This document shows positions 1 to 42,520 of a stretch of 42,520 nucleotides of DNA, one piece after another. Positions within the stretch are counted from its first letter, which is position 1. Each line of letters starts with the position of its first letter. The DNA comes from a bacterium (lineage in GTDB: Bacteria > JAHJDO01), in assembly GCA_030611945.1 (NCBI GenBank), contig JAUWOV010000003.1, positions 1 through 42,520 of the forward strand, given 5' to 3'. Made by a program: the position numbers and the translations under genes. The notes under the pieces were generated by a model. The model did no database searches, was not told the DNA's origin, and saw only the letters and a list, made by a program, of their open reading frames with translations.

Positions 1-153
1 GAGAAAGAGAGATTGATATATCCGTTAGCGCAATTGCCTCTGGAGATGGTGAAGGATGAAAACGGTTCCATAATCAGACCGTTCTTCAAGAGCAGGATAA
101 TGTGGTTGGGATTTGCCATTCCATTCACAATCAGTTCAATAGTAAGAGTTTAG
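1..153 (+). pseudogene. 3'-truncated fragment of a DUF6785-like integral membrane protein (5' end outside window)
   Basis: Frame 1 reads [16 protein letters not shown]...[17 protein letters not shown], matching my recollection of an internal DUF6785 motif. The frame stops at TAG 151-153, where IS-like sequence begins. Confidence 0.55.
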
Positions 154-511
154 TTACAAAAAGTAATGGGAAAATTTTAGGATGAGAAAATCGGACGATT
201 ATTATTTTGTTACTATTTGCGCTCATAGAGGCAGCCCTAATATCAGATAATATAGAGTTGATGCGTTCTTATGTCTACCCATTTTTATATGATTTTTGTT
301 TTTAATCTGGATGAAGAGAGGTTTCTCAGAAAAAGACTCCTGCAAAATAGGGAAATAGTGGAAGACAGGTAGGGAAACTGAGGGTAAAAAAGATAAAAAT
401 GCCAACGGAAGATAGAAAAGAAAGAATAAGAAGAATTTCAGAAGAAATTAGGCGAATTAAGGCATAGTTTGCCTGCTGTAGAATAAATTGTTCTTTGAAA
501 ATTAGTGTATG

Positions 512-1828
512 TCAAGCGGCTCTAGGCAAAACAGAATGGTTAGCAAAAGTGCGATAGCATCTGATTTTCTCAGGCTGTTTCAAGAGAAGCGCAGCAGCGT
601 ATGCAACCAGACTCAAAGAAAGATGAGCAATAGTCATCTGATTCTGAACAGAACGGAGTTTGTAATGAGTGGTTTGTTCAGCTTCTCTGTCACCAAGACG
701 AGCAAAGTATCGCTCAACTTCAGTGCGAAGATTATAAGTATCTTTAAACAGCTTTGTGTCACGCGGCACTTGAGAGCGAGCGTCGTCAGTCAAGTCTAAA
801 TATTTAGTGCATCCGTAAGCTTTGTCTTGAGAGAATTTAGAATGAGAGATTGGACAACCTTTCGGATATTTTTTGGCTACTTTAGGATTAGTTTTAATAG
901 GACAGCGGAACTTGATTCTTGTTCTGGGTCCCTCTGTCCAGATGCCGTCGGATTTCATTTCTAGTCCAGCATCACATAAAGGGCAGCCATGAGAACCAAA
1001 TGTTTTTGGTTCCTGCTGATTTCTGGGATTAATTGGGATAAAAGCTTGGCACTTTAATTCATTAACAATAAAGTTATAAAGCTCTCTTTGATCATATGCA
1101 GCGTCAGCAATAAAGATAGAACCTTTTTTAAAGCCAAAAACACGTTTGAGTTTTCTAATAAGTCTTTTTGCTACTTTTGCGTCTGGAACATTGTTGGGAA
1201 GAGTAAGTTCAACAAGAGAGATACCTTCTTTGGATACAATGACATGAGTGCGGTATCCCCAGAAAAAGACAAGGTTATCTTTCTTGCCATGGATTTCCTG
1301 ACAGGAATAATAACCTAGAGTTGCAGAAAGATTACGTTTAGGTTTTTTGCGCTTATTCCTTGTATTACGATTTGGATTTTTGAAATTATTTTCTCTGGTA
1401 GCAGCCATAACAGGTTTGGAATCAAGTATGAATTTATCAAGAGAAAGAACTTTTTCTTTGACAAGTCCACGATTGAGTTGGGTATAAGGATGTTCAAGTA
1501 TAGAATTAGGAGTTTTTCTAAGAAAGCGATAGAACTGTGTTTCATCAGGAAGGTTATGCATGTTGAAGCCGCACATTTCAATAAGGGTTGGATGGGAATC
1601 AAGAAATTCAATAAGACCTGGAATAGTTTCAATTCGTTCAAGATGTTTGACAATAAAGGCTCTGAGCATGGCATGACGAGAATAGCCTGTACGGCCAACA
1701 CCGTAATTTTTATCAGGCATATTAGGTAGATCAAGAGCCTTAAAGAGCAGATAATATTTTCTGTAGAAGTTTGATGTTTGAATTAATAGTTGAAAATCAC
1801 AGAAGAGAGAAAGTTGAAAGTTTTGCAT
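512..1828 (-). CDS. DDE transposase
   Basis: Motifs LDSKPV, GYRTH, ADAAYD and YNLRTEVERYF (Y-x2-R-x3-E signature). Start moved to ATG 1828, which has AAAGGAAAAG upstream. Confidence 0.9.
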   Translation of the reverse strand: MQNFQLSLFCDFQLLIQTSNFYRKYYLLFKALDLPNMPDKNYGVGRTGYSRHAMLRAFIVKHLERIETIPGLIEFLDSHPTLIEMCGFNMHNLPDETQFYRFLRKTPNSILEHPYTQLNRGLVKEKVLSLDKFILDSKPVMAATRENNFKNPNRNTRNKRKKPKRNLSATLGYYSCQEIHGKKDNLVFFWGYRTHVIVSKEGISLVELTLPNNVPDAKVAKRLIRKLKRVFGFKKGSIFIADAAYDQRELYNFIVNELKCQAFIPINPRNQQEPKTFGSHGCPLCDAGLEMKSDGIWTEGPRTRIKFRCPIKTNPKVAKKYPKGCPISHSKFSQDKAYGCTKYLDLTDDARSQVPRDTKLFKDTYNLRTEVERYFARLGDREAEQTTHYKLRSVQNQMTIAHLSLSLVAYAAALLLKQPEKIRCYRTFANHSVLPRAA

Positions 1829-1878
1829 GACTTTTCCTTTTTGTTTTGATTGTAACTTATTATTTAACAACTGGTTAC

Positions 1879-1906
1879 ATTATATCAAGGCTGGAGGAAA
1901 AGTCAA
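1879..1906 (-). promoter_or_regulatory. sigma70-type promoter of the transposase
   Basis: TTGACT-N16-TATAAT on the minus strand. Confidence 0.6.
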
Positions 1907-1994
1907 GAAATTAATGTTTGCAACTTTCTGTGTAACAGTGAGTTGTGAATTTTGCAGTAGTCATATATGCTAATGCGAAAGGAGAAATAAAGAG

Positions 1995-3155
1995 ATGGGT
2001 ATGTGGATTGGGAGAGGAAGAAAAGCGCGAAGATCCTATGGATTTGATGAAATAGCGCTTGTGCCGGGAAATTTAACTGTTAATCCAAACGATGTGGATA
2101 TTAATTGTGAGATAGGAAATATAAAACTGAGTATTCCTATCATGGCAGCTGCAATGGATGGTGTAGTTGATCCAAAGCTTGCAATTGAGATGTCCAGACT
2201 CGGCGGACTTGCTGTCATGAATCTGGAAGGCATTCAGACAAGATATGACAATCCTGAATCAATCCTAAAGGATATTGCAAAAGCAACACCCGAAAAAGCC
2301 ACAAAACTCGTTCAGGGCATTTATGACAAACCTATAAAAGAAGATTTAATCGTTAAAAGAATAAAAGAAATAAAAAAAGCAAAAGCATTATGCGCAGTAT
2401 CATCTATTCCCCAGAAAGCCGAACGCTTTGGAAAGCTGGCAGAAGAAGCAGGAGCAGATATGTTTGTTGTGCAGGCAACAGTTATATCAATAAAACATAT
2501 ATCCAGTGAATATAAAACAGTTGATTTCACGCGGCTCTGCAGGAATATGAAAATCCCCGTAATAATAGGCAATTGTGTTACTTACTCTATGGCTCTTGAA
2601 CTTATGGCTACGGGCGCAGCAGGAATCTTTGTTGGAATAGGCCCGGGAGCGGCATGTACTACACGAGGAGTGCTGGGAATAGGCGTTCCTCAGGTTACTG
2701 CTACATGCGACTGTGCTGCCGCAAGAGACTTTTATTATAAGCAGACAGGAAAATATGTTTCTATTATCACTGACGGAGGCATGTCTTTAGGCGGAGATAT
2801 TGCTAAGGCATTTGCATGCGGCGCAGACGCGGTGATGATCGGTTCTGCCATGGCGCGCGCAAAAGAAGCCCCGGGAGGAGGATTTCACTGGGGTATGGCA
2901 ACTCCTCATGCTAATCTGCCAAGAGGCACAAGAATAAAAGTAGGAACAGCAGGTTCCCTCAAACAGATACTTCTTGGTCCTGCAGAACTGGATGATGGCT
3001 CACAAAATCTTGCAGGCGCCCTAAAGACTTCAATGGGTAATCTCGGCGCAAGAAATATAAAAGAAATGCAGTTAACAGAAATCATTATCGCTCCTTCCAT
3101 AAAGACTGAAGGAAAAGTCTTTCAGGTTGCTCAGAAAATAGGTATGGGGAAATAA
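1995..3155 (+). CDS. guaB3: GuaB3-family IMP dehydrogenase-related protein
   Basis: YGFDEIALVPG, AMDGVV, GIGPGAACTTRGVLGIGVPQ (catalytic Cys) and HWGMATP...LPRGTR; AAGGAG RBS. Confidence 0.93.
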   Translation: MGMWIGRGRKARRSYGFDEIALVPGNLTVNPNDVDINCEIGNIKLSIPIMAAAMDGVVDPKLAIEMSRLGGLAVMNLEGIQTRYDNPESILKDIAKATPEKATKLVQGIYDKPIKEDLIVKRIKEIKKAKALCAVSSIPQKAERFGKLAEEAGADMFVVQATVISIKHISSEYKTVDFTRLCRNMKIPVIIGNCVTYSMALELMATGAAGIFVGIGPGAACTTRGVLGIGVPQVTATCDCAAARDFYYKQTGKYVSIITDGGMSLGGDIAKAFACGADAVMIGSAMARAKEAPGGGFHWGMATPHANLPRGTRIKVGTAGSLKQILLGPAELDDGSQNLAGALKTSMGNLGARNIKEMQLTEIIIAPSIKTEGKVFQVAQKIGMGK

Positions 3156-3166
3156 ACTAATTAAAA

Positions 3167-3227
3167 AAATCCGAAGCACTAAATCCGAAATCCTAAACAA
3201 TATCAAATTGCCAAAATACAAATGACA
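3167..3227. repeat. Degenerate heptamer array (AAATCCG/AAGCACT/AAATGAC)
   Basis: AAATCCG AAGCACT AAATCCG AAATCCT ... AAATAC AAATGAC between the convergent guaB3 and miaB. Confidence 0.7.
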
Positions 3228-3237
3228 AAAATAGTGT

Positions 3238-6193
<2,956 letters not shown>

Positions 6194-6199
6194 AATCTT

Positions 6200-6227
6200 A
6201 CTATACGGAATTATACATCTATGTCAA
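6200..6227 (-). promoter_or_regulatory. sigma70 promoter, probably leaderless, for HTH-recombinase
   Basis: TTGACA-N16-TATAGT, then 6 nt, then the ATG at 6193; no SD. Confidence 0.6.
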
Positions 6228-6403
6228 GTTTTTTCTTTTTGAAGCAAATATTGCGCTAAAAACATTTTTGATAAAGTTTCTATCCCTTTATAAAAAGAAT
6301 TTCTTGCTTCTTCCAGTTCTACTTCTGTTAATCCTTGTTCCTGAAGTATTATTTCTAATGCTTCCCAACCGCGCTTATTCTTTCTGTTTTCTTTCTTTTC
6401 CAA
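6224..6403 (-). CDS. Small helical hypothetical protein (59 aa, not in ORF track)
   Basis: TTG-start frame LEKKENRKNKRGWEALEIILQEQGLTEVELEEARNSFYKGIETLSKMFLAQYLLQKEKT fills the gap between co-oriented genes. Confidence 0.45.
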   Translation of the reverse strand: MEKKENRKNKRGWEALEIILQEQGLTEVELEEARNSFYKGIETLSKMFLAQYLLQKEKT

Positions 6404-6430
6404 TCATAGGCACCGCCCTCTTTGCAAAAT

Positions 6431-6625
6431 TCAGCTCTTGCCTGCCCTTTCCTTTAGTAATTCTCTTACCTTGCCCTCTGCCCCGCTTATACCCATCTCA
6501 TCAAGAATTAATTTTCTTAAAGGTCTAAATCTTTCTGGAGGAACAGATGCCTCTATATAAAGCAATATGCGATTTTTTGCCTCGTTATATACTTTGAAGA
6601 TTTTTTCCGGCAGATTATTCTCCAT
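6431..6625 (-). CDS. Small hypothetical protein
   Basis: Co-oriented ORF. KNRILL..EA.VP.ERF..LRKLILDE.G resembles small proteins I recall next to recombinases. Confidence 0.65.
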   Translation of the reverse strand: MENNLPEKIFKVYNEAKNRILLYIEASVPPERFRPLRKLILDEMGISGAEGKVRELLKERAGKS

Positions 6626-6709
6626 TATCTTTGCCTTTAAGCTAAATTAATTTTTAAATACTTATTGCTATTTTCCCTTATAACTGACTGTTGATCTTAG
6701 GTGTTTCAT

Positions 6710-7420
6710 CTATTTCTCTTCTTCTTCACTTTCACATTCATCTTTATTGTTTCCAAAAGGCAATTCTGAAGCATTTATATATTTCCATAACTCATCATGT
6801 GCTGCTAAAGCCATTGTGTCATCAAACTTTTTTCCGATATCGCCAAGTTTGTCATAGGTAATGCCTACGCCTCCAAGCCCGGATGCTGTAGATAACCTGG
6901 CTTTTTTTCTAAGCAGCGACAACCTGTCAAGTTCCGCTACTTCCGGAGATTTTCTCTTTTTTTCCACTTGCCTGTCTATCCACCCTTCCTCTGACTTTAA
7001 ATTTTCATACCTATCGTGGATTTTCCTGGCATTATCCGGAGGAGTAAGGTAACCAGCCAGAAATCTTTCCTCTTCCCATGACTCACTTTCCCCTTTTTTA
7101 ATTCTATTGGTAGCTCTTGTCATAGCCTCTCTGCTGCCCTTGATAATCTCGTGACTAGGATCATTTTCATCATAAGCTTCTGTCTCTGTTTTCTGTTTAT
7201 TGTAGACTGCATATATTCGCGGTAGATATTGCTCCAGTTCTTCATCAGACACTTCTTTTTTTTCTCTTTCTTTTTTAGCCTCTTCTGTCCATCTTACATC
7301 TGCATCATCGGCTTCAAGAGAAGATGTTGCTTCTAAATCAGTTTCTTCTTCAGACTCTGTAAATTCCTTTTCGTTTTCTTCCCGGCACTCATCAAAGCTA
7401 TCACTTTCTTCTTCTATCAC
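6710..7420 (-). CDS. Acidic hypothetical protein
   Basis: 236-aa Glu/Asp-rich ORF in operon orientation. Confidence 0.65.
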   Translation of the reverse strand: MIEEESDSFDECREENEKEFTESEEETDLEATSSLEADDADVRWTEEAKKEREKKEVSDEELEQYLPRIYAVYNKQKTETEAYDENDPSHEIIKGSREAMTRATNRIKKGESESWEEERFLAGYLTPPDNARKIHDRYENLKSEEGWIDRQVEKKRKSPEVAELDRLSLLRKKARLSTASGLGGVGITYDKLGDIGKKFDDTMALAAHDELWKYINASELPFGNNKDECESEEEEK

Positions 7421-7456
7421 TTTTTCAGCCCCTTTTAATCCAATATTTTCGCATTT

Positions 7457-7987
7457 TTACATCTCAGCTTTTTTAAATAATCGTATGACTTCCGGAGTGA
7501 ATATATATGGGTCTATTTCCTTTTCCTTAACACCGAGCCTTTTTGCTCTCTTAAACATAGCTTTTGCATCTCTGTCTAAATTTCCAGTGAGATATAAAAT
7601 TGAGCCTAAATAGAGACAAGCGTTTCCTGCTTCTATTCTTTTTAAATCCCCTGAAGTGATAGATTTTATTAAATAATCTTTTGAGCTTTTATAATCAAAA
7701 CCCCTGTATGCTGTTAGCCCTCTTTCCAGATAAACATGCCCATTAATTCTTGGAATGGTATTTGCATAATTTTTAACCTGTCTGGGCTTAGTTGATGGGC
7801 TTTCAACGGGTTTCATATTAACTACATCGTCCAGGATGTCAAAAACGGTTTCTGGTATAGTAAAAACAACTTCAGCAAAGTCATACAGTCCACGGGCAAA
7901 ATCACCTGAAGAGAATCTCGTATGAGCGCAGCCTGTGCTGCTGACAATAATCATGCTCAGCAGAATAATATTGATTTTTTTCTTCAT
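7457..7987 (-). CDS. Lipoprotein with TPR-like C-terminal domain
   Basis: MKKK, hydrophobic stretch and STGC lipobox; A.LYLG.I.Y..G....AKAMFKRA TPR-like helices. Confidence 0.7.
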   Translation of the reverse strand: MKKKINIILLSMIIVSSTGCAHTRFSSGDFARGLYDFAEVVFTIPETVFDILDDVVNMKPVESPSTKPRQVKNYANTIPRINGHVYLERGLTAYRGFDYKSSKDYLIKSITSGDLKRIEAGNACLYLGSILYLTGNLDRDAKAMFKRAKRLGVKEKEIDPYIFTPEVIRLFKKAEM

Positions 7988-8000
7988 AATAATCTCACCA

Positions 8001-8549
8001 CTAATTTAGCTTTTTAATTTGGTATTTACCTGTTTCACAATTAGCCATGACTTGATATTTTGTTCCACCAGTAAAATCATAGACAATTTCTACTTTTCTT
8101 AGCTGTGGATTAATAGGAGCAACTACTATTCTTCGCTTACCTGGCCTGACTTTTATTATATCTCGGGCTGGAGTATTAATTTTTCTTCTGCCAATCTTGG
8201 TAGAGCCAGCAGGATAGCTTCTTAAAACAAGATAAGAATAACGTGAACTCATATTAGATACATTGTTTCTGGAGGGAACAGTTTCTGCAATAGACCTGAC
8301 TCCCTGGCGATGATGTTTTCTTGCTCGACTTTCCGCTGAACCATAGCACTTAAGCACCATCATTATTGCAAAAATTATGGCTACTACCTTAACTGGCACA
8401 GGAACATTTTCAAGCCCATTATATGCCGGTGCTGGCTGCCTATGAACATGGTAATGCGGTTGCTCATATTGTATATCTGCGTCCCTATAACCAGCATCAT
8501 GTCTTCTTGCGCCTCTAGGATTTACAGGAATTGGATCTGGTATGGCCAT
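8001..8549 (-). CDS. Single-pass membrane protein with PEGA-like C-terminal domain
   Basis: TM segment VVAIIFAIMMVL; LVLRSYPAG...NTP....KVRPGKRRIVV is PEGA-like. Start 8549 has SD AGGAGTGA. Confidence 0.6.
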   Translation of the reverse strand: MAIPDPIPVNPRGARRHDAGYRDADIQYEQPHYHVHRQPAPAYNGLENVPVPVKVVAIIFAIMMVLKCYGSAESRARKHHRQGVRSIAETVPSRNNVSNMSSRYSYLVLRSYPAGSTKIGRRKINTPARDIIKVRPGKRRIVVAPINPQLRKVEIVYDFTGGTKYQVMANCETGKYQIKKLN

Positions 8550-9987
8550 TATCACTCCTATCAACTCCATCTATATCAGGAATTTTCTCTTTAATCTTAC
8601 TCATTAAAGGGGCCGCATTACCCAACCCTAAAAGACCATCTTGTGAGCAAATTGGGCACTCCATATTTTCATCAGATTGATCTATCTCCACAGCATCAAG
8701 TTTCCAATCTTTAAGCTCAGTATAAATTTTAACTGGCTGGCAACCAATGCTGGAACAAAATCTCATCATCATCCAGACAGCTAAAGAAGCTACATTCATA
8801 TTAAGAAAATATACTGCTGGCCGTGGTATATCAGCGCCATGAACATAGCCAGCTTGTGATAGAGCTTCTCTGCGTTTTTCCTGCAAAAGGTCTGTAACTG
8901 CATCCCAACTAGAAAATGAGCCCATACAACTTAAACAGTATTCAGCTCCCGGGATAATTTTGAAAATTTGTCCTGATATATATTCAGTTTTATTATTTTT
9001 AACCTGTATACCAGAGCCGCAGTCAAAATATGGAATTCCATGGGCTATAGCCAGTCTATTCATAATTAATCTTGGCCCAATTCTATCAACAGAACCAAAC
9101 AAAATATCTGCCTGTTTAACAGTTTCCTGGGCTTCAGGTTGGGATATATCAGACTGAATAGCTATGACATTAAGGTCAGGATTTACATTCCATAAATACC
9201 TTTTGAGGCAGTTGACCTTTGGAGTATGGTTAAGTGCGTCAAATCTCGTTGTCCCAGGCAATCTGTTCATATTTGAAAATTCAACAATATCAGGGTCAAC
9301 TATGATTAAAGTGGAGACCGGCAATCTAGCTAGCAGCTTACAAATAACAGCTCCCAATCCTCCGACACCAACCACGGCAACTGTTAGATTGTTATATATT
9401 TTCTGAGCTTTTTCCCCAAATGCCAGAATAGTCCTTGAATAAACATCTGCGTCAAAAGTAGTATTTTTAAGTGGAGAAGATGCCGGAATAATCATGTGCA
9501 TTTGTTCAGAGCTAAGCACCTTAATAATATCTACAGGCTGAACACCCTTGCAATTACTGGAGCAAATTCTGGCATCAAGTTTAGTAAAATCAGTGTTAGT
9601 TACAATACTAACAGCAGTTAATCCCTTAAATGTGCGCATGAGATAAGGGAATAATTTTTCTAGGTCATTCCCATCATCAATAAAACTGAAACAAGGAGAG
9701 ATGCTATTTACATGAGAATGGATCTTTATAAGATCTCTCTGTTCTGCAAGGCATTTAAGATAAATTTTTGTCATGAAATCTTTTGTTGGAGAGACAATAT
9801 ATGGGGAGCGTTTTCTGTAATCTTTTGGACCAGCTATCATAAGGTCTTTAACAATCAATCGATTATGATATGAGCTTGAGCTTCTTTCGGCAAATGCAAA
9901 AGCAAGGCTCTCTAAAGAAGATTCAGTTGAAAAAGCTTCCCGAAGTTTTTTGCATTCCTTTTCAAAAAATAAGATTTCTTTTTTCAT
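8515..9987 (-). CDS. JAB/MPN peptidase fused to ThiF/E1 adenylase (BubCD-like)
   Basis: N-terminal E...IHSH-x8-S-x2-D; C-terminal YSR, VVGVGGLG, DPDIVEFSNMNRL, KV, and Zn pairs CLSC and CPIC. Confidence 0.9.
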   Translation of the reverse strand: MKKEILFFEKECKKLREAFSTESSLESLAFAFAERSSSSYHNRLIVKDLMIAGPKDYRKRSPYIVSPTKDFMTKIYLKCLAEQRDLIKIHSHVNSISPCFSFIDDGNDLEKLFPYLMRTFKGLTAVSIVTNTDFTKLDARICSSNCKGVQPVDIIKVLSSEQMHMIIPASSPLKNTTFDADVYSRTILAFGEKAQKIYNNLTVAVVGVGGLGAVICKLLARLPVSTLIIVDPDIVEFSNMNRLPGTTRFDALNHTPKVNCLKRYLWNVNPDLNVIAIQSDISQPEAQETVKQADILFGSVDRIGPRLIMNRLAIAHGIPYFDCGSGIQVKNNKTEYISGQIFKIIPGAEYCLSCMGSFSSWDAVTDLLQEKRREALSQAGYVHGADIPRPAVYFLNMNVASLAVWMMMRFCSSIGCQPVKIYTELKDWKLDAVEIDQSDENMECPICSQDGLLGLGNAAPLMSKIKEKIPDIDGVDRSDNGHTRSNSCKS

Positions 9988-9996
9988 TTTGTCACC

Positions 9997-10425
9997 TCAT
10001 TTTGCAAAACGATTCATTCGCTGGTAAATAATATCAATCACTGTTAGTAAATTATCTCCAGAAATTACGTCCCTTCTGGGGTTCCATGTCTTAATATGAA
10101 TAGAAAGGTAAGCATAATTCTTATCTTCAAGATCATTAACACCGTCAGATTCAAAATAGTGTTCAGGTGTTCTCCCTGATGTAGTTCTTAACCGTTTGTC
10201 CACATAAAAACCATATGGCGCGGTCTCAAATCCGCTATCCAGCCCGGGCATTCTTATTAAAAGGTTGGAATAGGAAGGACGCCACCCTTTTGGCAAATTA
10301 AAATCCTTGATAAAAACCCAGGTATAAGTACTCTTGTCATATTTAATAAACTTGTCAGAAAAAACTCTTTGGACAAGTTCAATATTCTCGTGATACCACT
10401 TTCTTATAATATTATACGTAGCCAT
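9997..10425 (-). CDS. Prokaryotic E2/UBC-fold protein (family E-like) with no cysteine (BubB-like)
   Basis: WVFIKDFNLPKGW, LLIRMP, PYGFYV, YLSIH..TWNP..D...GDNLLT. There is no Cys in 142 aa. Confidence 0.85.
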   Translation of the reverse strand: MATYNIIRKWYHENIELVQRVFSDKFIKYDKSTYTWVFIKDFNLPKGWRPSYSNLLIRMPGLDSGFETAPYGFYVDKRLRTTSGRTPEHYFESDGVNDLEDKNYAYLSIHIKTWNPRRDVISGDNLLTVIDIIYQRMNRFAK

Positions 10426-10443
10426 TTTATGCCCTCCTTTAGA

Positions 10444-10471
10444 AAGGGAGAGAAGACATACTCTCTCCCTT
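10444..10471 (-). terminator. Intra-operon stem-loop between Ubl and E2
   Basis: 10-bp stem AAGGGAGAGA/TCTCTCCCTT with an 8-nt loop. Confidence 0.5.
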
Positions 10472-10487
10472 CCTCTATAAATTGAAA

Positions 10488-10715
10488 TTATCTACCGTCT
10501 TCCACAACTGGCTGGGTTTCAAATCTTTCTCCTGGTTGGACTTGGATTCTCGCATTTTTGTAAATAAGTTTGTTAGTGCCGTCAGGATTTACCCGAACCA
10601 AATCTTTACCAGAACCCTGATTTATGGCGTTTAAGATTCCTCCCCCAGTTATTGTAGAAGGTACTGTGACTGAACGACCAGCAACATTGATGGTTCTTGT
10701 AACGTCTTTTCCCAT
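10488..10715 (-). CDS. Ubiquitin-like beta-grasp protein (BubA/multi-ubiquitin-like), C-terminus EDG-R
   Basis: TINVAGRSVTV...ITGGGIL...LVRV.PDG...IQVQPGERFET pattern; penultimate Gly; directly upstream of E2 and JAB-E1. Confidence 0.85.
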   Translation of the reverse strand: MGKDVTRTINVAGRSVTVPSTITGGGILNAINQGSGKDLVRVNPDGTNKLIYKNARIQVQPGERFETQPVVEDGR

Positions 10716-10822
10716 TTTTACTCACCTCTCTTTCCGCAGCCAAGATGTTTTGTTTTAAACATCTTTCACTACTTGCCTTTTAGATAAGGCCTTTTTATAT
10801 AACTTAATAGCTCTTTGAAATC

Positions 10823-10906
10823 CTATCTCTTTAGAAGCTTAATAACCCCTACAAGAGCGATTAACAGCAAAGCAAGCTTTGTAATCTGAAAAATTTCAGG
10901 ACTCAT
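10823..10906 (-). CDS. 27-aa hydrophobic peptide (not in ORF track)
   Basis: MSPEIFQITKLALLLIALVGVIKLLKR with a GAGGA SD. Confidence 0.5.
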   Translation of the reverse strand: MSPEIFQITKLALLLIALVGVIKLLKR

Positions 10907-10922
10907 ATCTTTATCCTCTATA

Positions 10923-11945
10923 TTAAACGATGCTGCCATCTTCTTTACTCTTCCCTTCTAAGCGATCTCTCCATTTAGAAGGCGATAAACTAATGGAATG
11001 TTTTCGCCAAGAACTCGCAATGCCGATGTCGTATCCATAAGTTACCGTTATCTTGATAATATCTTTATCTCTAAATTGTGGATATCCATTCAAAATAACC
11101 CTAGCAACCTGTTCTGCTTTTGTTTCAAGAACAACAGGTTCCTGTTTGTAGAAAACATTAGCGCTGATATAACTACTAATACCTTTTGGGGTAATAGCTT
11201 TGTCAACAATTACATAAGCGAATGACACATTCTCCATTTTATACAGATGTCTTTGAAGGTTTTGAGGAATAAAGGTCTCTGTGAACGCTTTTTTTGATAT
11301 CAATCTAGGAACTATATCTACACAAAATGCTAGAACACATATAAGAGTTATTGCAAGAAAACCCAGTGAGCGATCAATCGGATTAACTGTAATAGGATCC
11401 ACTGTATCTGTTTTCACAACATATGTCTTACAAACTACATCATGAAGAAATTGTCTAGTGCTACCGGAATAAAAACTGATAATAATTAAACCAATACCAA
11501 AAGCGAATAATTGAATAGCTGTTCTTATTAGTGTTATCAATGATGATGGTGGTAACATAATTCCGGTAAGAAAGAATGGCAGTGTTAATATAGTAGTGCG
11601 GAGTAATGAGGTTCTAAAGGGAATATACTCACCAGTATAGCCTACGACACAAATTTTGGTTATTTTTTTGCCAATGCTTTGACCTTTCCCAAAGCGACTG
11701 TTTAAAAGCCCAAAATAACCTAAACTAATTGCAAATCCGAACAAGCGTCCCCACCCACCTATCTGAGCCAACTGTTTACCAAACAAAAATCCAAGGAATA
11801 TTCCCACAACACCTAAAAATATCCCATCAAGAAATAAAGCTAATATACGCTTCCAAAACCCGCAAATTGGAGAATCTCTTTTCACTCTTTTAACTTTTAA
11901 AGGGGCACCCGATGCTATCTGGCTTAATTGAATATTATTTGTCAT
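10923..11945 (-). CDS. RDD-family membrane protein
   Basis: GFWKRILALFLDG, GQSIGKK...I.VV, SLLR, RQFLHD....TYVV. Confidence 0.9.
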   Translation of the reverse strand: MTNNIQLSQIASGAPLKVKRVKRDSPICGFWKRILALFLDGIFLGVVGIFLGFLFGKQLAQIGGWGRLFGFAISLGYFGLLNSRFGKGQSIGKKITKICVVGYTGEYIPFRTSLLRTTILTLPFFLTGIMLPPSSLITLIRTAIQLFAFGIGLIIISFYSGSTRQFLHDVVCKTYVVKTDTVDPITVNPIDRSLGFLAITLICVLAFCVDIVPRLISKKAFTETFIPQNLQRHLYKMENVSFAYVIVDKAITPKGISSYISANVFYKQEPVVLETKAEQVARVILNGYPQFRDKDIIKITVTYGYDIGIASSWRKHSISLSPSKWRDRLEGKSKEDGSIV

Positions 11946-11947
11946 TG

Positions 11948-12784
11948 TTAAAATCCTTTCTTTTTATTATCTTCATAAACAAGGTTTTTATATTCATATA
12001 TTTCTTTGAAATCACATTGCATTACATGCCACAAAAGACAGATTGTGATTCTATGGTCAGGATTTTTATCAATATTATCTGAAAAGTTTTTCTGAACTAA
12101 TTTTAAAGATTTAGTATCAAGACATACAATTACAACCCGTTCATACCCTGCGAATAAATTTTTAATTGCCTGCATGTATTCAGTGTTCTCCGTAGAAAGC
12201 ATAACCTCAATTGAGACCTTTCTATTATTTTCAGGATCTATTACCTTAACATCCACCTTTTTGCCATTTATATCTCCCTCTACGGTTGTATTGAAGTTTC
12301 TGTCCTGAAGTCTTTTAGCTATTAAATTCTGAATAAAGCGATGCTGTAAGCTTCTTCCTCCTCTGCCAGAATCAGTAGCAGGTAGAAGCTGGGCTTTAAT
12401 GCGACCTTTTGCAGTTAGAAAGTAAAATTTGGTCTTTCTACCGCGAGCAGATAGCTGCAAATCAAGGTTTTTAGTAAATCCATCAGCTACGAGTTTTTCA
12501 AAGATAACAATACCACGATCCATGCTAAGAGTCTCAATCCCAGCCAGTGTAATTGATTTACATCTTTCAGCTACCCCAAAGAAAGGCCTTTGATTGAAAT
12601 CTTTTAGAACAGCTTTTTCTAAATCGCTTTCAACCTCAACTATTCTTGGAGCGCGAACACTCCACGCCTGCCTTGGCACAATTGGTGATAGTTTTTTAAG
12701 TATTTCTTTATTATTTTTTATCATTTCTTCTTTGCTAATTTTAGGCAATGGAAACAAGTTAACTTTCAATTGGATATCCCCCAA
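11948..12784 (-). pseudogene. C-terminal half (wHTH + PD-(D/E)XK, Replic_Relax-like) of an ATPase-nuclease gene split by a 22-bp insertion
   Basis: FYFLTAKG, QH, VE, VDV and SIEV motifs. It becomes in frame with the upstream ATPase when 22 bp of 12761-12790 are removed. Confidence 0.7.
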
Positions 12785-14111
12785 CTTTCATTAAAAACGG
12801 CTTCGTATATCTGTCTGCGAGCTTTGTAACACACACGAATTGAGGTAGATGTGCTAAGCTAATAGTTTGTTCTGATGTTAAAAACATCGATTGTTTAACA
12901 GCCCAGATATCCTCAGTATTAAATAAGTGAAATGCAAAATATGAAAAAACGTTTGACTGGTATGAATTTGCAAGAGCAGATGGGTTTGTTGTTCCTACCA
13001 TGCATCCGATGCCTGAAAAACGGACCTGGCTCTGCAATTCAAGAATTGGTTTAGTTGCCTTGTCATTTGTAAATATATGTCCGCCTTCATCAAAAACAAA
13101 TACTTGTCTTAGTTCATCAATATAATTAAAAGCATCGCTTTGAAGGTCTGTATATGCCTGATTTAAAGATTGCGTTTCTATTAATAACTCATGTTTATTT
13201 GATACAGAAAAAGTTTCAATTATAAGGCTTATGCCTTTTCGGGCTAATTCTCCTGGTATAATTCCTTTGCAGCAATCAAATGAAACAGCCAAGGGAGACT
13301 CTAGAATTCCATTTGAGATAGAAAGTTGCGAACTCTTTAAATCCTTTCGTATTGATAATCCTGGAGGCATTTTCATAAACTGAAGTTCTTTATTGATTTC
13401 ATATTCCGAAAAATAGATATCCTTTTTTGGATCACACAATGACAAAAGGTTGTTTATAGCTTGATTGAACAAAATCTGTGAATCATGCCTTTCAAAAATC
13501 CTTGCTCTATAGTCAGACCTGCGTGATAGATATGCCATTCTGTTGCAGTTTTTTGGCCATCCATTAAAATTTAAAAATTTATCAATCCCAATTTTCATAA
13601 TTAGAACCCTGTCTGGAAACAGCTTTTGTAATCCAGAGAACTGGCCGCCTTTACGGTCAAATATAACTACAGAAATGGATTTTTGAATCAGTTTTTCTAA
13701 TATAGAGATCAGAAGGCTTGTCTTGCCACATCCTGTAATCCCTGCAACGCAAAAATGTTTTGTGAACTCTGAAAGCTTGAGCATTACAGGAATATTGCCC
13801 TCAAGAGTTCTGCCAACTTCAATATCGCCCTCAGAGATTCCGCTATTTGCGTCAGGTTCAGGCCTATAAGGCTTTCTGTAATCATATTCATTTTTATTCT
13901 CTTTTCGCTTATCAAGAAAATAATTTACCCTGGCTTTACAATTAATATAAATATTTCTGTCTACTCCTGGAAAATTCGGATTTTTCAAAATTAATGCCAT
14001 TCTGCGGATGCCATCATCCTTGTGCTCAAGCCCTTCCTCTTCAATTTGTTTTAGCAAGTTATCTCTCATTTTCGGAGTGATAGTTATTTCGTTTCTGTTA
14101 TAGAGCGCCAT
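12759..14111 (-). CDS. HerA/VirD4-like (DUF87) ATPase, N-terminal half of the split gene
   Basis: HFCVAGITGCGKT (Walker A), IFDRKG, FVFDEG (Walker B), R.SGIG..VGT.NP. Start 14111 has a GAGGA SD. Confidence 0.85.
   Translation of the reverse strand: MALYNRNEITITPKMRDNLLKQIEEEGLEHKDDGIRRMALILKNPNFPGVDRNIYINCKARVNYFLDKRKENKNEYDYRKPYRPEPDANSGISEGDIEVGRTLEGNIPVMLKLSEFTKHFCVAGITGCGKTSLLISILEKLIQKSISVVIFDRKGGQFSGLQKLFPDRVLIMKIGIDKFLNFNGWPKNCNRMAYLSRRSDYRARIFERHDSQILFNQAINNLLSLCDPKKDIYFSEYEINKELQFMKMPPGLSIRKDLKSSQLSISNGILESPLAVSFDCCKGIIPGELARKGISLIIETFSVSNKHELLIETQSLNQAYTDLQSDAFNYIDELRQVFVFDEGGHIFTNDKATKPILELQSQVRFSGIGCMVGTTNPSALANSYQSNVFSYFAFHLFNTEDIWAVKQSMFLTSEQTISLAHLPQFVCVTKLADRYTKPFLMKVGGYPIES
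12761..12790. repeat. 8-bp direct repeat flanking 14 bp (transposon footprint-like)
   Basis: AACTTTCA-ATTGGATATCCCCC-AACTTTCA. Confidence 0.75.
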
Positions 14112-14655
14112 TTTCGTAATCCTCATTATGTTGGTTAAAATCGTTAACTTCCTGTGTATTATGTCCCAGTGGAGACGCTAACATATTAAATGCCCAGCAG
14201 AATGGTGCAGTAAGAACTCGTTTAGAAAGCTCAATAAGCCAACAATGACGGCAATACCGCACTTTTTCATGTACTTGAGACGATTGAGTTGTGCCATTTC
14301 TAAGAGTTTTCTCAACCGTTCTAATTCTTCCAGTTTCCTCTTCATATCCCAAATGACCTATATAATAGAGGTGCTTGCACCGCGAACACTGGAATCCATC
14401 TTTTAAACGATTAATTTGTTTGTCCATGTGACAGAAAAAAATCTTTTCACCGGCTTCTAGCTCGACACCAGACTCTGTAATAGTTGAATCTATAGTCTGA
14501 TAATTCTCTATACCATTATCTGAGTTGGCTTTTTTTGAAATATCTTCTCGGCGGTAAGTCACGCCTGAGTCTAAATCAAAGCCTTTTATTCTTTTTTCTC
14601 TAATGTTTGAGCTAATAATGTCTTCAGAATTAGACATATTTGTTGACCGAGTCAT
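14098..14655 (-). CDS. Hypothetical protein with CxxC motifs
   Basis: CSRC and CRHC; GGAGGAG SD before ATG 14655. Confidence 0.7.
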   Translation of the reverse strand: MTRSTNMSNSEDIISSNIREKRIKGFDLDSGVTYRREDISKKANSDNGIENYQTIDSTITESGVELEAGEKIFFCHMDKQINRLKDGFQCSRCKHLYYIGHLGYEEETGRIRTVEKTLRNGTTQSSQVHEKVRYCRHCWLIELSKRVLTAPFCWAFNMLASPLGHNTQEVNDFNQHNEDYENGAL

Positions 14656-14657
14656 TT

Positions 14658-14981
14658 TTATTCTCCTCCTCTCCATATTATTCTATAAATAATGAGTACG
14701 ATTATGGTATTTACAATAATACCCATGACTAAAATGAGCGATGTGATTTCATTAGATACCCGGAATATAGAATCAAAGGAATTGGCGTACAATGCTGCGA
14801 AAAAAATCCCAAGCATAATTCCAAACAGAGAACCTATAATAGAACTGGTTATTGTAACTCTTCTGATAAATCCAGTTAAAATACCAATTACAAAGGCGAA
14901 TGCACCTAAGAAAGCCAGTAGATGTATTAGGTAATTTAATATTTGGGATACAATTTTTGTTCCCGGAAAATCAAAAAACAT
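14658..14981 (-). CDS. Small 3-TM membrane protein
   Basis: Three hydrophobic segments; AAGGAG SD. Confidence 0.75.
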   Translation of the reverse strand: MFFDFPGTKIVSQILNYLIHLLAFLGAFAFVIGILTGFIRRVTITSSIIGSLFGIMLGIFFAALYANSFDSIFRVSNEITSLILVMGIIVNTIIVLIIYRIIWRGGE

Positions 14982-15054
14982 ATTTCTCCTTTCCTTTCAA
15001 TTAAGGCAGTCTCAGAGGCCAGAGCCAGAAAACTCCAGCCCCTGACTGCTGTAC

Positions 15055-15423
15055 CTACTTTACTCGTAGAAACCGGGAAATTTTTAGTCTCTCTTCCCCT
15101 TCAAACGTATCCAGTTTTGTGCGAACGCGCAGCTGGCTTCCTATTAGTTTCGTTGCGATTTTTACATCACTCTTGTTGCAAGCTTCAAGGAATTCCTTGT
15201 ACCGCCATTTGCTGTTTTTCAACAAAGAAATGGTGGCTATTATCAATTTGCCTGCACTAACTCCATCCATGACGCGGAGTGTGTATACATGTACAGGTTC
15301 TTTCTGTGCAGAAGTACGGCATTTTATATTAACAACTTCTACATGATAGTTTCCTGCTATAACAACAAGCTGGCTAGATGACTCTACTCCCTCTAGGTTC
15401 GGAATCGCATACTGTTTATTCAT
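15055..15423 (-). CDS. DUF669-like (phage ssDNA-binding-like) protein
   Basis: AGNYHVEV...G...GK.I...WRYKEFLEAC...LIGSQLRV....FEGEER.KI.RF pattern; GGAGGTGA SD. Confidence 0.7.
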   Translation of the reverse strand: MNKQYAIPNLEGVESSSQLVVIAGNYHVEVVNIKCRTSAQKEPVHVYTLRVMDGVSAGKLIIATISLLKNSKWRYKEFLEACNKSDVKIATKLIGSQLRVRTKLDTFEGEERLKISRFLRVK

Positions 15424-15451
15424 TTTTTTCTCACCTCCTCTTTTTTTGGTT

Positions 15452-15778
15452 TTATAGTGCTTTTAGCTTTAAAGGACTCTTAAAAAGTAAAAGTTGATTA
15501 AGTTCGTCTTTTTTAAACATCCTTTGTCTTTTACGTTGCTTCTTGTCAGGTTTTTTGATAGATGGTTTATTTTCTTGGCATCTGTTTAATTTATCTGATT
15601 GTAATGAGATCTTTTCAAAACACTGTGAGCAAAGGGCTTTTTCTTTATCAATATAAATTCCCAGGTTCTTTCCGCACAGAAAACAATAAGAACAGGCTTT
15701 ACCATCAGTGATTTTAATAACTTTAGCATTAAAGAAATTTTTAATCATCTCAACAGAGTCAGCAGGAGAAATATTCAT
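15452..15778 (-). CDS. Zn-finger hypothetical protein
   Basis: CFLCG...LCSQC. Confidence 0.65.
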   Translation of the reverse strand: MNISPADSVEMIKNFFNAKVIKITDGKACSYCFLCGKNLGIYIDKEKALCSQCFEKISLQSDKLNRCQENKPSIKKPDKKQRKRQRMFKKDELNQLLLFKSPLKLKAL

Positions 15779-16645
15779 TTAAAACCCTCCACTAAACGGT
15801 TCTGTCATTTCAGGTGGTTCTTCAGGAAAAGGCTGTTCAAATCCTGGTTCATCCGCCATAATAGATTCAAGATTTTGTCCATGAGGGGTTAAATTCCCAG
15901 AATCCTGAAACTCCATATCAGTATTACCTATTTCTCCTGCTAAATTATTCTCTTCTCTGTTATTTACATCTGGTTCTTCTATTTCATGTTCTTTTAAGGA
16001 TTCTCCCTCTAAAGTTTCATTACTGTCTTTTTCAATAGGACAATCCAGCTGCTGATGCAATTCATCGCTATAAAGATTTGTACCTTTGGTATAATTTTTT
16101 TCTTTATTGACAGCCTGCTCAGTTGTCTCTCTGTCATCAACTTGTCTGACTGCTTCTTCCAGCGCTTGTTCTTCACTAGCATATACAATGTCTTCAATCG
16201 CTTTTCTTATTTCCTTCTCTTCTCCGCTATATATAATCTGTTCAATTAGCTCTTTTATCTCTCTTTTTTCCGGTTCATACTGGATATTATCAACCGCTTT
16301 GAATAACTTCTTTTTAATTTCGCTTACTTGTAATTTTTTATCCTCTGGGTATGCTTCATTCTCGTTTCCTTTGTTGATAAAATCTTCTCGCTCAGTCCTT
16401 TGTTTAATAATTTCCTTTAATTTAGCAAGAGTTTTTTCTGCAAAAAAAGCACTCCAATTTGAAGAGTACTTTGGGGGATACTCCACATCCTTATCTCTAA
16501 TAACAGGAGGACATCTCCTTGGTAAAGGTGTTTTTATTACCCTAAAATTATCTCTGCTGATATGTGATTTATTTCTATAAGGGCTTTTTTGAGATGTTTC
16601 CTGGTCGTAGAGGCTTGCATTATAGTTTTCACTGTATGGATACAT
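15779..16645 (-). CDS. Acidic, largely disordered hypothetical protein
   Basis: 288-aa ORF with AAGGAG SD and short internal E/K repeats. Confidence 0.7.
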   Translation of the reverse strand: MYPYSENYNASLYDQETSQKSPYRNKSHISRDNFRVIKTPLPRRCPPVIRDKDVEYPPKYSSNWSAFFAEKTLAKLKEIIKQRTEREDFINKGNENEAYPEDKKLQVSEIKKKLFKAVDNIQYEPEKREIKELIEQIIYSGEEKEIRKAIEDIVYASEEQALEEAVRQVDDRETTEQAVNKEKNYTKGTNLYSDELHQQLDCPIEKDSNETLEGESLKEHEIEEPDVNNREENNLAGEIGNTDMEFQDSGNLTPHGQNLESIMADEPGFEQPFPEEPPEMTEPFSGGF

Positions 16646-16684
16646 GGCTATAGTCTCCTTTTATTTTCACAACAGAATCGTTTC

Positions 16685-17482
16685 CTAAACATCCATTCCT
16701 ATCTCAGTTAGGCTTTCAATTTCCAATATCTTTTTGAACGAATCTTTCCATCTAATCAACGGTTCATCTTTTAATATCTTATAGTAATACCGCACACTAT
16801 CTGGATGTTTTGCCTTCATAGCTTTCTTAAGAAATTTATATTCAACAGTACCCCATCCATCTTTATTTACTCTCTGTTTATGTTTATTTAGTGCTCCAAG
16901 CCATATACTATCTGTCGCATATGGCTTAAGCAGGTTAAATAATTTTACAGCGTGGATATCTAACAACGGTTCACAAGAAACAGATGTTTTATATCCTTTG
17001 GAATAGGCAAGCATTAGCGAAGTGTACCTTTCCTGAAAATTTGGAGCTCCTGGTTCCCAAAATTTCAATACATTATTGCTGTAAGAGCCAATGGTAAACC
17101 TAAATAGTATCTGTTCTTTGTAATCCTTCAATTTTCCGCAGAGACTAGCAATACATTCAAGATGGGGCTTACTTACAATGAGAACTTTATTGCCAGGCTT
17201 GAGAATTTTATCAAGAAAGACAATACTTTTATCAAGGATTGAGGGTGTGATATCATGTGTGGTGGGGAACATTATAGTTCCATTTTTATTGCTATAATGT
17301 TTAGGAACGCAATCATGTTTTAGTTCCATGTTTAACCAGTCATCGGCAGTCTTAATTCTTTTGAAGCGTAAAGCCATATGTTTGGCATAACAGTACCTGC
17401 AATTATGTTCACATCCGCGAGCGATATTTGCATTAATTGATGTCCATTCTTTTGTTCCTGTGGGTTTTGGTTTATTTTCCAT
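16685..17482 (-). CDS. Radical SAM protein, DUF5131 (Gp37/Gp68)/SPL-like
   Basis: W...N...GCEHNCRYCYA (CxxxCxxC) and SVSCEPLL. Confidence 0.85.
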   Translation of the reverse strand: MENKPKPTGTKEWTSINANIARGCEHNCRYCYAKHMALRFKRIKTADDWLNMELKHDCVPKHYSNKNGTIMFPTTHDITPSILDKSIVFLDKILKPGNKVLIVSKPHLECIASLCGKLKDYKEQILFRFTIGSYSNNVLKFWEPGAPNFQERYTSLMLAYSKGYKTSVSCEPLLDIHAVKLFNLLKPYATDSIWLGALNKHKQRVNKDGWGTVEYKFLKKAMKAKHPDSVRYYYKILKDEPLIRWKDSFKKILEIESLTEIGMDV

Positions 17483-17511
17483 TTCTTTCTCCTAAAGGAG
17501 CTCAATAACTT

Positions 17512-17580
17512 TTATGAGTTCCTGTTATTTTTTTTATTTACTTTCTTAACTATATTTTGACATTTTGGACATCTCTTCAT
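17512..17580 (-). CDS. Putative 22-aa leader peptide
   Basis: MKRCPKCQNIVKKVNKKNNRNS with an AAGGAG SD; lies between the sigma54 promoter and the first long gene. Confidence 0.35.
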   Translation of the reverse strand: MKRCPKCQNIVKKVNKKNNRNS

Positions 17581-17639
17581 TGCGAGCTCCTTTTTTATTG
17601 GCATTTTTTTATCTATTATTTTTTCTAATTCTTATAAGC

Positions 17640-17656
17640 AGCAATTTCTATACCAA
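17640..17656 (-). promoter_or_regulatory. sigma54 (-24/-12) promoter
   Basis: TTGGTATAGAAATTGCT has exact GG-N10-GC spacing and points into the long operon. Confidence 0.8.
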
Positions 17657-17766
17657 GGTTGAAAACTTTTTTTTGTAATTCTTCATAACTATGTCGTTGA
17701 TAAGGGATTACGAAATCTTTATTAGGTTAAAAACTTTAAAAAAGCCAATCAAACTAATCAATTAAA

Positions 17767-17813
17767 TATCTAATTTTTTAGATAAAATTAAAGTAAAAGT
17801 CCAATTTTTTGGA
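17767..17813. promoter_or_regulatory. Two palindromic upstream activator sequences
   Basis: TATCTAA-TTTT-TTAGATA (17767-17784) and TCCAA-TTTT-TTGGA (17800-17813), with centres 31 bp apart. Confidence 0.65.
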
Positions 17814-17860
17814 GTCACTGATAGAAAGATTTAAAACATCCAGAAAAACTCTTATTCCTT

Positions 17861-18553
17861 ATGGAACTTGAGATTAAACTTAAACAAAAGCACAAAGAAG
17901 ATTTTTTAAAAGAAGGTTTACCTAGACTACTTTATACTGGAACTTGTGAAGAATATTTTCAACAGAAGATATTAAAGGAAAAATTTGATAACCAATCAGG
18001 CAGACACAGTGGTATCGTTTATATGAGTGATTCCTTTGTTTCGGCTACGGGCTATGCGATAAAGAGAGCTGCTTTTTACAAAGATCTTCCCTTGCTGTTA
18101 ATCATTGATACTAAAAAATTGGATGAAAAAGTTGAATATAGTGGTGAATATAGTACATCGTCTTTGAATGCAAATTGTTTTTTAACTTATGCGCTTTCTT
18201 TGGGTATTGATTCTTATGAAGGATTAAAAGTGCGTTTTAAAGACAATTTACAGAAAGATATTAAGTGTATTAAAGATACAGTCTCACGTCTGTCTAAAAA
18301 AGAAATTGAAAGTTATTGGAAAGATTATAGTTATGGTTTAAAAGAAGGAACTTATTTGCCTCAAAGTTATGCTCCTTGTTTTTTTGCTGTCGCTAATAAA
18401 AGGATTCTATATTCAAATAATCAACGAGAACTTATTAATGGAGTTCAAATATTAAAAGGCAAAAAGGTTATAACTCCATTCTTTTTATTGGACAAGTTTG
18501 ATGATAAAGTTATTGTTATGAATATGGACTATACTAAAGTCTTTAAGTCTTAA
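17861..18553 (+). CDS. Hypothetical protein with ADP-ribosyltransferase-like (KptA/Tpt1-type) N-terminal domain
   Basis: LYTGT...IVYMS....ATGYA...LLLIID resembles LYHGT...VYLS...A..YA...L.ID. Confidence 0.5.
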   Translation: MELEIKLKQKHKEDFLKEGLPRLLYTGTCEEYFQQKILKEKFDNQSGRHSGIVYMSDSFVSATGYAIKRAAFYKDLPLLLIIDTKKLDEKVEYSGEYSTSSLNANCFLTYALSLGIDSYEGLKVRFKDNLQKDIKCIKDTVSRLSKKEIESYWKDYSYGLKEGTYLPQSYAPCFFAVANKRILYSNNQRELINGVQILKGKKVITPFFLLDKFDDKVIVMNMDYTKVFKS

Positions 18554-20330
18554 TTTTGGGAAACAAATTCTTTATGTCTTCCTGTAAATTATACTTTCTT
18601 AAATTATTGTAAAATGTATTTTGCTTCATATCTAATAATTTCGCCGCAGCTGTTCTATTTCCCTTAGTTTGTCGTAAAGCATTTAATATCGTATTTTTGA
18701 CTGCGTCCTTTATGCTTATTTGTTCTCTATTAGAGATCGTATCTTTACAATGTTCTAACATTAGGTCTTCCTCTCTAATAATCCTTCCTTCTGCAAGAAT
18801 AACTGCCCTTTCAATAGTATTCTCCAGTTCTCTTGTATTCCCATTCCAATCATGTAGTAATAATTTATTTTTGGCTTCTTGTGCTAAAGCTTCTTCCCAA
18901 TAATAGGATTTATTACCGTACTTTTCTAAAAAATGGTTTACTAAGAAATAAATATCTTCCCTTTGCTCACGCAATGGTGGAATTTTAATTGGAAATTTAT
19001 TTAATCGATAAAATAAATCTGGTCGAAAAGTTCCTGTTTTAATAGCATCTTTTAAATCTATATTTGTAGCTGCGATGACTCTAACATCTATCTCTATGGT
19101 ATCCTCTCCTCCCACTCTTTTAAACTCTTTTTCCTGAAGAATTCTCAAAAGCATTGCTTGGGCTGGTAGACTCATATCTCCTATTTCATCTAAGAATATT
19201 GTTCCTCCATCTGCCAATTCAAACATGCCTTTTCTTCTCGACGCAGCATCAGTAAAAGCCCCTTTTTCATGTCCAAATAATTCGCTCTCAATTAACGTTT
19301 CTGGGATTGCTGCACAGTTAACTCCGATAAATTGTCCTTCCTTTTTTACGCTATTATAATGGATAGCTTTTGCTATAGATTCTTTACCTGTTCCGCTCTC
19401 GCCTTGAATGAATACAGCTATATCTTCTTTTTCAAGAGTTCTAAGTAAAACAATTATTTCCTTAATAGCATCACTCTCGCCAATAATATTGATAACTTTA
19501 TTCTTTCCAATAATAATATGTTTATACTTATCGCTTCTTTTAGGTTCTTTTTTTAAATTTTCTATTTTCATATATATTCTATCTAATTCTCTATCTTTAT
19601 TAAGTTCTTTTTTACGCTCTATTTCTTCTATGTTTTTTTGAGTCGTACTTTCACTACTTTTTTTATCTTGCTCAACATCTACGGCTAAGCGAGGAGCTTT
19701 TTCTAAATGTATTTTTTCGCTTTTTCTCTCCTTTTTGCCATAAGGCACAACCATAGGATAACATCCTTCTGAAGTTTTTGTCGGGTCACTATCAGAAACT
19801 GCTTTAAGAACAAGCTGATATTCACCTTCAGGGATTAAAGTTCTCTCTTCTGGCAGGTTACATATCACTTCAATATCTACTTCATCCTGAATGCCCGTTG
19901 GATAGATTTTCAGTGAATTCTTAATATTATGAATTGTACTATCGCGTGATATTGGTCTTGTTATATCTATATCAGGCCATTTGTCAGTAACATTTTCTTT
20001 CCGCTTCCCGGCAATAACATTGTAAACTTTTGCATACACGCTAAACGAATCTTTCTCTTTTCCTGTATTTTTTATAGTAAACCTGTATTTCCATCTTTTA
20101 TTATGTGTATTATTATCGTCGAATACTTCTGGGCCTTTACCAGTAAATTGAGGGACAATGACAGCTACTGAAAATTCTGTACCTGCTCGTTCTATTTTTT
20201 CTTCACATAATTTTATCTTTTCTTCTAGCTCTCTTTGCACGTTCTCAGGATTTTCAGGATTTAAAAGTTCTGTGAAGAGTTCTTTAGCAATCTTGTATCT
20301 TTTTATCTTTTGCTCTTTTGTTTCTTGCAT
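18543..20330 (-). CDS. sigma54-dependent enhancer-binding activator (Ig-like N-terminal domain, AAA+, Fis HTH)
   Basis: GESGTGKE, ESELFGHEKGAFTDA, IFLDEIG, FRPDLFYRL, GNTRELEN and GNRTAAAKLL. Confidence 0.95.
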   Translation of the reverse strand: MQETKEQKIKRYKIAKELFTELLNPENPENVQRELEEKIKLCEEKIERAGTEFSVAVIVPQFTGKGPEVFDDNNTHNKRWKYRFTIKNTGKEKDSFSVYAKVYNVIAGKRKENVTDKWPDIDITRPISRDSTIHNIKNSLKIYPTGIQDEVDIEVICNLPEERTLIPEGEYQLVLKAVSDSDPTKTSEGCYPMVVPYGKKERKSEKIHLEKAPRLAVDVEQDKKSSESTTQKNIEEIERKKELNKDRELDRIYMKIENLKKEPKRSDKYKHIIIGKNKVINIIGESDAIKEIIVLLRTLEKEDIAVFIQGESGTGKESIAKAIHYNSVKKEGQFIGVNCAAIPETLIESELFGHEKGAFTDAASRRKGMFELADGGTIFLDEIGDMSLPAQAMLLRILQEKEFKRVGGEDTIEIDVRVIAATNIDLKDAIKTGTFRPDLFYRLNKFPIKIPPLREQREDIYFLVNHFLEKYGNKSYYWEEALAQEAKNKLLLHDWNGNTRELENTIERAVILAEGRIIREEDLMLEHCKDTISNREQISIKDAVKNTILNALRQTKGNRTAAAKLLDMKQNTFYNNLRKYNLQEDIKNLFPKIKT

Positions 20331-20364
20331 CTTTATTTCTCCATTTCTCCTGCAACTGTTTTTG

Positions 20365-20420
20365 ATTTTACCACATTTCTTTAAAAAATCAATTGACTAA
20401 GATGGATAAAGCAGGATAAT
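20365..20420. promoter_or_regulatory. Back-to-back sigma70 promoters for the activator and NACHT genes
   Basis: Minus: TTGATT-N16-TAAAAT with extended TG. Plus: TTGACT-N16-GATAAT. The -35 boxes abut in the palindrome TCAATTGA. Confidence 0.5.
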
Positions 20421-20448
20421 CTATATGAGAGCAAAAAGGCCAATATAG

Positions 20449-21939
20449 ATGGATAACAATATTAAGTCATTATTAGATGAGTTGTCTTATGGTTCTGTCC
20501 AGAAGATTATAGATCAATATCCAAGCAGTTTAAAAGAAGCTACTTCTTTTAAAAAGTATATTATAGCGACCTGTTGTCTGATTGAAGATTTAAGAAAGCA
20601 TGAAGATGTAAAGATAGCTATTGAGAGTGCAAAAAGACAAGTAGGATATAAGTATTTCTTAAGCCAATATTACATAGATAATTATCTTAATAGTATCTTA
20701 AATAAAGAAAGTTATACTGTTTTTGATAATCTATATGTAGAGCCTAGTGTTGAGAAAATAAAAGATAAACAAACGGCAGAAAGGGCTCCTCTCCCTTATG
20801 AATTTAATGGAACTACTCTTCAAGATTTTCCGACTAATAGTCCTAAGCAAAATTCCAAGCCAAAAGAAAAAGAAGTTCCAATTATTACTGCAATAGAAAA
20901 CAATCCTAATTTAGTAATTGTTGGTGAACAGGGTGCTGGCAAAACATCCACTTTAAAGCATTTATGTGTATATTTTGCAAAAAACGCTAAAAATAAAGCA
21001 AAGATAATTCCTGTATTTGTTGCTCTTGATGCTTATGGTATCAATCATTCAAAGCTTGAATATGTTATCCGTGATTCCATAGACCCTTCTATAGATATCT
21101 CTCTATCGGATTTATTAAAAAATTATAAGTGTATTATTTTCCTTGATGGTTACAATGAAATTCCTAAAAAATATAGAGGTACAGCTTTAAACCAGATTCA
21201 GAACTTTTTCAAAGGTAAAACATATAACTGTGTTTTGACTTCCAGACGTGAAGGTTACCACGGGGAAATTGATTCTAAAACTATGGAGGTTGAACCTTTT
21301 GGCTATGAAAAAATAAAAGAGTTGACAAAGAAATATCTAAAGCATTTTAAGGGCAAAAAAACTGTCGATGGTATGTTAGATACGTTAGAATCAAACTCAA
21401 AACTGATGGACTTGGCTAAAAATCCATTTTATCTTGTAATTATGGTTCTTATATACAATGAAAAAGGGACAATTCCTCCACAATTAGGTTTAATTTTTGA
21501 ACATCTTATGACTGTTATATATGAGGGAGATAACAATTGGGAAGATAAAAAAAATAAAAACAAATTCCAAAAAATAAAGACAGAAATTCTTGCTGATTTG
21601 GCTTATAAAATAATTGAGCAAGGCAATGTAGCTATAAGTATTTATGATTGCGAAGATATTATGGGTAAGAAAAGGGCTGACTTGATTAGCAAAGGGAAAT
21701 TTTTACAGGACGAAGGCACAGTTTATGACATTCTTTCAGAATTAAAGGATAATAACTTATTAGATGAAATTAGTGGTATAGTGAAGTTTGTGCATCAAAG
21801 TTATGGTTCGTATTTTGCTGCTTGTTATCTTAAGAGAATGTCTCCAGAAAAGTTATTACGTAAAATTCGAGATGAACTATTAGAATACATGAGATGGGAT
21901 GAAACAATCTCGCTATTACTAGGTATAGTAGATGTCTAA
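20449..21939 (+). CDS. NACHT (STAND) NTPase, N-terminal part of an NLR-like protein
   Basis: LYVEP, VIVGEQGAGKT, IFLDGYNE, LTSR, NPF.L, FVHQSY..YFAA and W.E..LL.G. Confidence 0.9.
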   Translation: MDNNIKSLLDELSYGSVQKIIDQYPSSLKEATSFKKYIIATCCLIEDLRKHEDVKIAIESAKRQVGYKYFLSQYYIDNYLNSILNKESYTVFDNLYVEPSVEKIKDKQTAERAPLPYEFNGTTLQDFPTNSPKQNSKPKEKEVPIITAIENNPNLVIVGEQGAGKTSTLKHLCVYFAKNAKNKAKIIPVFVALDAYGINHSKLEYVIRDSIDPSIDISLSDLLKNYKCIIFLDGYNEIPKKYRGTALNQIQNFFKGKTYNCVLTSRREGYHGEIDSKTMEVEPFGYEKIKELTKKYLKHFKGKKTVDGMLDTLESNSKLMDLAKNPFYLVIMVLIYNEKGTIPPQLGLIFEHLMTVIYEGDNNWEDKKNKNKFQKIKTEILADLAYKIIEQGNVAISIYDCEDIMGKKRADLISKGKFLQDEGTVYDILSELKDNNLLDEISGIVKFVHQSYGSYFAACYLKRMSPEKLLRKIRDELLEYMRWDETISLLLGIVDV

Positions 21940-23635
21940 TACTTTAGATAAAATTATAAATCTTCTTATTGACTTAGATCCATTTTTTGCTGCCCAATGT
22001 TTTCCAATGGCAAAAAACGCAACTTCTGAAACAGAAGACAAGTTAATAAAAATATTATCAGATAAAGCTAAAGATGACACTTATTTAGGATTAAGTGCTA
22101 TCTATAGTTTAGGTATAATAAAATCAGAAAAAGCTGTAGAACCCCTTCTTGCATTGTTAGAGAATGGCGGCGACCTTTGGTATGTGGTACATGCGTTAAG
22201 TGCAATAAAATCAGAAAGAGCTGTAGAAGCGCTTCTTGCGCTACTAGAGAAAACAAAAGATAATAACTTTGGGTGGATTGCACATGCGTTAGGTGCAACA
22301 GAATCAGAAAGAGCTGTAGAAGCACTTCTTGCATTGTTAGAGAAAAGTAAAGATAATGATATTATCGAGAGTATAGCAGATGCGTTAGGTGCAACGAAAT
22401 CAGAGAAGGCAGTAGAGCCTCTTCTTGTATTGTTAAAGAAAAGTAAAGATAATGATGTTATTGAGAAGATAGCAGAGGCATTAGCTGAGATAAAATCAGA
22501 GAAGGCAGTAGAGCCTCTTCTTGCGCTACTAGAGAAAAGTAAAAATAATAGTGTTCTTTGGTATGTGGTATGTGTATTAGGTGAAATAAAATCAGAAAAA
22601 ACTATAAAACCTCTTCTTGTGCTGTTAGAGAAAAGCAAAGATAATAGTGTCCTTTGGTATGTGGCAAGTGTATTAGCATGTGTGTTAGGTATAACAAAAT
22701 CAGAAAAGGTAGTGGAGCCTCTTCTTGCATTATTAGAGAAAAGTAAAAATAATAGTGTTCTCAGCAGTATAGCACGTGTATTAGGTGAAATAAAATCAGA
22801 AAAGGCAGTAGAACCTCTTCTTGCACTACTAGAGAAAACTAAAGATGATAGTGTTCTTATAAGTATAGCACGTGCATTAGGTGAGATAAGATCAGAGAAG
22901 GCAGTAGTCCCTCTTTTTGCACTCCTACAGAAAACTAAAGATGATAGTGTTATTGAATATGCAATATATGCATTAGGTGAGATGAAATCAGAGAAGGCAG
23001 TAGAGCCGCTTCTTGCATTGTTAGAGAAAAGCAAAAATAATAATATTCTCAGGCGTATAGCAGATGCACTAGGTGAAATAAAATCAGAAAAAGCAGTAGA
23101 ACCTCTTCTTGCGCTGCTAGAGAAAACTAAAAATGATAGTGTTCGTTGGGGTGTGGAACGTGCATTAGGTGGAATAAAATCAGAAAAGGCAGTAGAACCT
23201 CTTCTTGCATTGTTAGAGAAAAGTAAAGATGATAATGTTATTAAGAGTATAGGAGATGCATTAGGTGGAATAAAATCAGAAAAAGCAGTAGAACCTCTTC
23301 TTGCATTGTTAGAGAAAAGTAAAAATAATAATGTTCTCAGCAGTATAGCACGTGCATTAGGTGGAATAAAATCAGAAAAGGCAGTAGAACCTCTTCTTAC
23401 GCTACTAGAGAAAACTAAAGATGATAATGTTATTAGTGGTACAGCATATGCTTTGCGTGAAATATCTTCTGTATGTTCAGAAACAAGGAATAAAAAGACA
23501 ATAATTTCTTTGGTTAAGATGCGTAAAACATTTAATAGAGAAAATTTGAAGAACGATATTTATGTATCTGTTGAAGATTTAAAAAAGAACTCACGTAGAA
23601 GATTTTTAAATAAGTTAAAAGGATTTTATGAATGA
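21932..23635 (+). CDS. HEAT/PBS-lyase repeat protein (probable frameshifted C-terminus of the NACHT protein)
   Basis: 14 repeats of ALG.IKSEKAVEPLLALLEK; the N-terminus continues the usual NACHT linker (..DPFFAAQC). Confidence 0.88.
   Translation: MSNTLDKIINLLIDLDPFFAAQCFPMAKNATSETEDKLIKILSDKAKDDTYLGLSAIYSLGIIKSEKAVEPLLALLENGGDLWYVVHALSAIKSERAVEALLALLEKTKDNNFGWIAHALGATESERAVEALLALLEKSKDNDIIESIADALGATKSEKAVEPLLVLLKKSKDNDVIEKIAEALAEIKSEKAVEPLLALLEKSKNNSVLWYVVCVLGEIKSEKTIKPLLVLLEKSKDNSVLWYVASVLACVLGITKSEKVVEPLLALLEKSKNNSVLSSIARVLGEIKSEKAVEPLLALLEKTKDDSVLISIARALGEIRSEKAVVPLFALLQKTKDDSVIEYAIYALGEMKSEKAVEPLLALLEKSKNNNILRRIADALGEIKSEKAVEPLLALLEKTKNDSVRWGVERALGGIKSEKAVEPLLALLEKSKDDNVIKSIGDALGGIKSEKAVEPLLALLEKSKNNNVLSSIARALGGIKSEKAVEPLLTLLEKTKDDNVISGTAYALREISSVCSETRNKKTIISLVKMRKTFNRENLKNDIYVSVEDLKKNSRRRFLNKLKGFYE
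22090..23460 (+). repeat. Tandem ~96-bp coding repeat (14 units)
   Basis: AAATCAGA(A/G)AA(A/G)GCAGTAGA(A/G)CCTCTTCTTGC recurs at a 96-bp period, e.g. 23081 and 23177. Confidence 0.9.
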
Positions 23636-23658
23636 ATAAAAAACCTGCTATCACACCG

Positions 23659-23690
23659 GGCAACTAGAAGTTCTTTGGTTGCCTTTCTTT
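23659..23690 (+). terminator. Probable intrinsic terminator after the HEAT gene
   Basis: GGCAAC...GTTGCC stem followed by TTTCTTT. Confidence 0.5.
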
Positions 23691-23970
23691 GTGTGCCCCT
23701 GGCGCGAGTGGCAGACTGTACTATATACTATCTACAAGGCAGGATTAGATAGTATTTAAACTTTTCGCAATAGCTTAACTGCTCAATGCCAACACGCCCA
23801 CCCTCCGCCCTTTTTTCTTAAATAACATTCCAAAGCCCCAAGGTCAATGGTAGATGTGGATCAAAAACAATTATTAAAATATCTATAAATCAGCTATAAC
23901 CTCTGCTTGTTTTTTCACTTTACGGAAAAAACAATCATTGAGTCAGATAAGGCTTGAGAGGTGATTAAAA

Positions 23971-24010
23971 ATGGGGCAATACTTTAAAATTCTTAATCTG
24001 GATAAAAAAA
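23971..24010 (+). pseudogene. N-terminal remnant of a phage-type protein (MGQYFKILNLDKK)
   Basis: GAGGTGA SD and an MGQY...NLDKK start; the frame then runs into the opposite-strand gene. Confidence 0.4.
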
Positions 24011-24012
24011 GT

Positions 24013-24297
24013 TTAAGTACTAGGCAAATTATGCTTTATTCTTTCTTCTTCTGCTATCACAATAATAGCTTCAAAAAGGATTCTCATACCATCTAATGAA
24101 ATATATGCTTTTGAATCAACGCCTTGTTTAGTTATCGCATTTACACATGATGTTACTAAATCGCGAAAGGCAGGTATTTCATCTGCTCTTCTCTTGAGAT
24201 CTTTTTTAGCCTTTCCCTTTTTTGCATACATAATTTCTTTAACACAAGCACTCAATTCTTCTGATGTGATTTGTTTTAAATACTCTAACAAGTTCAT
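24013..24297 (-). CDS. Hypothetical protein
   Basis: 94-aa ORF with GAGG SD. Confidence 0.6.
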   Translation of the reverse strand: MNLLEYLKQITSEELSACVKEIMYAKKGKAKKDLKRRADEIPAFRDLVTSCVNAITKQGVDSKAYISLDGMRILFEAIIVIAEEERIKHNLPST

Positions 24298-24420
24298 AAG
24301 AACCTCTTGGCAACAAATAGGGTTAACTCATCTATTGTGATTTTATCTCAATACATTATATTTGCAACAACAAAAAAGTCAGAAGGTGGACTAAAAGACA
24401 ATTCTTTTTTTATTAAATTA

Positions 24421-24454
24421 AGTAAATTTCTCTTTAAAATGCGAGAAATTTACT
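24421..24454. promoter_or_regulatory. 12-bp inverted repeat (operator-like) in a divergent intergenic region
   Basis: AGTAAATTTCTC-N10-GAGAAATTTACT. Confidence 0.5.
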
Positions 24455-24510
24455 CTTAGTGTCTAAAAGCAAAATAAGAGAATATCTTTATTGTATAAGG
24501 TGACTAAGTT

Positions 24511-24702
24511 ATGGGAATTATAAGAAATCGCGTAGAAGGGGCTTATAGAGGGTACATGAAGGATAAAAACCTGCCAAAGCTTTTAAGAAAATTGGTTGAT
24601 ATTGCTGACCATTTAGTTCATTACCAGCATCATAGAGACTGCCTGGATAGAGCAATGGACGAATTCTTTCCTATGAAAGAAAAACAACAAAGAGATGTTT
24701 AA
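24511..24702 (+). CDS. Hypothetical protein
   Basis: AGGTGA SD; 63 aa. Confidence 0.6.
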   Translation: MGIIRNRVEGAYRGYMKDKNLPKLLRKLVDIADHLVHYQHHRDCLDRAMDEFFPMKEKQQRDV

Positions 24703-24735
24703 AGAGCTTAAAAATAATCATTAGAGGTGGACATA

Positions 24736-25137
24736 ATGCCAGAAAACAGCTTAATCATAAACAAGGCATTCTTTGGCGGCAGGTCTGGCGCAAAGAATGT
24801 GCTGAAGATAACCCTGAATAAAAACAAAGAGTGTTATTTTAATTTCGGGATAGAGCAGCAAAACAGCAAATACCTGTGGATACCCTGTAAAATGAATGCT
24901 TCAGAGTTAGGAGATATAATAAACGTTTTGGCAGGAAAGATATCATCGATAGCCTTTTTCCATAAGTTTAATGGGAAAAAAGGAGAAACAACAAGGCAGA
25001 TATGGATTAACAGAAGCAATGATAATAAGGCTGTTTTTATAAAAATTAAGGAATTAACAAAGCCTCTAAGCCTGGGAGAGCAAAAGGTTCTCGAGCTTTT
25101 ACTTTCGCAGATTATAGTGAGGATGAGTTTATCTTAG
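24736..25137 (+). CDS. Hypothetical protein (possible Whirly/PC4-like fold)
   Basis: GAGGTGG SD, then ATG 24736; duplicated beta-sheet/helix pattern. Fold is inference. Confidence 0.7.
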   Translation: MPENSLIINKAFFGGRSGAKNVLKITLNKNKECYFNFGIEQQNSKYLWIPCKMNASELGDIINVLAGKISSIAFFHKFNGKKGETTRQIWINRSNDNKAVFIKIKELTKPLSLGEQKVLELLLSQIIVRMSLS

Positions 25138-25150
25138 TAAAAGAGGGAAA

Positions 25151-26209
25151 ATGGCAATAAAAACACCTGATTTAATTACACAGGCTAAAAGGTTTGATGA
25201 GAATACCCTAAGAAAGTTTCTGCAATTTCTTAACCATAAAATCCCATTCAAATATCAGGTATTTAAGCCAAACATTAATGGAAAACCACAGGGAAGCGGG
25301 AGATGTATATTTGTGGGGGATATAAACGAATTTATTAAGTTTTCAAAGCAGGACAATGGAACAGGCATGGTCTGCGTTGGAATAAATGAGTTAAGGAATA
25401 CCAATGATATTACCGGCATTACAAAATTACAGGCATTGGTGTTTGATATTGATGCAAATAAAAAAACAAAGTTTGTAAGCTCTATTAAAGACCATAATTA
25501 CGCTATAAGCCTGGCTAAAACCAGGGCAAGGGAAAGATTAGAAAGACTGGGATTTAAGGTTGGTTGCATAGTGGACTCTGGAAATGGAGCTCATATCTAT
25601 ATCAAGGTTAATATTCCGCTAAAAAGAGTGAAATCCAGAGAAGAATGGTTTAGTACAGATGTCTATAAAAAACTGGCTGTAATTGAAAAAAAGATGCAAA
25701 AGCTTAATGATGGCATAGTGCATATTGACTGTCTAACCAAAGACCCTGTAAGAAGGATGAAAGTGCCTGGAACATTAAACTATAAAGATACTCAAGAGGC
25801 AGAACACAGAATGTGCAGAATAGTCTGTCTTTTAGATGATCCTGCTGAAAAAGAAAATACAAAAGCATTTTACAGGATAAACCCAGCTGAATCAGACAGT
25901 ACTTTTGAAAATGCTGATGTGAAATCACTAACTAAAGAGCAAATTAGAAATATGTTTAGACAAGACAAGAAAATGAAGGACTTATATTTTGGGGACTGGC
26001 AGAAATATGGCTATAGGTCAAGATCAGAAGCAGAAATAGCTCTAATATCAAAAATGGTGCACTATCATTTTTCAAATAAAAACATTTACGAGCTTATGGA
26101 CAATTGCAAGATAGGCAAGTGGCAGGATGAAATAATAAGTAATAATTACAAAAGAAGAACAATAGCCAGTGCAAGGAATTTTATTAAAGCAGCAGAGTAT
26201 AACCAGTAA
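25151..26209 (+). CDS. AEP/RepB-like DNA primase with C-terminal helix bundle
   Basis: LVFDID, DSGNGAHIY, RRMKVPGTLNYK and SRSEAEIAL. Confidence 0.85.
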   Translation: MAIKTPDLITQAKRFDENTLRKFLQFLNHKIPFKYQVFKPNINGKPQGSGRCIFVGDINEFIKFSKQDNGTGMVCVGINELRNTNDITGITKLQALVFDIDANKKTKFVSSIKDHNYAISLAKTRARERLERLGFKVGCIVDSGNGAHIYIKVNIPLKRVKSREEWFSTDVYKKLAVIEKKMQKLNDGIVHIDCLTKDPVRRMKVPGTLNYKDTQEAEHRMCRIVCLLDDPAEKENTKAFYRINPAESDSTFENADVKSLTKEQIRNMFRQDKKMKDLYFGDWQKYGYRSRSEAEIALISKMVHYHFSNKNIYELMDNCKIGKWQDEIISNNYKRRTIASARNFIKAAEYNQ

Positions 26210-26368
26210 GGTTCAGGATAAGACTTCCACAAACATCTAATTCCCCCTTCCCTCTCCCCTAAAACAAAAAATGGATTCTTAAATTTTTTCTAATAATTGA
26301 GAAAAAATTCAGATAAAAAGGTCATTCATTGAATAAGATTATTCCAAGCAAAAGGAAAAGAGGTAAAA

Positions 26369-26623
26369 ATGGAAATAAAAAGAACAATAAGTTTAGGCTT
26401 GAGCAGGAAGGGAAAGTGCATAGTATGCAGCGACTTAAACACCTTGATTTTAGTAATGGGAACATCATCAATATCAGGAAACCTGCATTATTACGGAATT
26501 AAAAAAGAAAAAAACAGATGGATAGTGAGCATTGAAAAAATAAAGCAGAGAATAGCAGAGCTTGAGAACAGAAAAAATAAAATAGAACAAAAATTAGAGA
26601 TAATGAAACAGGTAGTTAAGTAA
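26369..26623 (+). CDS. Small protein with C-terminal coiled coil
   Basis: GAGGT SD; heptad-like tail. Confidence 0.65.
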   Translation: MEIKRTISLGLSRKGKCIVCSDLNTLILVMGTSSISGNLHYYGIKKEKNRWIVSIEKIKQRIAELENRKNKIEQKLEIMKQVVK

Positions 26624-26722
26624 AAAATGGACTGAAATCCCCTTTTTTCTGCATGTAAACCTTAAAGCATTCATACCCGATTCTATTACAAAAGTTTTCT
26701 TCTTTTCAATAAAAATTCAGAG

Positions 26723-27502
26723 GTGATTAAAATAGTAGGACCACTAACCAGAATGAGGCTGAAAGGTGAAAAGATACCATATAGAGGCAAAGAGTATCCT
26801 ATTAAGCATAAATACAACAAATTTAGATTTGTCTGCGATAAATGCGGCAGGTGCTGCTGTGATATTGATATTATGCTTAACCCTTATGACATTATAAGAA
26901 TCTGTAATAGGCTGAAGATTACTTCAGTCCGGTTTCTTAAAGATTATGCCAGTATAACATTAGGCGCGGATTCAAGGGTTCCTATTGTGCTTTTGAATAC
27001 AAGACCCCGCTGCGTATTTAACAAAAAGATATGCACCATATATGAAGACAGGCCGACAAATTGCAGAGGCTATCCTGTAGGCAGAATCACAATGACAGAT
27101 AAAGATACAGGAGAAGAGGAAGCGGGATATATAGTAAATGATAACTGCTCGGCAATACAGACGAAAAAAAGGCAGACAATAGAGGAATGGCTTAGAAAGG
27201 AAAAAGCAGATGAATATTTTAATATCTCAACAAGATGGAACAGATTTATTACAAAGCTTATCCAAAAAGGGTTTCCAAAAAATAATGAGATGTTTAATTT
27301 TCTCTTTATCAAGGCCTGCTATGATTTTGATAATAACCTATATAATAAGCTGATGGCTGCAAAAGGAATAAGCCAGTTCAAAACAGCAGAGGATAAGTTC
27401 AATTTCATTCTTGATAATGCAGAACCTCTTATACTGAATATAGCATCCAAAGTTAATTTTGACAAAGTAAGAGAAATGTTAGAGAAAAATAAAGACAAAT
27501 GA
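26723..27502 (+). CDS. YkgJ-family cysteine-cluster (CxxCxxCC) protein
   Basis: FVCDKCGRCC, LNPYDI.R and C.F...C.IYEDRP.NCR.YP. Confidence 0.9.
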   Translation: MIKIVGPLTRMRLKGEKIPYRGKEYPIKHKYNKFRFVCDKCGRCCCDIDIMLNPYDIIRICNRLKITSVRFLKDYASITLGADSRVPIVLLNTRPRCVFNKKICTIYEDRPTNCRGYPVGRITMTDKDTGEEEAGYIVNDNCSAIQTKKRQTIEEWLRKEKADEYFNISTRWNRFITKLIQKGFPKNNEMFNFLFIKACYDFDNNLYNKLMAAKGISQFKTAEDKFNFILDNAEPLILNIASKVNFDKVREMLEKNKDK

Positions 27503-27633
27503 AATGCGAAATCCCAAGGTGCAGAAATGAGGCAGACCTAATTTATTATGGACACGGGGTCTGTCAAAAGCATTATGATATGGATTGCGATGGTGCTATC
27601 TGCCTAAAAGAAAAGTTTGGAATAAAAAAATAG
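27499..27633 (+). CDS. 44-aa Zn-finger protein (not in ORF track)
   Basis: MKCEIPRCRN...VCQKH; ATGA overlap with the previous stop. Confidence 0.6.
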   Translation: MKCEIPRCRNEADLIYYGHGVCQKHYDMDCDGAICLKEKFGIKK

Positions 27634-27649
27634 GCTTGATGTGAATAAA

Positions 27650-27823
27650 ATGGAAGATATGGCAATTGAAAAAATAGTTGGCGATAAGGCAATCTTTACT
27701 CACAAATACTACAAAAAGCTATGCGAAGAAGCAAAGAAGAGAGGAATTACACCTGAAAAACTGTTCAATAAAATAGTGGCAGATTATTTAAGAAAGGTAA
27801 AGAATCAAAAAAGAGATGATTAA
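27650..27823 (+). CDS. Ribbon-helix-helix-like protein
   Basis: YKKLCEEAKKRGITPEKLFNKIVADYL. Confidence 0.6.
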   Translation: MEDMAIEKIVGDKAIFTHKYYKKLCEEAKKRGITPEKLFNKIVADYLRKVKNQKRDD

Positions 27824-27825
27824 AA

Positions 27826-27996
27826 ATGTTATTAATGCTTATTAATAAAGCGACTCACAGCAATAGCAAATGTTTCCTTTGTGGCAAAAGAATTCTTAAA
27901 GGACAAGAGGAGTATATTTGGGATTGTGGACGATATAAATCCCACAAAAAATGTGAAGAACAAAGAGAAAAAGAATTAGTTCAAAAGGTGACATAA
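27826..27996 (+). CDS. 56-aa PARP-type-like Zn finger (not in ORF track)
   Basis: ATHSNSKCFLCGKRILKG...HKKC. Confidence 0.5.
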   Translation: MLLMLINKATHSNSKCFLCGKRILKGQEEYIWDCGRYKSHKKCEEQREKELVQKVT

Positions 27997-28010
27997 AAGA
28001 TTTCTAATAA

Positions 28011-28196
28011 ATGAGAAATCTTATTAAAATGTTAAGGATAAATATATTCTTCAAAAGCGGAAAGATGCAGTCTCTGGAAACTCCAATCATAACAGAGAAA
28101 ATATCCAGCCAGATAAACGAGAAATTAAGAAGCAGCATTATTCTAAAAACAGACTTGTTTATCTTTCAAAATAGAAAATGGGTGAAGTTAGAATGA
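28011..28196 (+). CDS. Hypothetical protein
   Basis: Co-oriented small ORF. Confidence 0.45.
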   Translation: MRNLIKMLRINIFFKSGKMQSLETPIITEKISSQINEKLRSSIILKTDLFIFQNRKWVKLE

Positions 28197-28291
28197 AATC
28201 ACCTAATAACCGGATAAAGAAATATAAGTGATAAAAAAGATATATCCTATTAGGTATATTTTGTATAAGTTTCCTTTATCTTTTGTCCTAA

Positions 28292-28308
28292 ATAGACAGA
28301 TTTATATA
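28292..28308 (+). promoter_or_regulatory. Archaeal-type BRE-TATA promoter of the Fic gene
   Basis: Purine-rich ATAGACAGA then TTTATATA at -30..-23 relative to the ATG. Confidence 0.5.
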
Positions 28309-28330
28309 GTAGTAGAGGTGTAATATAACC

Positions 28331-29566
28331 ATGGTAACCAAATATGATGTTTTTCTATATCTGGCTGATAAAGGCACTGCAATAAAAACGCCAGAGGTTA
28401 TGAAGAACTTTAAAAGAATAAAGCATGAATATCAGAATATCTATCACATACTTTCTGGTTTAGTGAAAGAGGATTTAGCTACAAGGTCAGGAAAAGGATT
28501 TCAGGTAAAGCTATCACTAAAATCCCGGCTGTTGCACAGGCTGATAACATACTGCATTAATAATGGCATAAATTATAATCATTTAATTGATGTAAACCTT
28601 GCAGATTTTGTTGCAAAGGCATTGTTAAAAACAGAGTTCACTTTAAAGGATTTTAAAATTAACCCAAAGACATTTAAAAAATATACAGAGATACTAAAAA
28701 GATACGGCTTAATTATTATAATTTCAACCAAGCCATTTAAGGCAAGGATTACATGGAACCACCTTTTAAGCAATATTCTCCAGTACTTTGACATGCCTGT
28801 TTTTGTAAGAAAGGAAAACAAGATTGACTTTTTGGACAGGATTGAAAAGGAATTAAAAATATTCAACAGAAAAATAAAACAGAACGAAACAGCCTATAAT
28901 GCTTTAACCGAGGATTTTGAAACTAGGTTTATTCATTCAAACCTTTCGATAGAAGGGAATCCTGTGACCTTGCCAAATACAATTAAAATTTTAAAGGATA
29001 AAATCATGCCAAAAGATCTCAGGGATTCTGATATCAAAGAGATACAAAATTACCAGATTGCTCTGAGAGCAATGATGAAGGATTCCAGAAGCGGAAATGC
29101 CTTAAATAAGGGAAAAATTCTCAATTACCATTTTCTGGCAATGCAGCATAATGAAGAAATTGCGGGAAAGCTCAGAAAAATCAGTGTGCGTATAAAAGGC
29201 AATCCTAACTTTAAAGTAGCTCCTGTAGATAAAATTGGATTCTGTTTTGACCAGCTTATGAAAAGATATGATATTTTTACAGCAAAGAGGCATACCATTA
29301 AAGAGATAATTGATTTTGCCTCTTATTTCCATAACCAGTTTCAGTATATTCATCCATTTGCTGATGGAAACAGCAGAGTAGCCCGCTTAATAACTTTTCA
29401 TCTTCTTCAGTACTTTAAAATACCCATTCTTGACATCCCTCTCGGCATACTAGATCAATATCTAACCAATACTAAAAGCTATATAAAGCGTGATGATAGG
29501 GATTTAAGCAAAACATTGCAGCTAATTATTCTTTACAATCTGAAAATTATTAATGATAAGCTGTAA
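28331..29566 (+). CDS. Fic-family protein with N-terminal winged-helix region
   Basis: HPFADGNSRVAR Fic motif; NLSIEGN inhibitory-helix-like motif. Confidence 0.9.
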   Translation: MVTKYDVFLYLADKGTAIKTPEVMKNFKRIKHEYQNIYHILSGLVKEDLATRSGKGFQVKLSLKSRLLHRLITYCINNGINYNHLIDVNLADFVAKALLKTEFTLKDFKINPKTFKKYTEILKRYGLIIIISTKPFKARITWNHLLSNILQYFDMPVFVRKENKIDFLDRIEKELKIFNRKIKQNETAYNALTEDFETRFIHSNLSIEGNPVTLPNTIKILKDKIMPKDLRDSDIKEIQNYQIALRAMMKDSRSGNALNKGKILNYHFLAMQHNEEIAGKLRKISVRIKGNPNFKVAPVDKIGFCFDQLMKRYDIFTAKRHTIKEIIDFASYFHNQFQYIHPFADGNSRVARLITFHLLQYFKIPILDIPLGILDQYLTNTKSYIKRDDRDLSKTLQLIILYNLKIINDKL

Positions 29567-29668
29567 TATTTTTTAAGAGATACTGATAGCAATAAAGCCA
29601 TAAAAACTCTGATTCTAAAAAAACAAATTTTTTCTTATTGCATAGAGAAAAAAATTTCTTAAAACGAG

Positions 29669-30532
29669 GTGGTAAAACTGAAACAAGAACTAAATATGGC
29701 TGAGTTAAAAAATAAAGCTCTGAATTTTGATAAGGCAGAGACGAGAGATGTGCATGTTATTAAGGATGAAAACAACTATCTCTGCAAAAGGACAATGGCT
29801 GTATGGAACATTAGCAAGAATGTATTAGCGTGCCTTGCTCCAAAAAATTATGCAGTTATTCAGCATAAGCATGCAACAGAATCTATTATAGGAGCAATAA
29901 CCAGCCTAAATATCAAGGCAGCAGCAAAACTAAAAACATCAAAGCACGGCATACATATTGACTTTGATTTCCCGGAGTCTAAGTTTGAGTTAAAAACTGT
30001 GGGGGAATCATACACAACAGGTATACGCATTGTAAGCGATTATTCAAAAGTAGCTGGCCTTGTAATCAGCCCAAGGGTAACCAGACTGGCATGCTCAAAT
30101 GGAATGATAGTTACAGACATAGTGAAATCCCAGAGAATAAAATATACAGAACAGCTGACAATAACAGTAGAAGGTCTAATTGACAAGATGGTAAAGGATA
30201 TAATCACAAATGATGAGAAACTAGCCAATATGGTAAGTATTTGTATGGAAGACAGCACAGAATGGAACGCTGTAAAGTTATTGTTAAAAATGATGTTTAA
30301 AAAGAAGAAATATGCCAAAGAGATTTTTAATAACTTAGATATCAGTAAAAAAAGAGTTACCAGGTGGGATCTTTATAATGCAGTAACTAATTTTGCGACA
30401 CACGGGGAAAGATTAAAACCGCATATGGAAGCATGGCTGCAAAATAAGGCAAATGAGATAATGAAGACTTCTTTTAACGAGCTGTCGGAAATCAACAAGC
30501 CTGTGAAAAAGACTGTTGCTCAGACAGCCTGA
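29669..30532 (+). CDS. DUF932/DUF945-like protein
   Basis: Y.VIQH, RLACSNGM and TRWDLYNAVTNFATH. Confidence 0.8.
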   Translation: MVKLKQELNMAELKNKALNFDKAETRDVHVIKDENNYLCKRTMAVWNISKNVLACLAPKNYAVIQHKHATESIIGAITSLNIKAAAKLKTSKHGIHIDFDFPESKFELKTVGESYTTGIRIVSDYSKVAGLVISPRVTRLACSNGMIVTDIVKSQRIKYTEQLTITVEGLIDKMVKDIITNDEKLANMVSICMEDSTEWNAVKLLLKMMFKKKKYAKEIFNNLDISKKRVTRWDLYNAVTNFATHGERLKPHMEAWLQNKANEIMKTSFNELSEINKPVKKTVAQTA

Positions 30533-30552
30533 TTTTTTATTTTTTCCTTAAA

Positions 30553-31242
30553 ATGGTAACAGATATTACAACTCCTGGTTGTCAAACACAGCTTTTTGAT
30601 TTTGAGAAGCACTATGTTACCCCATCAAAATCCCTGCCCTCTTCTTTTCAGATAAAAGTTGAACCAAAGCATGATATGGCAAAAAGCCAAAGTTGTGTAA
30701 AGGAACTGGCAAAATACCTAAGGAAAGTTAACTATAGCTTTACAAGATTTCTTGATATTTCCTTAGCAGCAATTGAAGGCAAGGAAGAAGATTATATGAA
30801 ATTAATAAATGGCTTAGAAAAAGATGAATTACATGATTACACAAAGGCATTGGGAGTTTTAATGGGGTTTTTCATGGAAGGATATTATGATGATATTTTA
30901 GGGATGTATTATCCTTCTTATGAAGGAAAACTCGGCAATGGTTATTTTTCAACGCCCTTTCATATTTCTTGTTGCATGGCAGAAATTTCAGATATCAAAC
31001 CGACAGATACTCTCAATGATCCATGTTGCGGAAGCGGAAGTTTCCTGCTTGCAGCTAAGTTTGTGATTCACAAAAAATATGGATGGAAAGAAAGCTGTTA
31101 TTATATTTCAAAGATGACTGCAATTGATATCGGAGCAACACAGGTTAAGATGTGCAAATTGCAGCTTTTACTTTCAAATTACTTATACATGATATCACGC
31201 GCTTATGATGTTGTTATGAAAGCTAAATCTTTGGTTAAATAG
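30553..31242 (+). CDS. N-6 DNA methylase-like SAM-binding protein lacking motif IV
   Basis: DILG.YY, GYFSTP, NDPCCGSGSFL and AIDI; no NPPY/F. Confidence 0.75.
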   Translation: MVTDITTPGCQTQLFDFEKHYVTPSKSLPSSFQIKVEPKHDMAKSQSCVKELAKYLRKVNYSFTRFLDISLAAIEGKEEDYMKLINGLEKDELHDYTKALGVLMGFFMEGYYDDILGMYYPSYEGKLGNGYFSTPFHISCCMAEISDIKPTDTLNDPCCGSGSFLLAAKFVIHKKYGWKESCYYISKMTAIDIGATQVKMCKLQLLLSNYLYMISRAYDVVMKAKSLVK

Positions 31243-31292
31243 ATTTTTTTCTTATTATATACAGAAAAAAATTATCATTGAGGTGATATAAA

Positions 31293-31478
31293 ATGAAAGG
31301 ATACATCGCCTGGGACCAAAAAGGAAATCCCCTGTTTGCTATTATAGATATAAATGCAGATACTGACAAGCATACAGCAATCAACAAAGGAAATTTAACT
31401 ATTAGCAATTTAGATGTTGATAATACAAGTGAAGAGGAACTTATTATAGAAAATGACAAAATAAGAGAAGTGATATAA
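31293..31478 (+). CDS. Hypothetical protein
   Basis: GAGGTGA SD. Confidence 0.6.
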   Translation: MKGYIAWDQKGNPLFAIIDINADTDKHTAINKGNLTISNLDVDNTSEEELIIENDKIREVI

Positions 31479-31649
31479 ATGGCTTTTACAGATAAAGATA
31501 AAAACAGAATGGCTGAATTAGAAACAAAAGCCAAGGAGAAATATATAGAGAATACTGACTGGGATGCAGTTATTGAGATGTTGGATGAAGGCGAGCAAAA
31601 GGAATACTGGAAATTAAAGAAAAAGATGGATAAAGAATATAATCTATAA
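31479..31649 (+). CDS. 56-aa hypothetical protein (not in ORF track)
   Basis: MAFTDKDKNRMAELE...; abuts the previous stop. Confidence 0.6.
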   Translation: MAFTDKDKNRMAELETKAKEKYIENTDWDAVIEMLDEGEQKEYWKLKKKMDKEYNL

Positions 31650-31666
31650 AAAGAGGCGCATATAAA

Positions 31667-33535
31667 ATGGACAATATAGACAAGCAGATTGAAACGCTTA
31701 AAGTTCTAAACAAGGTAGACAATCTGAATTTAACTGATGAGCATTACGGCATATTAAAAGAAAAGGCAGTAAAATTCTACAATGATTACAAAGAGACTGG
31801 CGTGAACATAACAATTAATGTTTCACTGGATAATAAGCATGTATTCAGGATTTCCATATATGATAAAAAATCCATTTCAATAAGATATAACCGGCAACAA
31901 GAGGGATGCTCAGAAGAAATATATTCTATAAGGAATGTTGACTTGCTGTTTAAGCCAACACCCATGGAATTAAAGCATATTTCAAATCTTAGTTCTGATA
32001 TAACTTACCGGGATAAAAAAACATATAAAAATACAGTTCATTTTGTAAACAGCAGGCTAAAACATATAGTGGAATTAAGAGTAGACGAAAATCAAATCGA
32101 TTCTCTGTTCTGGCTGTTTAGAGAGGAAAAAGCAGATATAATAAAAATAGATGACGAAAGCAGATTGAATGTAATTACGCACGTGTTTGAAAAGAAGAAT
32201 AAGAGGTATTATCTTGCTAAAGACTATTCTTACTATAAAGTGCATGTAATAACCCCTGAAGATGAAAAATACAATTACATAGATAAAGGCAGGTTGTTTC
32301 ATCGTGACATTTTCTTTGAAGGCATGGAGCTTTACGAAATAGAGGATGATGTTCTAACTAAAATAATAAATGAAACCAATAATTTTGCAATTATAACCCC
32401 TCAAAGATACAGTACATATAAAGCAATGGTTGAAGAGGAGAAAAGGCAGAAGGAAATAAACGAGCATTATGTTGATGCCATAAAAAACCGATTAGACCAG
32501 GGGTTTGAACAGGATGGAATAAAGTTTAGAAAACACTCAATAGAGTATGCCGGATTAAGGATTGAAAGCGAAGCTCTGGATATAGAGGAATTAGTAAACA
32601 GCATAAACTTTGACCAGAATCTTGACTTTAATAATATCTTCAATCAAGTATGTTCAATAATAACTGATAGATTATTCCCCGACAAATATAAAAACATGGT
32701 TATTCACCTTGGCTCTTTTCCTGTAAGGCTGGATGTTGAAACAAAAAGAAACGGGAAATCAGTTCAAAGACTAATCAATAATGCTGAACAAAAACAGGTT
32801 AAAACAACAATAACCAATAAATATCTTGTTGACAACATAAGAATAAACAAGTCAGAGATAAAGGAAGTCATCAGGAGAGCGATCTGCTTCAGAAAAAGGT
32901 ATGATTATGATGTTTTTCTTAAGTCAGTCAGCACTATGTCTATAAAGCTGCATTACTTTCTCGCCAATGGTGTAAAGATATCTTACACTAAAAATGATAA
33001 ACTTTTAACAATGAAATTGAATCTTGTTAGAAGAGACAATAAAAATTATGTTGCTGTAAAAGATAAATTCCACAAGGTTAAGAACAGCAACCAGCTGTTT
33101 GCAGCAAGTTGTGATCCATTATATTCAAGAGGCTACAGGAATCATAACTTCCAGGCTCTTGTAAAAATGCTTATAGATTTTTTTGAAATCAAGGCAGATG
33201 ATGTCATAACCATGATGGAAGAGAGCTTAAAGGCCTACAAAGAGGCAGAAGAAAGGGCAAAGAAATTGCTAAATGAAACTATGAAGAAACTGGATATCAA
33301 AGAGGTTACAATTAAAGATAAAGAAGGATTTAAAATAAAGGGGAAATCCGGCAAAGAGTATTTTGTGGAGAGAAAAACAAATGGTGTTTACGAGCTTCCT
33401 GCCATGAAATATATCTGTATCGTGGAAACCAGCATGGACAACAATTTCAAGTCAGATAAGCTGGTAACATATTTCTATGCTTTAAAAAATGATTCCTATC
33501 TGGCAAGCGATATCTACACTCTGAATGTCAATTAA
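31667..33535 (+). CDS. 622-aa hypothetical protein with a C-terminal Cys-containing domain
   Basis: Long ORF with GAGG SD; C-terminus IKGKSGKEY.V...VY....YICIV...DKLV....ALKND. Confidence 0.85.
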   Translation: MDNIDKQIETLKVLNKVDNLNLTDEHYGILKEKAVKFYNDYKETGVNITINVSLDNKHVFRISIYDKKSISIRYNRQQEGCSEEIYSIRNVDLLFKPTPMELKHISNLSSDITYRDKKTYKNTVHFVNSRLKHIVELRVDENQIDSLFWLFREEKADIIKIDDESRLNVITHVFEKKNKRYYLAKDYSYYKVHVITPEDEKYNYIDKGRLFHRDIFFEGMELYEIEDDVLTKIINETNNFAIITPQRYSTYKAMVEEEKRQKEINEHYVDAIKNRLDQGFEQDGIKFRKHSIEYAGLRIESEALDIEELVNSINFDQNLDFNNIFNQVCSIITDRLFPDKYKNMVIHLGSFPVRLDVETKRNGKSVQRLINNAEQKQVKTTITNKYLVDNIRINKSEIKEVIRRAICFRKRYDYDVFLKSVSTMSIKLHYFLANGVKISYTKNDKLLTMKLNLVRRDNKNYVAVKDKFHKVKNSNQLFAASCDPLYSRGYRNHNFQALVKMLIDFFEIKADDVITMMEESLKAYKEAEERAKKLLNETMKKLDIKEVTIKDKEGFKIKGKSGKEYFVERKTNGVYELPAMKYICIVETSMDNNFKSDKLVTYFYALKNDSYLASDIYTLNVN

Positions 33536-33593
33536 GATTTTTTCTTTTTTTGGGAAAAAATCTTTTCTCTATAAATATGTGAGGTGTACTAAA

Positions 33594-33806
33594 ATGGTAA
33601 AATTTAGAATTTTAGATGACAAAGGCGATACTGTGTTGGAACTGCAACCAGAGGAAACAATGGAAAAGATGAGGCAGGAGGCAGAAAGAGGCAGATGGCT
33701 CTATCTTAACGGCGAGGTTGTGAATATAGACCACGTTACTATGGAAGACATTAATAAAGCAAATGAAATAGTTTCAACACCAATGCTGAAAGGGGGTTCT
33801 TTATAG
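33594..33806 (+). CDS. Ubiquitin-like (ThiS/SAMP-type) protein ending GG-SL
   Basis: 70 aa; WLYLNGE.V...I..TPMLKGG is a ThiS/MoaD-like pattern; GAGGTG SD before ATG 33594. Confidence 0.8.
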   Translation: MVKFRILDDKGDTVLELQPEETMEKMRQEAERGRWLYLNGEVVNIDHVTMEDINKANEIVSTPMLKGGSL

Positions 33807-33819
33807 AACCCTTTTAAAA

Positions 33820-34185
33820 ATGATAAATATCCTGAAAGAGATAGAAAGGATTTCAGAAACAAGCGATAAGGAAGTGTGCGGAATAGTAACAGAGGAAGAC
33901 GGCAGAGCAAAGGTAACAGAGTTGAAGAATGTTTCAGACAACGAAGAGATTTGCTTTATAGCTGACCAAAGGCAGTTTTTTGATGCAATAAAAAAAACCT
34001 CTTTTTATGATAAAAGCAGGAGAAGCAATATAGTGTGTTTTTTCCATTCTCATATTCATAAGAATGAAACGCCTTCCGCAACTGACATGAAATACAGGTT
34101 GAAAAATATTCTTCATATCATATACAGCCTGACAACAAAAAGATTCTTTTTGCTGTATCCAGAAGGTGGTAGAAATGCTGAATAA
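33820..34185 (+). CDS. JAB/MPN+ metallopeptidase
   Basis: EVCG...FHSH-x7-S-x2-D. Confidence 0.9.
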   Translation: MINILKEIERISETSDKEVCGIVTEEDGRAKVTELKNVSDNEEICFIADQRQFFDAIKKTSFYDKSRRSNIVCFFHSHIHKNETPSATDMKYRLKNILHIIYSLTTKRFFLLYPEGGRNAE

Positions 34186-34423
34186 TTCAGTTACAACCAA
34201 AATCAAGGACAAAGGCAATGATGCTTCTAATATTTCCATTTATTTAAACAATAATGCAGCTTATCCTAACATTGAGATAGAGATTGAAAGGAGAAAGGTA
34301 TTTGAAACACTCGCTAATAAAGATTTAATTGTTGCTTCCTTAAACAAAAAATTAACTGAAATGATTCAGATGTATTTGGAAGCTCAGGCAAAAAAAGAAA
34401 AAGAGGTGCGGGAAAATGTATAA
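34175..34423 (+). CDS. Small hypothetical protein in the Ubl cassette
   Basis: Overlaps both JAB and E1 genes; AGGTGG SD. Confidence 0.7.
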   Translation: MLNNSVTTKIKDKGNDASNISIYLNNNAAYPNIEIEIERRKVFETLANKDLIVASLNKKLTEMIQMYLEAQAKKEKEVRENV

Positions 34424-35015
34424 GAAAATTCTGATTTTAGGAGCAGGAGGCATTGGCTCTATGTTTAGTTCAAGGATATATGATTTAGTTATTAAAAGAC
34501 AGATAAACATTAATGACAGCGAGTTTTTTATTGCTGATAATGATAATGTAAAGCTGGAGAATATACAAAATAACCAGAAATTTGACAAAGAGGATTTGAT
34601 GATGAATAAGGCAGAAGCAATAGCGAAAAAGCACGGCTTTGTTGCTATAAAAAAGAAAATAGAAACAGAGGAAGAGTTAAAAGATTATGATGTCTTTGTA
34701 ATCTGCGTTGATAATAAAAAGGCAAGAGAGCTTATTTTCAATTACTGCAATAAAAATCCTGATAAATATTTTATTGATCTGCGTGCTGAAGGCAGGGGAG
34801 TAGCTGCATTTACAACATGCAAAGAAAACACTATAGAAAAATTATTAAAAACATTGCCGGATGATGATGAAAGCGGCTCTTGCCAAAGAAAGGCTGATAA
34901 AGAGCAAGGCATTTTCCAGTTAGGCAGCGTTATTATTGCAGAGATAGGCGCTCAACTCTTGCTTAATAATTTAAGAGAAGAAATAAACCCGCCAAAATTT
35001 ATCCAGATGTTTTAA
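34416..35015 (+). CDS. Minimal ThiF/E1-like adenylyltransferase
   Basis: ILGAGGIGS, DNDNV..ENI..Q.F, NKA, CVDN..AR, IDLR and GSCQ; no CxxC pairs. Confidence 0.9.
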   Translation: MYKKILILGAGGIGSMFSSRIYDLVIKRQININDSEFFIADNDNVKLENIQNNQKFDKEDLMMNKAEAIAKKHGFVAIKKKIETEEELKDYDVFVICVDNKKARELIFNYCNKNPDKYFIDLRAEGRGVAAFTTCKENTIEKLLKTLPDDDESGSCQRKADKEQGIFQLGSVIIAEIGAQLLLNNLREEINPPKFIQMF

Positions 35016-35056
35016 AGGCTAAAGAGCAGGAAAGTAATTCTAAAAGAGGTGCTCCC

Positions 35057-35218
35057 ATGAAAATACCATCATTAAAAGAGCAGGTTTTTGGAAATGATCT
35101 GAATGAAAGGCTGAACAAAAGCAGGGGAAACCTTAATAATGAAATCAGGCAGAAATGCATGGAATTATTGAAAAAGAAAAGGGAAGGCAAGCCAATAGAA
35201 AATAAAATTATGGTTTAA
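35057..35218 (+). CDS. 53-aa basic protein (not in ORF track)
   Basis: GAGGTG SD; MKIPSLKEQVF... Confidence 0.5.
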   Translation: MKIPSLKEQVFGNDLNERLNKSRGNLNNEIRQKCMELLKKKREGKPIENKIMV

Positions 35219-35411
35219 AACTAAAATATTAAGGCAGTTAAAATGGCATCACAGACTGGAGTTGATAATATAACACCTGCCCTTTGCCACCCAGGATAAT
35301 CTTCTATTTCAGCGAGTATGAACTCATCTCCCATAAGATGAATAAGTTTACCAGCTATTTTACTTAATTTAATTGGTAATTCTATAAGTATATTCTCAAA
35401 TTATTGTCTTT

Positions 35412-36510
35412 TTACCTACTACAATATCGGTCTTTTTTAAAACGAATTTCTTTGATTAATTTTTCTAATTCTTTATTTCTATTGTTGATATTACGCATAT
35501 CTAAAGCTTTTCTATCTTTTAAACGTAAAGGAAGTATTTTTTTCATATTTCCTTCAATAACAATAGGAATTATTCTATCTTTATCTTTAGAAGATAAATT
35601 TGAAAGAGCTTGTTCAACTTCTTGTCTTACCCAATCTGACTTTCTTATATTATTTGAAACAATAACTAAAGTTAACAGACTATTTTTAATAGCTTTTATA
35701 ATTGAGGATTCTAGTATTTCACCCAAATGAAGGTCATTAACATCCAACCAACAATCAATTCCTGCTTTTAAAAGACCATCTCTCATCCAAGTTGCTATGT
35801 AATTATCTTTTGATGAATGACTTATAAATACATCATATTTATATTTAGACGAAAATAAATTGTTTTGCTTTGAATTAAAAAGTACAATCTCACTATTTCC
35901 ATAGTCATTGTCTTTAAATGATCTATTAAAAATAACTTCTGCAATTCTTAAATCTGCTTTATTATTTTTAAACTCATTAACAGCTTCATAACCCTTAAAT
36001 CCACAAATTTGGTCATTATCAGTTTTTAACTCAAAAGAAATTTCTTCTTTTTCATATTTTATTTGAAAAACATAGAAATAATATGTAATTCCTTTAACAA
36101 TGTTTTTTACAACACCTATAAAATTAATTGATGAGGGTTTTTATACCGCATTTAACTTCATCGTAATAATATTGTAGAATATCTTCGAAATTGTGAGGGT
36201 AAATTTTTCTATTTGGCACATAAAATGGCGAAAGAGATTGTAATATACTAAACCCTTTTGTAATTAAATGTGTATCCTTTCTTTCAATTAGAAGAACATC
36301 ATTATTTTTATTAGTTATAACAAAGCTAAATTGAATAATGTCTAGATTTCTTTTTTCTTTATCGCTTAATCTCTTACAATCTGTTGACTTAAATAGTTGA
36401 GATAGTGAAATAATTTTTTCTCTTTCGAAAAATTGAGCTATCTTTTTAGAAAATAATCGATTGTTGATTTTATGAATATATCTTTTGGGATCTGCTATTG
36501 ATTTTCTCAT
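35412..36510 (-). pseudogene. NUDIX-like + TIR fusion with a 1-bp frameshift (365 aa when repaired)
   Basis: Removing one A from ATAAAAACCC (about 36136-36145) joins 36124..36510 to an open frame reading ...YDVFISHSSKD...WLD...SDWVRQE. Confidence 0.8.
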
Positions 36511-37013
36511 AGTTCTACTTCTTTTATATATAAAAGACCAACACTAATTATTGTATACTCACTTCCATTTTAATATTACCACCATACCTCAAATTGCTTA
36601 AAACCTCAACAAAAATAGACACAAAAAGCCAATCAGATGAAACCCCTTTGGTTTCAAGCTTCCCGCAATTAGGACAAGATGCCAAAACTCCTTCACTCTG
36701 TTCACTGGCAGGCTTTTGTAAACGTTTGTATAACTTATATAGTTGCAAAATCTGAGCAGTTCACGAGTTCAGCAAGTTTTGCTCGAGGGGGCGCGAACAG
36801 GGAACTCTTCCTTTATAAAATTTCCCCCTTTTCCTATTATTTAGAGTTATTTATAACGGAAAAGGGTCGGGGACGATACCCCTAAAACTTTATAAATCCA
36901 GCCTCCCCCGTTCCTCCCCGCTCTGAGTCTTGTCTATACTTCTATTCTCAGCCACTTCACAAGAATGAGAAGTGGCTTTCAACAATTAGATTGAGAGGCG
37001 CGAGGTAAATAAA

Positions 37014-37706
37014 ATGATAGGTAGAATGGAATGGACAGATTGGGATAAATTGGAAACATCAGAAGATAGGATGCAGCAGGATGAGCTGGAAAATAACTTA
37101 GAAACATTTGACAGGGATGAGCTTCCTGTAAGCCCTACAATAAAGGTTATAAAAAAATACTCTGAGGATTCAACACTTCCAGACTTAAGTCCGGAGGAAT
37201 TGCTTGACTGGCAGGAAATGGCATATCAGTTGTTTAAAAAGGATTATGAGGCAGTAGCTGATTTGGGCAGGATAAAAACAAAGGCAAGGTTAATAGTAAA
37301 AAGTCTCAAAATAGAAGAAACAGAATACATTGATTCACACAATGAAAAAAGGACAAAATTCAGATACATCGGCGACATTAAGTATAAAATTTACACAGTA
37401 AAGCAGGAGCAAAAAGCGCCGGATTACAGAAACTTTGAAAAAATAAATGGAGTCGAGGTTGATATATCAGCATTCAATACAATTGATTTCAAAAGGCAGA
37501 TGCAGATGCCAAGATTCAACAAATTCGGCTACAAGATAGGAAAGCTAAAAGAAAAGCTACTGGACGCAGTAATAGCATACTCTGTCTTTGTTGAAAGCAG
37601 CACGCCAAATCCAGAAAGCATAGAAAGAGCCAAGCAGAAGCTTTTAGCAATATATGATATCTGTAGAGAGGCAATACAAGACTATTATAGAAAATCTCCT
37701 TTCTGA
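37014..37706 (+). CDS. Hypothetical protein
   Basis: 230 aa; GAGGT SD. Confidence 0.8.
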   Translation: MIGRMEWTDWDKLETSEDRMQQDELENNLETFDRDELPVSPTIKVIKKYSEDSTLPDLSPEELLDWQEMAYQLFKKDYEAVADLGRIKTKARLIVKSLKIEETEYIDSHNEKRTKFRYIGDIKYKIYTVKQEQKAPDYRNFEKINGVEVDISAFNTIDFKRQMQMPRFNKFGYKIGKLKEKLLDAVIAYSVFVESSTPNPESIERAKQKLLAIYDICREAIQDYYRKSPF

Positions 37707-37788
37707 TTTTTTATTATAAAAAACTTCTTCAACATAGATGTATCAGAAGTTTTCCACACTTAGATGGATTACTTCAGAGGATATAAAA

Positions 37789-38097
37789 ATGACAGATGGA
37801 AACAAGCCAATAAAGAAGTTTAGAGCAGCAGGTGTATTAAGCGTTGCAGTATGGGAAAATACAGGAACCAGCAAGAGAACAGGAGAACCAGTGAAATTCC
37901 ACACAATATCAACAGATAGAAGATACAAAAACAAAGATGGAGAATGGAAATCAACAGGAACATTAAGGATAAACGATATACCAAAGATGGTTTTATTGTT
38001 GCAGAAAGCCTATGAATACTTTGTTTTGAAAGACACTAATAATGGAAATGGCAACAGCGAAACTATACCAGTTAATGAGGAAGAAATAGTTGTGTAA
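37789..38097 (+). CDS. PC4/SSB-like ssDNA-binding protein with acidic tail
   Basis: KP.KKFRA.....VWEN...RRYK.KDGEWKST..LR.ND.PK...LQKAYEY; tail NEEEIVV. Confidence 0.7.
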   Translation: MTDGNKPIKKFRAAGVLSVAVWENTGTSKRTGEPVKFHTISTDRRYKNKDGEWKSTGTLRINDIPKMVLLLQKAYEYFVLKDTNNGNGNSETIPVNEEEIVV

Positions 38098-38157
38098 GCT
38101 ATTTCTTTTTTTATTTTTTTGCTTTCTCTGAATCCCAATATAATAACTAATATTGAG

Positions 38158-38418
38158 GTGGTAAAAATCAATACAAACACACCAATAAAACAGGCAAATG
38201 AAGAAACAAATAAGGTTTATTGCAGGAAATGCGGAATAGAAATAGAGCTGGATATAACAAATCCCTATGATATATGTAATGGATGCTGGGAAGAAAAAAT
38301 AACCAGACCAGTAATAGAAGCAATTGAAGAGGTGGAGAAAAAGTTTAATGTGCAAATATGGGCTGAATGGGTTAATAATAAAGATAAGGAGCCTAAAAAA
38401 GTGCATAAAAATTATTAA
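38158..38418 (+). CDS. Zn-ribbon protein
   Basis: CRKCG...ICNGC; start uncertain (GTG 38158 or ATC 38167). Confidence 0.65.
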   Translation: MVKINTNTPIKQANEETNKVYCRKCGIEIELDITNPYDICNGCWEEKITRPVIEAIEEVEKKFNVQIWAEWVNNKDKEPKKVHKNY

Positions 38419-38542
38419 GAATCAATAATATCTTAAAAACTAATTAAGCCCATTAGTGTTTCTCAGGTGTTTGAATGGGCTTTAGAAGTAAAAATAGAAT
38501 CAATAAAAATCAATCTAAAATAATTTAGACAGGTGATTCAAA

Positions 38543-38857
38543 ATGTGGAAGGCATTTAACACAAAAAAAGGCAGATGGGTTGAGGGATGGATAAACTATC
38601 ATATCAGGGTTGACGCCTATATGTTTGACAAGGTAATGGTTGATAAATGGGGAAATAAAATTAAAAGGGCTTTTCCATTTGAGGAAATATCTTATAGAGT
38701 AAAAACAGGAAAGCAGTTTGTATGGCTTAACAAAGAGCAGGTTAATGATATTGTAAAGGCAGTCAATGAGCTTGAGCAGTCAGTAAAATCAAGAATGACA
38801 GAAAAAGAGGAAATTGAACTTGCAGTCAGAGAAGCGCAGAAAGGCAAGATAAGATAA
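38543..38857 (+). CDS. Hypothetical protein
   Basis: AGGTGA SD; 104 aa. Confidence 0.75.
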   Translation: MWKAFNTKKGRWVEGWINYHIRVDAYMFDKVMVDKWGNKIKRAFPFEEISYRVKTGKQFVWLNKEQVNDIVKAVNELEQSVKSRMTEKEEIELAVREAQKGKIR

Positions 38858-38895
38858 AAATTCCATATTTATGTTGTATAAAGAGGTGGTGTTAA

Positions 38896-39057
38896 ATGCT
38901 AAGAGAACTAAAAAAGGTGAAACTAAAAGGCAAATTATACTATTCGGATGCAAGACTCAAAGAATTGAGAAATATTAATAATCCAAATGACAGAATAGAG
39001 TTAAATGACTTTGAAGTTTATTTTTTTGAGAATATCTATAAAGGAGAAGATTTGTAG
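38896..39057 (+). CDS. 53-aa hypothetical protein (not in ORF track)
   Basis: MLRELKKVKLKGKLYYSDARLKELRNINNPNDRI; GAGGTGG SD. Confidence 0.65.
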   Translation: MLRELKKVKLKGKLYYSDARLKELRNINNPNDRIELNDFEVYFFENIYKGEDL

Positions 39058-39325
39058 GAACTATAAATTGGAATAACAAATAATACTATATTTATAACGT
39101 TTATATTGTGCTGTTACACAGCTAAAGGTTTAAAAGGCGCTTGCTCATCGCAAGCTAACCATTTAAACCTTTCCCCTTTCAGGGTCGCTTACAGCAGAGC
39201 TATAAAAAAGAAGTCCATCTAGTTCTAGCTAATTCCAATGTTTCTTTTTCTAAAATTGCAAAAGAAATCTTGTCTATCAAGGGATAAAACATAAGGCAAA
39301 AGACAGGATTTCAGAGGTTCAAAAA

Positions 39326-39697
39326 ATGATTAAAGACTTAAAAAGCTTTAGATATACTGATAGAGAAAGACTGGAAATAAATGAAGAAAATGAAATAGAT
39401 AAAGAAGATGAGGTAAGAGAAGCAGAAGAAATAATCGGTCAGATTGCTTATGATGAGCGCAAAAAAAGGAAACAGATTATTGATGCTGAAGAAGGAGACT
39501 GGTTCAGGCCAATGCCTAAAAAGTTAGACTATGGTCATGGTATAAAAGTAATACCACATCTGCCATGGATGAGGTATCAATATACATGCCAGAAGTGCAA
39601 GTGCCATGTGGTCTCAACGCCGGGCATAAGTGATGCCATAGAAGGCTGGGAACTGGTTGTATGTAGAAATTGCGGGTACGCGTGGAAAGTGCCATAG
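39326..39697 (+). CDS. Protein with C-terminal Zn ribbon
   Basis: CQKC...CRNCG. Confidence 0.75.
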   Translation: MIKDLKSFRYTDRERLEINEENEIDKEDEVREAEEIIGQIAYDERKKRKQIIDAEEGDWFRPMPKKLDYGHGIKVIPHLPWMRYQYTCQKCKCHVVSTPGISDAIEGWELVVCRNCGYAWKVP

Positions 39698-39970
39698 CAA
39701 TAGCAGATAAAGCGATAGCAGGCAGGTAGATAAATAGAGAGCATAATAGAGCATATAAGAATCTTAGATGCATATAGCAGGATACTAAGCAGGATAGAAT
39801 AGTGAGAGGAAATAACTAAGCGTATAAAGCATAAAGCAGGCCAATGCTGACAGTTTATAGCTTGTAGTTTTTATTTAACAAATAAAATTGAGGATAAAAC
39901 AAAATTGATGGTGGAGATATTAATAAATAATATAATAGTGATAGTAATAATAATATAAAAAATTAATTAT

Positions 39971-39994
39971 AAAAAGGGCTGTTAATCACAGCCC
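39971..39994 (-). terminator. Intrinsic terminator-like hairpin
   Basis: Minus strand GGGCTGT-GATTA-ACAGCCC-TTTTT. Confidence 0.5.
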
Positions 39995-40320
39995 GCCTGC
40001 TTCGCAGCCGGGCTGAAGGTGCTGGTAAAGGTAAGTGTGTAGAAAATAGGTGAGTAAAGGGAGTGAAGTTTTCGGTTTACGGGTTTAATATATAAACTGG
40101 AACGGTAAATCGAAAGCGAAATAACGATAAATAAACGTATTTGATTATAGTGTGTAAGTTAAGATAATATAAGGAGTTAGATTTGATTCGGAAGGGATAA
40201 TAAGTAAAATGAAATCCCCGAATTAAATCAATTATCCACACTACCTTAAAAAGGCAAAAATGTGGTAGGAAATCTAAAAATATACAAATTGGGCTATTTC
40301 TAAAAAAGGGGGATAATGGA

Positions 40321-40575
40321 TTAAGAATAGGTTTCTTTAGTTTTAATCGTATTTCTGATTATATTATCAATTGGAGGTATATCAGGCACGTCTTCCTTTC
40401 TAATCATTTTTTCCAATGTTCCACTATAAACTCTTATAATGGCTGGAGCATCCGGACAAGTTCCACACAGGAAAACATTATACAGCTCAACATTGCCCCT
40501 GCCAGTATGCGGGCTTTCCTGATTGAAATACTTTTCTTCTTTTATGTAAGTAAAGTTATGTTGGTGTTTTTCCAT
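40321..40575 (-). CDS. Small hypothetical protein (HxH...CxxC)
   Basis: HQH and CGTC. Confidence 0.6.
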   Translation of the reverse strand: MEKHQHNFTYIKEEKYFNQESPHTGRGNVELYNVFLCGTCPDAPAIIRVYSGTLEKMIRKEDVPDIPPIDNIIRNTIKTKETYS

Positions 40576-40599
40576 TCTTGTTCCATAGCTTCTTAATTT

Positions 40600-40869
40600 T
40601 TATTGCATTAAATTACGAACTGACTCGGGAATATGCGGGGATTTATTTATATCGCTGGTATTGCAGATAGTGTCTATAACGCTGTAGTCTGCAAAAAATT
40701 CTTCTAAGCCATAGATCGGATAAAAACCGCAGAATTCTTTTTTACCGCATTGATTATACCCGATATTAATCTTGCCATCTCTTATCCCTGCAATAAGATA
40801 ATTAGGCTTTTTGGGCGTAATATATGGACATTTGCCCATTTTAAAAAGATAACATACAGTTTTCCACAA
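40600..40869 (-). CDS. Small Cys-rich hypothetical protein, 5' end possibly cut by the IS
   Basis: Co-oriented ORF abutting the IS end. Confidence 0.45.
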   Translation of the reverse strand: MWKTVCYLFKMGKCPYITPKKPNYLIAGIRDGKINIGYNQCGKKEFCGFYPIYGLEEFFADYSVIDTICNTSDINKSPHIPESVRNLMQ

Positions 40870-40888
40870 AAAAAACCCTGCATGCTGT

Positions 40889-41970
40889 AGAGGGAACGGT
40901 CAACACATCATTACCCCCCTTGGCAGAAAAAGACTGATCTAATCTGATCGCAACATCAAGGTCCAGAGGTGGAATCGTAAGCAGTCGTTTGTCCAAATCA
41001 GGCACCTTCTCTCTAGCTAACTGCCATGGCGTTTTATTCTCTTTGTAAGTATTGGGTCTATGAAGATTAAAGAATAGCTGGTAAGATTAAGCTTTTTGCA
41101 TAAAGTCTAACCTGTTTTTTGGAGATTCTATCTCATAGAATTCTATCTCAATGAGATTATGGACAGTTTCAACATCGGCCTGCATTCTATGCGCTCCGGG
41201 AAATATGGTTCTGTGCACTTGCCCCGGCATAGATTCTATGGCTAATGTGTAGGCGGAAGGGGATTTGGACTGCCAGCTGCCGCAGTATTCCGATCCATTG
41301 TCCGTTTGTCTTATGGAATCAGCAGGCAGGACATTAAATTTATCCAACCAGTAGTTTATGTAGTTAGCGAATATGGTGGAATGAGTTAAGCTTCTTTCGT
41401 CGGCAAATCCTAAAAACTGGATACCACAGCTTATTTCTCTGTAGGTATACTGAACTTTTGGCAGTTTAAGCTGAGTCATTTGAGTCCAGTATTCGGGGAT
41501 ATCGATTAAGTCTTTGGTATCCTCACAAGCGCGTTCAAACAAAGCGAACCGTTTCTTAACTTCGCGAAGGTTGTTTTTGGTCTTATACTTTTTAATCCTT
41601 CTTCTTGAATGGACGTTGGCTTCCCGCCAAATCTTACGCATTGTTTTAGGAGACAAATTAATATCTTCCAACGCTTTTATTTGTTCGGCTCCCAGCCGTT
41701 TGTATTTCTTCTTTAATTTAATAGCCTGCTGTTTAATTTCAGGCGGTGTTTCCCTTGGTGAAGTATGAGGTCTTCTCGAACGGTCTGCTAAACCAGCATA
41801 ACCATTCTCCGTAAGACGCATTATCCACTTACGCACAACACGGGACTGGTATTATATGTCCTGGCAGCAGGCTTACAGCCATGCTTTAAGGCATATTGTA
41901 CCATCTGGTAACGGTGAGCCCTTTTATCTTTACAATTTCTCATAATTTGATAGTATCGCACTGGGCACAT
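40889..41970 (-). pseudogene. IS481-like transposase pseudogene
   Basis: HTH start MCPVRYYQIM (GAGGAGG SD), GLADRSRRPH, EDTKDL, QTDNGSEY and DVETVH. There is a 1-bp frameshift near 41842 and an in-frame TAA at 41087, after which the frame continues (YQLFFNLHRPN...KTPW...GGNDVLTVP). Confidence 0.85.
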
Positions 41971-42023
41971 AATGATATCCTCCTCTTTATTTGGGGAAAA
42001 TTTAAGGAAGATACCTTAATATA

Positions 42024-42410
42024 TTATGTGCCCTTTTTAATTACCATTTTATCCATAGGATCGTTAATGTAGTTATCCCATTCTTTAACCCTTTGCCATT
42101 TCCGGGAGTAACTGTCCCGCGCAGGCCAAACAGTAACCGGCGCGTATTGCTCGTAATATGCGATTTCATTAGTTTGGATAGCAAGAATTTTGTCATCTAT
42201 CTGTTTCTTTCTTGGTTTTCGCTCTCTTGGAACCAGTTCAGCAAACCATCTTTTAAAAAGTCTGGACTCTGTACTTATCTCCCTAAACAGATTACCGTTA
42301 ACTATCAATATTTTCCTGACCCCATCCCGAAAGCTTTCGGGATGGGGTCTCTTGTCTCCTCCACCTAGGGGGTAAGGATGTATCTTACTATTTCCATATT
42401 TTCGCAACAT
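42024..42410 (-). CDS. Hypothetical protein; 5' part crosses a palindromic repeat
   Basis: 128-aa ORF; start uncertain. Confidence 0.45.
   Translation of the reverse strand: MLRKYGNSKIHPYPLGGGDKRPHPESFRDGVRKILIVNGNLFREISTESRLFKRWFAELVPRERKPRKKQIDDKILAIQTNEIAYYEQYAPVTVWPARDSYSRKWQRVKEWDNYINDPMDKMVIKKGT
42318..42349. repeat. Perfect 32-bp palindrome (REP-like)
   Basis: GACCCCATCCCGAAAG|CTTTCGGGATGGGGTC. Confidence 0.9.
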
Positions 42411-42520
42411 ATGCCTTGCTTTAGATTTTGTTTTATGATTTAATAAGTAATGAAGAGAATGTAATTACTCGAAAGGACGAGAAGATAGTCAAACAAAAAA
42501 ACAAAACAAGGAGGGAAAAG

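What the first reader, a model, noticed from the sequence alone, without database searches (positions are those of the whole stretch)
6224..20330. Self-contained sigma54 switch controlling a mobile-element operon that includes the Ubl cassette
Seen: a GG-N10-GC promoter (17640-17656); two TCYAA-TTTT-TTRGA palindromes 31 bp apart at about -146 and -177 from the predicted start; a GAFTDA activator close by; and an unbroken run of about 11 kb of co-oriented genes leading on to the integrase. Known: this is the canonical enhancer/bEBP/sigma54 geometry. Inference: a signal-gated programme linking DNA processing, Ubl conjugation, envelope proteins and perhaps excision. I do not recognise this combination as a described system.
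Basis: partly seen in the sequence, partly recalled or inferred. Interest (0 to 1): 0.82.

Follow-up and report, generated by a model that had tools for sequence, protein, structure and literature searches.

The report
Sigma-54 switch driving Bub-like ubiquitination operon
A large mobile element inserted in the miaB gene of an uncultured cold-seep bacterium carries its own sigma-54 promoter, enhancer sites and activator in front of an 11-kb operon that includes a ubiquitin-like protein-tagging system, and the activator may be controlled by a neighbouring NLR-like sensor protein.

Summary
TGGTATAGAAATTGCT (17655-17640, minus) is the only exact sigma-54 consensus match in the window. Two TCYAA-W4-TTRGA palindromes 31 bp apart are the only two in the 1.66-Mb genome. 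The activator is a full bEBP with GAFTDA and a Fis-type HTH, and the host has rpoN.

- The co-oriented run is 17 ORFs (17482-6431). It stops before a strong sigma-70-like promoter in front of a MerR/excisionase-like gene and the serine integrase, so excision is probably not part of the operon.
- The Ubl cassette is Bub-like. Its JAB-E1 and its E2 best match Citrobacter BubCD and BubB. However, Ubl and E2 are unfused and no DUF6527 was found.
- An 11-gene core (DUF669 to lipoprotein) recurs in one metagenomic contig without any sigma-54 promoter or bEBP. None of 33 related JAB-E1 loci has either.

New lead: the bEBP's N-terminal helical hairpin recurs on other regulators. It is predicted to dock on the divergently encoded NACHT protein (score 0.71, best control 0.00).

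All evidence is computational; no RNA data were available.

The parts
4324..4341 (-). 18-bp attachment core inside miaB codons 25-30; the element supplies a replacement miaB N-terminus, and the integrase ORF reads across the core
   Evidence: Homology to six congeners stops at 4341-4344. The same 18 bp, with 1 mismatch, lies at C88:4699-4716, after the native miaB start.
4323..6011 (-). large serine recombinase (integrase)
   Evidence: Resolvase, Recombinase and Zn_ribbon_recom domains. 95% aa identical copy next to miaB in congener G005.
5990..6193 (-). 67-aa MerR/HTH_17 excisionase-like gene
   Evidence: MerR_1 E 3.2e-11, HTH_17 E 1.1e-6.
6200..6227 (-). sigma-70-like promoter TTGACA-16-TATAGT in front of the xis-like and int genes
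   Evidence: 11 of 12 matches, the best in the 16.6-kb scan; sequence read.
6431..7420 (-). 64-aa ORF (6431-6625) and acidic 236-aa protein (6710-7420); last genes of the run
   Evidence: ORFs; no Pfam hit. 87-89% aa identical in the G005 element.
7457..7987 (-). 176-aa lipoprotein-like protein
   Evidence: Signal peptide and Cys read. Conserved in L004 (29%) and G005 (77%).
8001..8570 (-). membrane protein with an N-terminal IP-x-N motif, a TM helix and a beta-rich C-terminus; conserved fourth gene of the cassette
   Evidence: An ORF with the same N-terminal motif follows JAB-E1 in L004, L005, L006/7, L009, L011 and L014. 33% identical to L004.
8515..9987 (-). JAB/JAMM peptidase fused to an E1 adenylation domain (BubCD-like)
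   Evidence: ThiF 120.8 bits. Best PDB match Citrobacter BubCD 9ea4, E 3e-25, over residues 42-461. E26, H90, H92, S101, D104 and Y381 are invariant in alignment A1.
9997..10425 (-). E2-like protein (BubB-like), no cysteine; Ser108 sits at the L[C/S][I/L]H position
   Evidence: Prok-E2_E 28 bits, cut-off 25. Profile against PDB: BubB E 5.5e-4. Model pLDDT 88.9; Foldseek top hit BubB 9eae_C, TM 0.64/0.70. Alignment.
10488..10715 (-). 75-aa ubiquitin-like protein ending ...EDG-R
   Evidence: Aligned with nine Ubl-position ORFs from related loci, eight of which end in ..KG with or without a short tail; L004 ends in ..IDA. Weak profile hits to multi-ubiquitin 9d59 (E 0.0039), 9cd2 (E 0.034) and SAMP2 (E 0.04).
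10823..10906 (-). 27-codon small membrane-peptide gene
   Evidence: A 27-codon counterpart sits at the same position in L004.
10923..11945 (-). RDD-family membrane protein
   Evidence: RDD 61.6 bits; no counterpart in L004.
11948..14126 (-). HerA/FtsK-type P-loop ATPase (12759-14126) and a 278-aa partner (11948-12784); the two are fused into one 712-aa protein in L004
   Evidence: DUF87 52.5 bits. NCBIfam hits to CedD, HerA, CedB and TraD cover the P-loop only. 54% and 49% identical to L004. Weak PadR-like wHTH hit in the L004 fusion.
14098..15423 (-). 192-aa Cys-rich protein, 107-aa TM protein and DUF669 protein
   Evidence: DUF669 24.9 bits, cut-off 21. All three are conserved in L004 at 36-45%.
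15452..17482 (-). first three genes of the run: radical-SAM/DUF5131-like (16685-17482), acidic 288 aa, 108-aa Zn-ribbon-like
   Evidence: CxxxCxxC read. Radical_SAM 27.1 bits, below its cut-off. phrog_13321 E 3.7e-15. No counterpart in L004.
17512..17580 (-). 22-codon leader ORF (MKRCPKCQ...) inside a 147-nt leader; a 10-bp stem pairs its SD region with the sequence before the first gene's SD
   Evidence: Fold z = -2.04; 6 of 200 shuffles fold as well. Inverted repeat I6 is 100% complementary.
17640..17655 (-). sigma-54 promoter TGGTAT-N5-TTGCT; predicted start near 17629
   Evidence: Only exact consensus match in the window. Resembles the host's own intergenic sites next to bEBP genes on C73 and C116.
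17760..17813 (.). two 23-nt repeats, each holding a 14-bp palindrome (17769-17782, 17800-17813); candidate enhancer (UAS) for the bEBP
17861..18553 (+). 230-aa ORF between enhancer and bEBP, convergent with the bEBP; possibly ADP-ribosyltransferase-like (lead only)
   Evidence: No Pfam or PHROG hit. ESM Atlas feature hits DUF3990, DUF4433 and DarT at 0.92-0.93 with fewer than 170 shared features.
18543..20330 (-). bEBP: helical hairpin (about 1-50), beta-sandwich (about 60-194), linker helix, AAA+ domain with GAFTDA, HTH_8
20365..20392 (-). sigma-70-like promoter with a TG extension for the bEBP gene
   Evidence: TTGATT-16-TAAAAT, 9 of 12, TG present; sequence read.
20449..23635 (+). NACHT NTPase (20449-21939) and overlapping HEAT-repeat protein (21932-23635), divergent from the bEBP; candidate sensor
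   Evidence: NACHT 29.5 bits, cut-off 26.7. HEAT-ARM_XIII E 4e-27. Predicted docking of the bEBP hairpin on NACHT residues 21-70. The same divergent pairing occurs in G006.

Best explanation
Proposed mechanism. An integrative element of at least 38 kb in this contig, continuing on contig C88, is inserted by a large serine recombinase into codons 25-30 of miaB. It carries a self-contained sigma-54 switch.

The bEBP gene is made from its own sigma-70-type promoter. The inferred steps are as follows. Dimers of the bEBP's Fis-type HTH bind the two 23-nt repeats at about -146 and -177. When released from control, the AAA+ ring uses its GAFTDA loops to open the host sigma-54 holoenzyme parked at TGGTAT-N5-TTGCT. 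Transcription then starts near 17629 and runs through 17 tightly packed minus-strand ORFs, to about 6431.

Operon content. The operon holds a poorly understood front part (radical-SAM-like, acidic, Zn-ribbon) and a conserved 11-gene core. The core is: DUF669, a TM protein, a Cys-rich protein, a HerA/FtsK-type ATPase with a wHTH partner, a 27-aa membrane peptide, a Ubl, a cysteine-free BubB-like E2, a BubCD-like JAB-E1, an IPxN-motif membrane protein and a lipoprotein.

Inferred Ubl chemistry. The JAB domain trims the terminal Arg of the Ubl to expose Gly74. The E1 adenylates the Ubl. Transfer goes through Tyr381 (E1) and Ser108 (E2) as oxyesters, as shown for Citrobacter Bub. Targets are unknown, possibly at the envelope.

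Excision genes (xis-like, int) are on a separate sigma-70-type promoter.

Most likely input. The divergently encoded NACHT + HEAT pair is predicted to bind the bEBP's N-terminal helical hairpin through its N-terminal domain. STAND oligomerisation would then drive or license bEBP ring assembly.

Shown: sequence features, homologies and synteny. Inferred: binding, activation, operon continuity, chemistry and the signal.
For: Promoter and enhancer:
- The promoter is the only exact consensus match in the window. It lies in a 378-bp intergenic region, 0.9 kb from a bEBP gene.
- Two other host bEBP genes (C73, C116) have an exact consensus site 1.2-1.4 kb downstream.
- The palindrome pair is unique in the genome and phased at 31 bp.

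Machinery:
- The host has an intact rpoN.
- The bEBP has all core domains.
- GAFTDA is a natural variant in D. vulgaris DVU2106, which the authors judged compatible with activation (PMC4641369, passages). Another host bEBP carries GSFTDA.

Operon:
- Gene packing is tight, with overlaps or gaps of 107 nt or less.
- No enrichment of sigma-70-like or terminator-like sites inside the run: 54 against 56.6 expected, and 10 against 9.8.
- The core synteny recurs in L004 at 29-54% aa identity.

Bub kinship:
- BubCD E 3e-25, with my Y381 aligned to the residue that the paper numbers Y370 (PMC11601596 passages).
- BubB by sequence profile (E 5.5e-4) and by fold (TM 0.64/0.70, the only hit at E <= 0.001).
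- The E2 has 0 Cys.
- A C-terminal Gly is conserved in 9 of the 10 aligned Ubls, counting the window's own; L004 is the exception.

NACHT link:
- The hairpin (residues 1-49/62) recurs at 60-84% identity on three otherwise unrelated proteins.
- A hairpin-bearing 501-aa protein is divergent from a NACHT homologue in G006 (26% identity, E 2e-12).
- Predicted complex score 0.71 against a best control of 0.00. That mark was reached by 58 of 80 solved complexes and by 2 of 110 mismatched pairs. The runs agree in at least 96% of contacts and the partner's pLDDT is at least 78. My own 5-row alignment was used, so those counts hold only roughly.
Against: - There is no transcript evidence of any kind.
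- The switch is not conserved. L004 has no sigma-54 consensus at up to 1 mismatch in 12.5 kb and no bEBP. None of 33 related JAB-E1 loci (398,684 bp) has an exact consensus or a bEBP AAA+ hit. No congener has the bEBP N-terminal region apart from the weak G006 hairpin match.
- The promoter has T rather than C at the fourth base of TGGCAC.
- The number of palindromes genome-wide equals the composition expectation (2 against 2.0). Only their adjacency is unusual.
- The distal palindrome lies about 50 bp from the start of the divergent 230-aa ORF, so it could be that gene's operator.
- The regulatory block (o230, bEBP, NACHT) is 30-31% GC against 34-39% for the operon. It is therefore a mosaic junction and may be recent.
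- In the E2 family the catalytic position is Cys in 9 of 12 sequences and Ser in only 3, including this one. Ser108 could mean an inactive E2.
- No DUF6527/BubE was found.
- The NACHT link rests on two genomic contexts and one in-silico model. The bEBP N-domain model is poor (pLDDT 59.5).
Confidence: 0.58

Rival explanations
1. The sigma-54 promoter is real but drives only the front of the run (radical-SAM to RDD). The Ubl cassette and envelope genes are read from internal sigma-70-type promoters, so Ubl conjugation is not under the switch.
For: The largest non-coding stretch of the run (107 nt, 10716-10822) lies just before the Ubl gene and holds two short hairpins. The conserved core exists without any sigma-54 element in L004. 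Several 9-10 of 12 sigma-70-like matches lie inside the run on the minus strand.
Against: Sigma-70-like matches are no more frequent than in shuffles (54 against 56.6). Neither hairpin is followed by a T-run on the minus strand. The equivalent spacer in L004 is only about 25 nt, so no conserved promoter element is evident. Most junctions overlap or are under 40 nt.
Confidence: 0.17
2. The two palindromes are operators for the divergent 230-aa ORF or for another regulator, and the bEBP acts at a different, unseen target. The GG-N10-GC match is then either used with a different enhancer or not used.
For: The distal palindrome lies about 50 bp upstream of the 230-aa ORF's ATG and overlaps a possible TTGGAG -35 element (read). 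The bEBP is paired with the NACHT gene rather than with the operon in the one other context seen. The regulatory block differs in GC from the operon.
Against: 14-bp inverted repeats, phased by three helical turns at -146 and -177, fit bEBP enhancers (established knowledge of NtrC- and NifA-type UAS, recalled). The bEBP has a DNA-binding HTH_8. No other exact sigma-54 site exists in the window. The palindrome type occurs nowhere else in the genome.
Confidence: 0.12
3. The sigma-54-like motif is a chance match in AT-rich intergenic DNA, and the run is transcribed constitutively or by other factors.
For: Twenty exact matches exist genome-wide, and 9 of them lie inside long same-strand ORFs, so they are probably not promoters. 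With up to 1 mismatch the window is not enriched (10 against 5.8).
Against: My arithmetic from base composition gives about 6e-4 for an exact match in the right orientation within this 378-bp region. It also coincides with a bEBP gene, a unique palindrome pair and host rpoN.
Confidence: 0.08

Closest known systems
Type I Bub (6E.1/DUF6527) operon, Citrobacter BubAB-BubCD-BubE (PMC11601596 and 10.1101/2024.11.21.623966; passages read via 'find')
   Same: A JAB/JAMM-E1 fusion with the same active-site layout (E26, H90, H92, D104; a Tyr at the crossover-loop position). An E2 without a catalytic Cys. A Ubl whose C-terminal Gly must be exposed by cleavage. BubCD and BubB are the best PDB matches by sequence and by fold.
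   Different: Ubl and E2 are separate genes rather than a BubAB fusion. No DUF6527/BubE was found in the genome. A membrane protein with an IPxN motif follows the E1 instead. Most relatives of this E2 keep a Cys at the catalytic position. The papers report CapW/BrxR or CapH+CapP as associated regulators; here it is a sigma-54 bEBP. Their Table S1 catalogue is a supplement that I could not open, so an unfused variant may already be listed there.
Type I/II Bil (BilABCD) antiphage systems (same two papers, passages)
   Same: Separate Ubl and E2 genes; a JAB peptidase and an E1 are present.
   Different: Bil has a stand-alone JAB and a larger E1 with IAD-AAD-CYS domains and thioester chemistry. 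Here the JAB is fused to a single adenylation domain, and the best matches are to Bub, not Bil.
Self-contained sigma-54 switches with a dedicated bEBP, e.g. XylR/Pu on the TOL plasmid, RtcR-rtcBA, PspF-PspA (recalled, not from a call; RtcR, PspF and NifA models match the AAA+ core below their cut-offs)
   Same: A -24/-12 promoter, upstream inverted-repeat enhancer sites, an AAA+ activator with a Fis-type HTH encoded next to its target, and tight signal-gated expression. PspF shows that a bEBP can be controlled in trans by a partner protein.
   Different: The N-terminal region has no Pfam domain and no full-length relative among 1.84 billion representatives. The proposed controlling partner is a NACHT STAND NTPase. 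The target is an operon with a Ubl conjugation system on an integrative element.
STAND-family transcription activators such as MalT/AfsR (recalled)
   Same: A STAND NTPase with repeat sensor domains turns ligand sensing into transcription activation.
   Different: In those proteins the DNA-binding domain is fused to the NTPase and they act with sigma-70. Here the NACHT, the HEAT repeats and the activator are three separate proteins, and the output is sigma-54.

Membership tests
sigma-54 promoter / bEBP switch | -24 GG and -12 GC elements with fixed spacing matching TGGCAC-N5-TTGCW | tested here: met
   TGGTATAGAAATTGCT at 17655-17640; the only exact match to TGGYAYN5TTGCW in the window.
sigma-54 promoter / bEBP switch | host encodes sigma-54 (rpoN) | tested here: met
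   PF04552, 190.1 bits, on contig C111; 484-aa open frame without stops.
sigma-54 promoter / bEBP switch | activator with a sigma-54-interaction AAA+ domain and a GAFTGA-type loop | tested here: met
   PF00158, 233.6 bits. GAFTDA, a variant listed for a D. vulgaris EBP (PMC4641369).
sigma-54 promoter / bEBP switch | upstream enhancer sites bound by the activator's HTH | tested here: inconclusive
   Two phased 14-bp palindromes at about -146 and -177, and HTH_8 is present. Binding cannot be tested with these tools.
sigma-54 promoter / bEBP switch | rpoN- and activator-dependent transcription start | not testable with these tools
   No RNA run is listed for this DNA.
Type I Bub pathway | JAB/JAMM-E1 fusion (BubCD) with a crossover-loop Tyr instead of a catalytic Cys | tested here: met
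   9ea4 E 3e-25 over residues 42-461; Y381 aligns with the BubCD Tyr. JAMM residues are invariant.
Type I Bub pathway | Ubl-E2 fusion protein (BubAB) | tested here: not met
   Ubl (10488-10715) and E2 (9997-10425) are separate ORFs with a 62-nt spacer. They are also separate in the 10 related loci where a Ubl ORF was read.
Type I Bub pathway | E2 with a catalytic Ser rather than Cys | tested here: inconclusive
   The window E2 has 0 Cys, with Ser108 in LSIH. The same column is Cys in 9 of 12 family members. The fold's best match is BubB.
Type I Bub pathway | DUF6527 serine protease (BubE) | tested here: not met
   No PF20137 match in the 90.9%-complete genome; the control rang in Caulobacter. 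No Pfam hit for the gene after the E1.
Bil (Type I/II) | stand-alone JAB (BilC) and an E1 with IAD-AAD-CYS architecture | tested here: not met
   The JAB is fused to a single ThiF domain in a 490-aa protein.
large-serine-recombinase integrative element | serine recombinase with Resolvase + Recombinase + Zn-ribbon domains at an element/host junction with a repeated core | tested here: met
   Domains. Junction at 4341-4344 against six congeners. The 18-bp core is repeated on C88.
STAND (NACHT) NTPase sensor | NACHT P-loop domain plus repeat sensor region | tested here: met
   NACHT 29.5 bits, cut-off 26.7. The HEAT-type repeats are on the overlapping next ORF (HEAT-ARM_XIII E 4e-27), so the architecture is split.

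The most novel reading that the evidence does not exclude
An NLR-like sensor (NACHT NTPase plus a separate HEAT-repeat protein) passes its signal to transcription by docking a roughly 50-residue helical hairpin at the N-terminus of a sigma-54 enhancer-binding protein. This switches on an 11-kb operon whose conserved core couples a HerA/FtsK-type ATPase to a Bub-like ubiquitin-like conjugation pathway. The hairpin is a portable input module: it also heads regulators with other output domains (P0013, P0014, P0016 and the G006 501-aa protein). The result would be a bacterial 'NLR -> inducible transcription -> ubiquitin-like tagging' circuit on a mobile element.
Probability: 0.28. Interest if true: 0.86.

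Novelty: new variant of a known kind. Interest (0 to 1): 0.66.

Why it matters
Three points would matter if this reading is right.

1. Regulation of Bub pathways. The biological role and regulation of bacterial ubiquitination-like (Bub) pathways are open questions. The papers I read report only DNA-damage-type repressors (CapW/BrxR, CapH+CapP) beside them, and no known targets. A Bub-like cassette that is unfused, lacks BubE and sits behind a sigma-54 promoter with zero-leak logic suggests that expression must be strictly gated.

2. A simple experimental handle. The promoter, bEBP and NACHT/HEAT can be rebuilt in any rpoN-positive laboratory host.

3. The NACHT link. The predicted docking of a NACHT protein on a bEBP hairpin would, if real, be a new way to control bEBPs. 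It would also be a new output for prokaryotic NLR-like proteins: transcription instead of a fused killing effector.

The case also shows a serine-integrase element that rebuilds the 5' end of miaB when it inserts.

Tried and rejected
Relatives of the switch
- k-mer search with bEBP residues 1-280 returned only the protein itself.
- The genus plus 32 other genomes gave only a weak G006 hairpin match.
- The full HMMER library gave 4 other proteins. Three share only residues 1-49/62; one is a 2693-aa protein with an Ig-like repeat match.
- The ESM Atlas gave no usable hit for the bEBP N-region.
- NACHT residues 1-150 against 401 genomes gave only 3 marginal matches at E 0.005-0.008.

Viral contigs
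- Single-protein scans with JAB-E1, HerA, rSAM, P0013 and P0016 each found no relative.
- I therefore dropped a prophage reading. No capsid, portal or terminase family was hit in Pfam or PHROGs. The only related match was a P-loop-only hit of the HerA-like ATPase to a terminase PHROG.

Other negative or uninformative results
- Rfam: no family at gathering score in the window.
- The bEBP N-domain fold (pLDDT 59.5) gave only generic Ig-like or adhesin matches with TM below 0.31 on the query. I draw nothing from it beyond 'beta-sandwich'.
- G006:C83 (9.7 kb fetched) has no operon related to the window next to its hairpin regulator and no exact sigma-54 site.
- The weak Sigma70_r2/r4 hits of the L004 192-aa protein are below the Pfam cut-offs. 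'ECF-like sigma in L004' is a lead only.
- No RNA holder is listed for window 11500-21000. The only holder is a DNA run that may be the source sample.

Literature searches
- (Prok-E2 / PF14462) returned nothing relevant.
- (sigma-54 + enhancer-binding protein + anti-phage/defense): 7 papers, none on Ubl or defence operons.
- 363 papers held at least 4 of the 5 terms; the 10 listed had 0 occurrences of NACHT.
- 194 papers; the 10 listed were eukaryotic C/EBP or NLRP3 papers.
- So I found no paper linking a NACHT protein or a Bub/Bil operon to sigma-54, within these searches only.
- Supplements (Table S1 of the two Bub papers) were not opened.

Tools unavailable

Full report
**What is at the coordinates**

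The window is a whole 42.5-kb contig (C15) of a 1.66-Mb, 119-contig, 90.9%-complete genome. The DNA is held by a cold-seep metagenome run.

On the minus strand, between 17482 and 6431, lie 17 ORFs that overlap or are separated by 107 nt or less. Upstream of the first ORF, a 378-bp intergenic region holds three features:
- TGGTATAGAAATTGCT at 17655-17640 (GG-N10-GC);
- TCTAAAAAATTAGA at 17769-17782;
- TCCAAAAAATTGGA at 17800-17813.

With the GC at 17642-17641 as -13/-12, the start falls near 17629.

The promoter is the only 0-mismatch match to TGGYAYN5TTGCW in the window. Allowing one mismatch gives 10 matches against 5.8 expected, so only the exact match carries weight.

The palindromes are embedded in a 23-nt direct repeat of 78% identity with 31-nt spacing. 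The pattern TCYAA-W4-TTRGA occurs twice in the whole genome, both here. Since about two are expected from composition, it is their adjacency in one intergenic region that is improbable.

**The machinery**

The host has rpoN (PF04552, 190 bits, 484-aa open frame) and six bEBP genes.

The element's bEBP (18543-20330, 595 aa) has four recognisable parts:
- Sigma54_activat (233.6 bits);
- the AAA+ lid;
- HTH_8;
- GAFTDA.

GAFTDA is listed among variants judged compatible with activation in Desulfovibrio vulgaris, where it occurs in DVU2106 (PMC4641369, passages). Another host bEBP carries GSFTDA.

The bEBP core is 44-47% identical to the host's NtrC-type bEBPs.

Genome-wide there are 20 exact consensus sites. 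Two lie 1.2-1.4 kb downstream of other host bEBP genes (C73:19915 and C116:8719). They read TTGGCAT/TTGGCAC-N5-TTGCT, close to the window's TTGGTAT-N5-TTGCT.

By my own arithmetic from base composition, an exact match in the right orientation within this 378-bp region has a chance of about 6e-4.

- The bEBP is not part of the operon. A 230-aa plus-strand ORF (17861-18553) lies between it and the enhancer and converges on it. The bEBP has its own sigma-70-like promoter with a TG extension, TTGATT-16-TAAAAT.
- The run does not simply lead into the integrase. The best sigma-70-like site of the 16.6-kb scan, TTGACA-16-TATAGT at 6227..6200 (11 of 12), sits just before a 67-aa MerR_1/HTH_17 protein, which overlaps the start of the serine recombinase. 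Read-through cannot be excluded, because no terminator-like site lies between 6200 and 6700 on the minus strand. But excision has its own promoter.
- The 207-nt 'gap' before the Ubl gene holds a 27-codon membrane-peptide gene that is conserved in L004.

**The Ubl cassette is Bub-like**

The 490-aa protein is a JAB/JAMM-E1 fusion.
- Its best solved relative is Citrobacter BubCD (9ea4, E 3e-25, residues 42-461).
- E26, H90, H92, S101 and D104 are invariant among its four closest relatives.
- Y381 aligns with the residue that the Bub paper numbers Y370 and describes as the E1 oxyester-forming residue (PMC11601596, passages).

The E2 also points to Bub.
- It scores above the Prok-E2_E cut-off (28 bits against 25).
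- It contains no cysteine.
- A 12-sequence profile finds only Citrobacter BubB in the PDB (E 5.5e-4).
- An AlphaFold model (pLDDT 88.9) has BubB as its top hit and its only hit at E <= 0.001 (TM 0.64/0.70).

The 75-aa Ubl ends ...EDG-R.
- I aligned it with nine Ubl-position ORFs from related loci. Eight of them end in ..KG with or without a short tail, and L004 ends in ..IDA.
- A profile gives weak hits to bacterial multi-ubiquitin proteins and SAMP2 (E 0.004-0.04). Spurious repeat-protein hits rank above these.

The cassette fails two defining features of Type I Bub.
- Ubl and E2 are not fused.
- No DUF6527 was found in the genome.

Instead, a membrane protein with an N-terminal IP-x-N motif follows the E1. 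This holds here and in L004, L005, L006/7, L009, L011 and L014.

At the E2 catalytic column the family has Cys in 9 of 12 sequences and Ser in 3, this one included. It is therefore a sister group to Bub in which both chemistries may occur, or in which this copy is inactive.

**Conservation and mosaicism**

Full-length relatives of the JAB-E1 are rare. Only three proteins matched over most of their length among 5.8 billion clusters, at 63%, 51% and 28% identity.

The 51% relative lies on metagenomic contig L004. L004 shares, in the same order, these genes at 29-54% identity:
- DUF669;
- TM protein;
- Cys-rich protein;
- HerA-type ATPase, fused there to the 278-aa partner;
- small peptide;
- Ubl;
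- E2;
- JAB-E1;
- IPxN protein;
- lipoprotein.

L004 lacks the radical-SAM, acidic and Zn-ribbon genes, RDD, the bEBP and any sigma-54 consensus at up to 1 mismatch. Upstream it has a 192-aa protein with sub-threshold sigma-70 r2/r4 matches.

None of 33 loci encoding related JAB-E1 proteins (398,684 bp) has an exact sigma-54 consensus or a bEBP AAA+ match.

The regulatory block (o230, bEBP, NACHT) is 30-31% GC against 34-39% for the operon.

The switch is therefore a local acquisition placed in front of a conserved module. It is not an ancestral feature of that module.

**The element**

Six congeners align with the window only up to 4341-4344, inside the 5' end of miaB.

The upstream flank of their miaB, including the native start ATGAAAGTC..., lies on contig C88 of this genome. 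It is followed at 4699-4716 by the same 18-bp core (one mismatch) that lies at window 4324-4341, and then by unrelated DNA.

The element thus spans at least window 4342-42520 and continues on C88. It replaces the first 24 miaB codons with its own, and the integrase ORF ends 1 nt past the core.

Congener G005 carries a related element at the same site. It has int (95% aa), xis-like (97%), the 64-aa ORF, the acidic protein and the lipoprotein. Its IPxN-position protein has a different N-terminus, and a vWA gene sits where the Bub cassette would be.

The rest of the window carries these genes:
- Fic;
- DUF932;
- an N6-methylase fragment;
- a TIR protein;
- a second small Ubl/JAB/E1 triad;
- an IS481-like transposase.

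**A candidate input**

The bEBP N-terminal 280 residues have no Pfam domain. A low-confidence model (pLDDT 59.5) shows a helical hairpin (5-48), a beta-sandwich (60-194) and a linker helix.

A full HMMER scan of 1.84 billion representatives found no relative of the whole region. It did find three proteins (260, 252 and 464 aa) that share only residues 1-49/62, at 84%, 82% and 60% identity, and then diverge completely.

A fourth, weaker member is a 501-aa protein in congener G006. It is divergently adjacent to a gene whose N-terminal 200 residues are homologous to the window's NACHT protein (26% identity, E 2e-12). This is the same arrangement as bEBP <-> NACHT here.

- The score was 0.71 (median of three runs) against a best control of 0.00.
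- That mark was reached by 58 of 80 solved complexes and by 2 of 110 mismatched pairs.
- The runs agree in at least 96% of contacts, and the partner's pLDDT is at least 78.
- My own 5-row alignment was used, so those counts hold only roughly.
- The interface uses NACHT residues 21-70 (the part conserved in G006). It also uses hairpin residues 3-45, of which 14 of 21 are invariant in the alignment. This last point is not independent, because the model saw that alignment.

This supports binding but does not show it. It suggests that the split STAND pair, NACHT plus the overlapping HEAT-repeat ORF, gates the bEBP.

**What the operon does**

This remains inferred. I hold two readings as roughly equally likely.

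- Defence or stress module. The content is consistent with this reading: a HerA-type ATPase, a Bub-like pathway, and TIR, NACHT and Fic genes nearby. Leak-free sigma-54 control would suit a costly response.
- Transfer or late operon of the element. The content is also consistent with this reading: a DNA-translocase-like ATPase with CedD, CedB and TraD P-loop matches only, DUF669, many small membrane proteins, and a backbone shared with the G005 element.

Neither reading is tested.

**Verdict**

The sigma-54 switch is well supported in silico but unproven, and it is unique to this locus among the relatives I could read. The Ubl system is a new variant close to Bub. The link to excision is not supported. 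The NACHT-hairpin link is the most novel lead.

Noticed in passing
window 4324-4413 and G000 contig C88:4680-4716: The element inserts in miaB codons 25-30 (TFGCQM) and supplies a new 24-codon N-terminus, so miaB stays open (391 aa, the same C-terminus as in congeners). The integrase ORF reads across the 18-bp core and stops 1 nt beyond it, so its C-terminal tail would change on excision.
   Followed up: partly
window 33525-35015 (+): A second, minimal Ubl triad: a 93-aa protein ending ...LKGGSL, a 121-aa JAB (weak PADLOC JAB hits, HSHIH motif), an 85-aa ORF and a 199-aa ThiF-like E1 (weak E1-E2 hits).
   Followed up: partly
window 17861-18553 (+): The 230-aa orphan ORF between the enhancer and the bEBP has no Shine-Dalgarno sequence before its ATG. 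ESM-Atlas feature hits to DUF3990, DUF4433 and DarT-like clusters score 0.92-0.93 with fewer than 170 shared features, so an ADP-ribosyltransferase-like fold is a lead only.
   Followed up: partly
window 17494-17593 (-): The 147-nt leader holds a 22-codon ORF (MKRCPKCQNIVKK...) with a good SD. A perfect 10-bp inverted repeat (AAAGGAGCTC / GAGCTCCTTT) pairs that SD region with the sequence just before the first gene's SD. Fold z = -2.04.
   Followed up: partly
window 17619-17633 and 17669-17683: A 15-nt direct repeat (TTTTTTCTAATTCTT / TTTTTTGTAATTCTT on the plus strand, 93% identity) brackets the sigma-54 promoter 50 nt apart. It may be a second factor's site or chance in AT-rich DNA.
   Followed up: no
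G005:C182 (loci L124, L126, L134): A congener carries a related element at the same miaB site (int 95% aa). It has a vWA-domain gene and a J-domain-like/TM/PEGA-like protein where this element has the Bub cassette and the IPxN protein.
   Followed up: partly
window 37738-38097; L004 596-886 and 4789-5154: Small paralogous proteins (about 96-121 aa, motif KKF[KR]AxxI[ST]AA[VI]WE ... YKDK[DE]G[EQ][WF]) occur in both elements and look like ssDNA-binding proteins; no Pfam hit.
   Followed up: no
window 35412-35786 (-), 28331-29566 (+), 29669-30532 (+), 41087-41836 (-): Other cargo: a TIR_2-domain protein (E 9e-19), a Fic protein, DUF932, and an IS481-like transposase near the contig end, which may be why the assembly breaks there.
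   Followed up: no
window 3238-4413 and congeners: The miaB-like gene of this genus is 377-405 aa and gave no TRAM-domain hit (UPF0004 + Radical_SAM only), in the window and apparently in all seven congeners that matched.
   Followed up: no

What the first reader, a model, noticed from the sequence alone, without database searches (positions are those of the whole stretch)
23750..40020. Archaeal-looking mobile DNA inside a bacterial contig
Seen: BRE-TATA-like boxes (23753-23767 minus, 28292-28308 at -30..-23 from the ATG, 36884-36896); mostly GGTG(A/G)-centred SDs; and hairpin-less oligo-T tracts right after stops (30532, 31242, 33535, 37706, 38097). From recall, the SSB-like, wHTH-Fic and 24736 proteins resemble Woesearchaeota/DPANN proteins. 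The left part is clearly bacterial (sigma54, guaB3, miaB). Inference: cross-domain acquisition, or an assembly chimera. Caveats: the DNA is AT-rich, and GAGGTGA SDs also occur in the left block.
Basis: partly seen in the sequence, partly recalled or inferred. Interest (0 to 1): 0.78.

Follow-up and report, generated by a model that had tools for sequence, protein, structure and literature searches.

The report
Archaeal mobile-element genes inside a bacterial island
A 16-kb block of plasmid-like genes whose nearest relatives are in tiny-genome (DPANN-type) archaea sits, properly assembled, inside a genomic island of an uncultured cold-seep bacterium, so it looks like mobile DNA that crossed from archaea into bacteria.

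Summary
The window is a whole 42.5-kb contig of a bacterial MAG. Its left end (guaB3-like, miaB-like) is host chromosome: it is 78-90% identical and syntenic in four same-genus genomes. Everything from 4344 onward is an insertion relative to those genomes.

The flagged block (about 23.75-40.3 kb) is not a chimera:
- depth is even (22 vs 23x), and an independent 17.5-kb contig spans 23369-40919;
- a host-genus repeat lies at 36.5 kb and a host high-copy IS at 40.9 kb;
- proteins on one 39,858-bp sister contig link guaB3 with both halves of the island.

Three genes point to archaea:
- the "SSB-like" protein matches 253 of 301 genomes of one small-genome archaeal phylum (next to radA in 5 of 5 loci examined), against 1 of 300 other bacteria;
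- the 24736 protein (Whirly/PC4-like fold) matches 26 of 301 against 1 of 300;
- the Fic family's organism-named hits are 12 of 14 archaeal.

The primase's only two close relatives among species-representative genomes are in archaeal MAGs. One of them shares a five-gene module with the window.

Post-stop oligo-T tracts and GAGGTG ribosome-binding sites are enriched against the host. TATA-like boxes are not above chance.

The 622-aa, DUF932 and ubiquitin-like cassette genes are uninformative about domain.

Verdict: cross-domain acquisition supported, chimera rejected.

The parts
1995..4344 (.). Host chromosome flank: GuaB3-like IMPDH-related gene (1995-3155, +) and MiaB-like gene (3238-about 4344/4413, -)
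   Evidence: Pfam. 88-90% and 78-82% nt identity, adjacent, in same-genus genomes G004, G006, G007, G008. GuaB3 cluster members are named '[bacterium]'.
4344..23700 (.). Left half of the inserted island: large serine recombinase (4323-6011), ThiF-E1 + Prok-E2_E, RDD, HerA-like, DUF669, radical SAM, sigma54 activator, NACHT, HEAT
   Evidence: Pfam and PADLOC. This stretch is missing between miaB and the cyclophilin gene in G006/G007. SD and terminator statistics are host-like.
23658..23684 (+). GC-stem terminator-like hairpin after the HEAT gene; left edge of the archaeal-like block (first GAGGTG at 23958)
24736..25137 (+).
   Evidence: AF2 pLDDT 83.8 with beta4-alpha x2 topology. Foldseek: Whirly/PBF-2/MRP, E 2e-4, TM 0.63-0.65. 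Family found in 26/301 archaeal vs 1/300 bacterial genomes. Chromosomal contexts in the archaea.
25151..26209 (+). Archaeo-eukaryotic-type primase (prim-pol) with PriCT-like C-terminal domain
   Evidence: phrog_1829. DxD (D99, D101) and SGNGxH (143-148) are conserved. C-terminus matches phage primases. The only 2 close relatives in species-representative genomes are both in archaeal MAGs.
26723..27502 (+). CxxCxxCC (YkgJ-like) metal-cluster protein
   Evidence: Pfam PF03692, 39 bits
28331..29566 (+). wHTH-Fic protein, cargo gene of DPANN-archaeal affinity
   Evidence: Pfam Fic; PADLOC PDC-S04/SoFic. 556 relatives, of which 12 of the 14 organism-named are archaeal. Tree. Atlas. None of 80 relatives' loci shares another island gene. 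No close copy on the sister contig.
29669..30532 (+). DUF932 protein
   Evidence: Pfam 26 bits; phrog_1362. A copy at 90% identity or more lies on the sister contig. No match in the plasmid collection.
30553..31242 (+). Short N6-methylase-like protein (SAM-binding part only)
   Evidence: Pfam N6_Mtase profile positions 10-102 of 311; phrog_5696
31667..33535 (+). 622-aa core protein of unknown family; the C-terminal domain (526-615) is possibly a UBC/UEV/RWD (E2-like) fold with invariant Cys584
   Evidence: AF2 pLDDT 83.8. VIA-align Z 5.5-4.6 to Vps23 UEV, BubCD, Cap2 and E2S: weak. Invariant C584. 370 clusters in the representative library. Homolog in G061:C12.
33594..33806 (+). 70-aa candidate ubiquitin-like protein ending KGGSL (ThiS/MoaD-like by eye)
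   Evidence: Translation; SD GAGGTG at 33581. No Pfam hit even at E<=1. The role is inferred from position, size and the C-terminal GG.
33820..34185 (+). JAB/JAMM metallopeptidase with intact motif (E18, H76-x-H78, S86-x-x-D89)
   Evidence: Pfam Prok-JAB; weak NCBIfam desampylase match; motif read from the translation
34416..35015 (+). Minimal ThiF/E1-like adenylyltransferase (GxGxxG at 9-14)
   Evidence: Pfam ThiF. PRTRC_ThiF scores only 38 bits against a cut-off of 144.75. 39% identical homolog in G061:C12.
35412..36510 (-). TIR-domain gene broken by a frameshift near 36124 (N-terminal ORF 36124-36510, TIR part 35412-about 36120)
   Evidence: Pfam TIR_2; three-frame translation
36537..36615 (-). 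About 75-nt upstream repeat specific to the host genus, directly 5' of the TIR gene
   Evidence: Matches in all 8 same-genus genomes and none at these positions in the 52 other bacteria. 11 further copies in G000. The copies lie 15-30 nt upstream of SD+ATG of unrelated genes.
37014..37706 (+). 230-aa protein of unknown function
   Evidence: No family match
37738..38097 (+). 'SSB-like' 119-aa protein, member of a near-core family of a small-genome archaeal phylum
   Evidence: 253/301 archaeal genomes (40-57% identity) vs 1/300 other bacteria. Next to radA in 5/5 archaeal loci examined. No Pfam or PDB sequence match. The ssDNA-binding role is not tested.
38119..39697 (+). Three small ORFs (38119-38418, 38543-38857, 39326-39697), two with Cys-pair zinc-ribbon-like motifs
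   Evidence: Translations. 38543-38857 has a copy at 90% identity or more on the sister contig.
39700..40000 (.). Non-coding stretch with 3 ATAGCAG repeats in 80 nt, then an AT-rich tract and a GC hairpin; possible origin-like region (speculative)
   Evidence: (12 ATAGCAG in the window vs 6.6 +/- 2.7 expected)
40891..42397 (-). IS481-family insertion sequence of the host's high-copy family; right edge of what is assembled
   Evidence: NCBIfam transpos_IS481. Its termini match the ends of more than 20 other G000 contigs at 87-90%. Depth 81-573x against 23x for the block.

Best explanation
Window 23.75-40.3 kb is the replication/maintenance part of a plasmid- or ICE-derived mobile element that evolved in DPANN-type archaea. 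It now lies inside a composite genomic island of at least 38 kb. That island is inserted between miaB and a cyclophilin gene in the chromosome of an uncultured cold-seep bacterium.

Shown:
(1) the contig is bacterial chromosome at its left end, and the island is an insertion relative to same-genus genomes;
(2) the block is physically contiguous with the bacterial DNA;
(3) two of its genes belong to families that are native chromosomal genes of an archaeal phylum and are nearly missing from the bacteria sampled; a third (Fic) belongs to an archaeal-dominated family; its primase and four other genes recur together on an archaeal contig that also carries VirB4 and a T4SS pilin;
(4) its genes carry their own expression signals (GAGGTG SDs, oligo-T/A-T palindromes straight after stops) that differ from the host's.

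Inferred:
- The element replicated with an AEP prim-pol plus Whirly/PC4-like and 'SSB-like' nucleic-acid-binding proteins taken from archaeal hosts.
- It carries a ubiquitin-like conjugation cassette (E2-like C-terminus of the 622-aa protein, Ubl ending GG, JAB peptidase, minimal E1).
- It entered the bacterial lineage as one block and was not built gene by gene.
- It has no integrase of its own and is carried passively. It may move with the large serine recombinase at 4.3-6.0 kb.
- Since arrival it has gained a host-type cassette (TIR gene behind a host-genus upstream repeat) and a host IS at its edge.
- Open reading frames that stay intact in two copies diverged by 6-14% at the protein level suggest that the genes are still kept.
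For: Host flank. guaB3/miaB are 78-90% identical and adjacent in G004, G006, G007 and G008. In those genomes miaB abuts the homolog of G000:C88:~4244 (cyclophilin), with gaps of 64 bp, 43 bp and about 2.2 kb. G000's rRNA operon is bacterial.

Contiguity. The one run holding the DNA gives depth 22.1 left of and 23.2 across the block, and a 17,551-bp independent contig covering 23369-40919.

Host marks. The genus-specific repeat at 36537-36615 matches in 8/8 same-genus genomes and has no match at these positions in 52 other bacteria; G000 holds 11 more copies. The IS termini match more than 20 G000 contig ends.

Sister contig of 39,858 bp. It holds GuaB3, the radical-SAM protein, DUF932 and the 38543 protein in the same 90% clusters, plus w24736 at 94%, the 622-aa protein at 92% and the primase at 86%.

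Archaeal affinity.
- SSB-like: 253/301 vs 1/300, beside radA in 5/5 loci, 52-56% identical to six archaeal chromosomal copies vs 39% to the one bacterial hit.
- w24736 family: 26/301 vs 1/300, in housekeeping contexts with GC from 22 to 60%.
- Fic: 12/14 named hits archaeal, and nested in that family.
- Primase: 2 of 2 species-representative loci are archaeal MAGs, and both MAGs carry archaeal SSU rRNA.
- Five-gene module on G061:C12, a contig with PGF-pre-PGF, DUF835, an MMR_HSR1+TGS GTPase, VirB4 and a T4SS pilin.

Signals. T5 after stops in 6/16 ORFs vs 6.2% of host ORFs. GAGGTG is 3.5x enriched and GGAGG 3x depleted. The G061 element part is also GAGGTG-rich against its own flank (0.34 vs 0.05/kb).
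Against: - No integrase, att repeats or T4SS genes were found in the block or T4SS genes elsewhere in G000, so 'element' rests on gene content alone.
- The 622-aa family is in 0/300 other genomes of the archaeal phylum and 0/300 bacteria. The DUF932, methylase-like, JAB, ThiF, CxxCxxCC and small ORFs have no demonstrated domain affinity. DUF932, ThiF-JAB and TIR are common on bacterial mobile elements (recalled).
- Fic is missing from the sister contig and has no synteny with the module, so at least one archaeal-type gene came separately.
- The atlas places the SSB-like protein nearest to clusters labelled Planctomycetota/Uroviricota (0.91-0.93).
- The archaeal partner element carries a bacterial-type xseA (45% identical to G000's own), so the family trades genes with bacteria.
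- The w24736 and SSB-like trees are unresolved at depth.
- TATA boxes are at chance level.
- GAGGTG density exceeds that of every archaeal comparator, so it is an element signature, not proof of archaeal origin.
- The right-hand chromosomal junction is not assembled.
- The sister contig could not be read; it is identified only by one shared contig length.
Confidence: 0.68

Rival explanations
1. A bacterial mobile element or defence island that picked up a few archaeal genes one at a time. The block is natively bacterial or promiscuous. Only Fic, the SSB-like gene and the Whirly-like gene are separate inter-domain transfers, and the module on the archaeal contig reflects transfer from bacteria into an archaeon.
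For: Fic is absent from the sister contig and unlinked to the module. The 622-aa family shows no preference (0/300 vs 0/300). DUF932, ThiF/JAB, TIR and methylase-like genes match phage families or PADLOC models. The archaeal contig's VirB4 scores best against bacterial ICE families and the contig carries a bacterial-type xseA. Atlas neighbours of the SSB-like protein are partly bacterial or viral.
Against: One uniform set of signals (13 strand-specific GAGGTG sites, post-stop T tracts) runs through the whole block, differs from the left half of the island and from the host, and is shared in kind by the archaeal element. The replication gene's only close relatives are in archaeal MAGs. Two different archaeal chromosomal families occur in one 14-kb block. 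DUF932 has no match in 72,556 plasmids and the primase none either.
Confidence: 0.22
2. Assembly chimera or mis-binned contig: archaeal DNA wrongly joined to bacterial DNA through the repeat-rich HEAT gene at 22.4-23.4 kb.
For: The independent assembly graph is broken into short pieces over 22.4-23.37 kb. No single independent contig spans from the sigma54/NACHT genes into the block, and one piece there has depth 13.8. Only one run, probably the source, holds the DNA.
Against: Depth is 22.1 vs 23.2 on the two sides. The 17.5-kb contig starts inside the HEAT ORF (23369) and runs in frame into the block. A genus-specific repeat and a host IS lie inside or at the far edge of the block. A diverged second assembly apparently carries guaB3, a left-block gene and five right-block genes on one contig.
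Confidence: 0.04
3. Reverse direction: the genes are bacterial or phage in origin and spread into the archaeal phylum.
For: Single bacterial hits exist for both families (G536, G456). The trees are unrooted and poorly resolved.
Against: The SSB-like family is present in 84% of the sampled archaeal genomes, in a conserved radA/RPA neighbourhood. The Whirly-like family follows host GC from 22 to 60%. Both patterns indicate old, vertically kept archaeal genes. None of the 8 same-genus bacteria has either family.
Confidence: 0.04

Closest known systems
Integrated archaeal plasmids / conjugative elements with AEP prim-pol replication proteins (recalled: pRN/pNOB8-type and other archaeal integrated elements); here concretely the VirB4-pilin-primase region on archaeal contig G061:C12
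   Same: AEP-type primase with a PriCT-like C-terminus as the replication gene. Five shared genes (primase, Whirly-like, SSB-like, 622-aa, ThiF). GAGGTG-rich signals in both.
   Different: The window copy lies in a bacterial chromosome. It has no T4SS genes, no integrase and no att repeats. Gene order differs, and identities are only 24-39%.
Bacterial genomic/defence islands at a chromosomal hot spot, carried by large serine recombinases
   Same: Inserted between conserved genes, with the site empty in relatives. Holds a recombinase, IS elements, TIR, NACHT, Fic and E1-E2 genes.
   Different: Half of the island is a block with archaeal-type core genes and non-host expression signals.
Prokaryotic ubiquitin-like conjugation operons: Bil / Bub, CBASS Cap2-Cap3, PRTRC cassettes, archaeal SAMP-UbaA-JAMM (names recalled; PDB entries 9eav, 7to3, 8tyz seen)
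   Same: Adjacent genes for a minimal E1 (ThiF), a JAMM peptidase with an intact motif, a 70-aa protein ending GG plus two residues, and a protein whose C-terminal domain weakly resembles the UBC/UEV fold and has an invariant Cys.
   Different: The E2-like domain is fused to about 520 aa of unknown fold. There is no sequence match to any E2, Ubl or PRTRC model above cut-off, and no PADLOC hit for the cassette apart from weak E1 matches.
PC4-like / Whirly / PUR / MRP nucleic-acid-binding fold (review PMC7549692: listing and start of the abstract seen)
   Same: The w24736 model has the beta4-alpha-linker-beta4-alpha topology and matches Whirly structures.
   Different: No sequence similarity to Pfam families. 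Nucleic-acid binding is not tested.

Membership tests
Mobile DNA of archaeal (DPANN-type) origin | Genes whose families are native to archaeal genomes and rare in bacteria | tested here: met
   SSB-like 253/301 vs 1/300. w24736 family 26/301 vs 1/300. Fic: 12/14 named hits archaeal. Archaeal contexts beside radA, aaRS, Hef, NOG1 and L10e.
Mobile DNA of archaeal (DPANN-type) origin | Replication module shared with elements in archaeal genomes | tested here: met
   Primase: 2/2 loci in archaeal MAGs. Five-gene module on G061:C12. Archaeal SSU in both MAGs. n is small.
Mobile DNA of archaeal (DPANN-type) origin | Archaeal promoter elements (BRE/TATA) in excess | tested here: not met
   TTTAWATA 15 vs 17.75 +/- 4.4 expected.
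Mobile DNA of archaeal (DPANN-type) origin | Oligo-T termination signals after genes, unlike the host | tested here: met
   6/16 vs 6.2% of 1407 host ORFs; G061 element 7/29; DPANN-like Fic loci 70/416. Whether they terminate transcription is not tested.
Self-transmissible or integrative element (ICE, integrated plasmid, provirus) | Own integrase and flanking att repeats | tested here: not met
   No recombinase domain in 23.7-40.9 kb. No convincing flanking direct repeats. The nearest recombinase is at 4323-6011.
Self-transmissible or integrative element (ICE, integrated plasmid, provirus) | Conjugation (T4SS) or virion genes | tested here: not met
   None in the window. tblastn of the G061:C12 ORFs, VirB4 and pilin among them, gave no such match in G000. 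No relatives of w24736 or the 622-aa protein in viral contigs.
PRTRC (ParB-related, ThiF-related) cassette | PRTRC-type ThiF above the NCBIfam cut-off plus PRTRC proteins A-F and ParB | tested here: not met
   TIGR03736 scores 38 bits vs a cut-off of 144.75; no other PRTRC model matched.
Ubiquitin-like conjugation system (E1-E2-Ubl-DUB) | E1 adenylating enzyme and JAMM deubiquitinase-type peptidase | tested here: met
   ThiF 49.9 bits, Prok-JAB 35.6 bits. JAMM motif intact (translation).
Ubiquitin-like conjugation system (E1-E2-Ubl-DUB) | Beta-grasp Ubl with C-terminal Gly-Gly | tested here: inconclusive
   70-aa ORF ending KGGSL. No Pfam hit at E<=1. Its fold was not predicted.
Ubiquitin-like conjugation system (E1-E2-Ubl-DUB) | E2 with catalytic Cys in a UBC fold | tested here: inconclusive
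   C-terminal domain matches UEV/UBC/RWD chains at Z 3.5-5.5 only. Invariant C584. No sequence-level link.
Assembly chimera | Coverage break or lack of bridging sequence at the junction | tested here: not met
   Depth 22.1 vs 23.2; an independent contig covers 23369-40919. The repeat-rich 22.4-23.4 kb stretch itself is fragmented, and only contigs, not raw reads, were available.

The most novel reading that the evidence does not exclude
A lineage of DPANN-archaeal plasmid/ICE-type replicons crosses the domain boundary and is kept intact, and possibly expressed, in a bacterial chromosome. It brings archaeal core DNA-metabolism genes (the radA-linked 'SSB-like' protein, a Whirly/PC4-like protein), an AEP primase and a previously undescribed four-part ubiquitin-like conjugation cassette with a fused E2-like protein. 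Such a transfer would imply close physical contact between this cold-seep bacterium and small-genome archaea.
Probability: 0.3. Interest if true: 0.8.

Novelty: new variant of a known kind. Interest (0 to 1): 0.62.

Why it matters
Gene flow between the domains is mostly documented as single metabolic genes, and for DPANN archaea mostly as import from bacteria (recalled). Here a 16-kb, multi-gene, mobile-element-type block with archaeal core replication/recombination genes and non-host expression signals lies in a bacterial chromosome, apparently in two diverged bacterial copies.

If confirmed, it is a concrete case in which to ask three things: how archaeal mobile DNA enters and is expressed in bacteria, whether archaeal-style oligo-T signals work there, and which organisms touch each other in cold-seep sediments.

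It also flags two uncharacterised archaeal protein families (one next to radA in most genomes of a phylum) and a candidate new ubiquitin-like cassette for biochemical study.

Tried and rejected
- Rfam on the whole window at E<=0.1: no match. tRNA scan: none.
- Flanking att-type direct repeats: none convincing among 60 repeat families.
- Plasmid collection: no match for the primase or DUF932. Phage collection: only the PriCT-like C-terminus of the primase matches phage primases; the SSB-like protein has no match.
- Viral contigs: only distant primase relatives at 23-39% identity, without synteny. None for w24736 or the 622-aa protein.
- The first genome-contig scan with 15 primase sequences was rejected as too divergent. 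It was repeated with the 5 closest.
- Names for 622-aa relatives: none of the 10 clusters looked up carries a name.
- 622-aa protein: Foldseek against PDB gave nothing. PDB sequence profile gave nothing. hhalign to the left-block Prok-E2_E gave nothing.
- SSB-like vs the w24736 profile: no relation. SSB-like vs PDB sequences: nothing. The label 'SSB' is therefore untested.
- Sigma70-like promoter scan: 83 vs 73.7 +/- 8.4, uninformative.
- Earlier scan notes on look-alike stretches: none.
- Complex prediction for E1 + Ubl: the queue was full at six attempts and no job ran, so binding is untested.
- Runs X2 and X3 of the same study hold next to none of the block.
- Literature: three full-text searches. 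Only listings and abstract starts were read; none of the listed titles describes this element or an archaeal-to-bacterial mobile block of this kind. No paper was read in full, and no supplements were opened.

Full report
**What the window is.** The window is the whole contig C15 of a 1.66-Mb, 119-contig MAG. The MAG's rRNA operon is bacterial: SSU and LSU bacterial models win their clans. The one public run that holds the DNA is a cold-seep metagenome and is probably the source.

Gene content by Pfam, PHROGs, NCBIfam and PADLOC, left to right:
- an IS (512-1870);
- a GuaB3-like gene and a MiaB-like gene;
- a large serine recombinase (4323-6011);
- a ThiF-E1 / Prok-E2_E pair, RDD, a HerA-like ATPase, DUF669, a radical-SAM protein, a sigma54 activator, and NACHT and HEAT proteins;
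- the flagged block;
- an IS481-family element (40891-42397).

**Host context and the chimera question.**
- guaB3 and miaB are 88-90% and 78-82% identical at the DNA level and adjacent in four of the five same-genus genomes searched.
- In those genomes the 5' end of miaB abuts the homolog of G000 contig C88 near position 4244 (a cyclophilin gene following MacB, Dus, SpoU and DUF5661). The gaps are 64 bp (G006), 43 bp (G007) and about 2.2 kb (G004, G008).
- So everything from window 4344 to the contig end, plus C88:4300-16088 (IS200-like, AbiEi, a TOTE-type AEP-helicase, a tyrosine integrase), fills a variable site that is empty in relatives.
- Laying the independent Logan contigs of the run on 22001-42000 gives depth 22.1 left of the junction and 23.2 across it. 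One 17,551-bp contig covers 23369-40919. It starts inside the HEAT ORF. Only the internally repetitive HEAT gene (22.4-23.4 kb) is fragmented.
- Depth rises to 81-573x over the IS. The IS termini match the ends of more than 20 other G000 contigs at 87-90%. It is therefore the host's own high-copy IS and the reason the contig ends there.
- A roughly 75-nt sequence at 36537-36615 recurs in all 8 same-genus genomes and has no counterpart at these positions in the 52 other bacteria searched. It has 11 more copies in G000, always 15-30 nt upstream of an SD and ATG of unrelated genes. It lies inside the block.
- Protein look-ups place seven proteins on a contig (or contigs) of one length, 39,858 bp, from other assemblies. 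GuaB3, the radical-SAM protein (16685-17482), DUF932 and the 38543 protein fall in the window's own 90%-identity clusters. The other three are the 24736 protein (94%), the 622-aa protein (92%) and the primase (86%). I could not read that contig, so 'one contig' is inferred from the shared length.
- Together these results make a chimera very unlikely.

- TATA-like octamers are at chance level (15 vs 17.75 +/- 4.4).
- The SD claim holds. Thirteen GAGGTG sites lie on the + strand between 23958 and 38883 and none on the - strand. Density in the block is 0.70/kb against 0.20/kb in the host, while GGAGG is three-fold depleted. The left half of the island is host-like.
- The terminator claim holds in part. 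T5 within 25 nt of the stop occurs in 6 of 16 ORFs, against 6.2% of 1407 host ORFs (p about 3e-4), 0 of 19 in the left half and 1 of 60 on low-GC host contigs.
- Five of the tracts are T...A palindromes, that is A/T-only hairpins. GC-stem terminators are not enriched.
- Comparators: 7 of 29 in the related archaeal element and 70 of 416 in the DPANN-like Fic loci.
- GAGGTG is denser in the block than in any archaeal comparator. It is also enriched in the archaeal element against its own flank (0.34 vs 0.05/kb). These are therefore element signatures that fit, but do not prove, archaeal ancestry.
- Tetranucleotide composition is atypical (95-98th percentile) from about 16 kb onward, not from 23.7 kb.

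**Domain affinity, gene by gene.**

*Fic (28331-29566).*
- 556 relatives. Of the 14 hits among the best 120 that carry an organism name, 12 are archaeal (Woese-, Pace-, Nano-, Aenigm-archaeota, Methanofastidiosia, 'archaeon') and 2 bacterial.
- The atlas gives Iainarchaeota/Nanobdellota clusters at 0.98 against bacterial ones at 0.90-0.91.
- In a 61-row tree the window lies in a 23-row clade (SH-aLRT 100) whose only named member is a Woesearchaeota MAG.
- In 80 metagenome loci of relatives no other island gene is nearby. The closest relatives sit in a conserved methyltransferase-Fic-MGMT-AP endonuclease-aaRS context.
- No close copy exists elsewhere: the best hit is 67% identical. Fic is therefore a separate cargo gene.

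*Primase (25151-26209).*
- Only 16 relatives in 5.8 billion proteins. AEP motifs are conserved.
- A pattern scan of 185,579 species-representative genomes found two loci, both in archaeal MAGs: a 5.8-kb contig of a Methanosarcinales MAG (46%) and an 81-kb contig of 'MAG: archaeon' (39%). Both MAGs carry archaeal SSU rRNA.

*The 81-kb contig (G061:C12).*
- It holds five homologs within 10 kb: primase, 24736 protein (38%), SSB-like (35%), 622-aa protein (24%) and ThiF (39%).
- Next to them lie a VirB4-like ATPase and a T4SS pilin.
- The contig also carries a PGF-pre-PGF surface protein, DUF835, an MMR_HSR1+TGS GTPase and a RaSEA-like protein. By recalled knowledge of these families these are archaeal features.

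*24736 protein.*
- A profile of the family matches 26 of 301 genomes sampled from G061's phylum (genome sizes 0.5-2.3 Mb), against 1 of 300 other bacteria and 0 of 8 same-genus genomes (Fisher p 5e-7, overstated because kin are not independent).
- In 20 archaeal loci it stands alone, with GC from 22 to 60%. Its neighbours are aaRS, Hef-like, Lhr and Ski2-like helicases, DNA glycosylases, L10e and NOG1.
- Its model (pLDDT 83.8) has the PC4-like/Whirly double beta4-alpha fold.

*SSB-like protein (37738-38097).*
- It matches 253 of 301 genomes of the same phylum at 40-57% identity. Without the two genomes flagged unpublished, G305 and G306, the count is 251 of 299. Only 1 of 300 other bacteria matches, at 38%.
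- In 5 of 5 archaeal loci inspected it lies next to radA, with RPA-like and YdjM genes nearby in three.
- The atlas, by contrast, lists Planctomycetota/Uroviricota-labelled clusters, so the family is not exclusively archaeal.

*622-aa family.* 370 clusters, none of the ten looked up carries a name. It is in neither sample beyond G061 and G000.

*DUF932, the methylase-like protein, CxxCxxCC, JAB, ThiF and the small ORFs* were not placed.

**What it probably does.**
- Replication core: an AEP prim-pol plus two small nucleic-acid-binding-type proteins.
- A non-coding stretch at 39.7-40.0 kb, with three ATAGCAG repeats, an AT-rich tract and a hairpin, could be an origin. This is speculative.
- Genes 31667-35015 look like a ubiquitin-like conjugation cassette. 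It comprises a minimal E1 (ThiF, GxGxxG), a JAMM peptidase with an intact motif, and a 70-aa ORF ending KGGSL. The fourth part is the 622-aa protein. Its C-terminal 90 residues resemble UEV/UBC/RWD folds only weakly (Z 5.5-3.5; BubCD, Cap2 and E2S are among the rows), and it carries an invariant Cys584. No sequence-level support exists, and the complex prediction could not be run.
- No integrase, att site, T4SS gene or virion gene lies in the block. It is therefore best read as a captured, non-autonomous part of an element, carried within an island whose only recombinase is the serine recombinase next to miaB.
- After arrival it took in a host-type cassette: a TIR gene, now frameshifted near 36124, behind the genus repeat. 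It also has a host IS at its edge.

**Verdict.** The flagged block is real, correctly assembled and bacterial-resident. It carries a coherent set of genes and signals best explained by descent from a mobile element of small-genome archaea.

The main open alternative is that a promiscuous or bacterial element collected archaeal genes piecemeal. Fic certainly came separately, and half of the genes are uninformative.

Inter-domain transfer as such is known. A multi-gene, element-type, archaea-to-bacteria block with retained non-host signals is unusual. Three full-text searches listed nothing describing it (listings only).

Noticed in passing
window 36537-36615; also G000 C7:4522-4594, C105:13423-13493, C19, C40, C20, C56, C48, C41, C68, C96, C28: A roughly 75-nt conserved sequence (about 75-90% identity between copies). 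It is found in all 8 same-genus genomes, always 15-30 nt upstream of the SD+ATG of unrelated genes. It is a candidate genus-specific promoter/5'-leader or cis-regulatory RNA. Rfam has no match.
   Followed up: partly
window 3167-3239 (between guaB3 and miaB): A second, different roughly 73-nt repeat with dozens of copies per genome in the genus (38 matches in G004, 24 in G007) and 9 other copies in G000. It resembles a REP/MITE-like intergenic element.
   Followed up: partly
window 6710-11945 (- strand): A second, unrelated ubiquitin-like system in the left half of the island: a 490-aa ThiF E1 (PADLOC E1-E2 models), Prok-E2_E, a 75-aa ORF, an RDD membrane protein and three unknown ORFs. They sit next to a HerA-like ATPase and DUF669.
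   Followed up: no
window 18543-23635: A sigma54 activator whose AAA+/HTH part matches PADLOC RtcR_PspF2 (356 bits) but whose N-terminal roughly 270 aa are unknown. It is divergently paired with NACHT and 13-repeat HEAT proteins. This looks like a regulated NLR-type defence module.
   Followed up: no
window 35412-36510 (-): The TIR-domain gene is split by a frameshift near 36124. The 128-aa N-terminal ORF and the TIR part read through in adjacent frames.
   Followed up: partly
window 4323-4413: The 3' end of the serine recombinase ORF overlaps the annotated 5' end of miaB. Homology with relatives' miaB stops at 4341-4344, so the island begins within about 20 nt of the miaB start.
   Followed up: partly
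G061:C12 (L052-L056), about 5-40 kb: An archaeal MAG contig carries a putative integrated conjugative element. It holds a 1601-aa PGF-pre-PGF/DUF835 protein, a T4SS pilin, a VirB4-like ATPase, an AEP primase, PIN, HIRAN, MEDS, SNF2-methylase and a bacterial-type xseA (45% identical to G000's own).
   Followed up: partly
L191, L192, L194, L195, L196 (archaeal genomes): An uncharacterised roughly 100-aa protein family is present in 84% of the sampled genomes of a small-genome archaeal phylum. It lies directly beside radA, often with RPA-like and YdjM genes. This is a candidate recombination/replication accessory protein.
   Followed up: partly
G000:C88 (L069) 4300-16088: The other side of the same variable site holds an IS200-like gene, AbiEi, DUF6155, a TOTE-type AEP-helicase (316 bits), a PilZ-kinase, and a tyrosine integrase followed by response-regulator genes.
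   Followed up: no
window 26284, 29628, 31244, 33538, 37707: A recurring intergenic motif of T6-7, CT, a 6-12 nt loop, AG, A6-7 (two copies are 90% identical over 29 nt) lies directly after stop codons. It could be a bidirectional terminator or a protein-binding site of the element.
   Followed up: partly
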